Assembly (NCBI GenBank): GCA_030650425.1
Contig: JAUSED010000005.1
Location: 14,932-78,931 of the forward strand
Source of the DNA: Candidatus Omnitrophota bacterium
GTDB taxonomy: Bacteria > Omnitrophota > Gorgyraeia > Gygaellales > Profunditerraquicolaceae
Length of the DNA: 64,000 bases
Direction of reading: 5' to 3'
In this document: positions 1 to 64,000 of the stretch, piece after piece
How the letters are laid out: each line of letters begins with the position of its first letter
Numbering within the stretch: position 1 is the first letter of the stretch
The notes under the pieces: model-generated
Database searches by the model: none
Seen by the model: the letters and a program-made list of their open reading frames with translations, nothing else
Told to the model about the DNA's origin: nothing
Position numbers and translations under genes: made by a program

Positions 1-3000
1 GGTGTCGGGACAGCTCTATTTGATGAGTTCAAAAATAGGGCATTTGATGAAACCCGATGGAATGTAGAGCGTATCACAAGCAGTGAAATTTTTGAGAACG
101 GAGCGGCCCTTAAATTTTGGACAAAGAAGGTTGGGCCGGAGAATATTGAGAAAGAACATCTGTCTATCAATGGTAAAGAGGTCATTGTCCACTACGTAAA
201 TTATTTTAAAGATTCAAAAGGCGCCGCCTCCAGCCCCGCCGCAGCATTTACTTTTGGCGCGGTGATAAAGATGGAAGGTTCTATTCTGCGTGTGTCGACG
301 TCTTCGCCGACCTTGGTCTTACCCATACATCATGAAACCCATCAGTGGAATCAATACTTTGACATCTTAAGCGGTGATGAGGGGATCGCCGTTATCAAAG
401 AAATATTGGATCAAGATACAAAAGCCTATATAGGTTTTGGTGATATGGTTGGAGTCCGCGTGATGAATAAGGCCCATAGCGAATCTTTTATTAATGCCCT
501 TATCCCTTATTCTGTCCGTATCGTTAATAACGTTATGGTGAAGTATGGCGGCCGCGCGATCCGTATTGGAGGCGATGAAATCGGGATTATTCTGCCTTCT
601 GTATGGAAGCATAAAGAGGCGGAAGCTATCCGGTTGGAGGCACAGCAGGAAGTCGGGAATTCCATCTTGGGCAAATTCGGATTCGTAAAAGTTAAATTTA
701 CAAATATCCCGAAGAAGGAACAGGCTAGAGTCTTGGAGTTGGCGCGGCTGGAATTGGGCAGTAAAGAGAACTTTTTGGCCGGCTTATATCTGGACCATGA
801 TGGCATCCTTATTGTTTATGACAGGTTCGGCACGACTCTTGAGAAAGGCCTTGAAGATAATCTGATTCTTTTGGGCGCCCGGTTGGCCGCTGAAGGTATC
901 GGGGGTTCTGTAAAAAGCATTGGTAAGCCGGTTGAATTAGCCAGCCCGCGTGTGCTGTTTGGCGTAGTGAGAGCGCCTGTGTTGGAAAATGTGCACGCAT
1001 CCTACGGCGCTGCCATTAGCTACGCTGAGCGTATTTTAAATCTTGCCAAAAAAAGAAATATCCCGGGCGCATTAAGAGCACGGTTTTATAAAATCTTAAA
1101 GACTTCCACGCTGCCGCCTATTTCAGAAGAAGAGAAAGCCGCGATTATCGCGGATTTTCCGGAAGTTAAGCTTTATCCGGATCAAATTGAAGCGTATTAT
1201 CCGGTCTTTAACCGTAAGGCGCTGGTTAACATTGTCGGCCAGGCGTTTCAGTTCAGTGGAGCGCAGCTGGTCAAGATAGAGTCTAAATATATGCCAAGAA
1301 ACGGTTTCGCGGCCCGTGTGCAGCGAGCGATTTACCGGGGAAGGGTTACAGTTGATGCACTAAGGGGTGACGGTAAAGGCTGGTTTGGATTCAAAGTAAT
1401 CAATGACTTTAAGAATCACCAAACTGCCAACCAAGTTATTCTCTCAAATGCCCAAGCCATTAATAAGGTATTGAGAGATCAAAATATCGCAGGCGTCTTA
1501 GTGGTCAGGGCACCGCCGGATAGCTTCTATTTGGTTGTCCCCGGTACCAAGATGTCCATTTTTACTCCGCAAGAACTTGTGGCTCTGACAGACGCCATCG
1601 AAAAAGAAATGAATAATTCCAAACCGCTCCAAACTATTCAGGCCAGTGTGCGGCTGACGGTTAATTCTGTTTCCAGTGAGGATGAAGGTAAAGGCATTCA
1701 TCCTCTCATTTCAAAAGTGGATAATCTAGCTAAGGTAACAATGAGTATCCCGTTCTTGGCCACAAAGGGTGGCAATGAAGTCAAGATATTCAAGCGTGAA
1801 TTTAATAGAGGGTTTGAAAGAGAGCTTGGTAAGTCAAGGAGCGTCGAACGTAAGAAATTCCAGAGTATCTTAGGAGTTACAGCTTTGTCTTCCACCAGCT
1901 CTCCTGTGGGTTTTAGCCCGTATGCATTCGAAGTTAAAATTTCCAAAGATAGCCGTGACTTGCTAGATAAAGCTTTGGCAGAAAAACTATTAAAATTACA
2001 GTTTGAGATCGTTAAGACACCTGTAGCAGAAGACGTGCGCACCACGGTGGCCGCCTTCAAAGGTGTTGGTTCGGACGGTAAGGATGTTCTGGGATTGGCA
2101 CGTAGCGTACAGAATGCCGGCAGCTTAAGTGCTTCTGCTGATGCCGGTTATAGCCTGATTGAGATTATTGACCGATTATTGGCTGACGGCGTGCAGGATA
2201 TTAAGCTTGTGCTCATCTATTATCCGTCAACGGCCAGCACATACGTACCGTCCATGAAATACTTGAATAATGGGCTTCCTAGAGAGGCAGCTTTCCAAAC
2301 TGTGATTACGCCGGATAGTAAACTTGGGAAACAGGAAGCGCTCAAAGAGCTGAAGGATGTCGTTGTTAAGGTAACCAAGCACGGAACAATAATCAATGCC
2401 ACTAATATGAATGGCAATAAAACCACGGTCAATATTGCCTGGGCCAAGGGATCCTCTTCGCCGTTCACTTCCAGCCCCGCAGCCGCAAACCAGCTTAAGA
2501 TTCTGCTTGTAGATGATGAAAGTAGTTTACGCGAGTTAACGCGTATGTTTTTAGAAATGAACGAGAATAAAGTTGATGAAGCAGTAGATGGCCAAGAGGC
2601 GCTAGAAAAGTTAGGCAGCACTAAATACGATTTAATTCTTACTGACTTAGATATGCCTAGAATGGGTGGCCTGGACTTGGCGCTTGCGGTCAGTCAATTC
2701 AGCAGAGGTGAATTAAATGCAAATACTCCTGTCATTATGACAAGCGGCAGAGGAATTAAGGCGGATATTATTTATTATATTGAAAATGAACTATCTGGCG
2801 CAGCCGATAAACTAAAAGTAGTGGAAAAAATAGCAGGATTCTTGAGTAAGCCATACATGAATAAGGAACTTATAAAGATGGTGGATAAAGTTATCTCGGC
2901 CAAGGAAAATTCTTCTTCTGAGGATAGCGGCTCTAGCCCCGCTTCCACAAAGCTTGTTAGTATTAGCAAAATAGCCAAAGATTCATGGGCAAGATTTACT

Positions 3001-6000
3001 AAGGAAAAAAGAATACTTTTCTGGAGAGTATTTGCTATTTCTTTGGACACGATAAAATTTGGAGTAATCGATGGCGACTGGATTAAAGAATTGGATGCGC
3101 AAATTTCTCAGGAAGCCAAAAATTATGGAGTCTCAAAAATAGATCTGCAAGAAGCGTTAGCTAAAATGGCTAAGCAGGAATTTGGCGATAGGGAGGGTTT
3201 AATCTTCAGTAGAGGCTCTTCACCGGTAGTGAATCAACAAACAACGGAGTGGGAAACAATAAGAGCTGTCTTGTTAGCGGCAATTTCTACCCTCTTAGAC
3301 TTGACCGGCATTCTGTACGATATCCTTGGAGCTTGGGAATATTTGACGATTATTCCTTTGTCAGTATGGTTGGGCAGGAAATTTATGCAAATAACAAAGC
3401 CTTATATGCTCGATAATAGATTACGGAATAGGATGTATGAGGCATTCCCTCTAAATCGGCCGAGTATAAAAACATCTCAAGAGAATATTCCAAAGCACGC
3501 CTCAAGCCTGGCCGGCTCCAGTCCGATTAATAAAAAACAGAAGAGTCAGATTAGAGAATTTATAAATTCTACTATACAAAACTTCGGCTTTGTTAGAATT
3601 AACGAAATAAAGGTTTATACTAAACATATGTTAGGAGCAGAGATAACGCAAGGAGAGGCTGAAAAGTTGTTCATAGAGGCTGGTTTAACGGAGAAAGAAG
3701 GGTTTTGGAAGTTTACCTCTAGTCCGGCTCAGGGGCTTGATAAAAAGATTATAATTCAAGAAGAGGACAAGGATAAGATTGGGTTAAGAGATGCGGAGGC
3801 GATCAAGAAAAGCCTAGTAAAGGGTATCGTAGAGAATGGAAATGTGCCAATGGTTATTGAGGCTATCCGGTCTATTTATGGAAAACTTATTAAAGAGACG
3901 GAGATTAAACAAATCGAAGTTCGATTATTTAATGACGATGGCAGCCATAAAAGAGTCTTTTTAGTTAAGGTTATTGGCGCGCAAGACGCGCGTTGGGAGT
4001 TTATACTTAAAGTCTTCAGGCCGCAGCCCGATGAATCGAGCGGCAGGCATATCCTGACGCCAGACGATATCAAACGCTCTAGAAAATCAGCTTATATCTT
4101 AAGCGCGGCCAGCCTTCATCCTAGAATAGGACCGGATATAGAAGTAAAACTTGATTCAGGAGAAATAGTCTCGGTTTATTCAGAGGCACGTGCCGAGGGA
4201 GACACGTTAGCTCAATTACGCCAACGTCTCGCGCTTGATTTCGCGAATGGAATACTTTCCCAAGAAAGATATTTAGCGGCATTGGATAAATTAGAGCGGA
4301 CCGTAGTGATGGGTGTTATACGAATGTGGTTAGTCTTAGGCAATCGCTATATTACAGATCCCAAGCCGGAAAATATTATCATTACAGGGAGTTTTGAAGA
4401 CGGTTATCAAATATTCTTTATTGATCTGGATTACGTAACAAAAGATGAGGTAAGCTTGGCTGAGGTGTTGGATACCTTGCGCAAGTTCTATGGGAAAAGA
4501 GAAGGGAAATGGACCAACAATATTATATATGCCTTAATTGATATGTATGGACACCAAGATGCGAAGGAAGCTTTGGAAGATGTTCTAAATAAGCAAATCC
4601 CAGATTTAGACAAAGAGTTGCGCAGGCAAGATGGCATTAGAGAAGAAGATTTTCCGGCGGGGGCTTTCACATATTTTGTTGAGTTAAAAGAAATGCTTTC
4701 AGGGTATAAGGAAGTCTTAAAAACTTATCAACGCATGGATGCTCATCGTAATTCAAGCCCGATAAATAAAAATATTAGATATTTTGGCGCAATAGTTGCA
4801 GGATTAACAACTTCTTCACCGATGGCCAAAAATATTCCGTTGACTCGCAGAGGCTTTATTAAGCTTACTGCTTTTCTTGTTGGCTTAGGTGTCTTGGATA
4901 CTCAAGAAGCGCTTTCTGTCGTCTCTAAGTTATCTACTCAAGAGTTATCTTCATATGTGGAATTCTTCTTAAATCAGGGAGGGTTCCAAAACTTTATTCC
5001 TTCGCATTATCCTTCCACAAAAGAAAACAAATCTAATCCTGATTATGCTTACCGTTATTATGCCGCCTACAGCTATGATATGGCCATATACGCGATTGTT
5101 TTAAAGATGCTTGGGTTTAGCTCTCAAGCAGAGAAAATCTTAGGGCCTTATAGTCAGATTCTTAATAAGGATATTTATCAGTCGCAGCCTAATTATGGAC
5201 CGGTAGGGGGTATTTTCCGTTCTATAAGGGTCTTGGAAAGAGAAGGAGAATGGTGGAAGAAGTGGGACTGGGGAGTAGAAGTAGGCCCGATGGCTTGGTT
5301 AGGTATTACTTCGCTAATCGTAAATCCTTCTCAGTTTAAGAATCTTGCGGTATATATCGCTGATTGGATTACAAAGCTTCAAGACAAAGATGGTGGTTTT
5401 AGAATGGGGCCTCGCGGCCAGTACCATCCTGAGGGCCCAGAGTTTTACTATAATACTAAATCTACAGAGAATAATGAGAGCGCTATTGCCTTCTTAGATT
5501 TACTTTATAGTTCCACAAAAGAATCAAAATACAGGGAAGCCAGTGACCGGGCATTTACCTGGATTATGAAAATGTACGATAAAGAGGCGGGGGTATTCTT
5601 TAGAGGCTCCCGTTTTGTTAATGATAAATGGGTGTCTGACGCCCATAATGATTTCGCGTCAGATACATCCAGCTGGGCTCCGTTTGAGAGATTGAAAGGA
5701 AAAGTCGGCTTACAAGGCATTGAAAGAATGCTTACTGAGACTTTAAAATTAACAGGTGTTTATGAAAATAATAAACTTTTAGGTGTAAGCTTCTCAATTT
5801 CGTCTAAGCCGGCAATTTCCATTGAGTGGTCATCTCAGTTTGCGTTAAGGGCCTTAAGGTTAGCCAATGAAACAAAGAATGAGCATTGGATTAATGTTTA
5901 TAACGACATTTCGCAGGCCCTTTCCAAATACTTTATAGATGTAAAGACATCTAATCTGGTTCCCGCGGAATACAAAAAGTATAAAGGCCAAGTTGCCCCG

Positions 6001-9000
6001 TACGCGGTCAATACGCAAGGCGAGCCAATGAGCCTTCCTACAGGGCACGGAGCGGTTACTCCTTTAAGCCTTGCTTCTTTAGCCTCTCTATATTATGTTT
6101 TCGCGGCAGCAAGATTCGATCCTTTAGAGAATATCAAAGTGAGTTCTTCGGTACTGCGGAACCCGCAGAATGAAATTTTCTTAAAATATGCTTCTTCAGC
6201 CGGTTTAAACCGTGATGGGCCTATTGGATTAGCCTCTAGCCCCGTAAAATCTTTTAGTTCTTTAGTTACCTCCGTTTATAAATTCTTCAAAAATACTTTT
6301 ATACAAAACCCGCTTTACTCGTTTGTTGTGATAGCAACATTTGTCGTAAATATCTACGTTGCCAAACTACTTTCAGAGAATATAGTTGCGCTTCCATTTG
6401 TTGTCTTATCCGTTTTATTAACATTGCAGAGTTATTCTATGATTAGTTTCGGTATCGCAGCCCTATTTGTTAAAGGCGCAAGGCCCCTAGCTCAGTTAGA
6501 ACAAAATGATTTGCCTCAAGTTACGGTTCAGATCCCAACGCGCAATGAACCGTTTGAAGTCGTAAGGATGACCATTGAGTCGGCAATGTCTTTAGATTAC
6601 CCAAGGAACCGGCTTGAAATTCAAGTGATCGATAATTCTGATTTATACATAAAAGACGCGGCAGGGGAGTTACGGCCTAACGGAAATTATTTGAGAATTA
6701 AAGAGTTCGCGAAGAACAATGCTAATAAAGGATTAATTTTTATTCACCGCGATGGGACGCAGGGGTATAAAGCCGGTAATCTTAACTTGGGCATGAAAAC
6801 AGCCGCTGGTGAATATTTCTTAATTTTAGACGTAGATTCAACGGTAGCTAAAGATACCCTTTTAAGCGCGCTCCCCGAATTTAAACATAACCACAGCCTT
6901 GGATTTGTGCAATTTGCTATGGAACCTACAAACACAGAAAATAATTCTTTAACAAAAGTGCTGGCGATAGGAGCAAGAATATTACGTTCCCAACAGGCGG
7001 CAAAGACAAAATACGGGTTTACCCTTTTCTATGGCCATAACGGTATTTGGCGAAAGAGCGCGCTTGATAAGATCGGCGGGTGGCAGGCTACTGTTTCTGA
7101 AGATACTGATACAGCGATTGAGGCGCGCTTGGCAGGTTTTTATGGAAAATATCTGCCTTATGTAATCAGCGGAGAATGGTCTCCTACGAGCTTTGCGGAG
7201 GTACAGAAACGAACGCGAAAATTTGCATTTGGGACAACACAGTTATTCTTTCAGAAAGTTATAAGAATTTTAGCCTCAAAAGCGTTGCATTGGTATGAAA
7301 AAATAGATATCCTGTTACATTTATTGAAATATCCTCTTAGCGCGACTATCTTACTTTTAGTTTTCTTGCCGTTCTTTATTCCTTCGCAAACACCATTAAT
7401 ACTGGGGATTTTTATGATGTATATAGCTCCATTAACTCCTATTTGGCTTCTACTGGTCAAAGATTTAATAAAAAGTGATTATAGAAATGCTTTTGAGACG
7501 TTGCGGAGAATTCCTGCCATGACATCAATATTTAACGCAACGATTCCTGCTATCGCAATAGGAACTATATTTGCGTTGGTTGGCAAGCAGGAAGGATTTA
7601 AAATAACCTTTAAGGGAAAACTAACGAACCCTTTATTAGCCCAGGTTATTAAAATAAACGCATTCGGTATAATAACCGGTTCAGTTTATTTCGTTATTTT
7701 ATGGATATTTTCGCCTTTGCAGAACAATATTGCGTACTTACCGGCTATGACGATGGCTGCTGTTCTTATAGGGCCTTTTAGGCATAGTTTTGCCAGGGTG
7801 GCGCAGAAACAGCCCGATGTAGGCCTGCCGAATATACTTGATTTACTTGAAGAAGGGCTTATTCATACTCCTAAGTCTTATGGTTCTGTAAACACAAAAA
7901 ATACCAGAATTAATAATAAGTGGGCGAGCATCGGGTTTGATTTGACGCGGCCTGTTGATGTAACTCATTATGACTATTTAATTGTAAGGGTAAAGGGCGC
8001 GCAGGGTGGAGAACGCATTCAGGTGAATTTGCGCGATAATCTTTGGGAAGACTATGATACCCCGCAGGCAAAGAGTAATATCGTTCCTGATGCCGGATTG
8101 TTGAGAGAAAATTGGCAGGACGTAAGCATTGATTTAAGCGCGCTCCTCAATAGGGAACGCATAGACCTAAGCCATTTATCGCATTTGGCTATTGAAATCG
8201 GCCAAGACACTGTTGGTAACCTGTCCGGAACAGAGATTGAAATTGAGCGGATTTATTTTGTTAGCTCGCCTGTATCGCCACATCAAAGCGTTTCTTGGTC
8301 GCCAGCAGTTATAGAAAGCAATCTTAGGGAACTTACAGGCCTGATTAATAGGATTATTGCGTTAGCAAGGAATCCGAATGTGAATAATAAAAAGATAGAA
8401 GGATACGCAAAAGACGCCACGATCATAGCCCGAGAATTAAGGAATAATGAGGCAAATGAAAGCGCGTATGCTCGTGAATACAGGGAGCAGGAAAAGAGAT
8501 TAATCAATGTGCGGAATTCAATATATTATAAGAAGAATGATGGCGGAAGGAATATTGTCGGCAATAAAATAAGGCGTAATTACGAGCGTAAATTGATGTT
8601 CGGTTTCCTTTTAACCAGAAATGAAGTTAAGGACTTAAGAGCGCTCTGGAGAGAATTCGATGTCCAATGTCTCTATGGTTATAATTTCGAGAGTAAAAAA
8701 CTACTTACTCTGAAAACATTGGCCAAGGCTTACAATAGAGTAGGGGATATTGGTCTATTAAGGCCTATTTTGGATCAAGTAATTTCTTATCTTCCAACAT
8801 ACCTTAGGCCGTCAAGAAGGATAGCTTATATATCTTTAGAGAGGGCCTTAAAAGCATATGAAATGTCTTTATATGATCTAGAAGCGGTTTTGGAAGACTT
8901 TGAAGAAAAAACAAATGGATTTTTTACCGCAAAGAGGGCCTACACAACCTATTTACAGCCAAAAGCAGAGGAATTATACGCTACGGAGCAGCTTTGGGAA

Positions 9001-12000
9001 GATTTTGAAGAGGGATCAAATAAATTCTTTGACTTCGGGGATTATTATAGTTTTTATCATCTCTGGCGTAAAGAAGCATATTATAACGCAAATAGGGCTA
9101 GGAGAGGAAAGCGGGGAACGACGAAGAAATTCGATGATTCCAAACTAACCGCAAGGCCGATGGAAGCCACGTTGAGGCTCGCGAATGATCTTACAAGATA
9201 CAAACTACGTGAGGAAGGCAGGTTCGATGAATTATTTAAAGATAACGAAGGACATTCCGGTTCGCCTATAGAGAATACCGCAAGAGTGCCACAGAAAACC
9301 TTCGGCGCGGTGGTCAAATGGTTCGGGGAGGCAGCCTCCAGCCCAGTTGCTCCAAGGCCGTCATTACGAACGAGCGCGGCGAATGAAGCAATCTTGCTTT
9401 TAGGGATTGCTTTGTCGTCCGCCATAGAGCTTAGGCGGATTCCTCGCAATGACACAGGTGTTAATGCTAACAGCAAGCTTTACACGCAATTTGCCGCCTC
9501 ATCCGGCATAACGCGCGCCGGGCCGGCAAAATTATTAGCAGTTTCATTAGCCTCTTTATTTATCGCGGGCGCAGCCTTATATTTAGGTTATTTGCTACAG
9601 GCCTTTATCTCATTTAATATAGGCTATTTATCTGTTATTCTGATTACCCCATTTATATATATCGGGGTATTGTTTATCTCCGCGTTCATTCGCATTAAAT
9701 TAAGCAGCTACATTAGATTATCGAGGTTGCCTGATGTCTTACAAAATAATCTGCTTATCTATGAGAAAACGTATCTTGAAGGTAAAGGCGAATTCAGCGC
9801 ATATTGGGCGCAGATTAAAGATTTATTCTCTTCCAGGCCTTTTATAAGCCTTATTGGCATAGCTGGTAGTATCGGAATACTCCAATTATTATCCACAGCC
9901 ATTGCTTATACCATTCCCGCAGGGTTAATAACTGGGCCGTTATTGACAGCGGTCATCTTCGGCATACCCATTCTAGTTGCCCTCATTCCTTTACTAAAAG
10001 CATTGCTTTTAATTTTACCCGGTGGCGAGAAAGAAGAGCCGCTTGCGTATTTAAAATATTTAGGCTTTCATATCGCAGGGGTAGTTTTAGGAAGTATGCT
10101 CTTTTGGAAGGGGTTAGTTGTTATTTTACCTTTCCTGAAGTCTCCGATTTTAGCTTTTAGCCTGTTTGGCCTTTCTTTAGCCGGCTTAGCCCTGAATCGC
10201 TACTTACTCAAACGGCCGGGATTAGGCCTGGCCAGCGCTATTCTAGGTGTTTTAGGTTTAGGCTTAAGCAGTGACCCACTGGTAAAATATTTAACTTTCC
10301 TTACGCCCTATATCTTTGAAGATCTAATTTCTTATTTCATTGTGGCGACATATTTCTCCGTAGGCATAAGCATAGCGATAGTGGCATTAAACGCAATCTT
10401 CCACGATAAAGAAAATAGAAAATTGGCGATAGGGACCAAATTTACTATTCCAATTGCAGCCGTAATTACGATTTTAACTTCTTTACTTATCGGCCTTTAT
10501 TTCCTTAACCCCTCTATGGGGCATATCATCAAGCCGTTTATCGTTGCCGCGGGTTTTGGCGCAATTGCCTTGGTGGGTTATTTAAGGAGCGGTTACCGGA
10601 TAAAGAGCCTGGCAATTTCCTCTTTAAGTAAAAAAGAGCTAACAGCTAAAATTAAGAAAAAGTTGTCCCCGGAAGTATTTGCGGCTATCCCTTTCCATAG
10701 TTACAGCAGATTGCAGCTGCGTTCCATCTACCTATTTATTTTAGAATTAGAAGAAAAGCCGGGAGCTAAAGCGCAGGATACTGATGAACCTAAGGATTTA
10801 ATCAAGCGTTTGATGATGGCCAGGGGCGCTTTTCTCTTTGCCGGTATCTTTGCGGAAGTTATGGATGCGGTTTTGGAAGTGCTGGAGCTTATGGAAAGAG
10901 GCACCAAGTGCCTACCGCCTATTTTAACCATTCCTTATTATATCGCGGCCAGCTTTGCTCTCGTGCCGTATTTTGTGGGTAAGGTAGCAGTAGAATTCTT
11001 TACTTCCCATATACATAGGAATTATGAGCGCCTGGAAAAGCTTAATAACGCGCCTGCGCTTGAGGTCGCCAATTTGCAAGAAGAAATCTTAGCCAGGGCC
11101 AACCAGAAATATACTCTCCTCAGGCATTTAGAGGATGACGCCTCAGCCAGTAATAAAGAACATCCACTCTTATCCGGCTTAGTCAGGATTGCTTGGTCCA
11201 GAATTTTCATTGTTTTGGTCGGCTGGCTCTTTAGCGGCCCGGTTGCCTTGGCGTTAGTTACTCGCTTCCCGTATCTTTTTGCAGGTGAAGCTGATTTCTT
11301 AAGGAGCCTCTGCGATTTATTGCCGGCTTACTTGAGCCAGCATCTAGAGCCTAGCTGGTTTAATCTCTTAAGGGTCTATTTTCTTAATTTGGTGTTATCC
11401 TGGGGCATTGCCAAGAAAATCAGCGAAGATATCAAAGCAAATTTCGCGAGTAACTGGCACTATCTTTGGATTATCCCGTCAGCAATCGTAATTTATGCGC
11501 TTAGCTCTTTAGTCTTTCCGGCAATTGCCGCCGGCTTTGCCCAAGTCCTGCCGCAAGGAATAGCGATTATTCTTGCTATGGCTAGTTATTCGCTCTTGAT
11601 TATCGGAGTCTCTAAGATAGTCAAGAGGAATGCAGATTTTAAAGTCTTGGGGATATTGCACAACAGCTTGAGTTATCAAGTTGGCTTCTGGGTTTCTTTT
11701 GTAGGATTATTGATTATCGGCGTAGAAATCGGCTTAGCTGTTGTCTTGGCGCACATTGTAGAGGGGCCAATAGGCGATATCCTGATAAGCTGGGAAAGCC
11801 ATAATGGCGTAATTAATTTAGGTGATGATGTGGTTGGAGGCTTGGAAAGAGGGGGAGAGCAGGGTATCAAATTCGCCACAGGCAAAGAAGTTGAAATTAA
11901 CACGAGTGGCTGGCTGTATAAATTATTCGGCGGCATAGGCGAGTATCGGCAAGCGCAATGGGCCGCGCAATCAGGTTCATTGGAACTTTATACGGACAGG

Positions 12001-15000
12001 AATTTACGTAAGGCTGCCGCAGCTAAAAATAAGAATTTCGAAGCATTATTTGGTGAAGTGTCATTATGGGCCCGCTTCTTGCTGCGCGATAAATCAGTTG
12101 AGGCCGCAGAATTATTAACCAAGGAGATTGTTGGCAGTAAAACAAAGCAAAGTTCTGCTCAGGTAGCGCCAAAGGATCATACAGAAGAAGGTAAACAGCC
12201 AATAGCAAAAGAAGCAGTAAGAAAAGAGCCCTATATTGTGAAACCGGGGGACAATCTATCCACGATTGCCCAAAAGACATTAGGTAAGGCAGGATTATGG
12301 CCCAAGATTTATGAGCTAAATAAAAAGGTAATCGGGAGTAATCCGAATTTAATCTTTGCCGGACAGAAATTTTCCCTGCCTGAGCAAGAGAAAGCGCTGA
12401 AGAAAGAAGATGCGCGTCCTGTTGTAGGCGGCGCTAAAGAAACTAACGCCAGCCGCGCTCCTCAGGCGCCGGATAACCAAGAGATTAACTCCCTCATTAA
12501 GGAAACCAATAGTTTAGCCTCTCAAGTTAAGAATAAAGAGCCTGATCTTAAGTCTGAGCAACTTTTAAAGAAATATAAGTTAATTGATAATGCGCTTGAG
12601 AAGTTAAGCGATAGAATCCAGAATCTTAAAACCCCTATTCCTGATCCTAAAATTAATATTAGTTTACCGGATTGGTTGGAGCAAGGCATAATTTTTCGGA
12701 CTAAGCTTAACCGGTTACGTCAGAAGGTTATTGAAATAGGGGATAAGCTTGCTGAGATGACTAACCTGATTAAGAACGAGCAGGATGCCAAGAGACAAAA
12801 ATTCATCCAAGAAGCGGCAACTGAAGCAACCTATCTGGAGAATCTGAAGAAATTCCGCAGCCTGTTGCCAGTATCTTATGCCCAAGACCCGGCTGAATAT
12901 GGCAAATCTTATATTTATGACTTAGCGGTGTATATTGATGTGTTAAGTTACTCTGATACCAAAAAAGCAGAAGAGCTCCTGCGTTTATTCACTTTCTTCT
13001 TCGGCAAAGGCAAAGACGGCTTTAGCAATGCTTATAATCTTTCTAATTTAAGCGGCTTCCAGCAGAAAACTACCGGGCCGCTGGCGCACTTGATTATCGC
13101 GATTAGTAATTATGAGGCTAGGAAGCTAGCAGGACAGGAGTCGTATTTAGAGGTAGCCGAGAATATCGCGGATTATTTGTTAAAAGAATTGTATGCCGGC
13201 GATAAAGGAGTCTTTAGGTTTACCAGCGACAAGAAAGACCCGGATAATTATAACTTAGTTTCTACCGAGCATCAGATTTCCGCTTACGCGGCCTTTAACT
13301 GGCTAGTTACGCGGGTCCAAGATGCGGCTAAAAAGGCAAAATACTCGCAAGTAGAATCCGGCTTAATCAAATACTTAGTTGACAGCTATGATAAGGCAGG
13401 TTATTTCTATGCCGGTTATAAATTAGATAAGCATGAATTTGACCAACGGCCGGCTGCGGATTTAGGGCCTTGGGCAATGCTGGCTTTGGGAGAAAAGATT
13501 ACAGCCATTGAGCCTACGCCGAAGAAGATCGTTGAATATGCCAAAGCTAACCTGTTGGTCAAGGTAGATTATTATTCAGCCCGCGAGCAAAAAACTGAAA
13601 TAGAATTGATGCCCTTCGGTAAAGAGTCCAAGGCAGATAAAGTAGGAAGCTTTGAGTGGAGCGCCTTCTGGATTATGGCTGCGCGTATGGCTGGGGATGA
13701 GGATTTGGCAGGCAGGCTGCAAAGTTCACTGCAAAAGGTTAGCGTAAACGGTATTCTGCCTTATGCCTCCAAAGAGGGCCACCCAACAGGATTTAATTGG
13801 AACACGGCTAAGGGTCCGGCTTTGATCTCTACTTCGTGGAATATTTTGGCTGGCGAGGATATCAACATCTTCAATCCGCAGGCGCCGGCTAAAACCATCG
13901 CTGTGGAAAAATTAGAGCAAATTGCCAAGGTTTTTGCCTTCTCCGAAGAAAAATACCGCAAGTTAGGCATTGGTTATAATGTGGATGAAATTCAGCGTTC
14001 CCTTGAAGGAATACAACGCACTGTAAAGCAAATGCAGTTGATGCTTTCTACCACCAAGGACCGGAATACCCAGAGATTGCTGGAGTTTTACTTCAATTTC
14101 TTTACCGCGGATCCGCTCTTTAATACTTTAGGCGCCTTCACTTTTGGTAAGATGGGCGCAGGCATAAGTTTTGGCGGTAAATACGGCTCGCTAATGACTA
14201 TGGCTAACACTATTTACGGCTTAACCAGAAGCCTGAACTTCATTGGTATTGCCACCGCGGTAACTACAGCCGCGGATATCTATTCTATGCCGGGGATGGA
14301 AAAATTGGAAGGCAAGCATGGCGGTATCCTGAAAAGAAAAGGGAATGTTTTTGACGCGGGAGTGCTGGAAGTTGCTCGGCCAGAAGCAGAGCTTAATGCC
14401 ACCTATGATCCTAAAACCGGAGATATTTTGGTTAAAGAAAGCAAAGAGCATTTACTGCAGATTAAGCTGCCGCACAACGTAGCCTCTGATTGGATTAATA
14501 AAATTGTAGAGTATTTTAAAACTAAAATTAAAGGCGACGAAGACAATCAGATTAGCCCGCTGAAAAAATATGACGCGGTAGTCTTTTTCTCCGATATCCA
14601 CAAGGCAGCATATAAAGAAGCGTTCTTTGGCGAAGATAATAATGATAAGTATGTCTATTTTGCCAAGAGGCAGGGTAGATACCAATATATTATCAAGGTT
14701 AATGTGGATGACACCAAAGAGATTAAGGTAATTTCGCAGGCGCTGATGTTTACTGATGAAACCCGGCAGTTCCTGGTTGATGCAAAGTTATGGATGGATG
14801 ACGGAGAGTTGCTTGTTTTGCCTTCAGCCTTACGCTTAAGCTATGCCAAAGATTTTGTCAGGGCAGTAGCCGGGGCTATGAATGCTCAAGAATTTAATGC
14901 CGGAGCGGAAATCGACCCTCTAACCGGCAAGGTATATTTTTATAACGATATCAGCCAGATCAGCGCGATTGTGCGCAACCAGAATGCGGTTCCGTTTAAT

Positions 15001-18000
15001 CCTTTCACCGGCAGAGTGGTGATCGCCTCTTTGGATTTATCGGTTTTACGCTGGGCAATGGAGGAGAATAAAACCGGCAAACACAGGTTTACTATTCTCA
15101 ATACCTTTGACGGCGTAGAAATCAAAACCGATGAAAACTTAGCGGTCAAGGAATTAAGCGAGGATAAAAAGATTAAAGTCAAAGGCATTGCCCACACGCT
15201 TCCCAAGGGGACTAAGTATATAGAAGGGAAAGAAGGCATTCTACCAGTGGCCTATGATAAAGAGCTGAATGTGCCCAAGGCCATTGCTTATAGCCTTGAT
15301 CCGCAAGTAGGCACCAGTTTTATCTATAACTTGAAAGAACTAAAGAATGTGGAGATCATTAAAGAGAATAAAGAGGTTAAATTTAATAATGGTACCTCTA
15401 TTCTCCTTACGCCGGGTACTTCCGTAATTTGGTATTATGATCAGGATGGCAAGACTGCGGTTCCGTTGATCATTGAATATGCCAAGAACAATGAAAACAA
15501 AGGCGCCAGGATTGAGGATAACGAAGGAAACAGCCTGCCTTTTGCCCAGCCGTTTGGCGTAATGGATAGCAAGAAGGAGCCGGATAAAAAAGGCATTCCT
15601 TACGCGGCAAAAGCCACGCAGGAAACCAATATCCAGAATGAATATAAATCTAAGCTCTACAATGAATATATGCTGCAGGTAGTCAGGCTGAATCAACTGC
15701 GCCGGCAGATGGTGGCGTTTAATAAATTGGCAGAAGCAATTAATCGTTTGTCACTGGATCAAGAAAAGGCGCGCAATCTTTTGGATAAACTCTACGGTAT
15801 GGAGTATTGGAAGCAGCAGCTTAATTTAGAAATGCAGATGGCAAAATCTAAGGTGCAGGGAGAGCTGAATAATATCGCCAATGCCAAGTCAGCTTATCAA
15901 AATGAGTTAACCAAGGCTCAAGCGGGAATTGAGAGCGCCAATCAGGAACTGTCAACGGTAAATGCCAAGATTAGCGAAGCTGAACAGCTTTTGGCTAAGG
16001 CGCAAGCCAGCAATAATAAAGAACTGGCTGACTTTTTGCAGCGCATACTAAACGGCGATCTTGAACCGGGCAGCACTAATAAAGGGTTATATAATTCTAA
16101 AACTGTGGCGCAGGCCAATCTTAGCAATGCCCAAGCATATGTGGGTAAGTTAGAGAGTAAGGATGTTAGCGCAAGCGATGTAGTTTTGGATTATGTAACT
16201 GCTCTGCGTAACGAAGTAGGATTAAGCACTATCAGTAATTTTGCTGATGGCGTAGGCAAGGATTGGCAAAAGAATCCGCTGCAGGTGGTAGCCGCGTGGA
16301 AACAATATCAAATCGCAGGGCTTGACCCGAATGAAATTCAAAAAGGCATAGATTATTATAATCAAAAATTAGATTTCCTAAAAAATACTGCCGTAGCGGA
16401 TTTAGATACCAAAACAAGCGGCGCCCAGCAGAATCTGGCGGATTTGACCAAAGAGCAAACTGACTTAAACGGCCCGGCGATTGTGAATAATAACTTTAAT
16501 TCGGCTTCTGTCGCGGGCATCAAGGCGGAAATAGACTTCATTTCCGGCCAGAATCGGGTGGATACCCTGCATTTAGAAGCCCTGGATACCAAGCTTTACT
16601 ACGCTTCCGGAAGACAGCAGGATGTGGCGAAATTAATTCCACAGACGCAAAAATACCTTGAAGACCTTAATGCTAATAAAATAAGCGCGCAGGCAGCAAT
16701 CGCCGGACTGGAAAAGTCCATTCAGGATGCCCAAATTTACAAAGATTACCTCGCGCAAAATCAGCAGGTGGATACGGTATACCTTGATTGGCGGGAAAAA
16801 ATGATCAGCGATACCTGGGGCGCCTTGAACTTGAACAAAGATGCCAAAGCGCTTGTCGCGCAGGCGATGGATAACATTAGCCAATATCAGCGTGAACACC
16901 TCGTAGAAAAAAGAGGGCTTTATGCTCAAAGGGACAGGATTGTTAATTTAGGAGAGAAGATTAAAGGCCTAGCTAAAGAATACAAATTACCTGAGCCGTA
17001 TCTTTTCGGTAAGGATGAGCTGGATAAAGTGCTTAACGCCGCCTATCCTGAAGTTGAATATCTGGCTTTCCAAAATGACGGCGCGGTAGGAAATATGATG
17101 TGGACCAGGGATTTGGTCAGGGCCTTAGGTATCAATTTTGATTTAGGAATGTGGGGTATTCAGGAGGGCAAGAATAATCCGGCTGCCACAGGCTGGTCAG
17201 TGTTAATGGCCAAGGAAGGCGAAACTTGGACTTCCCTAACCAAAGCCGAATTGGTTAAGAGGATACAGACAAAACAAATCGGGCCGGGCGCGTCTGAAGT
17301 TGAAAAAAATACTGAATACCGCGTGGTGCTTCTGGAGAGTTTTGGCATTAATCCTAGCGGCAATCTTACTTTTGTTTACAACGGTTACGCGGACTTAGAC
17401 TTGGATGGCAGCGGCAATATCTACGCCCATAATCTTAACCTGCGCAACGAGTTTGGCAAAGACAAGCAGTTTTTTGGCGAGCTCAAAGCGAGTATGGTTT
17501 CACTCTCTAAATCCGGCACGGAGTTATTATATTGGAAAGACCAGCAGGAGATTAAACATATTCCGGCAGCGATTGATGTAGCGGAAAAATATTACGCGGT
17601 GGATTTGAACTTTGGTTATGAAAAGGATGGTAAAGGGATTAATTTCTTCGTGCGCTGGATTCAGGACACCTCGGATTATTTCGGATTTAATGAAATCTTG
17701 CCCGGCATTGGCGCAAAATATTCTTTCGGTAAAGTGGTAGGTTTACAGGGAGAGGCTACACCGAAGACTATAAGGATTAACACCTCAGTCAAGCTGCCTA
17801 AAGATGCTACGCTTGATTTTGGTTGGAAAAACGATAATCTCTACCATAAGAATTATTATAGCGCCAGCCTTGAGATTCCGCTTCCGGTTTTCAGGCAGAT
17901 GAAAGTGCGGATGGAGGCTAATCTCGGCGAAAAAGGGAGCAGTTTTTACGGCCTTAAGGTTGGGCCAATTTATAAAGTGGATAAGAAAGGCCAAGAGAAA

Positions 18001-21000
18001 AAGGCATTCCCGATTAATCCGGAAAATAAGCCACAGTTGATTGAGAACGTGAACGCCTGGATGGCCAAAACTACGCTTAAGCCGGCAAAATCCGCTGAAT
18101 ATCCTCAAGCGCCTAAAAATTTCCTGAACCAGACGATGGTTATAAACGGTAAAGAATTTACGGTAATTTATTCGCCTGAAGGCGCCTATGTTTACAGTAT
18201 GATGATGTTAGATTGGGGCGCGAAATATTCTCGGGATAAAGAGCCGGTAAAATTAAGCGAAGAAGAATTTTATACCGCGCGCAGGCTGAAAGACATTGTG
18301 GAGAAGGTTTCCGAAGACAAATTGAATCAGGCCGGGATCTATAAGGAAGTTAAGAGTAGGGAAGAATTTTATTATACCTTAATCAAAGGCCAGAAGGTTT
18401 ACCTGAATGCCAGATTTGTAAAGGGTAAGATGGTTGCGGATAGGGATGCAATGGAGATGCTTATCCTGCTTAAGGCGGATACCTTTGAAGTAGTTGACTT
18501 AGGCAAAGAAGCCTTGGATTTAGTAACCAAGATGCGCCGAGAAACCGGAGTTCTCTACGCGGATAAGATGCATATACTCAATAATACGGAGTTGCAGGAG
18601 ATTATCAATGGGGGATATTTGTATGGAGTTAAAAATAAGGAGAATAAGGTTGTCCTGAAGGCAAAAGGATATCAGGGAATGGAAGGGGTCTTGGAGCTGG
18701 GGATTGGCGGCGTATCTATCTTAAGGGATGTTGTCAAGTCTTCGTATGTCCGTTTAACCCGCGAAGACGGCCAGACGCGTTTTATTAAAGCTAATAAAGA
18801 ATTGCCTTATACCATTAAGGCTGAATTAATCCACGATAGCCGGGCGCCTCCGGAAACCACCTCTGGATTTACTTTAAGAGAGCTTACTCCTGCCGAAGTT
18901 AAGAGCCGCAAATTTGCTGTGGTTGACGCGATTTTCACCGAATCCGGAAAGCATTATTTAGTTGATTATCTGCCCTATCAAGCCGAAGAAGAATTAGGAA
19001 AACCTGCCGTATATTTGCATTCAGAATTAATTACTATTCCCGTCTCCGGGCGAGATTTAAGAAAAGGCGAGATTAACATTCCTGATTTTGCCAAGATGAG
19101 GCCAGCCAAGAAAGATGAGCTTAGGTGGGAATATAACCCTCTGCTTGGCGAAAAGGTAAAGATTAAGATCTCCGGCCAAGAGAATGCCGCTACTCTGTCA
19201 ATAAAGAAAGACGGCAAGGAGCATATTGTTTCTTATTCGCCTGAAGTCGAGGCGTTCTTTGATTGGGTAAATACTTATAATTACGCCTATCAAAACATCC
19301 CGCAAAAAGGGATCAAGGTTTACTTTAGCAAAGAGGAAATGCCTACCAGCTGGTATCCTGAGAAAATTGACCAAACGCTGATTGTCGGCAAGCCGCAATA
19401 TTTTAGCGATGACAAAAAATACGGAGAGGCAATTGTTAAGATTGCTTCCCTTTACGGCTATAAAGAGGCCAAGGCATTTGAAAAAGAATATCAAGGCGCT
19501 GTATTTGATTTAAGGACCAATGGCTTGGTGGTTTATACTGACAAAGGCCGCGATGCCGTATATATCATCCGCTATCAGGATGACCAGGAGAGGATAGTTA
19601 CTGAAGCCATCAAGTCCTTTAAAGTAGGCCAGAAATCTGAGCCGCTGACGGTTGCGCAGGAAACAATTCCTTACATCATCGCCTTAAATAATTTTAAGGA
19701 TGGTAAAGAAACCGATGCTAATACTATCTTTACTAAGGTGAAGTTGGAAGATTTACGCCGCCTTGATAATTACGAGCAATTCAAACAGCTAATATTAAAG
19801 AACCAAACAATGGTTACTGCACACTCGAAAAGCATTACCCCTCAAGAAATCCCATACCAGCAGATTAATAAGATCATCGAAAAATTTGCAAGCTTAGGAT
19901 ACAAGGCTCTTAACCGGGACAAAACTCCCTACAGGGCAGATAGTTTAAAGAAATTAGTTAAGATAGCCAACCTTAATCCTGACGGAAAACCGCGGAGCTT
20001 TGAGTATCAAGGTTTTGGCGACTCTAGCCTTCCCCGTATCAAGGTAATTGAAGGCAAGGTTCTGGCCTTTGGCGAGTATGAAATAGAAGGCCGTTTCGCC
20101 GATATCGTCTTTGACTACCAAGGCAAAAAACTAAGCCTGCGTTTTGATTTGGATAAACAATCGGATGAACCTATAGCCGTATCGTTCTTCATTGATAACC
20201 AGAGGACTTTAGTTATAGACCTTTATAAAGAGCTGTTATTTATAGATGTAAGAAACAAAGATCAGGGTTACTGGACAATGCGCCAGCACCTGAGAAAGAA
20301 CGGAATATTTGATAGTAAGTGGAATGAGATAATAGACAATATCAGCCATATTTTTGCTTATAAAATAGATAGGGAAGAGAGCTTTACTTATGATGGCCAT
20401 CCAGCTTACCATCCTTCTTTATTGAAAGCATTGGAGATACCTTCTATTACTAAAACTACTTATTTAAAGTATAACGGTGAAACTAAACCGATTGAAATCG
20501 GGTTGGGTAGATTGGTTACAATAGATTCTGAAAAAGGGCTTATACAGTCAGAAAGCATAGTACACATTTATAATAAACTTAATCAATTCTTGGGAGATGT
20601 TACTTATGTCGCGTATAGGGATTTCAAGGGTAATGTGAGAATCCAGACTTGGGAAGGCATAGTAAATGGAGAAAAAATTGATGTTGCAACTTATGTAATT
20701 GATTATGATAAATATGGCTTAGGTTACGATTCTTTCACTATTATCAATAACGAAATAAATTCTTACACCAAACATGTTGGTAAGGATAGGGATACCGGTT
20801 TATTCTTTTTCTTAACCTTGGAAGGAGTCTTCTCTCAAGTTCCCGGTTTACAGGCTGTCGCCATAAATAATTACGAATTACTTAGAGAAAAATTAAAAAA
20901 TAAGGATGCTAAGATATTCCCTAAAGGTTTGAGGAGTGTCAGTCTTGCTGGTAAGACCGGAGAAGGTAAGATGTCTAGGGTTCTGGAAGGGTTTGATGAG

Positions 21001-24000
21001 TCTAAGTCTGCCAGTTTGTTATCCGGAAAGGCTAACGGTGAATTATTCAAAAAAGACAATCTCTCCAGCCTATTTGATACTATTACCTTTATTGAGCATG
21101 TTCAGACAATTAATAGCGCTTATGAAGCAGGCCCGTTAAACTTAGGGTATGGACAGAAGGGCAAGGCGTACCGTTATAAAGGAAGTTTCCGAGAATCGGA
21201 TTACAAAAGAGCTAAGCTGATAAGCGAAAGCGATCTTTTCGACATTAGCGATGATCTGCTCTTTATCTATAATATTAATGATAGCCGTGTGGATAAGAAG
21301 AGCCTGAAACAAAAAGCGCTTCATCCCATAGGGTTGTTAGTCTGGGAGTTTTATAAAGACCAGACACTCTTTGGCCTAGAGCGTTGGGGGAAAGATCCGG
21401 TCAGAAAAGTTTATTATGATTCCGTACATCAGGTTGCCAGAGAGACATTCAGGGTTAATGGCGATAAGCTTGAGCCTTTATACAAGCATGTAGTGGTATT
21501 TATGGAAGACCTTCCGGGTTTCTATTGGGTTGGGGATATAGACGTATCTAACGGCTGGACGGATAAAGTAAATAAGGCTTTTGATAATACCATTGTCAAT
21601 GGGCCAAAGGTCAAACATTTAACCAGCCGCAGCATTTTCAATGACAAAAAAGAATTATTGGAGGTATTGGCCAGAGAGGAGCTTATCGAAAATAACAATT
21701 CTGACTATATATTCTGGAATATTAATAGTGCAAAAGAATTGGAGTCGCGTTTGTCAAATACTGGAATCAATGATTCAGATAAGCAACAGATAATGGATAT
21801 ATATGGCCATTCTTTGTTATCGGTTTCGCTGATGAATTCTAAAGATGCGAAAGAACTCTTGTTAAATCGCAGGGGACTGCTTTTCTATTTAGATAAACAG
21901 AAAGAAGAGAGGAAGGATCAGTGGAGGAAAGAGTATAAGATTCAAGCATCTGATCTTTGGGGCGAGTTTAAAGAGTATATAGTCAATGTAGGAAGATTAA
22001 CAGGAGTTAACAGTTTCTTCCCGGTTCATAGCACAGATATGAGCTTTGGCAAGGCATTGGCTATTTTAGCCCTTTTGATAGCGGGGAGTATATTATTAGG
22101 CATAAAACTTGCAAAGTTAAACGTATGGGCAGCAAGGGGATTGAGAATATTATTATGGTTTGGCGCTATTTTTACCATAGGCGCGATATTCGGCCCATTT
22201 AAAGCATTAGTGAGCTTGGCAGTATTGAGTTTGGGAGTAACGTTAATCCGTTTACTTATGTTCCCGCTCTTGCGGCTTTTAGTGAACGTATTCATCTTGG
22301 CATATGTAGCATTTGGTAAGAGGGTAATTCGATTTAAAGGTAATTCGTTAAAAGATGAAGCTCTTTATGTGATAGGCAAGGTCTTGAGGTTTATTGTGTA
22401 TCTGCCTATCACCTTACCATTTATACTTATCGGTCGCGTTTCAAAACTGTTAGTTGTAGCAGTACATAAGAAAATAGGAGCAATAGAAAATTATAAATAT
22501 GAAGGCTCTGAGCCTAAAATTATTGAAGAGCTTATCGCGCGCTTCCCGGCATTTTCTTACGCTAAACTATTCCTCCACTATTTAGAAAGATTATTAGAGA
22601 GAGATCTAAATGGCCTCAAAAATGAGTTCTATGGCGAGAAAAGCAAAGAAAACAAGAAGAGAGAAGCAATTGAAAAAAGAGAGGCTTCCCTGAGGGATGA
22701 GCTGCCGAAGCAGCACGTAGAAGATCTAGATAAGGAATTAAAGATTCAATTGATCCTAAGGCCGATTGTTGAGTTGTTCCAAATCGTGCTTAAGGATGAA
22801 GGTGATCGCTACGAGCGTTACGTTTCAGGAAAAGAAAGACGCGAAAAAGAGAGCATCCCTCTAGTAATGAGTTTCTTCAAGGACTTTATTGAGTACTACC
22901 TAAGGGATCAAGGTGCAGGAATAAATGTAGGCAATCCTCTAGATATTGCTGGAGCAAAAGATCTTCTTTGGAAGATAGCCGAATATCCTGCGGATGAGTC
23001 TCGCGCAGAGGAATCCAAAAAAATAGCGCAAAGAATAATGAAATATCTGCAAGGGAAATACGAAGGCAACGCGTTATATCTGCCGCAGTATCCTTATGGG
23101 AAGATTCGCGGCTACTTGTTACTGCACTATAGATTCGCCAAGTATATGTTTGACGCGGTAGCTCTTTCAAATGGACTCGATAAAAAACTTGATGAGCTAG
23201 AGAAGAATCCAACAACAAAGGAATGGGCTAAGAAACGCAAGGAAGAAATAGCGGTTAAACGCACCTTTATGGCAGTGATGTTTGCGACTTGGATTGGCTT
23301 TAATATTGCGCTCGGAGTGATAAGCCTTTTCTATGTCTATAACCTATTGCCTCTTTTGGCCCTGCCTTTTGGGTTATTGCTTTTTATAATGAATATGCGT
23401 TCGTCGTTGCGCACCTTCTGGTACCTATACTTAGAGGCCATTGCCACATTAGAGGATAAGGCCGCTTATAATGATTACAATAAGCTGCGTAAGTCCGCAT
23501 TAGAGCAAGTCATTTCCGATGATTACCTCAAGTATGCTTATGAAAATTTACTAATAAAAGAGACTTTAGAGCAATACGGCCTTGCCAGTGAAGAGGCAAT
23601 TAAGAAAATGCTAGATGAGCATAAAAAGGGCAATATCCTTTTGCCTGAGAAGGACGTTTCTATTCGTGGAAAACGAGTGATTATATATTTCTTCAATATG
23701 GCACAATTATACAAGGAAGGGCAGAAAGAAGGAAAGAAAGAATATATTGATATAAGTAAGTTGAAGTTCTTAACTATGCATATATCAGCTTATACAGATA
23801 ATGTGTTGCCGACTTCGGAAGTTTTGGATGGAGATGATCTGTCTAATCCTGTCGGTTCAGGCCGGGTGAGAGCGGTAAAATCGACATTCATAATGCTCAA
23901 AGAAAGTTTTTACGAAGAATGGATATTTTTTGTAGCCAAAAAATTTAAAGGACTTAGTATTGAAGATAAGGAGGTTATATTAAATCCAAAAACATCATTT

Positions 24001-27000
24001 AAAAATACTGTCAAGATATTATTAAAGGTTAATCCCGGTAAAAAAGAGAAAGAAATTAGAGAAGATATTATTAATAACTGGGTGGCTTACAGAGGAACAT
24101 ATCTTTACAATACCACAAAAACTATAGAGCACTCTGCGATCCCTGCGTATAAGCTTTTATTTATGAATAAATTAAGTAACTTTGTTACTCTCAAGGATGC
24201 CGAAAAAAGGATTATTATAAATTGGTTCAGCAGCTATTTTGCTACAGTAGTGAAAAGAATTGAAGATTTAAGCAAGGAGGAAGACGAGCTCAATAAAGCA
24301 ATGATAAGAAAAGAAGAAGAATCTAAAAAAGAGAAAGTAGCAGATAAAATCAATAGAATCAGTAAAGAAATTGAGGTAATAAAAGAAGAGCTTAAAAAAG
24401 TGCAAAGCGAAAAGGCAAAACTTGATGAATACAGAAAGAGACTAGAGAGTATCCAAACCTCCGGTAAATATCAAGTATTGATTAGTGAATGGGAATCCGA
24501 TAGTGAAGCTGGCAAGAAATTTAATGAGAAGATGCAGAATGAGATAATTGAAGACCTAATCTCTAATTATTTACGTATACTATTAATTTATAATTTTGAT
24601 ATGAACAGCCAGAAAAGGGATATTGACAATGAAAATATCTACAAAGAATTCTACAATAAGGGTTGGACAGTGAATAAAAAATCATTGCGGACCATTGCTG
24701 CTGCCACTGATGAATCTTCCCGATTTTACGATAGCAAGGTTCAGGCTTGGGCATTTGCCCGTCCGTATCTAGGCCCGCAAGAAAATAGCGGGGTTCTGGG
24801 AGCTGAAGGTTTACAAACTCCGGGGGTATTATTTTCAACTGACTGGTCGCATTTAGCCTTTCCCGCTAATTTCTTCCTGCTTCCTTATGATACTTACGAA
24901 TTCACTAAAGATCATAAATTGGGTATTCTTCTGGATAAATTATTAATAGGCGATGAAAATATTACTTCGGCTAATGAATGCGCCAAGGTTTCTGAAGATT
25001 CCTGGAATACCAGAGTTATTCCGCCAAAATCTGTGACTAATACTCCGAGTTATTATGGTAAAGGTATGATGCTGGTTGACGCACTGGATGCGGTTTATGA
25101 ATCTAAGATTGAAGATACGGCCTCAGGTAATGAAATCTTAAAACAGGGGTATGCCAGTCGTTACAGCCCGAGGACAATACTTTATCAGGCTAGAGAAAAG
25201 GTGTATGGAGCATTCCCGGCTTTCTTTGGCAGGTTTGGCGCTCCCATTGCCGATGATTTTTTATCTGTACGTTTCCAGAAATTTATTCGCTCGCCAGATT
25301 TGGATTGGTCAGAAAAAGCAGGGATTATCCTTGACTATGATTATTATCTTCATAAACCATGGATTCTAATGTTGAATTTTACCATTTATGTACTTGGTTT
25401 TTATCTTATGTGGAATGTATTCAGCTACTTGGCGCTTCCGCTTATTGCAGTGGTCTTGGGACAGATATTCTCCCAGTCTATTACCGGCTCTTCCGCCGGA
25501 TACTTTATCAGGGAAAGAGGATGGTTTAAAGGCTGGTCGTATCATATAGATTTATTCTTTAGGATGATATTTGTATTTGTTCCTTTTATACCGTTACTCT
25601 CCAATAAGATATTTCAGGCGTTAGAGGGACTATCTGGGGTCTTTACCCGCGGGCTCAAAAGTACGGATTGGGCAAAGGTTCCTTTTAGCGACCTGTTTCA
25701 GGTGTTTAGGCGAGGTATCATAATAGGGTTTTGGTTGGGATTGATATTTATTGTCTCGCCATATCATCCCTATGGCATTCTTGCTCCAGTGTTTTTCTTT
25801 TTCTTCCCGCTAGCTTTTATTATCGGCCCGTTTTTGAACAATGGTTCATACTGGGCTAGCCTTTGGCAAATTATATCCGTTATTCCCTATCTATTATTTG
25901 ATTGGGTGGTGAAGTTTACAGAAGAAAAGGCGTTAGTAAGGGCATTGAATAAAAATTGGGGGCAACTTAAAACTAAGATTAACGCGGATAAGGACCTTAC
26001 GGAAAAATCAAAAGAAATAATTATAAAGACTGTAGAAAATATTTTCCTCTATAAATTAATCTCTGATATTAAAGATAGAAGTAAGATAAATCTGGTTTGG
26101 GAGAGGTTTGATTCATTAATCCCAAGGATAAATATTACCAAAGATGGAAAGCTGCATAAGTTACTGTCTTTAGAAAACAAAGATTCAGAAAATAAGGATT
26201 CGAAACGAAAGATATATCCTTTTTTAAAGAGTTATATAGTTATAAATTCTGCAGGCGATCAAAATATAGGCGCCAAGAAGAAAAGAATATTGCAATGGAA
26301 TTTTAAGACTATACGGACCAAGAAGAATAATATTTCTGAAGAACTCGATAAGTATGTTGAGGGCTTATGGTTGAGAGAAATATTAAAACATTTACAAGAC
26401 ACAGGAAAGAGTATTAAGGAATTGACTGGAATAGCCGTTGAAGATTATCAGGTTTTTATTTTTGATATAGACGGAACGGTATCGAATAAAGTATCCTTGG
26501 ATGTCAGCCCTAATGCTGAAACTATTGAGCAGTTGTTACTGCTCAATAAGACGGTAGTGATAGTCTCTTTTGCCGGAATCGAAAAGCAGATACAACGCAC
26601 GTATGTTCCTTTAAAACGCTCATTAGAAAGAAAATACCGGGCTGATGTGCTGAAGAATTTCTTTATCTATTCCTGCGGAGCTGGAGCGCTTGCTACGTAT
26701 GACGCTAAAGTCAAACTTATAGATGACAGGGGCGAAAATACCCCCGGGTGGCTGGTCGCGGATAAAGAGTTTACTTTTAATAATGTTTTTGGAAAGACTA
26801 GCGCTAAGATAATTGGAGATATAGCGCAAGGGTTGTTGGATTATATGTATGAATCTGGCGCTAAACAAAGTATTTTTAGTGATGATGTGCTAGCTAAAGA
26901 TAGGGCTTGGGATACTGACAACGCTAATAAAAAAGTTGATCGGCGCGGAATTACATTACTGCTTCCTAAGGGCGAAAAAGCCGGTGATTATTATGAGAAG

Positions 27001-30000
27001 GCTAAACCACGGACAGTATCCCAGCTTGCATTTTACGCTCCTCCGGATTTAAGGTTGATGCTTTTAATGAAGATGAGGCTGTTAGTTAAGAAAGCAATTG
27101 GTTTAAAGTTAGAAGAGGTTAGGAAAGAGCTTAGAAGCCTTTTAGGTACTCAATCTGAAAAAGTTCTGCAGAAAATAGGCGGCGATAAGGAACTAATCAG
27201 AAATTTGGTTTTATGGGAATATTATAAGGCCATAAAGTCGGAGGATGATACAGAAGGATTGTTTAAGTTCGCAGAAGCAAAGATTACTGATAGCCTTGGT
27301 GCTTTGGTGGATAACGAGAATAAGGCAAAGATTATGGATCTTTTAGCTGCTTATGCGGATATTTCCCGTCCAATTGATGTCAGGGAAGGTGGCCAGGTCG
27401 ATAAAGGAAATACCGTAGAGGTCACTCTTATTACAAAAGGTGGAAAACTAAACGCGTTGGAGAATGCCGTTAAAAGATTGGCTAATAAAGAAATGGAAGG
27501 TATGTCCGGAGAGGAAAAGAAGAGGCAAAAAGAAGCAATTATCAAGAGAATAGGCAGTCACGCAATGTATTTTGGCGATGAATGGTGGCTTCCCGAAGAT
27601 CCAATCAAGGTAACATTAAATCCGAAAATTGACTATAAGCGAGTATTTGATCTTAATACATGGGAAATGACGCCGGAAGAAAAGTTTATTTATGAAAGCT
27701 GGTTTCTTGGCGACATAATCAAGGATGATAGAAAACTTACTGAGGTAGTCAAGCAGAGGGCTAAGGATACTGGCGAAGTCAGAGAAGGCGAATTGGCGGG
27801 AGATAAGATAAAAGAAAGAGTTGAGCTTATAAAAGGTAATCCTGCTAAATATTATTTTAGCCTTGACCAGAGCGGAAGTTTCATTTATGAAAATAAGCTT
27901 TATTGGCGCGGAGAAGGTAATGATGTTTCAACAGTATTCCATCCTGATGCTTTGAAGGTATGCGTAACAACCACAGATAGAATACCGCAAATTTCTAATA
28001 CGATAATGAAGGCAGTGGGTATAGGTAAAAAAGAGAAAGGGAAAGGCTATATCGTTTTAGACAAGCCGGAAGAGCTTAGCGCGGATTATCATGGAGTAAA
28101 GAAGATCAATACTCTAGCTTTTAAAAATGCAGGGGGGGATGGTTATTCTTATAAATTTGTCTGGATGCCGCAAGGTGATCCTGACGCTACCGCCAGATGG
28201 CTGACTAAGTGTATAAATGAAACAATACTGGAGCAAAAAGTTTCATCATCTTCCGCGTTAAGCTTAGGAAAATTGTTTATAGCGGCAGCCGTTCCAATGT
28301 TTGCTTTTTCAGCTTGTGCCCAGAGCGCAGTACAATCACCGTTAGTTACACAAATCTTTAACTCGATTTTAGATAATCCGTATATCAGCATTATTATAAT
28401 CGCAGCGTTGTCAGGAATATGGATTTATCTTAGAATAACTCGGGTACTAAGATTGATTAGGAAATTAACCAATTCAGAATCCGTTATCCGCCAATCCGCC
28501 TATGATGCTTTAGAAAAACTAGGTGCATTAACAACAGATTTAGAAATCAGTAAATATTCTGTAGATTTAAATATTAATAATATTGATATCACTGCAATCA
28601 ATGCCTTGAGTAAACTTAATGCCTTAACTACTGAACAACAAGAAAAGGCAGTCACATCTTTAAGGAATATGTTAAGTATTGCAAATGAAGAGATCCTATC
28701 TATTCCCCAATTTATCATTACTCATTATGCCGGAGAATCTTATAATCCTATTCCTTGGGAAAAGCCGAGAGGATATGAGATTGATGGTTATGAGGAAGAA
28801 ATTTTAACAGAGGAGAGGGTAGAAGAGAATTATGACTATTTTATAATTAATAGTCGCATAAATAGATTAGAAAAAGAAATTAAAGAAATAGAAAATCTTA
28901 AAACTTGCGATAGGGTTTTACTTCAAACTTCAAAGAATAGTTTTAGTGAACTAGAACAATTCTTAGCCGAAGCCCAAGCTCAAGGCAGAACAGTTTCAGC
29001 TAAGGCTTTAGCCGAGGAAATTGAGCGTAGGAATAAAGAGGGTCAGGAAAAGGAACAGAGGGAAAGAAAATTCGCTGAGTTGACCTCAGCAATGCAAGAA
29101 AAAGAAAAGATTATCGCTGAACTCAAAATCAGGGCAGTCGAGCTAGAAGCTAAACTCAATGAAAGCCGCCAACAGGAATCTAACGTAACCAGTGATTTAA
29201 ACCAAGCTCAAACCGAGAAAGCAAAAATTGAAGCTGCAATAACTGAGTTAACTGAAGATATGGCCGGGGCTACCCTAGCGAAAAGAAATATAACAGTCAA
29301 CGTTCTATCCGCTGCTCTTAATCAGAATCAGCAATCACTTCAACCATTGGTCCAGAAAGCTCAGGAATTAGAGAATCTAAAAATTACTTCAGCCAAACAG
29401 ACAGAAGTAATAGAAACAAACCTTTCCTTAATTCAACAAAACTTATCTACTGTTAAAAGAGAATTAGCAGCTCTTGATAAAGTGATGAGTGATTTACGAT
29501 CTTCCAGCCCTATCCAAACCGGTGCATTGGTTGGGACGAGGTTTGAGCAACAGGTTGCCCGGTTGATGGGCGTGGGGTCCCTTAGCGAAACCCTACGCGG
29601 TATTGATATTAGAACTAAGGAAGAATTGGCTAACGGGGCTATAGGGCAGATTAACTCGTTCTTAGCGGCAAAAGGCCTTTCCCTAGATATCATTACTCAG
29701 GAGCAATTTAACCAATTTTTTGGAGTGCGGCCCATAGTAATGGCTGCGGGTAATGCCACTAGATTCTCAAGGTTTATCCATAAGTGCCTTGCCTTCGCAG
29801 GGTTAGACCAGACTAATATCGCTAATGCCATCAAAGGCGCCTATACTTCTCCTGAAATTCTGCCGGTTGTAGCTGTCTCAGAAAAAATCTTTGGGATGTT
29901 GGTTAAAGATGAATATTTGAACGGTTATAATACCAGTAATTTTCACTATACTGTCAACGAAGATATTAAAAAAGAATATATCGTTGAACGCGCCTTGGGG

Positions 30001-33000
30001 AATAGCGAAAAAATCACCGGCAGATTAATATTACCTGATAATGAGATCATTGATCAGGGGAAAATGCTTAAGCTTTTCGGACAAGAGGCCATTCTGGCCT
30101 TAGCGAATTCCAAAGGCCATGGGGATGCTTTCATTATGATTGCTCAAAAACTTAAGGAAGTCGGTCTGCTTGCGCAGGTTGCCTATCTGCAGGTAGCTTT
30201 TGGAGAGATTTCGCCAGCAGTCTTGAATAAATATTATAACGCTTCATTTATTACCTATATGGAGGCGGTTGCCCATAATCATCTGGTTGTCAGTGGAGGC
30301 AAGATATCCAAGGGACAACTTAAAGCAAAGGGTCACTTTTTCTTCAACAATGGGCGCCTTATCTCTTATACAGATTGGGAACAGATTCCCCATAAGGCTA
30401 AGATGGCAGGTTATCAATATGATAAGATAGCCGAATTAGCCCCAGAGCAGGAATTATTGGAAAATAACTTGAGGGACCTTATCAAGGCGCATCAGGCAGG
30501 CGAAATTAACGACGCTGGTTTTAACGGTAGAATCACAGTTTTAAGGAATGAGCATCCCTATTATTTGATTTCTGATCAAGGCGTACTTTTTAGCCAAGAA
30601 ACGCTTGAGACAGCGGCAGAATATGTCAAAACAAGCTGGGCTAAAGGGTATAGCGATCTTACCGAAGGATTACGTAAAATAATCGATGATTACTTACTGC
30701 AAGTAAAAGATGCCAGCGGAGAAGAAATTACCGCGTTTTTAAATAAACATTTCGCCATTGAGATTGTTGATATGAAGAATAATAAAGCCGACATATTGAT
30801 TTCATCCAATACCGGAATCTTTAAATCGGAAGAGCTGATCCATTATCATGAAACAATAGCTCAACTCTATGACCAATTTAAAACGGCAGGTGAAAGTAAT
30901 CTGTTCTGGGGAATAGAACCGAAAGATAATTCAGAAAAAACCCTGACTTGGAATATTATCAGGATGATCGCGCAAAAGCCAGACAAGCAATCCCAAAGCG
31001 GCTTTCGTTTTGTAGGTGATGCGCCAGCATCTATCAAAGATGGTTCGCGTCAGCTTGGTTTTGTGAAAGAGTATCTTGAAGAATTCGGGATGCCTCAATT
31101 ATCGACAGTTATTGGATCTGAAGCGGAAACTATCGGTGCATCTTTAGAGCATCAGCAAATTGATCAGGCCTATAATCAATTCAAGTCTTCTATCGCGGAA
31201 AAAGATTTTGCCTTCCTACGCACACTTTTAGAGCAATTATTTATTTTCTGTTCACAAAAAGCTTCTCAGGGGAACCTCTTGGAGCTTATAGAAAGATTAG
31301 AAGCCAATCCGGATGAAATCGCTTCTTTAACCATTCTTAGCCAGCATTCTGCGCGGGCTCCTCCAGTAAACTTAATTAAAGGATTACTTATCCATACTCA
31401 ATATGAAGCCATTGATAAGGGTTATCTCTTTGAGGGGTTGGATAAGAGCCTTTGGATAGAAGAGAAATCTCCCCATCTTGCCGCATTATACAAACGTATT
31501 AAAGTAATCGCTGAGAAAGACAGCGATTACCTAATTGTCAGAATCAATGATATCGCCAGCCTGCTTAATGGAAATAATAACAATTCAGACATACAATCAT
31601 CCTCTGCCGTTATCAACCCGAGTTCGTACCTGCTAAATATCTTTTCTGAAAATCTAGCTCTATTAAATGCCTATATTGATAAAGCAGCCGTTGCCAGAGG
31701 GCTCAGCAAAGAAGAAATCATTAAAGGGATGTTTTATCCGGAAGATAGAGAGAGCGTACGGGGTAAGATAAAAGAAGAACTTTCTAATGGCCGGACCGGG
31801 CAGGAGAAGGAGAAAAGAGAGCGTTATCTTTGTTTTGGTGGTGGCAGCGGTACGTTGGCAATTTTGAAACCGCTAAATAAGCTTCTAACTTCTTTAAGTT
31901 CGGATAAGGCAGCTAAAAATGCTAAGAGATTTGTGCATGTGTTGCAGAGTTCTATTGATGACGGAGGCTCGACCTTTAAAATGATCACGGGATTGATCAA
32001 AAAAGGCTATGGCTGGATGCCTTCTGTAGGCGACCTAGTGAATAGCTTGTTTAAAGGCTTTGGGTCAACGGCAAAGTTATATAAGGTATTGGATGACCAA
32101 GGCCGCGTGAAATTAGCAAGTGAAGTTGACCTAGAGAAAGGCAAAATTCCGGCTATCGATAAGACCGGCAGGCCATTTGAAAAGGGAAAGATTGTATTTT
32201 TTGGGGAAGGATACGATACTGGCGATAAAAATGATGTGGTATACGTGGATACCTTTAGAGATTTAATGATTAGATTATTAAAACGTAATGTTACCTATAC
32301 TTTGGTTACGGAGGGCGGTATAGGTTATATGGAGCCCAAGATAAAGGCTTTAGACGAAGATTACGTGTATTTTATCAGCAGTATGATGAATCTCGTAGAT
32401 ATTATCGAAAGGTATATCAAAGATAAGGTTATTCCGTTGGATGGCGCCAGCATCAGAAATTTATTGTTGTTGGGGGCGATAGACTACCTCGGCTTAATTG
32501 ATATCCAACATCCGAAGTATAATGTTGGGGAACTTGAGTTCTTAGCGGCCGAAGAGAGAGAGTTTAAGCTTTTCCACGAAGGCTTAAAGGCCCTGGCTAA
32601 GATGGCGAAACTGGATGAAGTCGTTAAGGTGTCGCTTTCGCATAAGCATCCGACAACCGTGTATGCTGTGTTTGATGAGACTGTGATTTTGATTGAGGAC
32701 ACAAGTATAAATTCAGAAGAAAATAAGTACGTGGTTACAATAAAGGTAGATAAAAATCCCTTTCTCGAAGCGGAGGTTAGAGTCCACGGTGGTAAATACG
32801 GTCCTATAAAATACCCGCCGGTACGCCTCGGCTGGAAAGAGCTTATCGGAGTAGGGGGAGGAATCGAGATCTGTGTTCGGATCAATCAAGCCGGAGAGGC
32901 GTTAGTTAGTATTGGTAGGAAGGAAGATAAAGAACTTAGCAGGGAGATTAAAATCGTGGAACAAGAGTTTCTTGAAGAAAGCTATATTGAGTATATGGGG

Positions 33001-36000
33001 AAGAATTATCGAATGGTAACTGATGGGACCGGATTACTGCGTGAAGAAGTAAAAGATGCAAAGGGAGTATATGAATATAGGCCGCTTTCCATAGGGGCAT
33101 TGAATATTTTCATTCGTAATCGATTGGTCGCTATGCAGACGCATGTGACAGAGACCCCGAACTACTCTAAGGTTATAGATTTTGGGGTTGCAGAAAAAGT
33201 ATCGGAAGAATGGGTGAAAGTGGAAGAAAAACAAGAACCCCAGTTAAGGAATATATACAGGAAAAATCCAAAGCTGCGTTTGGTTTGCAATAAAGATGTT
33301 ATTCGGGATATCTTATCCAGTAAAACAAGGGGTATTACCTTTGGCCCCGGCTCGTTCTTTACCAGCACCATGCCTCACTTTTTGGTTAAGGGATTGGCTA
33401 AAGCCTTGGTCCAGCGTAGGAAGAGGGGTGATATTCCCATTATCTTTATTTTTAATCCTAGCGTAGATAATGAAACAGCAGGCTACAGCATAAAAGACTT
33501 GATGATTTTTGTTAAGACAAAAACCGGGTATAAATTTGACCAGATGTTTACCGGCATCAGCGTAACAAAGTTCGATACCGTAAAATTGGAAGAAAGTTTT
33601 GATGTTGACATAAAGAACCGGCCCTTAGGCGCCGATTGGTATGTTGAACGCGTACTGGAGAATTCGCATTTGATTGATGAGTTGGGGTTAGAATACATAA
33701 AGATGCTGATCGGAAAATATAGGGAGATGGAAAGGAAAGGAGAAGTAATCCAAGATGATGACAGGACAGAGATCATTGGTAAAGAGGCCGGCCGAAAGGC
33801 GAACCTGAAGGAGTATCTAGAGTATAAAATAGATCAGCTATTAAAAGCTCTTTATGAAAAACCCGTAGCAGAGATCCGCACAGACCCCGGTCAGGATTCC
33901 AAAGAAGCAAAGAAATCCCGCGGCCCCTTGTACTTAACTAAGGAAGATCAGTACCAGATTATGGAGGAATATAGGCAATTAAGGATCCACAAAGATGAGT
34001 TTATAGCAGGTGTTGAGTTTAGGCCGCCTCGAGGGACAGGAGATAGTTTAGGTTTAGGCATAGGGTTCTGGTCGGATTCTACGTTATACGGATTAGGGGA
34101 TGTGTTAGGGATTACAGGGTACGCCCAAAAATTAACCGAGGCCTATAAAACTATGGTTAAAGAAGAGGTGCCTGTGGAGCGCAGGGATGGACAGGATGAT
34201 TTCGCTTATATCTTTGACCAACTAAAACGGGCTATACTAATTAAATTAGACTCGGAAACACGAAAGTATTTTAACCAGTTATCGCTAAATGGCTTTAAAA
34301 GGGCGGTCAAAGGGGTCCTGATACGTGAAAATCTGGAAAAAAATAAGAAAGTTGGTTTTGGGATCGCCTTAAGGGCGAAGTTAGAATTTAATAATGAATT
34401 TATCTCTAGCCTAAAAGAGATTAAAGCGCAAATTTCTAAGATTATCCAGGGACGCGTGGAGTTTGATGATGAGTTACGGCTTAGCCTATTGGCTGTGGTA
34501 CGCACTAAGAATTACGAGGCAGGAAAAACAGAATCAGTTTATGCGGCGTATGAAGCAGTTAAAAGAGTTTTAGGAGAAATTGACAATTTCTTTGCGGAGA
34601 ATGTCTCGATTTATAACGGTAAGCTGATTAAGAGCGTAGAAGAAGGGATCAGAGAGATTGTGAAGGTTCATCAGCCTTTTGCCCTGAGGGTAACGGGTTT
34701 GAATTGTAGCGGTGGAAGTGGCCAAATCTATTTAGAGCTTGAGCCTATAAACCAATACGCGACAGAAGGAATATTGAAATTATTGAAGGTGCAGAAAGAC
34801 CTCGAACGCCTGCCTACAGAGTTAAGGATAAAAAGGTTGAATTTTACTTTGGGCCGCTTGACGCAGGCCTTAGATGATGAAGGACTTAAGGATTTGGATA
34901 GATTAAACAAAGACCTGGATTTTACCCATTTCATGCCGTTGAATGTACGTCAATTGGAGGCTTTGATTTATTGTGACCGACTCCACCGTGTTGTGGCAAA
35001 CAAGATTGATTTGACACTAGGCATAGAAAACGAGGTATTCAGTTTTACCGAGATGCTAGAGATTATCCGCACGCGGTATCCAAAGGCATTTGTAGCGTCA
35101 TCTTCTCCGGTTAATTCCAATAATATATTCAACGCCAATGGTTCGGTAGTTAAACCAATGCACATAGTCATGGTAAGCGCTGAGGCATATCCTTGTTCTT
35201 ATGCAGGATTCTTAGGGCAGAATTTAAATAGGCTAGCGAGGTCTTTTGGAGAAAGAGGTATCGAGGTAACGGTTATTATGCCTCTATACAAAATAACCAA
35301 AGATCAATATAGCGCCCAGTATAAATTTTATGGCCAGATTGATGTACCAATCGGTTATCAAACAGAGAAAGCAAAGATAGATATTCTTTCCGATGAGACA
35401 GCGGTATCCTATTATTTTATTGATAATGATAAGTATTTCGGAAGCGATATGTCTTATGGTGAATCTGGCAGATCTGATGATGCCAGTTATCAGAATCAAG
35501 CAGATCGGTTTGTCTATCTACAACGGGCCGCCTTGGAATTAATAAAATCCGGCATAGTGGCGCGTCCCGACGTCATTCATGTCCATGATTGGCCTATTTC
35601 CTTAATTCCTCTGCTGCTTAGCCCAAATACATCCGTATATAGTGATGACATAGCTTTAAAGAATATACCGGTTGTTTTAAGCATTACTAATTTCACCTAT
35701 AACGGAATATTTGATAACCCGTATCATGTCGCATATTTAACGGGTCTACACCGGCCTGCGCAGGCAGTTTATCCAGCGGCCTTGGAATTCTACGGCCAAG
35801 CAAATTGGTTAAAAGCAGGGATAATGTCCGCTAGAAAGATTGTTACTGTCGGGTCTACCTTTAGAAACGCGACATTAACCGCGGAATCGGGATTTGGATT
35901 AGAGAATATCTTAAAACTTAGAGAAAATGATTATTTAGGTATATTGCCTGGAGTTGATTATGAGGCCTTTGACCCGGTAGAGGACGTATGTATTGAAGAA

Positions 36001-39000
36001 CGATACACTGTAGAGACTATTGACCTTAAGAGTAAAAATAAGGAAGCCTTATTAAAAAGCTTTAATCTCCCTCTGGAGGATATAGGTCAACCGATATTAA
36101 CGATAATTTCGAAGCTGGATAAAATGAATGGTATGGATTTATTAGAACAAACAATGGAAGATGTGCTGAAATTGGATACTAAAATTATTATTATGGGAAC
36201 CGGGGAAGAAAGGTTTGAAGATTTTTTTAGGAGGATGAAAGAAAAATATCCAAAACGCGTCGGATTATATATCGGTTTTGATTCAAACTTAATGCATCTG
36301 ATGATTGCTGGCAGCGATATATATATAATGCCTCATTCTGCTGTGCCTGGTTCATTTGTCCCCCTGTATAGTTTAAGGTACGGCACAGTTCCTGTAGTAA
36401 ATGCCATTGGTATGTTGAATGATGCGATAATAGATTCAGGACTGCCGGGAGAGCAAACCGGTTTTAAATTTCATGGTTATTTGCCCAATAATTTACTCTA
36501 TAAAATAACCGAAGCAATCGAAATCTATAGAAGGGATCCGCAGAGGTGGGAGCAGATTATGAAACAAGGGATGCAGCAGGATTTTTCTTGGAATATAACA
36601 GCTCAAAAATTTGTAGAGCTGTACAAAGAAATACAAAATCTTAGCTGGCTGGAAGAGAGCATTATACCGCCATTTAAGATGGAGAGAGCCGAAGGGATAG
36701 GTAAGAATAATATATTTGATATTGCTTTACCACGGAGTAAAAAAGACAATTTAATTAGCGGATTCGAACAAGCTAAGCGCATAATCTCATTACGTTACGC
36801 GCAGGATATAATTAACCCCGATGATTTGTGGATAGAAATTCTCAATATGCAAGATTTATCAAGGCACCGGAAAGACCGGGATAAAAATATAATTTTACTG
36901 GATATGGAGGTATTAAATAACCCCGATTTGGTTGCCGCGCTGATGATTAAGGAAGCAGAAATAATCGTTAATAATGGGGTAAGTGGGGAAGAACAGGCAT
37001 TAAATTATATAAGAGTTTGGGTGGATCTTTTCCAGCATTTTCATGCTCTTAATCCTGATAAACAGGCAGGTTTCCTAGCTTCCCTCTTGTTTGATAAAAG
37101 GCATGATAATAAGTGGCTTATTTCATCATTAGTGAAAACTTATAATCAAGAGTTTATATTTAAAGAGATGTTAGATGTATTAAAGCATAATCCGCAATAT
37201 GAAGTGGTGGCAGACTCGGCTGATATTTTCGAAAAAGCATATGAAGAATCCGCAGAGAGAAATATCCTTACTTATATATTAGAATACGCATATTCTAATA
37301 ACCAGTTTAGTTCGTATTACTTGAATAAAAAAGATTTTGAAATCAAATTTAGTTTAATAGTTCATATGTCGGGGGTAATGGCGAAATGGAACTATGCCCC
37401 CGTTGTCTTTTGGGATGTCCTATACCAGGAATTAGTTAAAATTGGTTTTGCTAAAGAAGTTACCCTATATTATGATCGAAAAGAAGAGGGAAAAAGTGGA
37501 ATAAAGATCTTTATTCCCGATTTTGAGAAAGTACCGTATTATCAAAGAGAAGAGCAACAATTGATAGCCGCCAGATACATCGCGGCTTATATTAATAACG
37601 GAGCAAATTCGATAGGGGCTTGCCGAGTCCTAATAGAAGGTGTAGACGAGGTTTTCTTTTTAATTATATCCCAAGTATTTAAAAATGGATATGACAATCC
37701 TTTAAATAAAAACGCTGAAACCACCAGCCAATACTTAACTAATTACTACGGGGGAAACTTTATTATAGAATTAGTCAAAGGAAAAATACAGGCATTAGAA
37801 GAGATGCCAAGATTAACTATTGAGCGAGAGGGAATGTTTAATCCGTTCAGAAATGTGCTGGTGGGTTTAGATATGGGCGGCTCTTATATAAAGCTGGTAA
37901 TCATAATCAATGGCAAGATAGTGTCTCTTGAGCAAGATTCAATAGAGACGGGGCAATTTAAAAGACTGGAAGACGGCAGCCAGATTGTGCCTGAAGACTA
38001 TACAGGTGAAAATTTATTACAAAAAATTGATCATTTTGTGCGCTCATCTTTAAAAAAAGCTAGGATTAAACTAGAGGAGGTAGCCGCAATAGGCGCAGCT
38101 TGGGCGGGCGCGATACGTAACAATAGAATTGCAGGCTCTTCCACTATGCTTTTTAATCTGAGAGACTATTTTAGCAATCCAGAAGTGCAGATTAAAATGA
38201 AGAATTTGTCTGATACATTATCCAAAATATTTGATAACAAGCCTGTTTATCTTATAAACGATGGAGACGCAGATGCTTTTAAGATGAGCCTAGAAGAAAA
38301 TCTCGCTGATGTGCTTGTGTTAAAATTAGGAACCGGTTTAGCGGGCTCCTATATCGATAAGAGTGGTTCGATAGCCATAGGCCTCCATGAATTCGGGAGG
38401 ATACAATTGAATTTATCCCCTAATGCAACACGGCATCCATTTACGGGAGTGAAGGGATTAGGAAGATTATATGTTTCCAGCCAAACAGCAGTTGAATATG
38501 GCAAGAAAGCGGGATTAATAGATAAAGTAAAAGAATTGGGGAATATGTCATTTGAATCTAAAACGGTCAGTATGTTGATTGCGGCAGGATGGGATGCCCA
38601 GTATGTTTTTGAAGACGTATCCCGCAATATCGTTGATGCCATAATACATTTACATGAATTTTACAATAACAGGAACGTTTTACTATCAGGCGGGGTGTTA
38701 AAAGGGGCTACTGGATCATTTGTCCATGAAAAAGTACAAAAATTATTATATACCAAATACAGTGGTTACAAAATCAAAACCTACCTAGCAGCTGAAACGC
38801 AGATTGGTGGAGCAATAGGAGCAGCGCAATGGGCTAATTTTAATTACCAATTAAAAGAAAAGCCTACGATTAATGAGTCAGCTTCTTCTGTAGTTAACGC
38901 TCCTGGCCCGGATCTGTTAAATATTTTTTCCAATAATACCGAGTTTTTAAAAAGCTATACTAAAAAGGCGGCTAAATCCAGGAATATTATGGAAGAGAAT

Positions 39001-42000
39001 GTCGTTAGAGGAATGTTTCATCCTGATGACCGGAATGTGGTAAGGAAAGAGGTAGGGGAGCAGATTGTTTTAATGCATGCTCCTCCGAAAAATAAAAAGC
39101 GTATTATGTGTTTTGGCGGCGGAAGCGGCATGTTGGCAATTCTGGCGCCATTAAAGAATCTGCTATTGTTGTTGAAGGATAAAGAGACTTATGTGCATGT
39201 GCTGCAGACATCCATTGATGATGGCGGTGCGACATTCAAATTAGTGATGGCATTAATTAATAAAGGGTATGGTTGGATGCCGTCTCCGGGAGACTTGGTA
39301 AATTCGCTTTTCAAAGGATTTGCCAATATATCCAAGTCGTATAAGATTTTAGATGATCAGGGCAGGTTAAAGCTGGCTGCGCAGAAGGACTTAGATGACA
39401 GGAAAATACCAAGTGTTGATAGCAAGGGGACTAAATTCGAGGTAGGTAAGATTATATTCTTTGGCGAAGGATATGATCAGGATAGCAATATAGGAGACGT
39501 CGAGTATCTGGATAGTTTTAAGGATTTGATGGTCGCGTTATTGAAACGGAATGTAGAATACACTCTGCAAGCCGTTAACGCAGGGATAGGCTACATTCAA
39601 CCGAAAACGAAAGAATTAGATACGGATTTTGTGTATTTCGCTACCAGTATGCTGAATCTAGCGGATATTCTCCAAGAGTATTTTAATCGAGGAATCATTC
39701 CGTTAGAAGGGGCAAGTATCCGTAATTTATTGTTATTAGGTGCGATAGATTATCTGGGATTGATCGATATAAATAATCCTAAGTATAAAGAAAACGAGCG
39801 TAGTTTCATGGCAGATACAGAAGAAGAATATAAGTTATTCCATAAAGGGTTAGAAAAGTTAGCTGAGATGGCAGGGATCGGTGGTATTGCTAAGGTTTCA
39901 TTATCACATAGATACCCAGTAACCGTGTATGCCGAATATGAAGAGAATGTAATTCTGATTGACGATAAAAGCGTGAAAGAAGAAGAAAACAAATATGTAG
40001 TTACAGTAAAAGTAGACCAGAAAAATGGTAGGGTTACAGTTAGAATTTATAGAGAAGATAACCTTATCGAGGTATACCCGGTGAGTGTAGATTTGACAGA
40101 GGAGATTGATATAAGTGAAACGATTGAAATGAATGTTAAAGTAAATAAAGCGGGGGAGGTATTTATTGGGATAGTTAAACAAGGGGAAGGGAGCCAGCGT
40201 CAGTGGTTTAAGCTTGTAGAAAAAGAACAGCTTGAAGAGAGCTATGTTGAGTATAAAGGGAAGACGCATCGCTTGGCAATTGACGGGACTGGTTTGGTGA
40301 GGCATGAAGCAGGTAAGGATGTGTATGAGTATCGGCCGCTTTCCTTGGAAAGATTAAATGTGTATGTGAGGAATAGATTGGTTGTTATGCAGACGCATAT
40401 TACAGAGACAGCCAACTACTCAAAGATTATCGATTTTGGAGTAGCAGAGAAGATAGGTGAAGAAGCGGTAGTAGAGGGGGGTAAGAAATTTAGCAGGTAT
40501 ATTTACACTAAAAATCCAGACTTACGTTTAGAGGAGAATGAAGATATCGTTAATGAGATTCTCTCTCCAGAGACAAAAGGGATTACTTTTGGTCCGGGGT
40601 CATTCTTCACGAGCTTGATGAGTTACTTTTTGGCAAAGGGATTGGCGAAGGCTTTAGTTGAACGCAGGAAAAGAGGCGATATCCCGATTGTTTTCATTTT
40701 TAATCCTACGGTTGATAATGAAACAGTAGGGTATGAGATTGAGGATTTAACCTCTTTTATTGAAAAGAAGACTAATTATAAATTTAATAAAATGTTTACG
40801 GCCATCAGCGTAACAAAGTTTGATACCGTGAAGTTGGAGGAAGAGCGTTTATTAAAAGATAGTGGGAAACGGCTTCCAGCAAAATGGTATGTTCAGCAGG
40901 CGTTGAAGAAAGATTCGCAATTAATCGAAACATTAGGTTTAGAATACATAAAGATATTGATAAACAAATACAGATTTATGAAGAATCGTGGCCAGAAGAT
41001 TGTTGATGATGATGGAACGGAGATCGGCGGGGGCGAGGCAGGCAGGGATGAATATTTAGAATATAAGATCGCTCAGTTGTTAAAGGCGCTGTACGAGGTC
41101 CCTAAGGCAGAGATTCGTACAGATCCAGGCAAGGCGTCTAAAGAGGCAAAGAAATCCCGCGGGCCATTGTATTTAACTCGAGAGGGTCAAGGAAGTATTA
41201 TGGATAAGTATAAAGATTTGATGATATATAAAGATCAATTTGTAACAGGTATTGAGTTCAGGCCGCCTCGCGGAGCAGGAGATAGATTAGGTTTTGGTAT
41301 AGGTTTTTGGGGAGATTATACGCTGTATGCGTTTGGCGATATGCTAGGGATTACGCATTATGGACAGTTTATGGCGGAGATTTATAAGGATAAGGTAGGT
41401 AGTATTCCTTTGGAACGAAGAAGGGGGTGGAGAGGGGACTTTGAGCGCATATTTGATCAGATAAAGTGGGGGATGTTTGAATTAGCGCCAGAGGCCAGAA
41501 GGTATTTTAATCAGATGTCTTTACATGGATTCAAGAGGGCAGTCCGGGGGATCCTGATGTGTGAAAATCTCGCGAAGAACAGCAAGCCCGGGTTTGGAAT
41601 TACCCTTAGGGCGCAATTAAAATTCGCTGAGAAAAAACCCGAAGAAGACGCAGTTGTAGCTATGATAGAAAAGATTAGAGCGGAGATAAGTAACATTACG
41701 CATGGCCGCGTAGAGTTTGATAATGTGCTGCGGCTTAGTTTATTAGCTGTGGTGCGGACTAAGAACTATAAGAAAGGAGATGGAAAGTCGATTCGCAAGG
41801 CATATAGAGAGACGAAGCGTGTTTTAGAGGAGGTCAAGAAGCGCTTTGAGGACAATCTGCTGATTTATAATGGTAAGGTGATAGAGAAAGCCGAGGATGG
41901 AATCATAGAGATTATGAAAGAAAACCGGTCATTTAGTTTAAAGATTAGCGGGGTTAGTTATGAAGAGGCTTCTGGCGAGGTGTCTTTGGAATTAGAACCT

Positions 42001-45000
42001 ATTAATGAATATGAGGGGGATGAATCGTTAAAGTTGTTGAAAGTGCAGGGAGATTTAGAGAGGTTACCTACGGAGCAGAGGATCAATAGGCTGCGTATTC
42101 CTCTGGGATGGATGACGCATGCCTTGGACGATGAGCAGGTAGATGAATTAGAAAAAATAAATGGGAATAATAATTTAGAATTTTCTCAGTTAACCCCTAT
42201 AAAGGTAGATAAGCTAGAGGTTTTATTGTATGGTGACCGAAGACATCATAATATTATAGAAATTATTGAATTACAATTAGGTCAAGAAAACCCGCCTTTT
42301 AGTTTTGAGGAGATGTTAAAGAAGGCGCGGAAAAAATACCCGGAGGCATTTGAAACGACATCAACTTCGTCTTCTCCGCTTGAGATAGATGATGGATTCC
42401 GGGTATTGCCGGAAATTAAAGGAAGGACAAAATTAATCCGTACTAGTTATAAACGAACAAGAAACGGCTTTTACAAAGCCGCAAGTATTACTATTCCAGA
42501 TTATGATGTAAATGATCCCGTGAGTATTGAATCCACTGCCACTAGGCTTGCTATCGAGCTTAACAATAGGCTGGCAATCTTTGGCGGGGATAAGATTAGA
42601 TTAGCCGTAGACAAGAACCTTTTTAAGAGGGTTAATGAAATATTCTTTGGATTTGGAGCTCCCTGCTATTTCCAGAATAATGGATTTCTGGGTATGGTAA
42701 CATACTTGAAAACTGTTTATGAAAGCAAAGAATTTGTTATGGAACGCCTTGAAGAGGGGGCATTGGAGGATGAGTCCTTCAGTGAAGTGGAGGTTATCAA
42801 TTCTATTGATACAAGGGGCCTTTGGTTTGGGCTTGATATTGGCGGTTCTGATCTAAAGACTGTTGTAGTCTATGATGGCAATCGGATTCATCATAAGATA
42901 ACTAAATGGTCGCCTAAGACGATGATCGATCCGCATGCCGAAGATGGGCATATTCCTGTGATTAAAAATATTCTTGAAGGCGTGGTGAAGGAAGCTAAAG
43001 ATAAAGGGTGTGATACCTCTAAAGCCATGGGTATAGGTGTCAGCGTTAACTTGGCTGTAGTGAATAACAAAATAACCGGGGTTGGGCATTTAACCGCGGG
43101 ATTAAAGAACGCTGAACAGATTGACGTTGTTAGGGGTTTGGGTAAAATTTTAGAGCAAGAGTTTGGTTTGTCTGTTTATGTTATAAATGATGGCGACGCC
43201 GCTGCAATCCAGACAACCGTCGACATGGGGTTGCAATATGCTCTTAGTATCGCAGGCGGCACAGGATTAGCTATGGGTTATGGTTCAACACAGTTTTTGA
43301 CCGAGGGCGGTAAAATTATGATTGATGTATCCGAGACAGCGGCGGAACACGGTACAACAGGTATTAAAGGAAGCGCTCAACAATATATCTCTCAACGTGC
43401 TGTATTCAGGCTCGCAGCAAAGGCAGGTATTGGTTTAAGTAGCCTTGAGAGGGATGCCGATAAGCTAACTTATATGCAGAAATTATATGAAGAGAACGAT
43501 GAAAAAGCTGTTTTAGTTTTTAATGAGATGCCGAAATACCTCGCGGAGTTTATTAAAATTGTTTCAGAGATCATACGAGTTGACAATGTTGTACTCTTTG
43601 GGCGTATCAGTAAAGGTGCGGCTGGCCGTGACTACATAGATAAGGCTCAGGATATCCTTAACCAACGCGGTAGTAATATAAAGATTCTTTTCCCGAAAGC
43701 TCCTTATGGCGTTGACCAAGAGATTTACCTTGAGGTGGGGCAGGCCGTGGGAGCAACATATTATGCCAGCTATATGTTTCATAAGAATCTCAAAAGATTG
43801 AATGATTCTATAAATGTCAGCAGTCCTTTAGAAAGGATGACTATCGAAAAAGGTATTTTTAAAACCAATGATATCCGGGCTGCTCATGCCGAAAGTAGTT
43901 TAACAAAAGAGGTCACGCGGAGGATAGTCAGGGGTTTTGCGACTTTTAGTGCCGAAACCTTAAAGAAGAAAAATTTAGTATTGACAGTAGGCAGAGATGT
44001 GCGTTTGACATCAGATAAAATTCACAAGGATAGTGTAGAGGCTTTGAAAGCAAGCGGAGCCCGAGTAATTGACTTAGGGATAGTGACAACAGGGATGCTT
44101 TATTATTCTATACCCCTCTACAAGGCTGATGGCGGCATTATGATTACAGCAAGCCATAATCCTTATCATTACAACGGATTCAAGATGGTTTTGGGGTTAC
44201 GTAATACAGTTAGAGAAGAACTGGTTAGAATTCATGAGATCGCCGAAAGCGGCCGGTTTATTTCAGGAAGAGGCTGGAAGGAAAACAGGAATATCCTTAA
44301 CGAATACAGGAAATTATTAGAGAACGCATCCGGTGATTTAAATGGTTTAAAAATAGCGATTGATGTTTTAAATGGGGCAGCGGCTATCTTACCTCTTACG
44401 GAGATATTTGAATCTTTAGGCGCTAGGGTCATAATTATCAATGGCGAAGCGGATGGTAACTTTCCTAACTGCGTGGACCAGTCTCCCGATCCATCCCTAT
44501 TTGTCAATCGCCAGAATCTTGTAAACATTGTTAGGGAGAAGGGGTGTGATGTGGGCATTGCTTTCGATGGAGATGCTGATCGCTTGGTGTGCGTAGATAA
44601 TACTGGAGAATATATTTCAGGCGATATTGTTTTGGCAGTGTTAAGCCGGGATGGGCTGATTAAGAATCCGGGGGGAGTTGTGGTTTTTGATGCAAAGTGC
44701 AGCTTAGCGCTTACTAAAGTAGTGGAGGGGATAGGTGGCCAGGCTATTCGCTGGAAAACGGGTTTTTCTAACATTAAAGAGAAAATGGAAGAAACAAATG
44801 CTGTTTTAGGCGGAGAACAGTCAGGACATTTTTTCTTTAAGGATCATTATAATATTGATGATGGAGTTTACACAGCCGTTAGATTTTTAAGACTTATCGC
44901 TAAAGCAAAACAGCAGAATAAGAGGGCTCACGATTTTGTTTATGAAATACCGCATTTTCCTTCTACTCCGGAACTTAGATTTGAGGTTACCGGCGATTCT

Positions 45001-48000
45001 CCCGACGCGGAAAAACATCGTATTATCAAAGAGCTTAAAGAGTATTTCATCGGCCAAAATTATCCGATCGATGAAACGGACGGCCTTAGGATACTTTTCC
45101 AAAACGGATGGGCTTTGGCCAGGGCTAGCGGTACACAACCAATGATTATCTGTCGCGTTGAAGGAGGGAATAAGATTTCCTTGAGGACTAGCCTTTCCAT
45201 CTTATTTAGGAAACTTCGAGACTATCCCCGGATAAAAATAGGCCCTTGGAATGCTTATTTGGAAGAGCCCAAGGGATTAGCTAGAAGAATTGATTTAAAC
45301 GATCGTAATTTTTCTCTTAGAGAAACTGTTGGACAGGCGTTGCCTCTAGAATATTATTATCAGACAAATATGGAAGAGTTTGGGTTTAGTAAATACGTCC
45401 ACACTGAATATCCTTATGTTGGGCAAACAAGTTATTGCTTGGGGGGAGAATTTTTAGTGACTGAAGAGAACAAAGCCGATTATAAGGTGATTTATTTCGG
45501 AAAGATAAACAATCCAGATGGGCGCTACGAGGCAGAGATTTTGATTTACTACGCGGTAGTAAGTCATGCGATTCACATTGTCATAAAGGACGCAAGCAGA
45601 GATAGTTTTATTTTTGGGAGCAGTGCGAAGCGGGGCGAACTGGATTGGGATAAGGCTATGATTATTATGTACTTAGGAGAGGGTTTCAATGTTAAAAATG
45701 TGACGCATAAGGTAACTCCTATGGGGATGTCACGTTCTATGATAGCGATTGTTATCGAGGATGCGCATATTAGTAGATTTTTACCTGAACTATACCGGAT
45801 TTTTCGGATTCTTCTTGGGCTTCCAGAAGTCAATGAACAGACCAGAAGGGATGAGAAGATAGATAGCGCTATTGTTCCTTTAAGTTTAATCGTTAAAGCT
45901 AATGAAAATCCCGGAGATCTTAACGAAGATGAGATTGAGCGGGTCAAATCTTTTGTTTCTTATAAGAGTTGGGCGCTCAAGAGGATTGGGTTGGATACCT
46001 TAAAGAGGTTGCGTGGTGTAGGCAGGGTCACGGATAGCGACGTGGAAAAGTACGACAACGCAGGCCTAATGAGAAATGCTAATGAGGATTTATTACAGAT
46101 TGATAGATTGTTAAGGAGCGATAAGAAGTTATTGAACGAGGCTTTGAATAATTTAAATATACAGGCTGGTCCTGTTAAGCAGATGGAGCTGGAATATTTC
46201 GAGAGAGGGAATAATAAACAGGTGTATGTCAAATTTTGTGACGAAGAATTACCGACTATGGCTGTTTCTGTTATTCGCTATGGCAGCTTGGGAGTGGAAT
46301 TCAATAAACTGGCCATCATTGAATCGATGAGGCTCTGGGAAGACTTATCCGGAAATAGCATAGAAGAGATCGTGAAACTTGGCAGTTATCGCCTTATGGA
46401 AGATTATCGCCCTCGTTTTAGCGATATCAGCTTTTTGCCAAACGCCAGATATGAAGGCTATATCGATGTGAGTAGATTTATTTACAACAATATTGTTATT
46501 GTTTTCAGGGAATTTGCCGAAGGACGAAATTTGAAAAAGGTTTTAGATGATCCCCATGTTTCAGAAGCCCAAAAACATCTAGCGTTAGAGTCAGCCATTA
46601 GGACATATTTAAGGTTCTGGATAAAATCTAAGAATAAGGAAGGGCAGAGGCTATTTATTGGTGATCCCACGCCATTTAACATTGTTCTTCTTGAGAAGGA
46701 AGAAGGTTATTCCGGGAAGATCATTGATTTAGATGGTATTCAGGTAGTTAAGTCTCTTGAGGATTGTTTAACGATTCTTTTTAACGTTGGTTATGGCCGG
46801 AATACGATTTTAAAGATTGCGAAAGAGGTGAAAGATGCCGGAAACGTTAGTTCTCCCGTATCGTTAAGACACCGGATATATATAACAAGCCTTGGAGGAG
46901 GTTCAGGGCCCCAGAGACTGGCCAAGGGTATTATTCGCTATAACTGTTTTCTTTCTAATATTATAACCGTTTTTGATAATGCTGGGAGTACTGGCATTAT
47001 GCGCAGGGCTTTAGATATTCCTGCCGTAGGGGATTTACGCAATAGGCTTGTTACCCTGCTGCCTGAAATCAAAGAAAACAAAGTAATAGAAACGATATTC
47101 AATTATAGGTTTCCCGAGGAAAGAGAAACTAGAAAAAATAATGAAGAACTAACGGAGGAGTTAAGAAAAATAATTAAAATTAGTGAAAAAAGTTTAGGGA
47201 TAAGAGTGCCTAAAGTAAAAAAAGAATTTTTGCAAGGTTTAATAGAATACTTTATTCAGGAAAAGATTAAAAAGGAGCATGGATTCAGATTGTTTGAAGC
47301 GAATGTGGGTAATATCATCTTAGCGGGTAGATATTTCAGAGAGAAAGAAGATTGGGTTTCGATTATGAAAAAATTATGCGAGCTCTTTGGCGTAAATCGA
47401 TATGCGAAATTGATTCCTGTGAGTTCAGAGAATTTGGATATTGCCGCGCGTCTTGAGAATGGAGAGATTTTTTACGGAGAGCATGAGATTGCTTTTCGGC
47501 CAGATCAGGAAGCGAAGATTAAGGAAATATTCTTTGTTAAAAGAGGTTCACAAGAGAAAGCCGATTTACCTGAAGCCACAGAAGAAGCCTTAAATGATAT
47601 TGGAACCGCAGATATAATTATTATTGGCCCCGGGAGTATAACTAGTTATATCCCTGTTTTGTTAACTCGTGGAATTGCGGGAGCAATCAGACAATCTCAG
47701 GCGGCTAAGGTTTTGCCGGTCAATATTTCTTGGTATAACTTTAGAGAAGGCTTTGCGGAAGCCAAAGGATTAGCAGCTAGTGATATGGTGAGAATGGCAT
47801 TTGAATCGTTAAGAAACGCGGATGAACAGCCTAGTAATAGGATTAGCGATTACATTCAATATGCTTTATTGAATCTTCCAGTTTCCACTCAATTCTATCA
47901 TATTCCAGCTGATCTAGACAATATTCGCGCAATGGGGGTAGAGCCAATCGTTTCTAACTTTGAAGATGATTCTACGCCCGGTTATCATAATTCAGAAAAA

Positions 48001-51000
48001 ATCGCCAAAGCAGCTACAGAAATATATAAGCATTATCTTAATAATCGGACAGATAAGCCAAGTTCGCCTGTAGAATATAAAATTATTCCTATTGGTTTTG
48101 CCGATGATATTTTACAGATTTTAGACAAATTAAATATTAAAGGCGGTAGTATTGAAATTTCAAATGGCAAAGATTGGCTTACTAGAGAAGTGTATGAATT
48201 TGTGGATATATTGGTTCAATATCTCTTGTCGTTTGAGGATGTGAGGACTTTGAGATATTGGAGGGATGATTTAAAATTTGCCTTAAGGGAGGCGATCGAT
48301 AACTCGATTGCGCATGCAAAGGGAAAAGTTTGGATAATCTGGGGAGTAAAAGAAAACAAACTTATTTCTGAAGTTAAGGACGAAGGAGATAAAAAATTTG
48401 AATTGAATACTATAAGCTCGGGGAAAAGAATTTTAGACAAATTTTCTGATCCATTTTCGGATGGCAAAGGTATTGGGCTTAAAATTATAAAGAATTGTGG
48501 CGCGGATAATGTATATATTGTTCTTCTTCTGGATAGTTCTGAAAAAATTATTGGGAATAAGCTTGTTTTAGAGAAATCATTCTTCAGCTCTCCGGTAGAG
48601 GCAGCAGAAGGAAGGATGCAAATCTTGACTTATAGAATAAGTTATAACAGTAAATTTGAGGCAATGGTTATTACTGCTTCAAGCGCTATTTTACTAAAGC
48701 CAAGCGGAGCTAATTTTTATCTTTTGGATCAGCCTATCGCAGGCTCCCCGCTTAAAAATAGATTTACGGGGCTTGCTCCGCCTACGAAGATTGATCCTGC
48801 CGCAGCATTTAATCTTTCCAATACAGATGTTTCTTACACAACTTCTTCTTTACCAATAGGTTCCATAAACGCTCTACAATACCATTACTTAACTTTAGAA
48901 TCTGGAGATAAGTATTGTGTTCCCGGAATTGCCAGAATTGGCGTCTCCTCTTCTCCATTGTTATCTTCGGAGATATTGGGCTTAGTAGTATTATTATTTC
49001 TATTATCATCATTCGTAGTCGCTTGCGTAGTAGGATTGATTTATAAACTTATATCAACATTAGTATTGATTTCTAAACGTATATCAAAGAATGGCACAGA
49101 AGAGAGATCTTGGATAGAAGTTGCAGTAGAAGAGTTGGAAAACATGCCCATATTCCCCGTATACAAAGAAAGAGAAATAGAGGAGCTAAATAAACGTATG
49201 ATAATTTTTGGGCAGCTATTGAGAGAAAAAGAAAGAGGCATAATTGTTATTAGTAATTTGAGGCTGATAGGAAATGATTATTATGAAAGTAACCTTAGCT
49301 GTATGTTGGATAAATATATTAGGAATAATAATTTAGAAACCAATTTGCTTATTCAACTCGTAACCTCAGATGTTAAAAGTTTTGCAAGAGTTTCTTCAAG
49401 GATCTTACGTGAGAGAAGCGAGATTAAGCGTAACAAGATAGCTGTAGAGTTAATAGAAGATTTATCGAGGATGCCCAAAAGATTCACAGTGTTTGCTGAT
49501 CTGCATTCTGGAGGAAATACATCGATTGATAATGTTTTATATTTTAGCAAATTGGAAGAACTAAAGAGGCAGCTTACCGCTGAAAATTACATCTCTAGTA
49601 GTCCTTTAGTAGGAGATAATTCTTCTCTTCAAAGATTAAATATAAAGTTAACTAAGCAGGCCTTATCTCGGGGTAGAGTAGATTTAACCAAAATATATGA
49701 TTCTAAGCTTAAGTATTTTTTAAGATTCTTGGTTAAAAATAATCTTGAGGATATAATCCTTATGGGTGGTGGTGTCAGGGATATATTCTTTGATTCCGAG
49801 ATAACCGATGCGGATGTAAGCATTAAATTATGGCTAACTATAGAGGAGGTAGCCATTTTTGATAGATATCCGCGTTATCCCGCTAACTCAAGAATATACC
49901 ACCGCGTATTAGAGTTAACTGAAAAATTATCCTTGGCATTGGGAGAAGAAGAAAATAGCCTGCTATGTTTTAACCACAACCACAAAGTGTATTTTAACGG
50001 CTTAGAGGTTCAGTATGCCGGGCCAAGGGAGGTTACTGCTGTAAGCGGGCAAAAAGTTGTGATCAACCGTTTCACGGTAGATTCTACTACAAGAAGAGCG
50101 TTTACCTATGTCTGTGGGGCGTCTGCACTTTTAATGGGCCTGGATTGTTTTGGTAATTTATACGGGTTTTATCAAGAAGCGCTTGAAGATTTACTCGCAG
50201 GCAGGACAAGATTAATTGGCAGACATAATTTTACCTTTGGTATGTTATTGCGTATGCTTAGGCTAAAGCATCAATACGGACTTAAAATACCTAAAGATGA
50301 CTGGGGTTTTTGCCTTGAAGAACTACATAAATGGAAGCAGAGTGGTTTGTCTAACCTTATTTGGACTCCAGTAATAGATGAACAGTTAGAAAAGGTTATT
50401 TATAAAGCGCGAGATAAAAAGTCGGCAGAAAAGGAGTTACGCTTTTTAGGGGTAATAGAATTGGCTGCGAATTTGAAGAGAAGTTCTAGCCCTCTTAAGA
50501 CAGGCGCATTGGTTGGGACGAGGTTTGAGCAACAAGTTGCCCGGTTGATGGGCGTGGGGTCCCTTAGCGAAACCCTACGTGGTATTGATACTAGAACTAA
50601 GGAAGAATTAGCTAACGGAGCTATAGGGCAGATTAGCTCGTTCTTAGCGGCAAAAGGCCTTTCTCCGAATGAGAATAAAGCGGAATTAGCCAAACAAGAA
50701 GCTGCTGAAGGGGTAGAGGAATTAATACTTGACGTAGATAAAATTATGCTTAATCTTCGTCCCAGCTCGCCGGTAATAGGTAATGTTGGCGGCTTAAATG
50801 AAGAGAGAATAATCGAAGAAGACGCGCGGAGCATATTACATGATGCGCCTAGCTTCATAGGAGAAATAATCTTGAGGATATTTAACGATAAATTAAATCA
50901 AAATGATATCCGCAAGATGGATATTATTTCTATAGGCGAGGGCGGCTATTCTACTGTATTTAAAGTAACCATTAATGATAAATATGCCTTTGTTCTTAAG

Positions 51001-54000
51001 ATTACGGGTGGGAAAGGAAGGGAATTATTTCGTTCTGATTTGGAAGACAGGTCGGATTGCGTGCACATGATAAAGCTGTATTCACGGGATCACTTGGCTG
51101 TTCAGGGTAGCTGGAAGCCAGTAGAATATAAAAATAATTATTGGTATTTAAATACCCAAGAGTTCGTTAATCCTATTGATGCTAAAGAATTAAGCGAAGA
51201 AGATGGCCTATCGATTATCAAGGACACAGTTAAGGCCTATTTTATCACTTGCGGAATTGATGAGAAAGGATGGAGGAAAAATAAGTTACCTTATATATTC
51301 TCGTTCCCCATAGACGTAAAGCTCGCAAATGTAGGTTTTATTATAAAAGAGGGTAGAAAGATAATTAAAATATTTGATATTGATTTGGCTAGAGATTCCA
51401 CTCCTTTTAGGATTTGGCTTGTTTTAGGCACATTAATGATACGAGCTTGGAGTAATAATAGCGCAGAGGCGATATTTAAAGGGATAGAAGAAGCAATGGG
51501 CAAGAAGAGTGCTAACGAGTTTATAAATATAGCTTATAACGAATATACGGATTTACTTTCTGAACCAAACTTTACAATTAAAGAAAAAGAAGAGGGAGAC
51601 ATTGAGATGTCCGAAACAGTACCTGATTCTTACGGTAAGCATACCCGTATAACGAAGGTATCTAAGCAATTGATAAAATGGTTTGTTGAGCGATCAAGCT
51701 CGCCGGTGGGCAAATTTAGTATTATTAAAGGCATGGATGTAGATAGTAGATTAGTGGATGGAGTAACCAATATTAATTACGCTATAGGTAATCAAAGATA
51801 TGCTTGTTGGGTGGATGATAATGCAGCCATTATTAGTAGAGCTAGCGTTTACACTAATCATACCGTGATTGCCTATCTAGGAAATATAATAATAGGTTAT
51901 ACGGTGTTCGGGCCGCTATTTCATTATCCTATTTATGTATATCAAATGGCAGTTATGCCGAGGTATCAAAGTAGAGGTATAGGAGCAGGGCTATTTAAAA
52001 AATTAGTAGATTTTTCACAAGCCCAGAATATTCATAAGATAACCTGCCATGTGAGTATTAATAATCCCTCTGGAGAATTTTACTTTAAATTACCTTATAG
52101 GCTCAAAGAAATCGCTGATATTGAATACGTTCCAGATGGTATAGCTCCCGATAGTAGTCAGATTCTTAGAGTTGAATATAGGATAGAAGCTTCAGGCAAA
52201 AATGCTTTAAAATCCAGCTCTCCGGCGGAGAACTACCGAATTCACAATAGAAGTAGCCAGGAGCCAAAAGTATCTTTACTGTTTTCAGCAGTTACTACTA
52301 TTGATAAATTTACGCGGAATCACGTGTTTAGTATTATCGTCCTTGGTGTGTTTGCTTATGTATTTCTTAAACTGGGATTGTATCCGGATAGGATCATCAG
52401 CGGTAAAGCAAGCGGATATTTTGATATCTGCCTGGAAGCTGTCAAGGCCACAGTTCTTAATAAAGAATTTCTATGGAAAACGGGCCTTGTTTATCTTGTT
52501 TTCGGCACGCTAACGGATTATTTAGCAAAGCGCGCAAACAGAGAGACGTATTCATGGAAAGCGTTTAAAGGGGTTATAAAATATTCTATTCTAAAGGCCG
52601 TTTTTGTCTTTGTGTTCTTTATTGCCATTGCCGGGTTGGATAAATTTTGGCGCGTAATCTTCTCAGGAATTTTGCTTGGTTTTATCCTCTTGAATATCCG
52701 CAAATGGATGTTCTATTCTGAATATCAGGAAAAAAAATCAGAGGCATTGAAAAAGCGGACATCCGAGATGTATTGGCTGACGCGGATATGGATTTTTGGC
52801 CAGAATTTTATTGTGCAGGTTTTGTTTCCCATAGAGCGTAGGGCGTTAGCCAATGCCATAATTTCACAGCTGCATTCTTTGTACAATAGCTATGGATTGC
52901 ATGAACAGGGACCGTCTCTTATTAAAAGAGAGCTTTTGGTAACTAAGATAGAAAGCTCGCTATTTATAAGATGGCTAAGGTATGCCCAGAAGGCCTTAAA
53001 TGATTTCATTGTAGTTAAGTTTTCGCGCGCGAAGGTTAAATTTATTAATAAGTTCTTTGGCAGGGCTTGGGATAATTCTGCCGCACTCATAGTCTTTGGT
53101 TCTATTGCGCCATTTGTTATAGCGATTGATGCGCTGCGTAAAAATAGTTTTCTGAAGAATAAAGCAGCTGGGATCTTACAAGATCAACGGGGGAAATCTG
53201 TCGATCTTGATTCTGGCCCCTCCAGCTCGCCGGTGGAGTTAGAAAAAGCCAATAAGCAGTTTATACTTGAACAATTAAAAGAAGCTTTCTTGGGAGAATA
53301 CAATCGTTCCTTTGAAGGAACGTATGGAGTGGAATTGATAAATTCTGTTTTTGATATTGTTACACTTTTACAGGATGAAAATGTTATCCACAAAAAACAA
53401 ACAGCCCATAACCTACTCTTCACCAAAACAGAGCAAGGTTTATCAAAAGTCTATATCTTTCCCAGAAAATTCCAGACCCCTAGTGAACTTGGTACTGGTG
53501 TCGCTTTTTTTGAATTAGGCGGTGAGTTGATTGCTTTGATCAAGGAACATAAAGACATCCCAGCAGATAGTAAAATAACCAAAGCCTACGAGGATATTAC
53601 TAGCGTAGAAGAACTTATTCCAGAACTCGAAAATACCAGCTTGCCTGAACAGGAATTAAAAAATTTGAAAGAAAAGGTCGTTAAGAGGTTTATTGCCAGC
53701 TCACCGGTGAAGAAGATAATAAAGATTAACTTACTTCAGCAGCCCCTTGAAATCTTCTATGGAGATGGCTGCTCCTTTAAGAATAGCACGCAGGGTTCCG
53801 GGTTTGATAGAGCTAGAACCATGGAGAGGAACAACAACTCGGCGGGTCAAGTCTTGAGAATGGCCGGGATGGGCAAATTATCTTCTTTCATAGTTTCTAT
53901 ATATAATGAAACTGCCTCTTTTGCGTTACGTATAGCTTCCTCCAGAGTTTCTCCTTGCGTAGCGCAACCTGTCAAGCTGGGTATAGTTACAGAGAATCCT

Positions 54001-57000
54001 CCAGAAGGCTCTTTTTCAAGTATTATTTTAAATCTGCGTAGCATTTTTAACCTCCTTCTTGATAACATAGAGTATAACCTCTTCGGTAAAGTAAGTCAAG
54101 CCAAAACTGCGGATGCATTATTTAGCGTCCAATTTGCCCATAGCTCGCCAGTGGAGCCAAAAGGAACAAAATCGGCCTTACCTTATCTAATAAATATAAT
54201 AACTTTTGAGAGTAAACTTGGGGCAATGGTGATTGTTGCTTCAAGCAGCATTTTAGTAAAGCCGGATAGCAAGGCAAGTTTGTATCAAAAGAGTATTAGA
54301 GCAAGCTCTTCGCTTAAAGGTATCCACACAGGGCTTTCTCCCCCGGAAAGAATTTATTATACCGCCTCATTCAATCTCTCTATCGCAGATATTTCTTCCA
54401 AAACTTCCTCTTCGCCAATAGGTTCCATAAACGGTCTACAATATCTTGTGTCCCCGGAATTAACCCTTATGATTTTAACAGGCCTTAAATTTATTGTAGG
54501 GATATTGGGTATAGTAGGATTGATTTTGCTCTTTAAGATAATAAAACGAAGATATAAGCGTATAGAAAAATACAGAATTGAACATTTCTTTGCCCGAATA
54601 GATAAGGGAGATATCCGGGGAAAGGATGATTATGATAAATTGATAAAAATGATCAATAAAGAGATTTATATCTCGCCATCCCTTTTTCCATCCCCTTTCT
54701 CTTATAAAACATATTTCCACGAGGCAGCGCTGCAGAGATTTGGCAAATTCATAGGCTTTTATTTCTCCGAGATGCTTGGTTCTCTTACGTCTTTGAAAGG
54801 AAGGGGAGTCTCAGAGCAGAGGCATATTTTTAGAGGATACGCCTTCTTACCCATAAATGTTTTATATCGTGTTTTATCTAGTGATGAATATAAGGGTATG
54901 CAGAATATAGCTTCTAAGCATATGGAAACTTTGCTGGGAAAAATAACGGATATAGAGCCCTTAAAGATGCTGGTTAATTGTTACGATGGCCCAATTTGCG
55001 GTATGGTCGGTTTTCGTCTTGGCAAAATAGCAGATGTATCACTTATTCCTCTTATGGCAACTTGGTACAATAGCTGGGGAAATGAGCGTATTGCTGCTGC
55101 TGAAGCCTTAGGGTCTTTGATAGGCAAGATTATAAGCGATATGAATATTGATTATTTAGAGATGGTTTTGATGGACCCTCGACTTGGAGACTTTCATGAG
55201 CCTGTTTTTGGCGCTCTCTGTCTCGCGCTTGGGGAGAAACGCAGAGAGAAACATATTCAAGGAGAAAAACTGGAAAGGTTTGCCAAGCTTTTGGCAGGCT
55301 TTATCAAGGGTAAGAAAGGTGAGGTTACAACCCGTGCCGCAGGCTGTTTAATCCAATTAGGAGAGCCTGCAATGATGATATATCTTCAAGACTTGACAGG
55401 AACGAAAACTGGTATGCCTGAACAACTCCCTATACTGCCTGATATAATCAAGTGGGCTACCGAGAATCTTCAAGATATATCTATATTAGGAAAGCTTTTG
55501 TCTGAAGAGAGATATACCGGGGATAATGAGGATTTAAGAATAACAATTATTAAAAGCTTAGCTAAGATAGCTTCCCCTGAGGCTTTTGGGACTATGATTG
55601 AGTTTTTGGATAGAAATATAGGTCCCGGAGGTATCAATAAATGGGAAGTCGCGGAGGATATGTTTTTATCGCTAGTCCGCCGGAAGAAGGCAGAGGATAT
55701 GGTTTTATCGTTAGCCCTTAAGAATGTAAAATTATTGCCCTTTGCATTAGTTTTGCTAGGAGCAACAGCTGTTCGTAGTATTATTGTTTGGCGAAAGGTG
55801 ATGAAAAACCTTGGTGAAGGTTTAATAGATAGCATAGTGAAGCAATATGAAGAAGCGCCTAAAAATGAGCGCTTAAAAGTTGAAATTGTCAGGACCTTGG
55901 GAGAGAATAAGGTTAGGGTTAAAGAAGCGATTGATGTGCTTGAGCGAGCTCTTGAGGAGAAGTTTCCTTCCTTCCTTTCTTTACATGCCGCCTTGGCGCT
56001 TTTAGAAATCGATCCCTGCCGCTCCTGCCACTACAAGATGAAGTTAGAAAAACGTAATTTTTTAGATTCAATTTACTGGCCACGAAGAATTCTTACGGCC
56101 AAAAAAGGCAAATATGTTTTACAAATTGTAATAGATGCTAGAGGTGTTTATCGAATATTTAGGCCTGGCCAAAGACCAAAGAATTTTAGAAAGATACCCC
56201 TGAAATTAAAAAGCATATTTGATAGGGGTAGAGGGCTTATAGAACCAGCGATTGCCCCTGAGAAAAAATCAAGAATTGACGAATTCCTGGAGTTGGCAGC
56301 GCAATTAAACAAGAAAATTTACTCCAGCTCGCCGGTGGAGGCAAAAGCGGCTGGAAATCAGGGAGCCAACTGGCGGCGGGCCAATTTTTCACCCGAGACC
56401 TCACTGCTCTTTGCTATCTTTCCACTCCAAGAGCAAAAGAGGGCTCTTAAAAGATACAGGGCCTTAATGCGGGATGCGGCCAAGATTATCCCAGAGTATA
56501 ACAGGCCAGAAAAAAATGTAGACAGTTTATCCATCTCATCGCCTGTCAATGAGTTAGAAAACAAATCCGCAACGATAGGCCGCTCCAGCTCGCCGGCGGA
56601 AGAAAATAATTTGATAGAAAGGTTATTTCCGGTAGGCGTCTTCTCGAGTATCTACTCCATCGATGACAATGCTCCCGCTGACAAGATAGAAACAGATACG
56701 ATATTTCCCAACTCTAAATCTATGAGTGGCGGGAGGCAAGTTAACCAGAGGCTTTGCGAAATAAAGTGGTTTACCGGAAAAAATGTAGAGGTCGATCTTT
56801 TCTATGACGCGTTTCTGCAGTGGAAGAGAAAGCTTTTTAAATTCCCGTTCGCCGGCAGGAGTGAACTCAACCTTGGTAAGCATAGCAGGATTCAGGACAT
56901 CCCTAATTTATGCTTAATTTTATCAAAGGAGACCAATCCTAGCGCTTGGGCCTCCTCAATTCCTCTCTTTAATCTTGAAGCTAGTTTAGGATTAATCGGC

Positions 57001-60000
57001 AGGCGCTCTTCAATCCCATCAATAAGCCAGCCACCAGGATTAGAGAAGACGTATTCTTTAGCGGGAGCAGACTTCTCAAATCTGTCGTCAAACGCGCAGA
57101 GTAGATCCCACAGGGAGCCTGTATCAAAGATAAAATATTTCGGGGCTCCATTTTTATCCACAACGGCCGCGGCCTTGAAGTCCTTAAGTTCCGATTTCTT
57201 CAATTTTTTAGGAATAGCCGCGAATTTCTCAATGGGTTCTATTTTGACAGACTCTTTTGATGACTTAACTAATGATTTTGATCTCATTTCTTCATCCTCC
57301 CTTATTTATAAACAGTATAACACATTCTTTTTCGATCTGTCAAGCCGGATATCGTTAACGAATAATAGGGGTGGTTCTATTTTAAGTAATAAAAATCGCT
57401 CCAGCTCGCCGGCGAAAGAGATAAGATATGATGCGGATGAGGCACAGGATGTATCTCTTGGCCTAAAGCCAATAAAAGCTGTGGTTGAAGCTGCGCGGAG
57501 CCTCATTAATGGATTAGATAAAAGGACTATAGGATTAAGTAAGGTTAAGGGAGAGTCTGTTATCGTGCAGTTTAAAAATAAAACAAAGCAGGAGAAAGTT
57601 TGGCTTAACTTTGGCACAAAATTAAGAGATTTTGTTTCGCTGATGGAGGTAAGATTACTTTCAGATCCAGATATTAAGGTAAAAGTCTTGATCAATATGT
57701 TTAGCAAAGACAGAAAATTCTTGCTAATTTTTTATACTAATGACAAGGTTTATTTCTATGATACTTATGGAGAGATAGGGTCTTTAATTAAATTAGATAA
57801 GAAGGCACAAATATTGGGTCTTGAAAAGTTATTAAAAAATAAAGCGGTAAAAAGTTTTATTGATTACGTCCTCATTGGATATATTTCTCAACCAAAGTTT
57901 ATCAATGAAATTATTAAAATTTATCCTGCCCGTCCCTATAAGGCTAGGGGGGGTACAGAGCTTCGTTTTGATAAGACGGGCTATGAACTTCCTGATAGCA
58001 AAGAGACAGAGTTGGGAAGGATTCTGGAAAAAGAAATGGTCATCGTAACAGATAAAATAGCGGAGGGTAAAATATTTACTATTTTACTTGAAAAAGATTC
58101 GCTTAATAAAGCCGCTCCACACTATCTTTTATTTTTATCCCTATGCGATAGGGTACAACTTTATAACGAAGCCGGTTTTATTGTTGAATATATCAAAGAC
58201 GGGAAAAATCACGGCTACAGCGATAACCTATTCATCAACACCTTTCTTCTTAGTATCGCTTTTAAGCAAGAGTCAGCATGGAAGACTTTAGATTTAGGCC
58301 GCCAAGCGACGCACGCGATTGTTATTGGCGGGGCAGATAGAGGCTCTTTAACAATTCCAACTACAGGTATAACTTTAGAAGCATTGAATATTCGTAAAGA
58401 CGGCGGGGCGTGGATACCTGTTAAGCGGATAAGAAAAGGCGATATCATCTCGGGAGTTTGCGGTTTAGGGGGAGGCCAGTATTATGTTGACGGTATAGGA
58501 GCGCCTTTAGGAGACAAAAAATTCCCGGCTATTCTTTTAGAAGGAAAATTAAATCTTCCAAGTGTAATCCGCTGGCTATCGCAAGATGGCTCCAAAGAAA
58601 ACATCCCTGTTTCAGAATTTTTGAAAGAACTTTTTGGCAGCCGAGCAGAGAACGGCCAGAGTAAAAAGATTATGTATAGATTAGAAAAATCTAAATCCAA
58701 AAGGCCGGTTTATGATAGAAAAACAGCTCAATGGTTGGAAAAAGTTGTTTGGATCATCGTTGATTATGGCAGTGAAGAAGAATCAGGAATATATACATTG
58801 AATAAAGTCGTTGATAAGTTGGTAGAGATGAAAGGAAAGTTTAATCCCCTCTCTGTTTATATCCTTAAAGATTTACGCAGGGCTATTATTGAGCATCTGC
58901 CTTACGCAGCTTTAGCCCAACAGGAGGCAATTGAACGCATTCTTTCATTAGCTTTGCCGCAAGTGAGCCGAGAATTAGCCGAAAATCCACAAATGCAAAA
59001 ATGGATAGGAACGGCTATCCGCGGTTTATGTCAGGCAATAAAAATTAACCTAATCTCAGCTTTAAGACTACATGCTTTATTGGCAATCGAATATTTAATG
59101 GTTACAGAAGATGTCAAGCAAGAAATAAATGGGTTAATAAAATCCCGCGTTCTTAATGAAAACAAGGGAAATAAACTTCGAATTATAGATACGGCTTTGA
59201 TTTTAACAGTAAGGCTAAATTCAAGCCCGATTCTAGCCCCGAGAAGCACTTTAGTAAAGCCGGATAATAAAGATTATTTACTTCATCTAGAAAGTATTGA
59301 GGCAAGCTCTTCGTTTAAAGATATCCACACAGGGCCTTCTCCTCCGGGGATAAATTATTATCTCGCCCCATCCAATTTCTCCGCCATAAATATTTGTTTT
59401 ATAACTTCTAGTTCACCAATGGAAGAGAAGGCAGATAATTCTGAAAATAAGTATCGTGCCCCCGGAATTACGCGCTCTAGCTCACCTTTAAAACGAAACA
59501 ATCGCAGGCAAGATAGAACATACATACCATCATCTTTAGAAAGATACGGATATAATTTGGGCCAGTATTTCGATAAGTATTATGCTAAATACCTGTCCGG
59601 GGGGATTATTGCTAAACTTGAGGAAAACGGTTATTTCGAAACCCTTTTTGGTACGTATGTAAACACGCCTACGCCTAATTATATAGAACTGGTTAGTGAT
59701 ACAGAGCTGCAAAGAAAGATTGGCCTGCTCTACCTGAGCGGTTTGGGATTCCTGATTGAAGATGGGGTAAGTTTTGCCTGGACAGAGGGGAATTTTATAC
59801 ATCCGATATCAGCAAGGCCTCTTAATATAAAATACGCAGAAAGCGAAGATTTATTCCTTAGAGTAGAGCTTATATTGCAGAATATGCCTTTAGCTCAGCA
59901 GGATGAGTTTATAAAGATGCACTTGGCGCCGATCTTGTGTAAAACCCCGGAATTCTTAGATAAATTGATTACCTTAATTTTAAATATGCTCGATATAGAA

Positions 60001-63000
60001 GATAAAGAAGGATTGATTAAAGATTTAGAAAATTCCTATATTGTTGTTAAGGAGAGGAATTTACCTAAACCTTCGATGTATATTTTGCGGGAATATCTTT
60101 CTACCTTAGTCTTGCATGAAATTGGAGAATGCATCTTTTTTGTCTTACCCGACACTCTTAAGGAAGAGTGGAGGACTTTAGTTACCAGGGAAGTCCTTCC
60201 TTATCTTGGCATCATATATCTTAGGGGTTATGGTAAAGCGATTATACAAAGAGCGCAGGAAATATCTGCACAAGGTGCATTAAGGCTTGGCAGATTGGAA
60301 GAGGAGTTCTTTGCCGATGCCTTTACAGTAATCTTTGACAGGAGGAAGAATATTTTTGCAGAATTTGGAGAAGGGATCCGTGACGAATGGGAAGAGTTCA
60401 TGATTAAGAAAGTAAAGCCATACTTAATCAAAAAGCACAACTCTGGCAAGAATAGCTGGCAAGTTGAAAGCGGAGAGATCATTAGAATCTATAGAAATTC
60501 AGCCATAATTGAACCGAATGATGTAGAAGAGTCATCGAGGGAATCTTCCAGCTCACCGGCGAAGCAATCCTCTTCTCCAATCGAAGGCTATGCCGTTGTG
60601 ACGGATGGTAAAACTGATTCTGCCGCCGAAGAGGGCAATCCGGGAGCACATTGCTCAACAGCTTTAATCTCCAGCTCAGCGATGGGTATAAGCCGCAGAA
60701 GCTTTATTAAAAATAGCTCTTTGGTTTTATTGGGTCCGTCGAGATTAGCCTCTCTCTTGCGTTATTTAAGCGCGTTATCTTTGGCAGGCTGTGGCGGAGG
60801 CGGCGGCACGGAAAACCAGGCCCCTGCGCCTCTTCCGGCCCAGACTGAACTGGAGTGGATAAAGAGCAGGGTTAACCCCTCAACATTCCTTGCGGAAACT
60901 TACCAAGGCCTTTCATCAACAGACCTCTCCTTTAAAAAGTCCTTCATTTACGACCAAGGTTTGGCTATCAGGGCCTTAGTGGAATTTGGCGGCCCGGAAG
61001 AGTTTGCGCTGGCTGAAAAGATGATTGATGCAAACGGAAACGGAAACGTAGACAGTTTATCCAGCCCATTGTCTGCCATAGACTTAGAAAACAAATCCAA
61101 AATGACAAGCCGCTCCAGCTCGCCGGTGGAGAAACAAGGTGAAAGATTAGAACTGATCCTAACTTATATAGGCGATTATCTTTTACGCAGCAGCTCAAGA
61201 AATTCATTCGGAGATAGAATATCAAAGCCTTTGGCTTTGAGTACGAGAATGTCTTTGTCTAAGCTCACTAAGGGGACTTTTGATTCTGCAGCTAAGGACA
61301 GGATAAAATCATCTTCGCAATCTCTACAGATATCTAACTCGAGGCGGGTTTTGAGCTTATGGCTCTTGTCGTCAATTAACGCCACAAGTTCCTTTGCTTC
61401 ATTAGCGGGAATAAGCCTTTTAACCTTTGGTTTACTTAAAGTATCATTGAGCTCTTTTAGTAATTTCTCAGATACAATTAGCGTAAATTCCTCATTGATA
61501 AATGCGTTTAAGATAGGCCTGGTCAATGAGCTATTCATCAGCGCGCTTATCCAGATATTCGTATCAATGACAACCTTAAGCATATTAATTAGCTTTTCTT
61601 ACTTTCTTTACAATGCGTACAATTTCGTCGTTAGAAAGAACCCTGCGGTTCTTAATCCGCTTGTCGATTCTAGAGATGAGATTCTTAAAGCGCAATTGCC
61701 AAGTCTCCAAGTTCAACCTTCGGGCAATGATCAGTTTTTCTTCCAATGGAAGTTCTTCTATAAGATTCTCAACCTGCTTAGTATTAAGTTCCAAAGTTAC
61801 TTTAGACATGTAAAACACCTCCTATCATTAATAAACTACTCGTCAACAAATTATAACCCAATGCCGCCTTTGCGTCAAGTTTATAATCTTCAGAGGATTG
61901 TGAATAAAGAGGAGAATAAAGGTGACGGTTCTATTTATTTCCAGTATTTCCAGCGAGAAAATACAGACAGTTTACCTATCCCATCGTTTACCAAGGAGTT
62001 AAGAAATAAATCCGTAATGACAGGCCGCTCCAGTTCGCCTGCGGAATTGAGTTATAGATGGAGTTTATTTATAAGGATTAGGGAAGGGGCAGATTATTTA
62101 CTCAATATTTTAAGACAACTTTCAGCAGTTAGTACTTTAAATGGTAGGTCAGCAGAACGACGGGATAAAAAATGCCTATTTTCTGTTACCAATGCATCTG
62201 CGCCTGTATATTCTGAAAACGCGCCAATAAGCGCGTCTGCGGGCTTAAGCCCTAAAGTTTCATATTTTGTGCCTAGTTCAAATGGCACCTCAAAGTCTTC
62301 ATCAATTTTAGTCCAAGCATTGATGAGAAGTATAAATTCCTTAAAGGCTTCAGGCGTTAGATTATCGCGCACCTCTTCAATGATTAAGCGCAGGATTCGC
62401 ACGGTGATATCTTCTGGACGTTCTGCTATTTTTTCAATCAGTTTTTCAGAAGGCGGATATCTGACTGCGCCTAAGGCAAAGATGTATTCATTACTATCGA
62501 GAATGAGCCGCAAATTTTGCCTCCCAAATCTTTTCACGAGTTTTACGAATTTTCTCAATTATTTCTTGCTTGCTAAGACCCCGGCACGGGGAGCTGACTT
62601 TGGACATAAGTTGTCGAATCTTGTCGATGCGCTTTTTAACTTCTTGAATATTTTTTCTCATAATTCTTCACCTCTAAGTAAGGTTAACATACCTAAAAAC
62701 TTTAGTCAAGTGGTTATTACTAATGACTACTTCAGTCCTCTTAGCCGTGGTGCTTCGCCGATTAAGCAGGGTTATCGTAGCTTTGCGGTGGAAGCAGCAC
62801 CTTCTATAAAGAAAGATTCTGCGCGCAAAACGCCGTTTAGGCCGAGTTCAAGTAGCCCTCTTGGTTCTCTTGTTACAACTCTTGGCGGATATCATTATAT
62901 CGGGTTGCGCCAAAGAATAGGACTGGATGACCATTTTGCCAATGGGCCGCCTGCGGTAGATACCTCTAGCCTATCAAGGATTTTTTCCATAACATCTTCT

Positions 63001-64000
63001 CCTATAATAGATTACATAAAGCGTCTACCTATTCTACCTATTGTGTCCCTTTCGGGAGCGTCCCCTATTGCTACCCACTCAGTTTCTCTTTTTATTGAGA
63101 TTATCCGTAAAGGCGCTGGCGCCTCTAGCCCGGTAGTTTTAGAGGCTAAGAAAAACTATAGAGATTTGATGCATGATCTGAGGGGAAATTTTATTGTTGT
63201 TAGGAGTTGTATACTTAAAGGCCAGAATGAGCTGCCTCAATATTTTGACAAAACTAATGCTGATTATACAGTAATTCCGGAGCTGGAAGCTTTCTTAAAA
63301 GCGGCAGATGTATTTATTCAGATGATGGACAAAGATTCGCGTTTCATACAAGAAGAAATCAATCAGGGATTACCCAGGGAAGGGCTGCCAAGAGAGGAAA
63401 CAGAAGAAACAATAAGCAAGAACCTGGGCCCATTTTATCAAGCGCTAAAAGGCCTTGAGAAATTAAAAGATAATTTTACAGAGCGGGTAAATTTATATAT
63501 GAACCTATGTGTTAGCGCCAGTAATGCGGCGCTTGTGACAATGAACAAATTATTATTCTGGACAGGGTATTCGATGTGGCCATGTGAAGACTTGAATAAA
63601 TTTATTAAAGAGATAGTGGAGCCTTTTAGGGCGCAGCACTTTGGTTATCTTCGAGAAAGCGCATTCACTAAAGCAGAGCCGCAGAAATTACTGGACGCGG
63701 GAATAGCAAGGAAAGCGGATGGGCGAATACATTGGAGCGTCTCTAGCGAGCAGGAATTATATCAGAAATTAGCCGAACTAGAGAATTCAAACATTGAATT
63801 TGTGGTTAAACAATGGAAGGCCTGGCGCAAGATCGAATTTACGATCAAAATCTCGAAGTTCTTAAAGGCCGGAGAAGTTTCTGTCTATACAGATGTTATA
63901 AGGGATACTTTGACAGACCTTGCTAACAATGCCATAAAGTACAGCGGGGCAAACAAAATAGAGATTAAGGTTTTCCATAAAAAAGGCGAGGCGCATTTTA
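1..64000 (+). CDS. giant multidomain ORF in frame +1, partial at both ends (no in-frame stop anywhere in the window; at least 21,333 codons)
   Basis: ORF track has no +1 ORF with both ends in the window; only eight short +2 ORFs and none in +3. Codon-by-codon read of 53761-54180 and 60481-64000 plus about 15 scattered lines found no stop. The translation is protein-like with many recognisable domain motifs. Confidence 0.85.
300..800 (+). other. domain: degenerate GGDEF-like nucleotide-cyclase fold (GGDEI)
   Basis: ...YIGFGDMVGVRVMNKAHS...VKYGGRAIRIGGDEIGIILP at 541-600 matches the DxDxFK...RYGGDEF pattern with F->I. Confidence 0.45.
2497..2895 (+). other. domain: CheY-like response-regulator receiver (REC)
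   Basis: KILLVDDESSLRELTRMF...YDLILTDLDMPRMGGLDLA...TPVIMTSGRG...LSKPYMNKEL. The acidic pocket DD, the phospho-acceptor D in TDLDMP, and the conserved T and K are all present. Confidence 0.85.
3730..4750 (+). other. domain: protein-kinase-like fold (kinase-like 1)
   Basis: Catalytic-loop-like ITDPKPENIIIT at 4351-4386, followed by IFFIDLDY (DFG-like) at 4411-4434. Confidence 0.4.
4822..4875 (+). other. internal Met plus twin-arginine (Tat) signal-like segment
   Basis: In-frame ATG at 4822, then MAKNIPLTRRGFIKLTAFLVGLGVL. TRRGFIK matches S/T-R-R-x-F-L-K and is followed by an h-region. It sits directly after an SSP linker (TTSSP). Confidence 0.5.
4900..6230 (+). other. domain: alpha/alpha-toroid-like (six-hairpin glycosidase-like?) family, copy 1
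   Basis: YRYYAAYSYDMAIYAIVLKML ... DGGFRMGPRGQ ... ESAIAFLDLLYSS ... DKEAGVFFRGSR. It is paralogous to 12870-13900 and to the fragment at 60880-61040. Confidence 0.3.
6240..8270 (+). other. domain: family-2 glycosyltransferase, processive synthase-like, with polytopic membrane region and a C-terminal beta-rich module
   Basis: QIPTRNEP...QVIDNSD (6520-6650), ILDVDS (6820-6840), GHNGIWRKSALDKIGGW...SEDTD (7030-7110), QKRTRKF (QxxRW-like). TM helices at about 7300-7800. Confidence 0.7.
9480..11800 (+). other. polytopic membrane domain (many predicted TM helices)
   Basis: Long hydrophobic runs, e.g. LLAVSLASLFIAGAALYLGYLL, ITPFIYIGVLFISAFI, GIPILVALIPLLKALLLIL, WLFSGPVALALVT. The function is not recognisable. 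Confidence 0.5.
12229..12378 (+). other. domain: LysM peptidoglycan-binding
   Basis: YIVKPGDNLSTIAQKTLGKAGLWPKIYELNKKVIGSNPNLIFAGQKFSLP. Confidence 0.75.
12870..13900 (+). other. domain: alpha/alpha-toroid-like family, copy 2
   Basis: YGKSYIYDLAVYIDVLSY...DKGVFRFTSDKKD...TEHQISAYAAFNWLV parallels 5040-5600. Confidence 0.3.
15650..16900 (+). other. coiled-coil-rich region
   Basis: Q/E/K/L-rich heptad-like stretch (NQLRRQMVAFNKLAEAINRL...QELSTVNAKISEAEQLLAKAQA...). Confidence 0.4.
26440..27060 (+). other. domain: HAD-superfamily phosphatase-like (sugar-phosphatase type)
   Basis: Motif I VFIFDIDGTVS at 26452-26484 (DxDGT), with downstream small hydrophobic/S-T motif II candidates. Confidence 0.5.
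29497..29682. repeat. R2 repeat, copy A (about 185 bp; 157-bp core at 29524-29680)
   Basis: 96% identical to 50482-50663. Frame +1 encodes SSSPIQTGALVGTRFEQQVARLMGVGSLSETLRGIDIRTKEELANGAIGQINSFLAAKGLS. Confidence 0.9.
29730..30650 (+). other. domain: sugar-phosphate nucleotidyltransferase-like (NDP-sugar pyrophosphorylase fold)
   Basis: VRPIVMAAGNATRFSRF (29728-29780; the G-x-G-T-R signature) and a later KGHGDAF. Confidence 0.5.
31600..35110 (+). other. module P1: expanded CofD/YvcK (UPF0052)-like domain plus a conserved C-terminal region
   Basis: CFGGGSGTLAIL at 31831, VHVLQSSIDDGGSTFK at 31930, GITFGPGSFFTSTMPHFLVKGLAKAL at 33330-33410. Paralogous to P2. Confidence 0.6.
35158..36640 (+). 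other. domain: glycogen/starch synthase-like (GlgA, GT5)
   Basis: MHIVMVSAEAYP from ATG 35158; PDVIHVHDWPISLIPLL (35560-35620; compare GlgA DVVHAHDWH); GILPGVDYEAFDPVED; C-terminal MPHSAVPGSFVPLYSLRYGTVPVVNAIG (compare GlgA SRFEPCGL..LY.LRYGT.P.V). Confidence 0.75.
37850..38860 (+). other. domain: ROK-family sugar kinase-like (copy 1)
   Basis: VLVGLDMGGSYIKLV at 37855 and VYLINDGDADAF at 38245. Confidence 0.6.
38880..42380 (+). other. module P2: paralog of P1 (expanded CofD/YvcK-like)
   Basis: CFGGGSGMLAIL at 39110, VHVLQTSIDDGGATFK at 39190, GITFGPGSFFTSLMSYFLAKGLAKAL at 40585. Collinear with P1 and about 55% identical at the amino-acid level by eye. Confidence 0.6.
42800..43790 (+). other. 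domain: ROK-family sugar kinase-like (copy 2)
   Basis: LWFGLDIGGSDLKTVVV at 42820 and VYVINDGDAAA at 43170. Confidence 0.65.
43850..45250 (+). other. domain: phosphoglucomutase/phosphomannomutase (alpha-D-phosphohexomutase)
   Basis: GGIMITASHNPYHYNGFK at 44130-44185 (the active-site Ser loop), GIAFDGDADRL at 44560-44590 (the metal loop), GGEQSGHFFF at 44810. Confidence 0.85.
46200..46850 (+). other. domain: protein-kinase/APH-like phosphotransferase fold (kinase-like 2)
   Basis: RLFIGDPTPFNIVLL ... KIIDLDGI at 46648-46740. Confidence 0.4.
46880..47760 (+). other. domain: canonical-length CofD/YvcK (UPF0052)-like
   Basis: ITSLGGGSGPQRL at 46890, ITVFDNAGSTGIMRR...PAVGDLRN at 46960-47040, ADIIIIGPGSITSYIPVLLTRGIAGAI at 47610-47690. 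Motif spacing matches YvcK. Confidence 0.7.
48180..48540 (+). other. domain: HATPase_c (RsbW/SpoIIAB anti-sigma-factor kinase-like)
   Basis: LREAIDNSIAHAKGKVWIIWGV...EVKDEGDK...DGKGIGLKIIKN. Confidence 0.5.
48640..48960. repeat. R3 repeat, copy 1 (about 300 nt)
   Basis: Shares ..gaggcaatggt.attg.tgcttcaagc...ttagtaaagcc.., ..ccaataggttccataaacg.tctacaata.. and the terminal gtgttcccggaattgcc with copies 2 and 3. Confidence 0.6.
49700..50400 (+). other. domain: nucleotidyltransferase head (poly(A) polymerase / CCA-adding enzyme type)
   Basis: IILMGGGVRDIFFDSEITDADVSI at 49757-49830 (the GGxVRD...DxD signature). Confidence 0.5.
50482..50663. repeat. R2 repeat, copy B (core 50506-50662)
   Basis: 6 mismatches over the 157-bp core, 4 of them synonymous in frame +1. 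Confidence 0.9.
50880..51690 (+). other. domain: kinase-like 3 (APH/PKL-like)
   Basis: ISIGEGGYSTVFKVTINDKYAFVLKI ... KIIKIFDIDLARD. Weak match. Confidence 0.3.
51720..52200 (+). other. domain: GNAT N-acetyltransferase
   Basis: IYVYQMAVMPRYQSRGIGAGLFKKLVDFSQ at 51940-52020 (the motif A R/Q-x-x-G-x-G/A). Confidence 0.65.
52230..53220 (+). other. membrane segment (4-6 TM helices), function unknown
   Basis: VFSIIVLGVFAYVFL, GLVYLVFGTL, AVFVFVFFIAIAGL, FSGILLGFILL, ALIVFGSIAPFVIAI. Confidence 0.4.
53731..53877 (-). pseudogene. hicA-like toxin remnant (C-terminal half only; no start, overlaps the hicB 3' end)
   Basis: The minus frame gives FAHPGHSQDLTRRVVVPLHGSSSIKPGTLRAILKGAAISIEDFKGLLK, which matches the HicA C-terminus (..hp...vtvPvH...GTLRsILKqAgls.eef). 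No N-terminal helix or start codon. In-frame TAA at 53878-53880. Confidence 0.45.
53847..54044 (-). CDS. hicB: HicB-family antitoxin (UPF0150)
   Basis: MLRRFKIILEKEPSGGFSVTIPSLTGCATQGETLEEAIRNAKEAVSLYIETMKEDNLPIPAILKT. AGGAGG at 54051-54056 lies 6 nt before ATG 54044. The ORF-track start at 54068 lies at or upstream of the predicted transcription start. Confidence 0.8.
   Translation of the reverse strand: MLRRFKIILEKEPSGGFSVTIPSLTGCATQGETLEEAIRNAKEAVSLYIETMKEDNLPIPAILKT
54071..54099 (-). promoter_or_regulatory. sigma70-type promoter for hicB: TTGACT, 17 nt, TATACT
   Basis: Minus-strand read: cTTGACTtactttaccgaagaggtTATACTctatgttatcaagaAGGAGGttaaaaATG. -35 at 54094-54099 and -10 at 54071-54076. 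Confidence 0.7.
54175..54468. repeat. R3 repeat, copy 2
   Basis: Same blocks as copy 1; ends gtgtccccggaattaaccctt directly before the in-frame ATG at 54469. Confidence 0.6.
54469..56320 (+). other. TM-anchored HEAT/ARM-repeat segment
   Basis: In-frame ATG at 54469, then MILTGLKFIVGILGIVGLILLF (TM). Repeats with AAEALGSLIG, TTRAAGCLIQLGEPA, IKSLAKIASPEA, IVRTLGENK, LHAALALLEIDP. Confidence 0.45.
56505..56601. repeat. R1 repeat, copy a (about 90 nt; ends in the 19-nt SSP-site)
   Basis: aatgtagacagtttatcc...ttagaaaacaaatcc...ggccgctccagctcgccggcggaag. Lies immediately 3' of the relE stop on the minus strand. Confidence 0.75.
56623..56883 (-). CDS. RelE/ParE-family toxin
   Basis: MLTKVEFTPAGEREFKKLSLPLQKRVIEKIDLYIFSGKPLYFAKPLVNLPPATHRFRVGKYRICFYLVSGSIVIDGVDTREDAYRK. 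Only 8 nt downstream of the upstream ORF's stop (translational coupling). Confidence 0.7.
   Translation of the reverse strand: MLTKVEFTPAGEREFKKLSLPLQKRVIEKIDLYIFSGKPLYFAKPLVNLPPATHRFRVGKYRICFYLVSGSIVIDGVDTREDAYRK
56892..57287 (-). CDS. putative antitoxin (unclassified family) of the RelE/ParE module
   Basis: 131-aa ORF immediately 5' of the toxin. AGGGAGG at 57296-57302 lies 8 nt before ATG 57287. Consensus promoter upstream. Confidence 0.45.
   Translation of the reverse strand: MRSKSLVKSSKESVKIEPIEKFAAIPKKLKKSELKDFKAAAVVDKNGAPKYFIFDTGSLWDLLCAFDDRFEKSAPAKEYVFSNPGGWLIDGIEERLPINPKLASRLKRGIEEAQALGLVSFDKIKHKLGMS
57314..57343 (-). promoter_or_regulatory. sigma70-type promoter for the antitoxin-RelE operon: TTGACA, 18 nt, TATACT
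   Basis: Minus-strand read: gcTTGACAgatcgaaaaagaatgtgtTATACTgtttataaataAGGGAGGatgaagaaATG. -35 at 57338-57343 and -10 at 57314-57319. Confidence 0.65.
59215..59490. repeat. R3 repeat, copy 3 (more diverged)
   Basis: ...ttagtaaagccggataataaag...gaggcaagctcttcgtttaaagatatccacacagggccttctcctccgg...gtgcccccggaattacgcgc. Confidence 0.5.
60685..61040 (+). other. Tat-signal plus lipobox lipoprotein-like segment, truncated by the R1/PIN cassette
   Basis: In-frame ATG at 60685: MGISRRSFIKNSSLVLLGPSRLASLLRYLSALSLAGCGGGGG. SRRSFIK is a twin-arginine motif and LAGC is a lipobox. Then FIYDQGLAIRALVEFGG (alpha/alpha-toroid-family N-terminus) runs into R1. Confidence 0.55.
61040..61131. repeat. R1 repeat, copy b
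   Basis: aacgtagacagtttatccagccc...ttagaaaacaaatccaaaatgacaagccgctccagctcgccggtggag. Lies immediately 3' of the PIN toxin 1 stop. Confidence 0.75.
61176..61583 (-). CDS. PIN-domain toxin (VapC/COG1569-like)
   Basis: MLKVVIDTNIWISAL...CRDCEDDFILSLAAESKVPLVSLDKDI. The conserved D in beta-1, the DD and the LVS.DKD signatures are present. Confidence 0.8.
   Translation of the reverse strand: MLKVVIDTNIWISALMNSSLTRPILNAFINEEFTLIVSEKLLKELNDTLSKPKVKRLIPANEAKELVALIDDKSHKLKTRLELDICRDCEDDFILSLAAESKVPLVSLDKDILVLKAKGFDILSPNEFLELLRKR
61585..61809 (-). CDS. putative antitoxin of PIN module 1
   Basis: MSKVTLELNTKQVENLIEEL... AGGAGGTG at 61816-61823 lies 6 nt upstream of ATG 61809. The ORF track extends to a GTG at 61818. 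Its stop is 1 nt from the toxin start. Confidence 0.55.
   Translation of the reverse strand: MSKVTLELNTKQVENLIEELPLEEKLIIARRLNLETWQLRFKNLISRIDKRIKNRRVLSNDEIVRIVKKVRKAN
61850..61878 (-). promoter_or_regulatory. sigma70-type promoter for PIN module 1: TTGACG, 17 nt, TATAAT
   Basis: Minus-strand read: cTTGACGcaaaggcggcattgggtTATAATttgttgacgagtagtttattaatgatAGGAGGtgttttacATG. -35 at 61873-61878 and -10 at 61850-61855. Confidence 0.7.
61955..62046. repeat. R1 repeat, copy c
   Basis: aatacagacagtttacctatccc...ttaagaaataaatccgtaatgacaggccgctccagttcgcctgcggaa. Lies immediately 3' of the PIN toxin 2 stop. Confidence 0.7.
62094..62558 (-). CDS. PIN-domain toxin 2
   Basis: ...LRLILDSNEYIFALGA...GADALVTENRHFL. 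The likelier start is TTG 62513-62511, preceded by GGGAGG plus 6 nt; that gives MRLILDSN... Confidence 0.75.
   Translation of the reverse strand: MRKFVKLVKRFGRQNLRLILDSNEYIFALGAVRYPPSEKLIEKIAERPEDITVRILRLIIEEVRDNLTPEAFKEFILLINAWTKIDEDFEVPFELGTKYETLGLKPADALIGAFSEYTGADALVTENRHFLSRRSADLPFKVLTAESCLKILSK
62494..62661 (-). CDS. putative small antitoxin of PIN module 2 (55 aa)
   Basis: MRKNIQEVKKRIDKIRQLMSKVSSPCRGLSKQEIIEKIRKTREKIWEAKFAAHSR. GAGGTGA lies 6 nt before ATG 62661. It overlaps the toxin start. Confidence 0.5.
   Translation of the reverse strand: MRKNIQEVKKRIDKIRQLMSKVSSPCRGLSKQEIIEKIRKTREKIWEAKFAAHSR
62681..62709 (-). promoter_or_regulatory. candidate promoter for PIN module 2: TTGACT, 17 nt, TAACCT
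   Basis: Minus-strand read: caCTTGACTaaagtttttaggtatgtTAACCTtacttagAGGTGAagaattATG. -35 at 62704-62709 and a weak -10 at 62681-62686. Confidence 0.45.
63130..64000 (+). other. domain: sensor histidine kinase core (HisKA H-box plus HATPase_c N-box), partial at the window end
   Basis: YRDLMHDLRGNF at 63160-63195 (H-box) and DTLTDLANNAIKYSGANKIEIKV at 63910-63980 (N-box). Confidence 0.6.

Follow-up and report, generated by a model that had tools for sequence, protein, structure and literature searches.

Antisense toxin-antitoxin operons and a recurring SSP junction peptide in a stop-free giant reading frame of Omnitrophota

The 64-kb stretch of DNA analyzed here (the window) is a single open frame in which gene-sized modules follow one another at a recurring peptide, SSP, and in which four toxin-antitoxin (TA) units lie antisense. 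The reading that we favor, with moderate confidence, is a polyprotein-like mosaic in which modules are gained and exchanged at the junctions while selection keeps the frame open. Giant Omnitrophota genes were already known; an SSP-joined mosaic with antisense TA operons is not described in the literature that we searched. The analysis bears on how such genes are built, maintained and made into working proteins.

RESULTS

A single frame spans the window

Frame +1 contains no stop codon over the whole window, which means that every junction within it is in frame. The initial annotation had described unrelated gene-sized modules, in both orientations and in one frame, with a recurrent short motif between them; the absence of stops and the family matches of the modules bear this out. 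Modules of the giant frame include GGDEF, response regulator, GT2, LysM, starch synthase, ROK, phosphoglucomutase and CofD. The 48–64 kb region is the downstream part of the frame and combines full-length sense modules with the four antisense TA units (Table 1).

Giant ORFs of Omnitrophota are known as "archaeovorins" (West-Roberts et al., 2023, bioRxiv 10.1101/2023.11.21.568195; Seymour et al., 2023, PMC10066038; a 2026 complete-genome survey, 10.64898/2026.06.07.730766). The window frame is a giant ORF of this type. As in archaeovorin ORFs, a frame open over tens of kilobases carries many transmembrane stretches and fuses glycosyltransferase, starch-synthase, kinase, GNAT and histidine-kinase-type modules, and the relatives of its embedded elements come from Omnitrophota genomes. 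Omnitrophota MAGs also contain the exact junction motif and members of the embedded TA families. Archaeovorin features include SecA-DEAD-like helicase and C39 or S8 peptidase domains (West-Roberts et al., 10.1101/2023.11.21.568195); none was detected in the window, which covers 21,333 residues and neither end of the gene. Term searches of the archaeovorin and giant-ORF papers returned nothing on the SSP junction or on antisense genes lying within such a frame.

Most of the earlier module list stood, namely GNAT, HEAT, the CCA-adding fold, HicB, RelE/ParE, PIN_3 and the Tat lipoprotein, but hicA proved to be only a remnant, PIN2 fell below the Pfam cut-off and a 158-aa module had been missed. 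The "kinase-like" domain proposed for 50764–51696 found no support in Pfam, NCBIfam or PDB sequences, and sequence searches gave no match for this segment or for the 606-aa and 357-aa modules. The description of the content as integron-like, rich in TA and GNAT genes yet free of attC, was upheld by the GNAT, HicB, RelE/ParE and PIN_3 matches and by the lack of attC boxes. SSP lies at the disordered N-terminus of the CCA-adding-enzyme-fold module (pLDDT <50), and a junction variant, CTCCAGCTCAGCG, directly precedes the ATG of the Tat-lipoprotein fragment.

Table 1. Positions of modules, junctions, repeats and antisense units in the window
Feature	Position	Strand	Remarks
Stop-free giant frame	1–63999	+	Runs off both window ends; at least 21,333 codons
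SSP junction FSSPVE	48582–48600	+	CTTCAGCTCTCCGGTAGAG
R3 repeat copy a	48632–48881		GC skew negative, unlike sense modules
Transmembrane-segment module	48949–49596	+	No family match
Class II CCA-adding-enzyme-fold module	49597–50484	+	Foldseek 5e-6; homologues are C-terminal domain of HEAT-repeat proteins
SSP junction PSSPVI	50760–50778	+	
311-aa module	50764–51696	+	No family assigned
SSP junction SSSPVG	51693–51711	+	
Full-length GNAT acetyltransferase module	51697–52215	+	Pfam 8e-10
SSP junction SSSPAE	52212–52230	+	
Membrane-protein module	52216–53223	+	
SSP junction SSSPVE	53220–53238	+	Exact 19-mer
158-aa module	53224–53697	+	No family assigned; missing from earlier list
SSP junction ASSPVK	53694–53712	+	Left flank of hic module
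hicA remnant	53737–53853	-	C-terminal ~39 residues only; no start codon
hicB antitoxin, intact	53847–54044	-	HicB 1.6e-13; GAAGGAGG upstream of ATG at 54044; ORF open back to 54068
Promoter-like site upstream of hicB	54071–54099	-	10/12 matches
SSP junction HSSPVE	54138–54156	+	Right flank of hic module
R3 repeat copy b	54194–54443		
Transmembrane + HEAT-repeat module	54409–56325	+	HEAT_2, 6e-8
SSP junction	56322–56340	+	Exact 19-mer
87-nt junction repeat copy 1	56514–56600	+	Two SSP sites; 3' of relE on minus strand, hairpin-/terminator-like there
RelE/ParE-family toxin, 86 aa	56623–56883	-	Family by 53 homologues; no TTA, CTA, TCA codons
Cognate antitoxin of RelE/ParE toxin, 131 aa	56892–57287	-	
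Promoter-like site upstream of relBE antitoxin	57314–57343	-	TTGACA-18-TATACT; 11/12 matches
SSP junction RSSSPAK	57397–57424	+	Right flank of relBE module; 28-nt direct repeat of copy 1 end
606-aa module	57403–59220	+	No relatives found, including JGI metagenomes
R3 repeat copy c	59229–59420		
357-aa module	59479–60549	+	No family assigned
SSP junction SSSPAK	60546–60564	+	
Tat-lipoprotein N-terminal fragment	60682–61043	+	RRSFIK...LAGC; Tat signal and lipobox read from sequence
87-nt junction repeat copy 2	61044–61130	+	Ends in exact 19-mer, 61113–61131
PIN_3 (VapC-like) toxin, 135 aa	61176–61583	-	Tyr-free; PIN_3 6.8e-18; full-length homologues 53–78% identity
VapB15-like antitoxin	61585–61818	-	No TTA, CTA, TCA codons
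Promoter-like site upstream of VapB15-like antitoxin	61850–61878	-	TTGACG-17-TATAAT; 11/12 matches
87-nt junction repeat copy 3	61959–62045	+	Ends in junction RSSSPAE, 62028–62046
PIN-like toxin (PIN2), 154 aa	62094–62558	-	Pfam 4e-4, below curated cut-off
Putative PIN2 antitoxin, small upstream ORF	62494–62661	-	
SSP-dense stretch, four sites	62665–63123	+	No family match; GC skew near zero
Histidine-kinase-like module start	63124–63999	+	N-box NNAIKYS at window end; domain cut off there

The junction is conserved as a peptide

The tripeptide SSP occurs 47 times in the window against 3.7 expected, and the next residue is V, A, L, I or M in all but two cases (45/47). As expected of a polyprotein boundary motif, SSP plus an aliphatic residue was found at module N-termini, including on both sides of antisense units. 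It lies 12–20 residues ahead of the Pfam domain starts of GT5 (35.1 kb), PGM (43.8 kb), CofD (46.8 kb) and GNAT (51.7 kb). The motif is not the 3'-region feature that it had been taken for; module boundaries at 35.1, 43.8, 46.8 and 48.1 kb also have it, and it forms clusters at 0.2–9.3 kb.

At the nucleotide level, the core AGCTCNCCNG is common to 13 junction copies within 48.5–62 kb, a looser family. Nine matches to CTCCAGCTCGCCGGYGGAG at up to three mismatches were found between 48582 and 62046, where none was expected, all on the plus strand and in a single codon phase. "Nearly invariant", as the 19-mer had been called, is too strong a term, since three copies are exact and one has a single mismatch, and other codons are used at 15 of the 28 SSP sites of the 3' region (34 of 47 window-wide). 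In place of the 0.25–1.9 kb given earlier, spacing is 0.26–3.1 kb for the DNA-conserved copies and 0.02–1.9 kb for all SSP sites.

The inverted arms of the 19-mer had been proposed as a recombinase core. Pair counting over 19 sites showed pairing in 62.4% of cells versus 60.8% in shuffles and no compensatory signal, and we rejected the hairpin or recombinase-core reading because the arms do not covary. The invariant bases are those of the "loop", AGC TCN CCN G, and variation falls at synonymous positions. The 19-nt "palindrome" represents the codons with which this genome most often writes the junction peptide, and the constraint is at the level of the peptide. Other candidate functions were also discarded. 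A structured RNA or tRNA origin was rejected on the lack of any Rfam match at E ≤1 in 44–64 kb and of any tRNA. A Shine-Dalgarno sequence with an internal start fails because the codon that follows SSP is often GTA, GCG or ATA, with inconsistent start and spacing. All 13 sites are on the plus strand in direct orientation, which is inconsistent with a shufflon or other invertible multi-site system. An attC-like reading of the 87-nt repeat was abandoned, as its minus-strand hairpin is weak and AT-rich and no R''/R' core boxes are conserved across the three copies.

Most other Omnitrophota giant frames examined show a 6–21 fold enrichment of SSP, loci L132 and L146 being without any; for ordinary genes the value is about 1 fold. 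Elsewhere the same peptide is written in other nucleotides (TCCTCGCCG in L133, AGCAGCCCG in L152), and each lineage-specific spelling is about 20-fold above codon-usage expectation. The exact 19-mer occurs in frame in at least five other species, in sequence otherwise without similarity to the window. This is more nucleotide conservation than peptide constraint alone predicts, which leaves room for a role at the DNA or RNA level or for horizontal exchange. Among the matches listed in the genome scan for the 19-mer, most were chance matches in high-GC genomes. The 13 motif matches in viral contigs were all in short frames and unrelated.

Antisense TA genes are embedded in an open host frame

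Judged by antitoxin-first gene pairs, family signatures and predicted promoters of their own, the antisense units are putative type II TA operons, PIN2 being the weak case. The two best promoter-like sites of the 53–63.5 kb region lie upstream of antitoxins, and strong promoter-like sites are present in three of the four units. The pair of relE and its antitoxin recurs in L145–L149, L230 and L231. Substitutions in the PIN frame are rarest at second and most frequent at third codon positions (pos2 < pos1 < pos3), and PIN identity exceeds that of the antisense translation. These comparisons show that the predicted TA genes are real and under selection, independent of the host frame.

The host frame across the units is also constrained. 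The other two plus-strand frames contain 6–24 stops per TA unit, versus none in the giant frame, and free-living homologues of the TA genes have 5–20 antisense stops per frame. The codons TTA, CTA and TCA are missing from relE and two antitoxins even though TTA makes up 35% of Leu codons (joint P ~8e-8, from resampling of host codon usage); synonymous shuffling within genes is too conservative a control because the forbidden codons are already absent. None of 13 members of the PIN clade contains Tyr, and the host frame stays open in PIN homologues despite differences at 50–64% of third positions. Part of the antisense openness of PIN is compositional, with 16% of distant homologues expected to be open by chance. 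Antisense segments score lower in codon log-likelihood per segment and have GC skew near zero; the log-likelihood is otherwise uninformative on native frames, being dominated by stop penalties. Taken across codon usage and homologues, the pattern shows that long-term selection keeps the host frame open across the antisense TA units.

Modules differ between genomes at the junctions

The vapBC-like module is the sole part of the window common to L132, L133, L135 and L136. Every close PIN homologue whose context was fetched runs antisense to a long open frame, of up to 14.1 kb, and has SSP sites on either side wherever the contig shows both. In other Omnitrophota genomes the PIN operon has unrelated flanks, which are of different protein types. 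Direct repeats of junction sequence flank the antisense modules (28 and 87 nt in the window, ~60 nt in L136 and 77 nt in L147). The relBE family is also present outside giant genes, and in one such host this relBE module sits between the copies of the 77-nt target duplication.

Two contigs capture a change of content at a junction. L152 and L135 are 99.7–100% identical over 2.2 kb and unrelated from inside the SSP codons onward, and a second junction marks the other limit of the segment that varies. The L135 arrangement is known from one scaffold, and junction repeats could mislead assemblers. In a duplication in L133, the two copies part ~105 nt after an SSP, not at the SSP. Searches with the TA proteins, and with the 606-aa module against JGI metagenomes, found nothing closely related to the locus of the window itself, so the polymorphism is that of a related lineage.

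Together these comparisons support a cassette-like dynamic of modules at the junctions. The initial annotation had suggested a cassette system; its mobile modules are borne out by the shared vapBC-like module, the junction repeats and the L152/L135 break, but its palindromic recombinase site is not. It had also considered that the sites might be explained by codon-level conservation of a protein linker with no structural variation between strains. The conservation is indeed codon-level; structural variation, on the other hand, was seen in the related lineage.

DISCUSSION

A proposed mosaic remodeled at its junctions

In the favored polyprotein-like reading, the giant frame would be a chain of complete, once independent genes with no stop codon left between them. 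They would be joined at the peptide [R]-[S/T]-S-S-P-[V/A/L/I]-[E/K], a few residues before the native N-terminus of the module, and remodeling of the chain would take place at these junctions. New DNA would enter between modules with the junction sequence duplicated or shared, so that each insert comes to be bracketed by two junction copies. Module gain and exchange probably proceed by recombination at junction repeats and would need no dedicated integrase. Some inserts would be selfish type II TA operons with their own promoters, compatible with the giant frame only when antisense, and stops in the host frame over them would be avoided through the synonymous codons (no TTA, CTA or TCA) and the residues (no Tyr) that the TA genes use. 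The TA operons may in turn stabilize a repeat-rich gene against deletion.

The junction could serve as a flexible linker or as a proteolytic processing site that frees the sense enzymes and discards meaningless antisense translation. The giant-ORF papers state that the cleavage points are unknown and give no cleavage-site data, and no protease domain was found within the 64-kb window, the gene ends lying outside it; processing is for these reasons something that we infer. A bolder version, offered tentatively and as the less probable form, is an array that captures genes in frame through dedicated junction insertion and duplication, comparable to the repeat in CRISPR adaptation or the reuse of attC in integrons. 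A guild of TA systems with stop-free antisense strands would have evolved for such frames, and SSP would be the cleavage site that turns the giant product into many proteins. Were this true, each captured unit would arrive already bracketed by processing sites.

We think it rather unlikely that a dedicated site-specific cassette system, integron-like or resembling CRISPR adaptation, is at work, with a recombinase or integrase that acts in frame on the 19-mer as its core. Such a system would fit the junction direct repeats that flank each antisense module, the target duplication around relBE in a non-giant host, the breakpoint within SSP codons of near-identical contigs and the direct orientation of all sites. 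It would also fit the exact 19-mer in otherwise unrelated giant frames of at least five species, the ~20-fold excess of per-genome spellings, and the cargo, since TA genes are typical of integrons and distant relatives of the PIN operon occur in a true one. Against it, the arms lack covariation and the conserved bases are those of codons with synonymous variation; the same peptide is written in different nucleotides in other lineages and at 34 of 47 window sites; attC R''/R' boxes are absent; the flanking repeats vary between hosts in sequence and in length (28, ~60, 77 and 87 nt); and no recombinase or integrase was seen in the window or the related giant-frame loci, all of which fall within the open frame. 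Peptide-level constraint would equally suit a pure protein linker, fused once and inherited only vertically, with genome differences due to divergence. Poor conservation is reported for giant ORFs (PMC10066038), so divergence could have made the flanks unrecognizable while the TA genes stayed conserved. We nevertheless give this account little credence. The modules flanking the operon differ in protein type between genomes and are not diverged versions of one another, the near-identity of L152 and L135 gives way to unrelated sequence at a junction, inserts are flanked by junction repeats, spelling is homogenized per genome, and the relBE family also exists outside giant genes.

An RNA-level signal, in which an mRNA hairpin directs processing to unit-length messages or controls translation, is very improbable. 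The consensus is able to form a 5-bp stem, nucleotides are conserved across species, and on the minus strand the motif region is terminator-like after relBE and PIN1. Pairing is no better than in shuffles, however, and Val-to-Ala changes break the stem uncompensated; Rfam gave no match in 44–64 kb, and no consistent start codon or Shine-Dalgarno sequence follows the sites. Least credible of all is that the 3' region is untranslated and decaying, littered with gene fragments, and that its open frame is meaningless. The truncated hicA, the fragmentary Tat lipoprotein and several stretches with no family match and GC skew near zero have that appearance, but the idea is already contradicted by zero stops over 5,100 codons of mixed-orientation DNA, by the purge of stop-creating codons from TA genes (joint P ~8e-8), by openness maintained in diverged homologues and by sense modules that resume past the antisense ones.

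Relation to other modular systems

If the polyprotein-like mosaic is correct, giant genes may grow by taking up DNA at junctions, and life inside them may be something to which selfish elements adapt. Backward, promoter-bearing TA operons purged of host-frame stops across deeply diverged genomes would be an unusually clear case of dual-strand selection. The SSP junction is a candidate boundary or processing signal that can be searched for in existing proteomes, and junctions could be used to cut giant proteins into units for structure prediction. In annotation, gene callers either break up the giant ORF or overlook the genes nested in it.

MARTX and polymorphic toxins and viral polyproteins are modular arrays that are released by processing and exchanged by recombination. 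The giant frame resembles them in having independent modules in one polypeptide, short conserved junctions and repertoires that vary between strains. It differs in that enzymes of housekeeping type, and even antisense DNA, make up its modules, its scale is at least 10 times larger, and its processing is presumed. As in antisense overlapping genes, both strands of one stretch are kept open, and as with Rickettsia palindromic elements, selfish DNA is tolerated in a gene since the frame is preserved. Unlike either, whole two-gene operons with promoters are nested here, the arrangement recurs across genomes, and the host frame over the TA genes seems selected only against stops.

Chromosomal integrons are similar in layout, with TA/GNAT-rich, gene-sized units of 0.25–1.9 kb each bounded by a recurring site, and in both the TA units may stabilize the array. 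Window sites, unlike those of integrons, have no RYYYAAC/GTTRRRY boxes and no conserved bulged hairpin; what recurs is a peptide motif, encoded by different DNA in different lineages. Integron cassettes are mostly co-oriented and promoterless, whereas four window units are antisense, three of them with strong promoter-like sites, and the sense units have no stop codon and are all read through in one frame. Distant relatives of the window's PIN operon are cassettes of a true integron in L141, the attC sites of which look different.

A stop-free frame with a recurring junction peptide

Frame +1 runs without a stop across the whole window (0 in 21,333 codons), the other five frames containing 752–2,196 stops, and the window fully contains just three ORFs of 150 aa or more. 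The frame is a giant ORF of the "archaeovorin" type of Omnitrophota (West-Roberts et al., 10.1101/2023.11.21.568195). The initial annotation described a 19-mer in the 3' region as an imperfect palindrome typical of a recombinase core site, separating the units of what may be an in-frame, integron-like cassette array. The 19-mer is real: nine matches with at most three mismatches were found in the window (none expected), all on the plus strand and sharing a codon phase. Relaxing the match gives a family of 13 between 48.58 and 62.05 kb. The 19-mer encodes S-S-S-P-V/A-E. The SSP tripeptide occurs 47 times in the window (3.7 expected), and in 45 cases the next residue is one of V, A, L, I and M; permuted or similar tripeptides occur 1–9 times each. 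The junction logo is compact ([R]-[S/T]-S-S-P-[V/A/L/I]-[E/K]). The motif is not restricted to the 3' region: it clusters at 0.2–9.3 kb and then again from 42 kb onward. The starch-synthase, PGM, CofD and GNAT domains each start 12–20 residues after an SSP, which places the motif at the expected N terminus of each original protein.

Features of the window and the evidence for each
Feature	Position	Strand	Evidence
hicB, then just the C-terminal 39 residues of HicA		−	HicB, 1.6e-13
RelE/ParE-family toxin (86 aa) with 131-aa partner		−	53 homologues, several named RelE/ParE by source
PIN_3 toxin (135 aa) with VapB15-like antitoxin		−	PIN_3, 6.8e-18
PIN-like pair (PIN2)		−	weaker match
GGDEF, response-regulator, GT2, CBM30, LysM, starch-synthase, ROK, phosphoglucomutase (PGM), CofD	along window	+	Pfam
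GNAT		sense	verified
HEAT repeats		sense	verified
CCA-adding-enzyme-like module	49597–50484	+	predicted model matches class II CCA-adding enzymes
Tat lipoprotein N terminus		+	junction variant ...TCC AGC TCA GCG ATG abuts start, ATG being the lipoprotein start codon
Histidine-kinase N-box	window end	+	
R3 copy a	48632–48881		GC skew −0.07
R3 copy b	54194–54443		GC skew −0.07
R3 copy c	59229–59420		GC skew −0.23

The model of the CCA-adding-enzyme-like module has a pLDDT of 73 and a pTM of 0.72 (Foldseek match E 5e-6, TM 0.53), and its sequence relatives are only the C-terminal domains of HEAT-repeat proteins. The "kinase-like" label proposed for 50764–51696 found no support in Pfam, NCBIfam or PDB sequences.

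The junction is constrained as peptide and copied or exchanged as DNA

Arm pairing was compared with shuffles in an alignment of 19 junction copies (13 from the window, six from other genomes). The five arm pairs were standard-paired in 62.4% of cells versus 60.8% after shuffling, 176 of 500 shuffles scored as high, and the 19 copies showed no excess of compensatory change in the arms. The invariant columns (A5, G6, T8, C9, C11 and C12) form the supposed loop, AGC-TCN-CCN, in which the columns that vary are third codon positions, and Val-to-Ala changes disrupt the stem with no compensation. Together, these observations are the signature of peptide constraint. The non-covarying arms and the invariant Ser/Pro codons in the loop argue against the 19-mer as a palindromic DNA site.

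Junction spelling is homogenised within each genome: AGCTCGCCG occurs seven times in the window (0.34 expected), TCCTCGCCG seven times in the comparison contig L133 (0.19 expected) and AGCAGCCCG four times in the comparison contig L152 (0.19 expected). Among the matches listed, the window's exact 19-mer lies in frame in long open frames of at least five other low-GC MAGs (four labelled Omnitrophota, one Planctomycetia) that otherwise have no similarity to the window. This recurrence, with the per-genome spelling, indicates that junction DNA is copied, or exchanged, as DNA.

Antisense toxin-antitoxin operons are selected together with the host frame

The best two sigma-70-like matches in 53–63.5 kb (11/12) are on the minus strand, where the relBE and vapBC antitoxin genes start 27–40 nt downstream, and hicB is preceded by a 10/12 match. 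Genuine small genes on the minus strand, with predicted promoters upstream of the antitoxins, point to transcription units of their own, nested antisense in the giant frame. That frame has no stops across each toxin-antitoxin (TA) unit, the other two plus-strand frames having 6–24.

Both the antisense TA operons and the open host frame over them are under selection. Substitutions among PIN homologues follow the order position 2 < position 1 < position 3 in the PIN frame (e.g., 9, 21, 54), and PIN identity exceeds that of the antisense translation in every comparison, so the toxin is the constrained protein. The host frame over these homologues is open despite differences at 50–64% of third positions, and codon and residue choice in the TA genes shows how. 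The relE gene and two antitoxins overlap the host frame codon for codon, and TTA, CTA and TCA are all absent from them; in the giant ORF, TTA encodes 35% of leucines. Resampling from host codon usage gave probabilities of zero stops of 0.004, 0.0013 and 0.17 for these three genes, and the product across seven genes is ∼8e-8. Tyrosine, whose codons are the chief source of stops in the overlap phase of the PIN clade, is missing from all 13 clade members. Free-living relatives of the same TA families have 5–20 antisense stops per frame.

Among distant PIN_3 genes from metagenome loci (L153–L229; toxins 29–40% identical), 24 of 59 were stop-free in the wobble-aligned antisense frame, versus 9.4 expected from synonymous shuffles. 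Their antisense open stretches of 230–320 aa often span the whole TA pair and lie among opposite-strand genes. A stop-free antisense strand may be more widespread in the PIN_3 TA family.

TA modules recur between junctions in different hosts

Full-length homologues of the window PIN toxin are 53–78% identical, and the operon is antisense within a long stop-free frame in every context fetched (L132, L133, L135–L140 and L150–L152), which measures 14.1 kb (L133), 12.5 kb (L152) or 6.5 kb (L135). Wherever the contig extends far enough, the operon has SSP junctions to either side. The TA module (window 61090–61887) is the sole part common to these loci, the flanking modules being different proteins. 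Direct repeats of junction sequence lie at the edges of the antisense modules. An 87-nt repeat (three copies, 79–83% identical) lies on both sides of the vapBC unit and on a single side of relBE and of PIN2; a 28-nt repeat (CGCTCCAGCTCGCCGGCGRAAGA...) is found at the relBE unit, and the flanking repeat of L136 and L152 encodes DTTLNSPNGSS[F/S]GSSP.

L152, whose arrangement matches independent assemblies L136–L140 and L151, is 99.7–100% identical to L135 over 2.2 kb, after which the two part inside the SSP codons and are unrelated; the final 27 nt of L135 again match L152, beside another GSSPLG junction. Between the two junctions, one contig has 775 nt with an antisense PIN_3 operon and the other has 4,638 nt with sense modules and a different antisense TA. 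This breakpoint belongs to a related lineage, not the window's species, and rests on one L135 scaffold, and junction repeats can mislead assemblers. L133 provides a counter-example, the copies of a 4.6-kb duplication diverging ∼105 nt past an SSP.

The relBE family also occurs among ordinary genes in a non-giant context of 51% GC (L147–L149, Logan SRR223877xx) as a ∼770-nt module. On either side of it stands a copy of a 77-nt duplication (L147, 101–177 and 950–1026; ∼92% identical) that derives from the 3' end of a 664-aa host gene and includes its stop codon; the relBE antisense frame is stop-free and runs open, in phase, into the duplicated C terminus. These flanks resemble the attL/attR of an integrated element, but the unit has no integrase.

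Two further relBE copies were seen, one just downstream of a 3,327-aa open frame (Omnitrophota JBFMHM010000011, 525–1222; four antisense stops) and one between ordinary genes (JAUSCZ010000023, 8837–9522; one antisense stop). Such copies may have left a state of read-through, or the giant frame may have been cut short where the TA unit lies.

Proposed origin of the mosaic

L141 (3068–10100) and L142, which carry distant relatives of the window PIN operon (35% identity), served as true-integron comparators. Both are canonical integrons: a tyrosine recombinase adjoins co-oriented small cassettes (PIN_3, ParE and others), attC sites end in GTTRRRY (as ...AAACGTTGG or GTTAGG), and the PIN relatives have 10–14 antisense stops per frame. 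None of these features is found in the window. The proposed likeness to an integron therefore survives in content and logic (gene-sized units, TA cargo and recurring boundaries), but not as membership. A dedicated recombinase acting at the junctions seems unlikely to us; what speaks for it is that the account favoured below does not fully explain the junction's nucleotide-level recurrence across species or the long duplications at the flanks.

The best-supported account, to which we give slightly better than even chances, is a polyprotein-like mosaic. Full genes would be joined via the short junction peptide, and the chain remodelled at junctions through recombination in which junction DNA is shared or duplicated. 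Frame-closing changes would be removed by purifying selection, and selfish TA operons would persist in the sole orientation in which synonymous adjustment lets both TA and host frame be kept. The junction may be a linker or a cleavage site, given that it sits at module N termini, lies to either side of meaningless antisense translation and, in one case, falls where model confidence is low. The main Omnitrophota giant-gene paper states that cleavage points are unknown (10.1101/2023.11.21.568195). No mention of the SSP motif or of antisense genes in frame was found in the Omnitrophota giant-gene literature searched, and a literature search for nested antisense TA operons returned nothing comparable.

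Other features of the giant frames

The internal organisation of the giant gene is strongly non-uniform: 20 kb (9337–29503) has no SSP junction, and Pfam at E up to 1e-3 finds nothing over 5,000 consecutive residues (15001–30000). The long open frames of L132 and L146 (JBFMHM010000011), of 1,200 and 3,327 aa, have no SSP. In some lineages the junction may be a different one or missing altogether.

Each copy of the R3 repeat starts just past an SSP; a further SSP and a transmembrane stretch follow copies a and b, and SSPs alone follow copy c. Their negative GC skew resembles that of the antisense TA units (sense modules, +0.14 to +0.39), and none matched Rfam. The repeats may represent non-coding DNA, or DNA of antisense origin, carried in frame.

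The 14-kb open frame of L133 (ERZ1292640, a Hainich groundwater contig; region of interest about 7600–12400) translates REP-like palindromic repeats in frame (...IASSPSFQRWLLAMTDKATASSPIIAGTAHCAVPATRGIPRNDG..., 2–3 copies). Differing modules follow the copies of its ∼4.6-kb internal duplication, and an antisense DUF2283 gene is nested at 3091–3309.

Follow-up and report, generated by a model that had tools for sequence, protein, structure and literature searches.

A probable relic of a hicB-hicA toxin-antitoxin cassette lying antisense within a giant multi-enzyme reading frame of Omnitrophota

Long antisense overlaps in bacteria usually consist of a short novel ORF that arose within an older gene, and long antisense overlapping gene pairs have reportedly been found in E. 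coli O157:H7. The G-S-H motif of the HicA toxin has a catalytic role, and in intact relatives of the module described below hicB precedes hicA, the two genes overlapping by 4 nt. Giant multi-enzyme genes of Omnitrophota have been described (West-Roberts et al. 2023, 10.1101/2023.11.21.568195) and assigned to 'class 1' (Nielsen & Lui 2026, 10.64898/2026.06.07.730766). Neither publication mentions opposite-strand or nested genes or antisense toxin-antitoxin (TA) modules in giant ORFs, and no description of antisense TA nesting in giant genes was found in the literature searched. The discovery of giant genes beyond 20,000 codons is recent, and little is understood of how they grow, how they remain intact and whether they form one functional unit. 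In the sedentary chromosomal integrons of Vibrio cholerae promoter-bearing TA cassettes have been demonstrated to confer stability on the array (Richard et al. 2024, PMC13108822).

The window, i.e. the whole stretch of 64,000 nt analysed here, is open in frame +1 over its entire length, with zero stops in 21,333 codons and 752-2196 stops in each of the other five frames. The in-frame Pfam domains comprise GGDEF, REC, GT2, CBM30, LysM and two CofD, as well as GlgA-type GT5+GT1, ROK, PGM I-IV and GNAT. Being longer than the 10,000 codons required of that class and tiled with many distinct enzyme domains (PF08323, PF00534, PGM, PF00072, PF00480, PF00583) the ORF is of the giant multi-enzyme type, and its predicted domain set matches that of the published 'class 1 multi-enzyme' giants. 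The only protein homologs of the ORF were Omnitrophica proteins (P0001, P0002), and the closest relatives of the HicB encoded on its opposite strand come from Omnitrophota MAGs. Scans of the window for Rfam families and tRNA genes gave no match. The features discussed are collected in Table 1.

Table 1. Positions of the giant reading frame, the hicB-hicA cassette and the other nested modules in the window
Feature	Position	Strand	Description
Giant ORF, frame +1	1..64000	+	At least 21,333 codons, runs off both window ends; multi-enzyme type
In-frame repeat AGCTCACCGGTGAA	53698..53711	+	Encodes SSPVK; brackets cassette, N-terminal side of giant ORF
hicA 3' remnant	53731..53874	-	48 codons (47 + stop 53733-53731), no start; PF07927 match
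hicB (truncated)	53847..54044	-	ATG 54044, 65 codons + stop (53849-53847); PF15919 match, family alignments
Deletion junction	53862..53869	-	hicB codon ~60 joined to mid-hicA; DNA alignment and offset calculation
Shine-Dalgarno AGGAGG	54051..54056	-	6 nt upstream of hicB ATG; sequence reading
hicB promoter	54071..54099	-	-35 TTGACT, 17-nt spacer, -10 TATACT; promoter scan
In-frame repeat AGCTCGCCAGTGGA	54142..54155	+	Encodes SSPVE; brackets cassette, C-terminal side of giant ORF
Candidate fourth module	56626..57305	-	RelE/ParE-like ORF 56626-56907 + upstream ORF 56895-57305
Second TA module	61179..61821	-	VapB-like antitoxin 61588-61821 + PIN toxin 61179-61598; both frames intact
Candidate third module	62094..62661	-	PIN-like ORF 62094-62558 + small upstream ORF 62494-62661

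The original prediction described a hicB gene with a consensus promoter and an AGGAGG, and a start-less HicA-like frame overlapping hicB, the whole module and its promoter being antisense to an open +1 frame. All these elements were found as described, the overlap lying at the 3' end of hicB, and both genes passed their Pfam profiles (cut-offs 27 bits): the HicB stub matched PF15919 (HicB_lk_antitox) with 51.9 bits, residues 5-61 covering profile positions 1-57, and the HicA remnant matched PF07927 (HicA_toxin) with 30.2 bits, at profile positions 30-56 of 58 only. NCBIfam gave no match for either product, and neither the 65-aa nor the 73-aa HicB product had an identical sequence on record. 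Over 60 residues the stub is 80 % identical to the 73-aa HicB of Omnitrophota MAGs (P0003-P0005), and the HicA remnant is 79 % identical to residues 37-79 of the HicA of L002, a free-standing cassette located among housekeeping genes. The clade to which the cassette belongs occurs in Omnitrophota-type bacteria. The promoter motif by itself was not significant, 17 promoter-like sites being present in 4 kb versus 10.3 expected. It is homologous, in the same position, to the promoters of the related cassettes L002, L014, L015, L003 and L007; the hexamers of L002 are identical to those of the window, and L014 and L015 likewise have TTGACT/TATACT. The Shine-Dalgarno sequence is kept in related cassettes as (A)AGGAGG, and the homology with cassettes of other genomes extends from the -35 box through the hicA stop. 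No conserved recombination site was found at the cassette 3' end, similarity between cassettes ceasing at the hicA stop.

The original prediction described only hicA as a remnant. This held for hicA, but hicB is truncated as well, having 65 codons compared with 72-75 in the intact members of the clade. Residues 1-60 of the stub are typical of the family and the final five (AILKT) derive from the deletion junction; they replace the last 12-13 family positions, including the conserved D-V-L-x-E-E-x-E-V segment, in which D63, V64, L65, E67, E68, E70 and V71 are each at least 90 % conserved. In intact relatives the GSH motif is situated 305 nt past the hicB ATG, a stretch that falls inside a deletion of 144 nt (48 codons, from offsets 326 - 182) in the window, with a microhomology of ~4 nt (ATCC) at the junction relative to L002. 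This one deletion took away the C-terminus of hicB and, with it, the start, the N-terminal part and the GSH motif of hicA, so the toxin is dead and the antitoxin truncated, and the operon does not contain adjacent intact toxin and antitoxin genes. Its length is divisible by three, which leaves the giant frame open. As the deletion hit both genes, the module is best read as a relic and not as an intact orphan antitoxin. We put the probability of this reading, in which a self-contained hicB-hicA cassette has left a relic antisense in a giant multi-enzyme gene, at roughly 0.8.

The prediction of an "orphan antitoxin or decaying module" was therefore borne out in its second part, the toxin gene lacking its start, N-terminal part and GSH motif; its first part became less likely because the same deletion also took the last 12 conserved codons of hicB. 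A working orphan antitoxin would be an expressed 65-aa stub that neutralises a HicA encoded elsewhere (anti-addiction) or represses transcription. The promoter, the Shine-Dalgarno sequence, the ATG and the open frame of 65 codons are all intact, and all invariant and near-invariant residues of family positions 1-60 are kept without decay. In the AlphaFold2 model of a full-length 73-aa relative the confidently predicted core (residues 8-54; three strands plus one helix) falls wholly inside the retained part, and residues 61-73 have pLDDT below 50. However, seven positions conserved at 90 % or more are gone, the 73-aa HicB family has no DNA-binding domain able to act alone, and no second hicA or hicB is present anywhere in the 64-kb window. 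The cognate toxin was deleted too, which removed the selective reason for keeping the antitoxin. A working orphan antitoxin is considered unlikely, at about one in eight in our judgement. The stub of the relic may retain some residual expression or function.

The original prediction treated the open +1 frame as a curiosity, and it is the recurrent nesting in giant ORFs that is the actual point of interest. Eight of the 11 distinct loci of the HicB clade (L001, L013, L014, L015, L016, L017, L019 and the window) are antisense, in one shared relative frame, within open frames of 963 to >21,333 codons, and the flanks of these nested loci are mutually dissimilar. Among 150 more distant HicB loci used as a control (from a second metagenome scan with a HicB alignment, mostly distant HicB) the longest antisense open frame had a median of 83.5 codons and reached 447 at most. 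The antisense position of this cassette family within giant ORFs is a recurrent, non-random arrangement. Six nested copies retain intact hicB, hicA, promoter and Shine-Dalgarno sequence, and L001 is a second decayed copy in which hicA was likewise lost by in-frame deletion. A 60-nt direct repeat of 92 % identity, its copies spaced in frame by 777 nt, flanks the L017 cassette and has the appearance of an insertion signature.

The nucleotides shared by the two strands were compared across the nested copies. The hicA sense frame demonstrated a pN/pS of 0.31 and 64 % amino-acid identity, in contrast to 1.15 and 30 % for the giant frame on the same bases, which indicates that selection acted on HicA and not on the giant-frame peptide; as the divergence may predate each insertion, this contrast is no proof of selection on the TA genes while nested. 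The third codon positions of the giant frame coincide with those of hicB, and relative to hicA it reads the exact reverse complement codon by codon. For the codon-aligned genes synonymous shuffling predicted 3.3-8.6 antisense stops and none was observed (P = 0.016 for the window hicA remnant, 0.012 to <0.0003 for the other six). In the six related loci with both frames intact the TA frame had the pN/pS of 0.31 and the P values for stop avoidance ranged from 0.14 to <0.0003 per gene, but the divergence may predate nesting. The antisense strand of the free-standing L002 is also stop-free, hence stop avoidance could in part be characteristic of the clade and not of the locus.

Other TA pairs are nested likewise, both in the window (a PIN toxin with a VapB-like partner) and elsewhere. 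The PIN toxin of the second module matched TIGR00305 with 88.2 bits and PF13470 with 65.8 bits, and its antitoxin resembles VapB15 (E = 3e-5), with a score that does not reach the curated cut-off. No stop interrupts the giant frame in this module, 5.2 antisense stops being expected in the VapB-like ORF (P = 0.0007). The PIN-like ORF of the candidate third module reached 21.3 bits against PF01850, under the cut-off of 23.6 (E = 4e-4). In the candidate fourth module the RelE/ParE-like ORF matched weakly to PDB 3g5o_B (Rv2866; E = 0.009), neither this ORF nor its upstream partner had a Pfam or NCBIfam match, and 0 antisense stops were observed versus 4.9 expected (P = 0.002). A further 79 minus-strand ORFs with 75 or more codons, all the others of this size in the window, were inspected by eye. 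The TA modules of the window are bracketed by a short repeat, whose 21-nt in-frame version encodes SSSPVE. SSP[VAIL] motifs beside the nested cassettes of other loci were inconsistent, and bracketing is established in this window only. Formation of an RNA hairpin by the 21-nt repeat was rejected, the Z-scores being -1.4 to +1.0 relative to shuffled sequences and the stem being lost in 2/5 copies.

It could also be argued that beyond ~53.65 kb the plus frame is an untranslated or decaying tail, in which the minus-strand TA genes are the sole real genes. No Pfam domain above the cut-off was found in the plus frame downstream of this point, the segment 54157-56625 had no homolog in 1.84 billion proteins and the segment 57733-61176 none in 5.8 billion, and past 52 kb the plus strand shows a weaker GC skew and purine excess, both of which are inverted at the TA modules. 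Nevertheless, ~3,400 more stop-free codons cannot be due to chance at 39 % G+C, the other frames having a stop every 10-28 codons, and the nested TA genes avoid precisely those codons that would create stops in the plus frame. The same pattern was seen at seven other loci, one of which encodes TPR domains upstream of the cassette in its giant frame, and singletons reportedly make up ~80 % of the long-protein sequence clusters of Omnitrophota. A decaying tail is accordingly regarded as improbable, more so than an orphan antitoxin. Finally, a chance or convergent resemblance to HicB and HicA within a plus-strand protein segment, with meaningless minus-strand frames, would agree with the frequent openness of antisense frames in coding DNA and with the most permissive, shared-wobble frame relation of the hicB part (P of no antisense stops = 0.54), but it is refuted by both Pfam gathering scores, by the 80 % identity to annotated HicB proteins, by the homology of promoter, Shine-Dalgarno sequence and gene order to the free-standing L002, and by substitutions that spare the TA frames and not the plus frame.

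For the relic of a nested cassette the following history is proposed. The cassette would have entered, or been exchanged into, a giant ORF already present. Only copies in an orientation and frame adding no stop would have survived, which would account for the one relative frame of every nested copy. While intact, the cassette would have been a normal addiction module whose own promoter drove expression counter to the giant gene, and the giant protein would simply have borne ~150-200 unconstrained residues from its reverse strand. In the window the toxin would then have been lost in the sole tolerated way, by in-frame deletion. What is left would be a linker within the giant protein, perhaps together with a residual antisense promoter. 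Both the insertion and its age are deduced and not observed, since no ortholog of the giant gene was found, either carrying the cassette or lacking it; the part of the giant ORF beside the cassette (window 52501-53700) had no relatives in genome or metagenome contig collections.

A broader and tentative reading, which we consider possible but rather doubtful, is that Omnitrophota giant genes are lasting hosts of whole, functional TA operons on their reverse strand under dual coding, protected from deletion, with the SSSPVE repeat as the module junction. The cassettes may stay functional under a dual-coding constraint that also keeps the giant frame free of stops across them, and by analogy with integron arrays they may guard the giant gene against deletion. 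The 21-nt repeat could serve as a frame-preserving junction that joins cassettes and forward gene-sized blocks in the window, and giant genes could gain or exchange modules through it.

Promoter-bearing TA operons lying backwards inside giant genes at eight or more unrelated loci, with a codon choice that keeps the giant frame open, provide a concrete marker of the absorption of foreign DNA into giant ORFs. As nested addiction modules they offer a testable idea for the resistance of giant genes to deletion, and they supply a naturally occurring collection of long antisense overlaps in which the direction of constraint is clear. They also fall into a blind spot of annotation: of the giant ORF and the TA genes, gene callers retain one and never both, so surveys of either would miss the arrangement.

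Compared with known systems, the cassette shares with type II HicAB modules (hicB-first, short single-domain HicB; PF15919/PF07927) the family, the gene order, the sigma-70-type promoter and the Shine-Dalgarno sequence, but its toxin has no start and no N-terminal part, its antitoxin lacks the conserved C-terminus, and it is nested antisense in another translated-looking frame. Like the Omnitrophota giants, the window ORF exceeds 10,000 codons, contains starch synthase, GT1, PGM, REC, ROK, GNAT and HATPase domains, has homologs in Omnitrophica only and is in large parts unique in sequence. As with integron TA cassettes, small TA operons with their own promoters are scattered along a very long array whose other parts share one orientation. 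Classification as an integron gene cassette was rejected, no attC-like or conserved cassette end being present and no integrase domain occurring in the scanned frames; moreover, the "array" here is one continuous reading frame and the cassettes must therefore also be stop-free on the reverse strand. As in long antisense overlapping pairs, the opposite-strand frames share several hundred bases and the constraints are visible in codon choice, but here it is an old conserved operon with its promoter that lies inside a far larger ORF whose local peptide is unconstrained.

The original prediction described a hicB gene with a promoter and an AGGAGG motif, overlapped by a 3' remnant of hicA lacking a start codon, and all of these elements were found (see the table). 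The first frame scored 51.9 bits with the Pfam profile HicB_lk_antitox (cut-off 27) and the second 30.2 bits with HicA_toxin (cut-off 27), the latter match being limited to profile positions 30-56 of 58; no NCBIfam model matched either frame. On its own the promoter match lacks significance, with 17 promoter-like sites seen in 4 kb vs 10.3 expected. Since related cassettes in other genomes carry identical hexamers at an equal distance from the start codon, the promoter was inherited and did not arise by accident.

Residues 1-60 of the HicB frame are 80 % identical to annotated HicB proteins of 73 aa from Omnitrophota MAGs, and the final five residues do not align with the relatives. DNA alignment with four related cassettes revealed a single 144-nt gap extending from about codon 60 of hicB to the middle of hicA; the His codon that follows the junction is 182 nt away from the ATG in the window and 326 nt in the intact cassette of the related locus L002, an offset that confirms the gap size. 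The deletion removed the C-terminus of hicB, including D63, V64, L65, E67, E68, E70 and V71 (at least 90 % conserved among 23 relatives), together with the hicA start and the entire N-terminal part of HicA with the G-S-H motif found in every intact relative. The search for a second hicA within the 64-kb window gave none, nor was another hicB present. An orphan antitoxin or a decaying module had been proposed: decay is confirmed and an intact orphan antitoxin is not, since one deletion hit both genes. In the AlphaFold2 model of a full-length HicB relative the moderately confident core comprises strands 8-11, 17-20 and 28-31 and helix 34-54, and residues 61-73 are of low confidence. A truncated antitoxin that still functions is possible but less likely.

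Coordinates of the hicBA relic, the other toxin-antitoxin (TA) genes and the repeats, in the window and in loci (L numbers) carrying HicB relatives of the same clade
Locus	Feature	Position	Strand	Remarks
Window	Promoter TTGACT-17-TATACT	54099-54071	minus	promoter scan
Window	AGGAGG	54056-54051	minus	
Window	hicB frame, 65 codons	ATG 54044, stop 53849-53847	minus	
Window	hicA-like frame, 47 codons + TAA	TAA 53733-53731	minus	no start codon; overlaps hicB end in another frame
Window	RelE-like candidate pair	56626-57305	minus	weak PDB match only
Window	PIN toxin	61179-61598	minus	TIGR00305 88.2 bits, PF13470 65.8 bits
Window	VapB15-like ORF	61588-61821	minus	E = 3e-5, below cut-off; overlaps PIN toxin gene
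Window	PIN-like ORF	62094-62558	minus	21.3 bits, slightly under cut-off; small upstream ORF, pair 62094-62661
Window	Repeat CGCTCCAGCTCGCCGGTGGAG, encoding (R)SSSPVE	13 sites within 48586-62045	plus	frame +1
Window	CGCTCCAGCTCGCCGGTGGAG, example sites	53218-53238, 56320-56340, 56581-56601, 57397-57417, 61111-61131	plus	
L015	DUF433 + DUF5615	3501-4138	antisense to giant frame	intact, above Pfam cut-offs
L019	Nucleotidyltransferase + HEPN	10790-11544	antisense to giant frame	intact, above Pfam cut-offs
L016	BrnT + CopG/BrnA	2884-3438	antisense to giant frame	intact, above Pfam cut-offs
L017 (nested)	Direct repeat	9770-9829 and 10547-10606		60 nt, 92 % identity; spacing 777 nt, a multiple of three
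L002	Direct repeats	4077-4207 and 4797-4927		131 nt, 73 %; also a 32-nt repeat
L003	Direct repeat	9763-9789 and 10458-10484		27 nt, 89 %

Frame +1 of the opposite strand, expected to be open across the module, proved to be stop-free throughout the window (21,333 codons) and open past both of its ends, the other five frames having 752-2196 stops each. The domains encoded in this frame are GGDEF, response-regulator (REC), GT2, CBM30, LysM, two CofD, starch-synthase GT5+GT1 (GlgA), ROK, phosphoglucomutase (PGM) I-IV and GNAT. The set is that of the 'multi-enzyme metabolic' class which Nielsen & Lui (10.64898/2026.06.07.730766) describe among Omnitrophota proteins exceeding 10,000 residues, and it is likewise in keeping with the giant genes reported by West-Roberts et al. 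(10.1101/2023.11.21.568195), who drew on proteome data from Velamenicoccus archaeovorus. Just upstream of the cassette, at 52240-53275 and 53380-53649, the + frame shows homology to a pair of partial Omnitrophica proteins. Downstream of 53.65 kb it stays open for 3,400 further codons and encodes no Pfam domain above cut-off; for the segments between TA modules no homolog was detected, either for 54157-56625 (823 aa) in 1.84 billion proteins or for 57733-61176 (1148 aa) in 5.8 billion proteins. A 30-nt tandem repeat (1.9 copies, 88 % matches) lies within the giant frame at 49031-49087. On the + strand, both GC skew and purine excess are strong as far as about 52 kb and weaker over the remainder (52000-64000).

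At each of 172 loci with HicB relatives, the length of the longest antisense frame open across the HicB match was measured, the clade being defined by at least 63 % identity. The cassette is nested, i.e. antisense inside an open giant reading frame, in 8 of the 11 distinct loci of the clade (the window, L001, L013, L014, L015, L016, L017 and L019), with frames of 963 to more than 21,333 codons that are mostly bounded by contig ends only. The relative frame is identical in all eight, and the flanks show no mutual similarity, the cassette alone being in common. The antisense open frame has 136 and 124 codons in L003 and L007, respectively, where the cassette is located between large opposite-strand genes, and 210 codons in L002, where it is free-standing among housekeeping genes; 150 more distant HicB loci, serving as controls, gave a median of 83.5 and a maximum of 447 codons. 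Six nested loci (L013-L017 and L019) retain an intact hicB, a full-length hicA (HicA scores of 66.2 bits in L017 and 66.9 bits in L013), the promoter and the Shine-Dalgarno sequence. L001 has also lost hicA, owing to a premature stop combined with an internal, in-frame deletion. The giant frame of L017 encodes TPR domains upstream of the cassette.

In L007 (7051-20182) the cassette is placed between consecutive opposite-strand genes of 959 and 3224 aa, the downstream one in the same relative frame as in the nested cases, and in L003 (105-20219) among very large opposite-strand genes of 1140, 692, 1929 and 5895 aa. This arrangement looks like a split or not-yet-fused form of the nested state.

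Other TA genes and candidates are nested antisense in the window and in L015, L019 and L016, where the extra pairs adjoin the nested hicBA on Omnitrophota-type contigs. The purine excess of the + strand is below 0.5 exactly at the nested TA genes and candidates of the window and at the hicBA relic. Local inversions of skew and purine excess at 54.0, 56.8, 61.2-61.6 and 62.4-62.8 kb correspond to minus-strand TA genes.

Homology between the cassettes extends from the -35 box to the hicA stop, and no conserved end element was found across them. The direct repeats of local sequence flanking the cassette in three loci look like long target duplications and speak for insertion into a frame that already existed. 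The window cassette has a copy of AGCTCRCCRGTGRA (encoding SSPV) on either side, at 53698 and 54142. This repeat is present in 13 copies vs 0.81 expected, all on the + strand, in frame +1 and within 48.5-62.1 kb, and its 21-nt version in 5 copies vs 0 expected. Repeat copies bracket every TA module of the window and likewise flank forward-oriented blocks, examples being the GNAT domain (51697-52216) and the stretch at 52240-53275, whose similarity to the Omnitrophica protein P0001 ends at the repeat motif. In the translated window there are 47 SSP[VAILM] motifs, where composition predicts about 4. The repeat does not fold into a stable hairpin, and consistent bracketing by it was not seen at the other loci. 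A module junction, a cleavage site or a former intergenic repeat are its candidate roles.

The giant frame and hicB have their third codon positions in common; relative to hicA, the giant frame is the exact codon-for-codon reverse complement. The two frames were compared on the same bases across 15 pairs of intact nested cassettes. The hicA sense frame showed a mean amino-acid identity of 64 % and a pN/pS of 0.31 vs 30 % and 1.15 for the giant frame, although the divergence between copies may be older than each insertion; the substitutions thus spared the toxin protein and not the giant-frame peptide. The stop expectation was obtained by synonymous codon replacement drawn from host usage. For codon-aligned genes 3.3-8.6 antisense stops were predicted and 0 occur in the giant frame. 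The probability of no stops was 0.016 for the hicA remnant of the window, 0.005 and 0.012 for hicA of L017 and L019, 0.0007 for the VapB-like ORF, 0.002 for the RelE-like ORF, 0.0003 for HEPN and <0.0003 for DUF5615. Little avoidance was needed by genes whose frame shares the wobble positions (P 0.14 to 0.86). The stop statistics contradict a weaker alternative, an untranslated tail of the giant frame. The reverse strand of the free-standing L002 cassette is stop-free too, from the promoter to beyond the hicA stop, so a stop-free antisense strand may be a property of the clade. A likeness to HicB and HicA arising by chance is refuted, both frames having passed the Pfam cut-offs in the profile alignment proposed with the original prediction.

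The best-supported reading is that a mobile hicBA addiction cassette was nested antisense in a giant gene and later inactivated. Such a cassette would be tolerated because it adds no stop in its orientation and frame; an in-frame deletion would then have inactivated it, leaving relic DNA that may now be an unconstrained linker of the giant frame.

Neither HicAB modules nor Omnitrophota giant genes are new, and the window feature itself is an ordinary relic. The giant-gene papers of West-Roberts et al. and Nielsen & Lui do not mention genes that are antisense, nested or on the opposite strand, and a full-text literature search for TA modules lying nested or antisense within giant genes returned nothing relevant; within the literature searched, the architecture and its recurrent nesting appear undescribed. 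Annotation keeps one overlap partner and hides the other, which conceals the arrangement; the public record of L001 (7090-13485, minus strand) calls a 73-aa hicB and omits the 2,132-codon antisense frame. A functional analogue of the nested TA modules is found in very long integron arrays, which are stabilised by TA cassettes with their own promoters (PMC13108822).

Follow-up and report, generated by a model that had tools for sequence, protein, structure and literature searches.

We found that two minus-strand genes, one of them encoding a RelE-fold toxin, lie antisense inside a giant ORF of a Candidatus Omnitrophota bacterium (contig JAUSED010000005.1, of which a stretch of 64,000 nucleotides, the window, was analysed). 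The locus as a whole is probably best explained as an antisense RelE operon in a giant ORF with a passenger segment. A sequence-only reading had described the operon and its flanking sites and had overlooked the giant ORF, that is, a plus frame 1 without stops, which is the feature that makes the locus unusual.

The toxin gene (56623..56883, minus strand, stop codon included) starts with ATG, encodes 86 aa and was identified by homologs, PDB profile and AF2/Foldseek. The protein has 53 homologs at E<=3e-12. The toxin-family profile matched solved RelE structures in the PDB at 2.5e-7 to 2.6e-3, including Rv2866 (2.5e-7) and T. thermophilus RelE (2.1e-6). PF05016 was matched by 13 of the 27 toxin homologs (best 4.4e-12), and the window protein alone scored 13.1 bits, under the cut-off of 23. 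The AF2 model of the toxin (pLDDT 82.7, pTM 0.71) was compared with the PDB using Foldseek; the top ten matches were all RelE toxins (query TM 0.66-0.77, probability 1.00), and ParE structures ranked below RelE. Residues R62, R80 and Y84 show no or almost no variation, and their counterpart in Rv2866 and T. thermophilus RelE is the RxxxYR C-terminus. The catalytic basic and aromatic residues of E. coli RelE are R61, R81 and Y87. The alignment to E. coli RelE ends at residue 78. The toxin frame is under strong purifying selection, with an omega of 0.07 against the related locus L003 and 0.07-0.23 across comparisons. Profile and structure show that the 86-aa protein is a RelE-fold toxin. Its toxicity is inferred; it is likely to be a ribosome-dependent mRNA endonuclease, an activity that is also inferred in the absence of expression data.

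The partner gene (56892..57287, minus strand, ATG start) comes first in the operon and is separated from the toxin gene by an 8-nt gap. It encodes a 131-aa protein of unknown family, an antitoxin candidate whose conservation is shown by homologs, adjacency and omega. There are 48 homologs, and in 23/25 related loci the toxin gene is directly preceded by a full-length partner ORF. The partner is under strong purifying selection (omega 0.05-0.17). No family was matched by Pfam, NCBIfam or PDB profile, and none was found by hhalign to a YefM sequence. The AF2 model (pLDDT 74.6) gave no fold match in Foldseek (best E 0.29). Thus no recognisable DNA-binding or neutralising antitoxin domain was detected by Pfam, PDB profile, hhalign or Foldseek, and an exact look-up of the protein in the assembly index returned no record. 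The partner probably neutralises the toxin, a proposal that rests only on conserved adjacency, without neutralisation data.

Upstream of the partner gene is a sigma-70-type promoter, TTGACA-18-(TGT)TATACT (57314..57343, minus strand), which matches the consensus at 11/12 positions and has a TG extension. The -35 TTGACA is located at 57343-57338 and the -10 TATACT (TGTTATACT) at 57319-57314, with an 18-nt spacer. The promoter is kept in seven loci, the related ones being L003, L006, L007, L010, L012 and L002. A Shine-Dalgarno-like AAGGGAGGA (57295..57303, minus strand), read from the sequence, lies 7 nt upstream of the partner ATG, and related loci carry purine-rich counterparts of it. The layout of a type II TA system, with the partner first, a tight 8-nt gap and its own conserved promoter, is therefore met. 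Both genes are full-length in 12/12 nested loci, and free-standing orthologous operons exist outside giant ORFs. We consider it likely that the locus is an intact two-gene operon, transcribed independently and antisense in the giant ORF, although there are no expression data. The sequence-only reading had called a two-gene minus-strand operon with the same gap and promoter and a RelE/ParE-like toxin. All of these elements held at the coordinates given above, the toxin by family profile, PF05016 homologs and RelE fold. Of the checks it had proposed, an HMM search left the window toxin alone below threshold (13 vs 23 bits) with 13/27 homologs matching PF05016, and Foldseek on the antitoxin candidate gave no fold match. 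It was to be refuted if neither ORF had a family; the toxin has one, and the partner matches none.

The giant ORF occupies plus frame 1 over positions 1..63999. It comprises 21,333 codons without a stop codon, is open at both window ends, and contains the Pfam domains GGDEF, response regulator, GT2, starch synthase, ROK, PGM, CofD and GNAT. This stop-free frame is an Omnitrophota-type giant gene that encloses the operon antisense. Transcription of giant ORFs of this phylum into one mRNA, and their detection by proteomics, have been reported (10.1101/2023.11.21.568195). An alternative genetic code, considered for the missing long listed ORFs, was rejected, since plus frame 1 is stop-free under the standard code.

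Antisense to the operon, the giant ORF contains a passenger-peptide module of 272 codons (56584..57399, plus strand), recognised by stop counts and omega. There is no stop in plus frame 1 across this module, whereas frame 2 has 22 and frame 3 has 27. The host-frame peptide shows no amino-acid constraint, with an omega of 0.86 in the module and 0.8-1.2 across the toxin gene, where the absence of stops is the only visible constraint. A test for dual coding was therefore not met, as amino-acid constraint was detected on the operon strand only. Omega in the host register of the antitoxin is uninformative about which strand is selected. The passenger sequence looks junk-like. It had no match in a set of 5.8 billion proteins, which thus gave no estimate of prevalence among called giant proteins, and an Rfam scan of 52-64 kb gave no match.

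Codon choice holds the giant frame open across the toxin gene. In the window toxin gene 4.4 antisense stops were expected and none was observed (P(0)=0.0036), and for the promoter and leader region P(0) was 0.087. The host frame is stop-free over the operon because TTA, CTA and TCA were purged from the toxin gene. Leu/Ser codons that give antisense stops numbered 0/152 in 12 nested toxin copies, in contrast to 20/68 in free-standing ones. The free-standing copies L009, L020 and L023 are also without antisense stops, and two of these loci are GC-rich; stop avoidance may for this reason be partly compositional.

The operon is flanked by two identical 18-nt direct repeats, CGCTCCAGCTCGCCGGCG, at 56581..56598 and 57397..57414 (plus strand). 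They lie exactly 816 nt (272 codons) apart, and each encodes R-SSSP-A in the giant frame. Between 48.5 and 62 kb the DNA motif CTCCAGCTCGCCGG was counted 11 times with <=2 mismatches, against 0.2 in shuffles. In the giant frame SSP[VAIL] was observed 47 times, with 3.7 expected, in varied codons, and it also borders enzyme modules coded in sense. Protein-sized modules lie between the SSP sites, the GNAT module for instance being 173 aa long. The module at 60568-61113 was observed to hold an internal Tat-signal and lipobox-like start (MGISRRSFIK...LSLAGC). An 87-nt repeat, R1, is present on the plus strand at 56514..56600, 61044-61130 and 61959-62045 (79-83% identity). Each of the three copies is located just 3′ of a minus-strand toxin gene, and the three toxins are different. 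The sequence-only reading had placed R1 on the 3′ side of the operon and an SSP-site on the promoter side, with boundaries shared with PIN cassettes. Both sites are present, and the PIN modules are bounded by R1/SSSP like the RelE operon. At the peptide level the "SSP-sites" read as a motif, [SATV]SSP[VAIL], which delimits protein-sized modules; processing there is inferred only. These sites are opposite-strand codons of the giant ORF and not demonstrated DNA recombination sites. The SSSP motif alone cannot tell the selected strand, because its wobble positions coincide with a minus-strand GELE reading (worked out by hand on the motif sequences, without computation). Hairpin, attC-like or terminator-like folding of R1 and SSP sites was not significant against shuffles (z -1.5 to +0.8), and a Pfam scan found no recombinase or integrase domain in the window.

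The operon is nested in giant ORFs in 11/25 genome loci and 13/49 metagenome loci. When seven giant ORFs were compared with that of the window, the antisense-operon segment was the sole similarity in six, while the giant ORF of L003 shares one extra module. In these otherwise dissimilar giant ORFs the operon keeps one constant register, and the spacing between partner and toxin genes in nested loci is always 2 mod 3. At L002 the operon lies directly past the true stop of a giant ORF. In six loci (L004, L006, L007, L010, L019 and L024) the cassette occupies the usual homing endonuclease position of an intein. PF14890 spans the cassette in all but L024, where only the N-terminal half was found. 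The catalytic C1, TxxH and HN|T are present in L006, L007 and L010, and the terminal HN|T also in L004. The cassette copies in intein loci lack R1/SSP sites. Other inteins carry antisense DUF433/DUF5615 pairs. No Hint, Intein_splicing or peptidase domain was found by Pfam scan in the giant ORF of the window, and no description of an antisense TA operon in a giant gene or intein was found in the literature searched.

We propose that ribosomes would translate the giant mRNA straight through the antisense strand of the operon. This read-through would yield a disposable 272-aa segment between SSSP motifs. In intein-bearing relatives the operon segment within the intein would be spliced out. In the window the SSP motifs probably act as processing or linker points with an effect like splicing; removal of the passenger there is suggested by analogy only, because neither a Hint nor a peptidase domain is present. 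The operon would most likely serve addiction or stabilisation, or be a selfish passenger; in either role it would work against the loss of the segment in which it lies. This stabilising role is extrapolated by analogy from TA modules elsewhere.

We consider a relic or shadow-ORF origin of the minus-strand ORFs, as a dead fossil TA operon or as chance antisense ORFs, very unlikely. Gene callers recorded neither operon protein for the window contig, and for many further minus-strand ORFs of the window no family was matched. However, the omega of 0.07 and 0.08-0.17 between nested copies, the full-length genes in all 12 nested loci, the conserved promoter and RBS, the free-standing orthologous operons and the RelE fold of the toxin all speak against decay or chance. 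We also regard as unlikely that the giant frame is not one polypeptide but a polycistron lacking stops, in which proteins start internally or are released at SSP, so that the operon sits in an effective spacer. The protein-sized inter-SSP modules (GNAT, 173 aa), the internal start in module 60568-61113 and the L002 operon directly after a real giant-ORF stop favour this view. Against it, the purging of antisense stops over the operon, including its promoter, makes sense only with ribosome read-through, and N- and C-terminal splicing halves of inteins flank the cassette with no stop or start in between.

An integron-like cassette moved by site-specific recombination, with SSP/R1 as attachment sites and an incidental peptide reading, is likewise improbable. 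In its favour, the operon lies between identical 18-mers, three different toxin genes are followed by R1, and the cassette clearly moves between giant ORFs. But SSP[VAIL] is found 47 times where 3.7 are expected, its codons vary and it surrounds sense-coded enzyme modules too, which does not fit attachment sites. Nor does the lack of a significant R1/SSP hairpin, of a recombinase domain in the window and of SSP/R1 sites in the intein-locus cassettes.

Under the preferred reading, an antisense operon in a translated giant ORF, complete selected operons can sit on the opposite strand inside coding sequence. Standard gene callers cannot report such nested operons, so that a systematic oversight in giant-gene lineages is probable. 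The frame kept open through foreign DNA is an indirect argument for continuous translation of giant ORFs. The processing points of giant proteins are an open question in the 2023 giant-gene preprint (10.1101/2023.11.21.568195), and the SSP motif is a candidate for them. In the related loci inteins are joined with TA modules, so that selfish elements of two kinds come together, a link of which no report was found in the literature searched. A bolder reading, which we offer as a single claim and incline slightly to doubt, is that TA operons are regular antisense cargo of removable giant-ORF segments, inteins in one class of giant genes and SSP-delimited modules in another. They would form a composite selfish element, previously unrecognised, in which the host segment is a neutral home for the operon and the operon makes loss of the segment costly. 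As a corollary, [SATV]SSP[VAIL] would be a new processing signal at which giant proteins are cut into products of protein size.

Like the RelBE operons (M. tuberculosis RelBE2 Rv2865-2866, T. thermophilus and E. coli RelE), the window operon has a RelE-fold toxin in second place, tight spacing and its own promoter, and the C-terminal R...Y and RVGxYR core is conserved. Unlike them, its partner matches no RelB, Phd/YefM, ParD or HTH family or fold, and it lies wholly inside, and antisense to, another ORF. In L004, L006, L007, L010, L019 and L024 the cassette lies between Hint blocks B and F, a site for selfish cargo as in homing-endonuclease inteins, and it would leave the host protein by splicing. 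However, the cargo is a complete opposite-strand operon with a promoter and not an in-frame endonuclease domain, and no Hint domain is present in the window. TA cassettes are also carried by sedentary chromosomal integrons, such as the Vibrio superintegron. Similar to that array, unrelated TA pairs (RelE, PIN, HicB-like) lie here in a modular, repeat-bounded arrangement, and a stabilising role against deletions is plausible. In contrast to integrons, the window contains no attC-like hairpins or integrase; its modules form one ORF, taken to be translated, and what repeats at their boundaries is a peptide motif. ORFs are open on both DNA strands, as in bacterial antisense overlapping genes; here, however, one strand is amino-acid-constrained while the other only avoids stops over ~800 nt, the whole operon, and the pattern recurs at many loci.

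The RelE-type operon is located on the minus strand of 56.5-57.4 kb. Its promoter consists of a −35 element (TTGACA, 57343-57338), an 18-nt spacer and a −10 element with a TG extension (TGT-TATACT), ending at 57314, and is followed on the same strand by AAGGGAGGA, a 131-aa ORF (56892-57287) and, after an 8-nt gap, an 86-aa ORF (56623-56883). The promoter, including the TG extension, was kept in the related loci L002, L003, L006, L007, L010 and L012. Two identical 18-mers, 816 nt apart, bracket the operon. The 87-nt repeat R1 is found 3′ of the toxin gene and of two PIN genes, and the CTCCAGCTCGCCGG motif occurs in 11 copies (≤2 mismatches, 48.5-62 kb) versus 0.2 expected. The sequence-only reading had described a two-gene operon with this promoter, gap and flanking repeats, which was accurate, as all elements were found; the giant ORF around the operon was overlooked.

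A direct scan of the window showed that plus frame 1 is stop-free over 1-63999 (21,333 codons). This frame contains, in register, the Pfam domains GGDEF, response regulator, GT2, CBM30, LysM, starch synthase/GT1, ROK, PGM, CofD (twice), GNAT and HEAT, a content which fits the repertoire given for Omnitrophota giant proteins (10.64898/2026.06.07.730766; 10.1101/2023.11.21.568195); the Omnitrophota attribution is inferred from it and from the taxonomy of the closest loci. The minus-strand operon thus lies within a giant ORF, antisense to it. Modules at 29500 and 50482 open with the near-identical peptide SSSP[IL][QK]TGALVGTRFEQQVARLMGVGSLSE, indicating module duplication within the ORF. D1, a family of 136-nt repeats with 63-76% identity and ∼5 kb spacing, is present at 48722-48857, 54284-54419 and 59285-59420; the latter two copies, which were compared at the peptide level, encode similar peptides (...HTG.SPP...Y...SFN/SNF...) with an SSSP site at the end. 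Plus-strand GC skew falls from ∼0.18-0.39 (40-52 kb) to 0.035-0.13 (52000-64000), the part holding the antisense cassettes.

A search with the 86-aa protein returned 53 homologs (82-105 aa) and a handful of shorter fragments, at identities of up to 80%; several carry Omnitrophota RelE/ParE toxin names. The family profile matched solved structures of RelE toxins, including Rv2866 (2.5e-7) and T. thermophilus RelE (2.1e-6), 13 of 27 members matched PF05016, and the ten best Foldseek matches of the AF2 model (pLDDT 82.7) were RelE toxins with query TM of 0.66-0.77. The earlier call of a RelE/ParE-like toxin thus held, and profile and predicted structure place this new protein in a known family, without toxicity data. 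The 131-aa protein, the antitoxin candidate for which a Foldseek check had been proposed, has 48 homologs and no match in Pfam, PDB, hhalign or Foldseek, and remains unclassified by family. In 23 of 25 related loci the toxin gene is immediately preceded by a full-length partner ORF; the exceptions, L017 and L022, have just a 9-aa and a 54-aa ORF there. In the comparison of the window with L003, the toxin had an omega of 0.07 and the partner one of 0.08-0.17.

Within 56599-57396 there are no stops in plus frame 1 versus 22 and 27 in frames 2 and 3. By the window's own codon usage, 4.4 antisense stops are expected in the toxin gene (P(0) = 0.0036); for the promoter/leader region P(0) is 0.087. 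As the codons of the toxin and of the host frame are in register, only TTA, CTA and TCA are dangerous. Among Leu/Ser codons of the toxin gene these made up 0 of 152 in 12 nested copies, and 20 of 68 in six free-standing copies (loci of 31-50% GC). Omega of the host-frame peptide over the toxin gene was 0.8-1.2, indicating no amino-acid constraint. The operon is thus under selection with a conserved promoter, while the host frame is purged of stops and its peptide unconstrained.

Of 25 genome loci, 11 have the whole operon enclosed in an antisense open frame, 1,349 to >4,941 codons long; so do 13 of 49 metagenome loci, where one frame reaches at least 6,207 codons. Its register relative to the host frame is identical in all nested copies, in every one of which the spacing between both genes is 2 mod 3. 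For six of seven giant ORFs compared with that of the window (L004, L006, L011, L012, L018 and L051), the antisense-operon segment is the sole similarity; the seventh, L003, has one further module in common. The operon is thus inserted in otherwise dissimilar giant ORFs, which points to repeated insertion as the likely history rather than a single inherited event. Free-standing copies lie among ordinary genes (L001, L008) or just beyond a giant ORF's stop codon (L002). Some free-standing copies have an almost stop-free antisense frame: L008 (one stop over 900 nt), L009 (300 codons, adjoining a 2,025-codon ORF) and L020. This suggests that they recently left a giant ORF, or that the giant ORF around them broke up.

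The SSP repeat reads R/Y/P-SSSP-[AV]-E in plus frame 1. The window ORF contains 47 instances of [SATV]SSP[VAIL] versus 3.7 expected, in many different codons; the motif is enriched 10-20 times here and in L003, L011, L012 and L018. In these last, four of five giant ORFs with the cassette outside an intein, the motif is the commonest 4-mer; it is absent from intein-type giant ORFs. Segments between SSP-sites are protein-sized, and antisense TA cargo forms its own modules (56584-57399, 61114-62028 and 62029-62847). Besides the operon, SSP-bounded segments hold, on the minus strand, a PIN_3 gene with an adjacent 77-aa ORF (61176-61583 and 61585-61818; 6.8e-18), a weaker PIN gene (62094-62558; 4.3e-4) and, as a sub-segment, a HicB-like antitoxin gene (53847-54068; 1.6e-13). 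The claim that SSP-sites bound the cassettes held; SSP is, however, a peptide motif of the giant ORF. Varied codons, enrichment and module boundaries indicate a short peptide signal of the non-intein class, of which DNA-identical copies are a recent subset. It could act as a cleavage signal, a release signal or a linker and, judged from sequence alone, may be the giant proteins' unknown processing signal.

In relatives, one Pfam Intein_splicing match spans the cassette and is split by it (L004, L006, L007, L010 and L019), and L024 matched to the N-terminal half. The flanks carry C1 (GL|CVT.DT), block B (TTxNHPYL) and blocks F/G (VYDIEVEGTHNF...AHN|T). In other inteins of the L004, L006 and L024 giant ORFs, the place between Hint blocks B and F is taken by different antisense cargo: a DUF5647 gene or pairs of DUF433 and DUF5615 (Mut7-C RNase) genes.

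We infer that ribosomes translate the giant frame straight across the operon's antisense strand, and that the passenger segment would be thrown away, by splicing in relatives and possibly by processing at SSP in the window. The operon may stabilise the segment carrying it, or persist there selfishly. Alternatively, the giant ORF could be a stop-less polycistron, which is unlikely, although an internal Tat/lipobox-like start at ∼60.7 kb speaks somewhat in its favour. This start (MGISRRSFIKNSS...LSLAGC) belongs to a plus-strand module (60568-61113) which, from its appearance, could be a once-independent lipoprotein gene fused into the ORF. Recombination cassettes with SSP/R1 DNA as attachment sites are also improbable, since SSP/R1 lack hairpins, the window contains no recombinase and SSP is conserved at the peptide level. 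That the minus-strand ORFs are mere relics is opposed by the selection data and is the least credible.

Inteins, antisense genes and nested genes go unmentioned in both giant-gene preprints (10.64898/2026.06.07.730766; 10.1101/2023.11.21.568195), and antisense TA cargo within inteins was not reported anywhere in the full-text literature searched. An antisense operon within a giant ORF, whose translation is inferred, and inside inteins in relatives, is a highly surprising and seemingly undescribed architecture. Compared with homing-endonuclease inteins, the splicing blocks either side of the cassette indicate that in the relatives the antisense operon takes the slot where the homing endonuclease normally is.

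Follow-up and report, generated by a model that had tools for sequence, protein, structure and literature searches.

Results

The window, by which we mean the whole stretch of 64,000 nucleotides analysed here, contains a single frame that is never interrupted. Frame 1 of the plus strand has no stop in 21,333 codons, and the other five frames have between 752 and 2196 stops. The resulting giant open reading frame (ORF; 1–64000, plus strand) runs off both ends of the window, giving a length of at least 21,333 codons. The first-pass annotation had described this frame as open throughout the region of the antisense genes described below; it is open over the entire 64,000 nt, and this openness is the central anomaly of the locus. 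The giant ORF encodes many enzyme and signalling modules. Pfam domains identified in frame are GGDEF, Response_reg, GT2, CBM30, LysM, Glyco_transf_5, GT1, ROK, PGM_PMM I–IV, CofD, GNAT and HEAT, and in-frame domains flank the antisense genes on both sides. Over 15 Pfam families were identified in the frame, of types reported for the multi-enzyme class of Omnitrophota giant proteins, and the frame exceeds the minimum of 10,000 codons used for that class. The host belongs with the multi-enzyme giant ORFs of Omnitrophota type and is not a lipoprotein gene. The nearest homologues of the nested proteins are named Candidatus Omnitrophica or Omnitrophota, with one (locus L013) labelled Planctomycetales; the window itself carries no marker gene. 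A scan of the window with Rfam at gathering thresholds gave no match.

At least four toxin–antitoxin (TA) cassettes lie antisense to the giant ORF within the last 10 kb of the window. A codon-score screen gave no additional antisense coding beyond 53.7–54.1, 56.6–57.4 and 61.1–62.7 kb, and the minus-strand ORFs at 39904, 44232, 50400, 55470, 56892 and 57306 had no match in a Pfam scan. Two of the cassettes had been recognized at first reading as tandem minus-strand operons of a PIN-domain toxin and an antitoxin, an assignment that the ORFs and profile (HMM) matches bear out.

The toxin and antitoxin genes of the first PIN cassette span 61176–61809 on the minus strand. Its toxin, PIN1 (135 aa, 61176–61583), matches the PIN_3 family (PF13470; E 6.8e-18, 66 bits against a cut-off of 27) and TIGR00305 (E 3.9e-25, 88.4 bits against a cut-off of 29.15). 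The acidic residues D7, E44, D88, D91, D109 and D111 are invariant in 16 sequences that include distant free-standing homologues, and comparison with locus L008 gives a pN/pS of 0.25. Antitoxin 1 (74 aa, 61585–61809, minus strand) starts with an ATG at 61809 and is preceded by the ribosome-binding site AGGAGGTG (61823–61816); the start and the ribosome-binding site are kept in four loci. Its stop lies 1 nt ahead of the PIN1 ATG, and the 74-aa gene is kept in L008, L013, L004 and L001. It has a pN/pS of 0.33 and a weak VapB15 match (E 2.3e-5) that is under the cut-off. The promoter proposed at first reading, TTGACG-17-TATAAT (61850–61878, minus strand; 11/12 matches), is the top promoter-like site of the region, and TTGAC and TGTTATAnT are conserved in L013, L008 and L004. 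The pair is predicted to be a genuine VapBC-like type II TA operon.

The toxin and antitoxin genes of the second PIN cassette occupy 62094–62661 on the minus strand. PIN2 (139 aa, 62094–62513) is a VapC-type toxin with a TTG start at 62513, as in its homologues. Its match to PF01850 (PIN) has an E value of 4e-4 and 21.3 bits, under the curated cut-off of 23.6, and an hhalign alignment with PIN_3 gave E 5e-4 with a probability of 31%. We accept the assignment despite the low Pfam score because of the family, the acidic residues and the predicted fold. The family comprises 591 proteins, some named VapC and some with PF01850, and D6, E47, D93 and E111 are invariant in 24 sequences, so the catalytic acidic residues are in place in both PIN toxins. 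The AlphaFold2 model (pLDDT 84.6) has Foldseek matches in the PDB with TM scores of 0.60–0.66 and a probability of 1.0; VapC toxins and further proteins with a PIN domain account for nearly all of the top matches. Antitoxin 2 (55 aa, 62494–62661, minus strand) shares 20 nt with PIN2, an overlap also seen in homologues: L066 and L067 have the same antitoxin gene of 54–55 aa with the same 20-nt overlap, and in L069 the antitoxin has 64 aa and the overlap is 17 nt. The initial claim that each cassette has its own promoter thus stands for the first cassette, but for the second the site is weaker. It reads TTGACT-17-TAACCT with an upstream TG (62681–62709, minus strand) and falls below the thresholds of the promoter scan. 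It is followed by the ribosome-binding site AGAGGTGA (62675–62668, minus strand), and CTTGAC and AGAGGTGA recur in six of seven other loci. From the sequences and the model, this pair is also predicted to be a genuine VapBC-like operon.

Two further cassettes lie upstream. The first consists of a RelE/ParE-family toxin (86 aa, 56623–56883, minus strand) and a putative antitoxin (131 aa, 56892–57287, minus strand), with a promoter-like site TTGACA-18-TATACT with a TG (57314–57343, minus strand; 11/12 matches). Neither protein, nor antitoxin 2, has an NCBIfam or Pfam match, and the toxin has a weak PDB match (3g5o_B, E 0.01). Since the profiles give nothing, the identity of the toxin is settled by its 53 homologues, several of which are named RelE/ParE toxin of Candidatus Omnitrophota and some of which carry PF05016. 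A free-standing homologue, L150, has the same toxin and antitoxin pair with the same 8-nt gap. The other cassette is of the HicAB type. It comprises a HicA toxin fragment of 39 aa (53731–53850, minus strand; Pfam HicA_toxin, E 1.8e-6), which retains only the C-terminal half (profile positions 32–56 of 58), and a HicB-like antitoxin of 73 aa (53847–54068, minus strand; Pfam HicB_lk_antitox, E 1.6e-13). PADLOC models had no match to any of six TA proteins.

Three of the toxins are followed, at 22–48 nt, by a repeat that we call R1. Pattern searches found exactly three copies in the window: copy a (56520–56600) after the RelE/ParE toxin, copy b (61050–61130) after PIN1 of the PIN_3 type and copy c (61965–62045) after the VapC-type PIN2. 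The copies are 71–81% identical; b and c share 78% over 81 nt, within the 75–80% estimated at first, and both end in the core that encodes SSP. R1 is thus a nucleotide-level element following three unrelated toxins. A role as a conserved peptide linker was rejected, as the differences are spread evenly over the codon positions (pN/pS 0.7–1.7). On the minus strand, copy a contains a terminator-like hairpin (56583–56569) and copy b a hairpin with a U run (61124–61104), but neither RNA nor DNA folds of R1 are significant and the hairpins are not significantly stable. The first-pass annotation had likened the end of R1 to the 3′ end of an attC site. This was not borne out: single-stranded DNA folds of the three copies, on both strands, gave z values of −1.8 to +0.3 relative to shuffled sequences, the two ends of R1 have no complementarity, and no integrase was seen in the Pfam scans.

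The core at the end of R1 is part of a wider junction motif. Here the motif reads SSSP(V/A)E, with the DNA core CTCCAGCTCGCCGGTGGAG, also written CTCCAGCTCGCCGG(T/C)GGAG. Copy a ends in a core at 56583–56601 (RSSSPAE), copy b in an exact core at 61113–61131 (RSSSPVE) and copy c in a core at 62028–62046 (RSSSPAE). The RelE/ParE cassette is bounded on its right by the core 57399–57417 (RSSSPAK). The HicAB cassette, which has no R1, lies between the cores 53694–53712 (IASSPVK; four mismatches to CTCCAGCTCGCCGGTGGAG, in the same frame as every other copy of the core) and 54138–54156 (AHSSPVE). Most cassettes are bracketed in this manner; the right boundary of the PIN2 cassette is only a weak SSP at 62665. 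The core-to-core lengths of 915 and 816 nt are both multiples of 3. The core is itself coding sequence, read in frame, and also lies between sense modules; near-identical DNA cores are present at many junctions of the giant frame. SSP occurs 47 times in the giant frame against 3.7 expected, never inside a Pfam envelope and often 10–20 aa ahead of a domain start. Other giant frames are also enriched in SSP, with different Ser codons. Two roles for the motif were rejected. Modules do not retain their start Met directly behind SSP: one is present there at 8 of the 47 sites, and random positions give 8.7. Inspection by eye of a set of cores found no suitably spaced start codon behind them for which the core could serve as a ribosome-binding site.

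The module upstream of copy b (60685–61059, plus strand) had been read as a protein with a Tat signal and a lipobox that turns into Ser/Leu-rich sequence where R1 begins. The translation agrees with this (SRRSFIK and LAGC), and a degenerate core lies upstream at 60669. Tat motifs of this kind occur only twice in the 21,333 residues, each right after a junction. The earlier argument for insertion from an interrupted lipoprotein is not supported. The host is an ORF of at least 64 kb, and the 125-aa module has one weak match among 1.84 billion representatives, hence essentially no homologues, and its truncation cannot be demonstrated. It terminates at the junction motif, like other modules. The giant frame also passes through a low-complexity stretch (62665–63132, plus strand) with four SSP and two ASP motifs closely spaced, no minus-strand ORF, and a low plus-strand codon score up to approximately 63100. 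These motifs may be junction scars.

The arrangement recurs elsewhere. All eight PIN1-clade loci have an antisense frame without a stop over the whole contig, the longest of 4,716 codons. Such a frame is present in four of four loci in genomes of the Omnitrophota type and in none of 36 others, whose largest open stretch has 826 codons. Among 80 PIN2-family metagenome loci, nine are embedded, and four of these are open over the full 20-kb locus (ca. 6,800 codons); L066 adjoins a called gene of 17,055 aa. Other giant frames contain nested BrnT/CopG (BrnTA), PIN, ParE and DUF433/DUF5615 modules. The pattern is found on independent assemblies from JGI, ENA, NCBI and Logan, and no PIN homologue was found in sense orientation within a long ORF. 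In the embedded copies, promoters, spacers and R1 are stop-free as well, whereas the open stretch of free-standing copies ends approximately at the operon boundaries.

The cassettes are very probably insertions, as proposed initially, although the lipoprotein no longer contributes to that case, which is now made by comparison among loci. In 14 of 14 embedded giant-frame loci compared, homology to the window is restricted to the cassette and the flanks are unrelated; copies of the same cassettes also stand free among ordinary genes. In the window and in L013, L008, L004 and L092, the cassette lies between direct repeats, often copies of a junction motif specific to the genome; the embedded cassette of L145, and in part that of L080, has no recognizable flanking repeats. 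Contigs L003 and L004 are 99.7% identical and diverge within a junction core into different TA cassettes, a contrast that could also arise from paralogy or assembly. A search for an empty site with the upstream flank (60100–61047) against metagenome contigs found no relatives.

Over the four cassettes (ca. 936 codons of the giant frame), approximately 30 stops are expected and none is observed, which excludes chance. Ordinary genes of related genomes have 3.2–4.8 antisense stops per 100 codons. Antisense is the sole orientation that an operon with stop codons of its own can take inside an ORF if it is not to terminate that ORF; on the opposite strand its stops read TTA, CTA or TCA. The codons of antitoxin 1, antitoxin 2 and the RelE/ParE toxin are in register with the giant frame; in PIN1, PIN2 and the RelE/ParE antitoxin, the wobble position falls on the wobble position of the giant frame. 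TTA, CTA and TCA are absent from antitoxin 1 and the RelE/ParE toxin. TTA makes up 35% of the Leu codons of the giant ORF, yet it is absent from these two genes. The PIN1 clade contains no Tyr, and the Tyr residues of PIN2 mostly follow Glu or Lys. With synonymous codons resampled, the probability of no antisense stop is 0.001 for antitoxin 1 and 0.004 for the RelE/ParE toxin; for PIN1 and PIN2, with the amino-acid sequence taken as given, the probability of an open frame is approximately 0.43–0.55. PIN_3 TA genes from outside the lineage carry stops in each of the three antisense frames. The idea that only embedded copies are open was rejected, as many free-standing relatives are open as well (44 of 80 PIN2-family loci, plus L067, L069 and L150). 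For the toxins, adaptation is therefore inseparable from pre-adaptation or filtering, given these open relatives and the P values of PIN1 and PIN2. These comparisons indicate that the giant frame is kept open by register, codon choice and residue context.

The TA frames, with pN/pS of 0.25–0.33, are under purifying selection. The giant frame has a pN/pS of 1.18 over antitoxin 1. The value of 0.48 over the toxin is attributable to the shared wobble positions. The giant frame over the cassettes is thus open but not conserved as a protein, and dual purifying selection was not found.

Discussion

We consider it likely that the self-contained TA operons are mobile addiction cassettes that are tolerated, and are possibly useful, in antisense orientation between the modules of the giant ORF. 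Each of the two PIN operons has a predicted promoter and ribosome-binding site, an antitoxin gene and a toxin gene, and the terminator-like R1 lies behind the toxin gene. The cassettes would have entered between modules by recombination at the junction repeats; no recombinase was identified. Ribosomes on the giant mRNA would read through them, producing filler rich in Ser, Leu and Phe that is bounded by junction motifs. The TA pairs would penalize loss of the surrounding DNA and might stabilize a giant gene that would be prone to deletion through its own repeated junctions. We infer this stabilizing function by analogy. TA cassettes with their own promoter in chromosomal integrons are thought to prevent cassette loss (PMC13108822).

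The same analogy raises the question of whether the locus is itself integron-like, with R1 as an attC-type site and the TA units as cassettes captured by an integrase. As in the Vibrio superintegron, promoter-bearing TA units are spread along a long array with a genome-specific repeat (PMC13108822). TA cassettes are typical of sedentary chromosomal integrons, and one repeat following three unrelated TA operons resembles their homogeneous attC sites; the tandem arrangement with separate promoters and the flanking direct repeats also fit. We nevertheless regard this as very unlikely. R1 lacks both the attC-like hairpin and complementary ends, no inverse cores of the RYYYAAC/GTTRRRY type were visible by eye, and the HicAB cassette has no R1. 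Pfam searches of the giant frame (1–30000 and 34000–63999) and of the large minus-strand ORFs gave no integrase domain, in a window that lies wholly inside the giant ORF. The repeated core, unlike that of the superintegron, is a coding motif also found between sense modules, and the array, being a single continuous ORF, has no counterpart among integrons. Another possibility is that the cassettes serve the giant gene, either through convergent transcription or mRNA pairing that throttles or cuts its transcript, or by supplying hydrophobic, antisense-encoded filler as a membrane-spanning linker. The cassette promoters do face the direction of transcription of the giant gene, the cassettes always lie between modules, and the giant-frame reading of PIN1 has three 19-aa windows with a Kyte–Doolittle value of at least 1.6. 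The pN/pS of 1.18 over the antitoxin, however, argues against constraint on the encoded protein, the free-standing cassettes in ordinary contexts point to a primary function independent of the giant gene, and the like nesting of unrelated TA families suggests a property of TA modules rather than a specific regulator. This reading seems unlikely to us.

It is also conceivable that translation of the giant frame does not cross the cassettes, with two or more large genes flanking a TA island whose openness is a by-product of stop-poor TA families. The chance openness of PIN1 and PIN2 given their sequences, and the free-standing PIN2 and RelE family members without antisense stops over the operon, would agree with such an island. 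It does not account for the stop-free promoters, spacers and R1 of the embedded copies, for the common frame that four cassettes and every spacer share with the flanking modules, with core-to-core lengths that preserve it, for the specific codon choice needed in antitoxin 1 and RelE, or for the repetition of the pattern on independent assemblies, and we find it highly improbable. A further rival, in which the antisense ORFs arose by chance or are relics in decay and have no function, is scarcely credible. The truncated HicA and the poor −10 element of the second PIN cassette are what decay might leave, but the family matches are strong, the catalytic residues are intact, conservation extends to the promoter and the ribosome-binding site, the families of homologues have tens to hundreds of members, and pS is 0.73, with synonymous sites near saturation, against a pN of 0.19. 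Decay is thus largely refuted for PIN1, PIN2 and RelE, and it may apply to the HicA fragment.

The preferred reading of mobile addiction cassettes could be part of a broader one, which we offer as a speculation that is less probable than not by some way. Giant ORFs of this lineage might be in-frame cassette arrays, in which units the size of a gene, sense or antisense, meet at a short junction specific to the genome and could be shuffled without breaking the frame. The junction would be both a recombination breakpoint and a boundary for polyprotein processing, and the TA operons would hold the array together. The excess of SSP and its exclusion from Pfam envelopes, its enrichment in other giant frames, the near-identical DNA cores and core-repeat flanks, the divergence of L003 and L004 inside a core, and the Tat and lipobox signals directly after junctions are all compatible with such an array.

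The nested PIN operons resemble VapBC-type operons in having a small antitoxin just upstream of, or overlapping, a PIN toxin of approximately 135 aa with its acidic residues and a promoter of its own. They differ in lying inside another gene, on the opposite strand, where they leave the host frame free of stops, and their antitoxins match no curated family above the cut-off. The palindromic elements that Ogata et al. reportedly described in Rickettsia in 2000 are said to be non-coding palindromes of approximately 100–150 bp that sit in frame within genes, a frame-preserving selfish DNA translated as an extra peptide. There, as here, an ORF tolerates frame-preserving selfish DNA, but the units in the giant ORF are 0.45–0.9 kb and carry predicted functional genes in antisense. 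In E. coli, embedded protein-coding genes likewise lie wholly within a gene of the opposite strand (10.1101/2020.11.18.388249). The present case differs in that the nested units are entire operons of well-known families, each operon with a promoter of its own and several to a host, and in that the host frame is merely open over them and not conserved as a protein.

The host is like the giant multi-enzyme proteins of Omnitrophota (10.64898/2026.06.07.730766; 10.1101/2023.11.21.568195) in its length, above 10,000 codons, and in its tiling with starch synthase, GT1, PGM/PMM and ROK, as well as response regulator, GNAT and HEAT domains and many hydrophobic segments. Opposite-strand genes, the junction motif and cleavage points are not mentioned in these two reports, and West-Roberts et al. 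note a lack of information on where cleavage occurs. We found no report in the literature of TA operons nested antisense in a giant gene, and such stop-free nesting, recurring across related metagenome contigs, appears to be unreported. The giant genes of Omnitrophota have recently posed several puzzles, namely whether translation covers them in full, where their products are cut and how they are kept intact. In the locus described here, such a gene hosts complete operons with their own predicted promoters on the other strand. A frame kept open through the cassettes would argue strongly, though indirectly, that ribosomes traverse it from end to end, and the SSSP junction offers a concrete candidate for the module and cleavage boundaries that have been missing. 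As a natural example of engineering at the level of codons and residues for compatibility of two strands, the locus is unusually clean. Gene callers lose either the nested genes or the giant gene; an exact look-up of the PIN1 sequence in a collection of 15 billion proteins returned no record. Antisense filler may make up part of the content annotated as 'unannotated' or 'transmembrane' in giant proteins.

Results and Discussion

Frame 1 of the + strand contains no stop codon over 21,333 codons (the 64,000-nt window) and overruns both window ends; the other five frames contain 752–2196 stops each, at a G+C content of 40.4 %. The first-pass annotation had called this giant frame open throughout the cassette segment, and it is in fact open over the whole window. 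More than 15 Pfam families are represented in it, with matches to GGDEF, response-regulator receiver, GT2, CBM30, LysM, a starch-synthase catalytic domain with GT1, ROK, PGM/PMM I–IV, CofD, GNAT and HEAT, and the protein has 48 strongly hydrophobic 19-residue windows. The frame fits the "multi-enzyme metabolic cluster" class, which has been described among the giant proteins of Omnitrophota. Because of this match, the Tat-lipoprotein-like segment at 60685 is read as one small module of the giant ORF.

Two tandem PIN-toxin/antitoxin cassettes with their own promoters had been proposed antisense to this frame, and profile, residue, promoter and homologue evidence bears them out. The toxin of cassette 1, PIN1 (61176–61583, −), matches PIN_3 (E 6.8e-18) and TIGR00305 (E 3.9e-25), in both cases above the curated cut-off. 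It retains D7, E44, D88, D91, D109 and D111; none of these residues varies among 16 aligned sequences, distant homologues included. Antitoxin 1 (61585–61809, −) starts with an ATG behind AGGAGGTG and matches VapB15 weakly. Against the 78 %-identical homologue at locus L008, pN/pS is 0.25 in the toxin frame and 0.33 in that of the antitoxin, and synonymous sites are almost saturated. The promoter, TTGACG-17-TATAAT (61878–61850, −), is the top promoter-like site in 7.5 kb, and its TTGAC and TGTTATAnT elements are kept in four other loci.

The toxin of cassette 2, PIN2, scores slightly under the Pfam cut-off, but family, residue and fold results back it as well. The PIN2 family comprises 591 proteins, some bearing the name VapC. 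The catalytic acidic residues are kept on alignment, as in PIN1; D6, E47, D93 and E111 are invariant in 24 sequences. An AlphaFold2 model of PIN2 (pLDDT 84.6) matched VapC crystal structures at TM 0.60–0.66. Judged from homologues, PIN2 starts at the TTG at 62513 and overlaps the 55-residue antitoxin 2 by 20 nt. Cassette 2 contains CTTGAC and AGAGGTGA, both conserved in the family, and its −10 element is poor.

Two more antisense units were identified. A RelE/ParE-family toxin (56623–56883, −), whose homologues are so named and in some cases carry PF05016, forms a third antisense operon with a 131-residue partner upstream, headed by a strong promoter-like site, TTGACA-18-TATACT (56623–57343, − strand, including this site). 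The fourth unit (53731–54068, −) pairs HicB (E 1.6e-13) with the C-terminal half of HicA, and this toxin may be inactivated. A codon-score screen found no antisense coding elsewhere in the window beyond the four cassettes.

Among the 15 billion predicted proteins of one collection, the exact PIN1 sequence was absent. When a gene caller chooses the giant ORF it loses the genes nested there; on short contigs the outcome is the opposite. The antisense reading of PIN1 in the giant frame (61393–61612, +) includes three windows with a hydropathy of at least 1.6, and some predicted "transmembrane helices" of giant proteins could be such antisense filler.

The giant protein contains 47 SSP motifs versus 3.7 expected (13-fold), usually in the form (S)SSP(V/A/L/I)(E); examples on the + strand are at 2470, 35101, 43819, 46849, 51697, 53224 and 56326. 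No SSP site is located within a Pfam envelope (P = 0.004). Of 12 domains, 5 have an SSP in the 160 nt preceding their start (P = 0.007), and the motif often precedes a domain start by 10–20 residues. Other giant frames are equally enriched with different serine codons (23 versus 1.4 expected in L001, 26 versus 1.4 in L077); SSP is therefore a protein-level module-junction motif, and a candidate module or cleavage boundary of giant proteins. The near-identical DNA junction cores are a subset of these sites, concentrated at 48–62 kb. Antisense cassettes are bracketed in this way in the window and at loci L013, L016, L001 and L077, and such brackets are absent around the cassettes of L092 and L145, whose frames are poor in SSP.

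Internal Tat-like motifs occur as TRRGFIK (4828–4900, +) and SRRSFIK (60685–60810, +), each preceded by a methionine directly after a junction; the second has a lipobox. Tat-like signals thousands of codons from the N-terminus would be odd unless the giant protein is cut there. A 20 kb stretch (9337–29503, +) has no SSP motif and LysM (12232–12381) as its sole Pfam match, with hydrophobic segments densely clustered at 9.5–11.7, 22–23.4 and 25.4–25.8 kb. This stretch could be one very large membrane module. At 62665–63132 (+), 156 low-complexity codons contain four SSP and two ASP motifs, with no minus-strand ORF opposite them; lost cassettes may have left these motifs behind as scars.

The repeat R1 is made up of a junction core plus about 65 nt and occurs exactly three times in the window (copies a, 56520–56600; b, 61050–61130; c, 61965–62045). 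Copy a follows the RelE/ParE operon; the HicB/HicA unit has junction cores on both sides and no R1. Differences between copies are even across codon positions, with pN/pS of 0.7–1.7, and R1 is therefore a nucleotide-level element. On the toxin-antitoxin (TA) strand, copies a and b read as a hairpin with a trailing U run shortly beyond the toxin stop codon; the R1 folds were not statistically significant. R1 had been likened to an attC 3′ end. In fold tests it did not behave like an attC hairpin.

The cassettes had been argued to be insertions because they interrupt a lipoprotein. That argument fails, since the Tat/lipobox module has no homologues and is closed, as other modules are, by a junction motif, but mobility is supported by unrelated flanks, direct repeats and free-standing copies. 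Homology between the window and 14 loci embedded in a giant frame is limited to the cassette itself, and the same cassette families stand free in ordinary gene neighbourhoods. Direct repeats surround the cassettes, with the core CTCCAGCTCGCCGG(T/C)GGAG in the window, L013 and L008, about 50 nt around the L004 cassette and 24 nt around the L092 cassette. Contigs L003 and L004 share 99.7 % identity for 1.7 kb, after which all similarity is lost within the junction core AGCGGGCTGC (GSSPLG; L003:2197–2326 versus L004:3201–3330), with different TA cassettes beyond; paralogy or an assembly artefact could also give this contrast. No empty site was found when the upstream flank was compared with metagenome contigs. 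The earlier interpretation is partly supported. The units are genuine antisense TA cassettes that look mobile, but they are neither attC cassettes nor interruptions of a lipoprotein gene.

The free-standing PIN2-family cassette at L067 has the same hairpin-forming repeat GTAGCGGCGGGATTACTATCCCGC on each side (9651–9680 and 10480–10510). Its neighbours are reverse-transcriptase and bAvd genes, whose names suggest a diversity-generating retroelement, and a Y1 transposase.

Ordinary genes of related genomes have 3.2–4.8 antisense stops per 100 codons. About 30 stops would therefore be expected over the four cassettes and spacers (about 936 codons), and the giant frame has none. Antitoxin 1, antitoxin 2 and RelE share their codon register with the giant frame, so that avoiding TTA, CTA and TCA is the sole requirement for keeping it open. 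These codons are absent from all three genes, although TTA is the giant ORF's commonest leucine codon; by synonymous resampling, P = 0.001 for antitoxin 1 and 0.004 for RelE. In PIN1, PIN2 and the RelE antitoxin the alignment with the giant frame is wobble-on-wobble, where only NNY-TAY and NNT-CAN are forbidden. Tyrosine is absent throughout the PIN1 clade, and three of the four tyrosines of PIN2 come directly after Glu or Lys. For PIN1 and PIN2 the probability of an open frame, taking their residue sequences as fixed, is about 0.43–0.55. In PIN_3 TA genes from outside the lineage, all three antisense frames contain stops. Intact genes on both strands are compatible with the antisense orientation only, and no PIN gene lay in sense within a long ORF at the 87 loci checked.

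The antisense frame over the operon is also open in many free-standing relatives (L067, L069 and L150, and 44 of the 80 PIN2-family loci). In these the frame is open roughly as far as the operon extends, whereas in embedded copies promoters and spacers are open too. Adaptation of the toxins to giant genes and filtering of already compatible families are indistinguishable. Frequent shuttling between the embedded and free-standing states would explain open frames in both.

The arrangement brings together two known kinds of element, TA modules and nested antisense genes, in a setting that has only recently been recognised, and it bears directly on the reading of giant genes, on where their boundaries lie and on their maintenance. 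We propose from sequence that the cassettes would be read through, expressed and toxic. By analogy with the TA cassettes of chromosomal integrons, they may stabilise the giant gene. A literature search found no paper combining Omnitrophota, antisense and toxin-antitoxin, and no mention of opposite-strand genes was found in the giant-gene papers.

The nested arrangement recurs. All eight PIN1-clade contigs have one antisense frame open over essentially the entire contig (up to 4,716 codons). In the genome collection it was seen in four of four Omnitrophota-type loci, one at 39 % identity with 5,422 codons open; at 36 loci from other phyla the open antisense frame never exceeds 826 codons. That longest case, on a Nitrospirae contig (L028:8473–10950), is antisense to a distant PIN_3 match and may be either a further nested cassette or just a genuine gene of the opposite strand. 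Among PIN2-family metagenome loci, 9 of 80 are embedded, four of them open over the full 20-kb locus. A called 17,055-residue gene adjoins the L066 cassette, and its frame runs on through the cassette. Two other giant antisense frames hold more nested modules (L092:2149–2694 and 14155–14529; L145:7663–7920 and 14065–15511), comprising BrnT with CopG/BrnA, PIN (E 9e-20), ParE and two DUF433/DUF5615 pairs. Nesting is not confined to one TA family.
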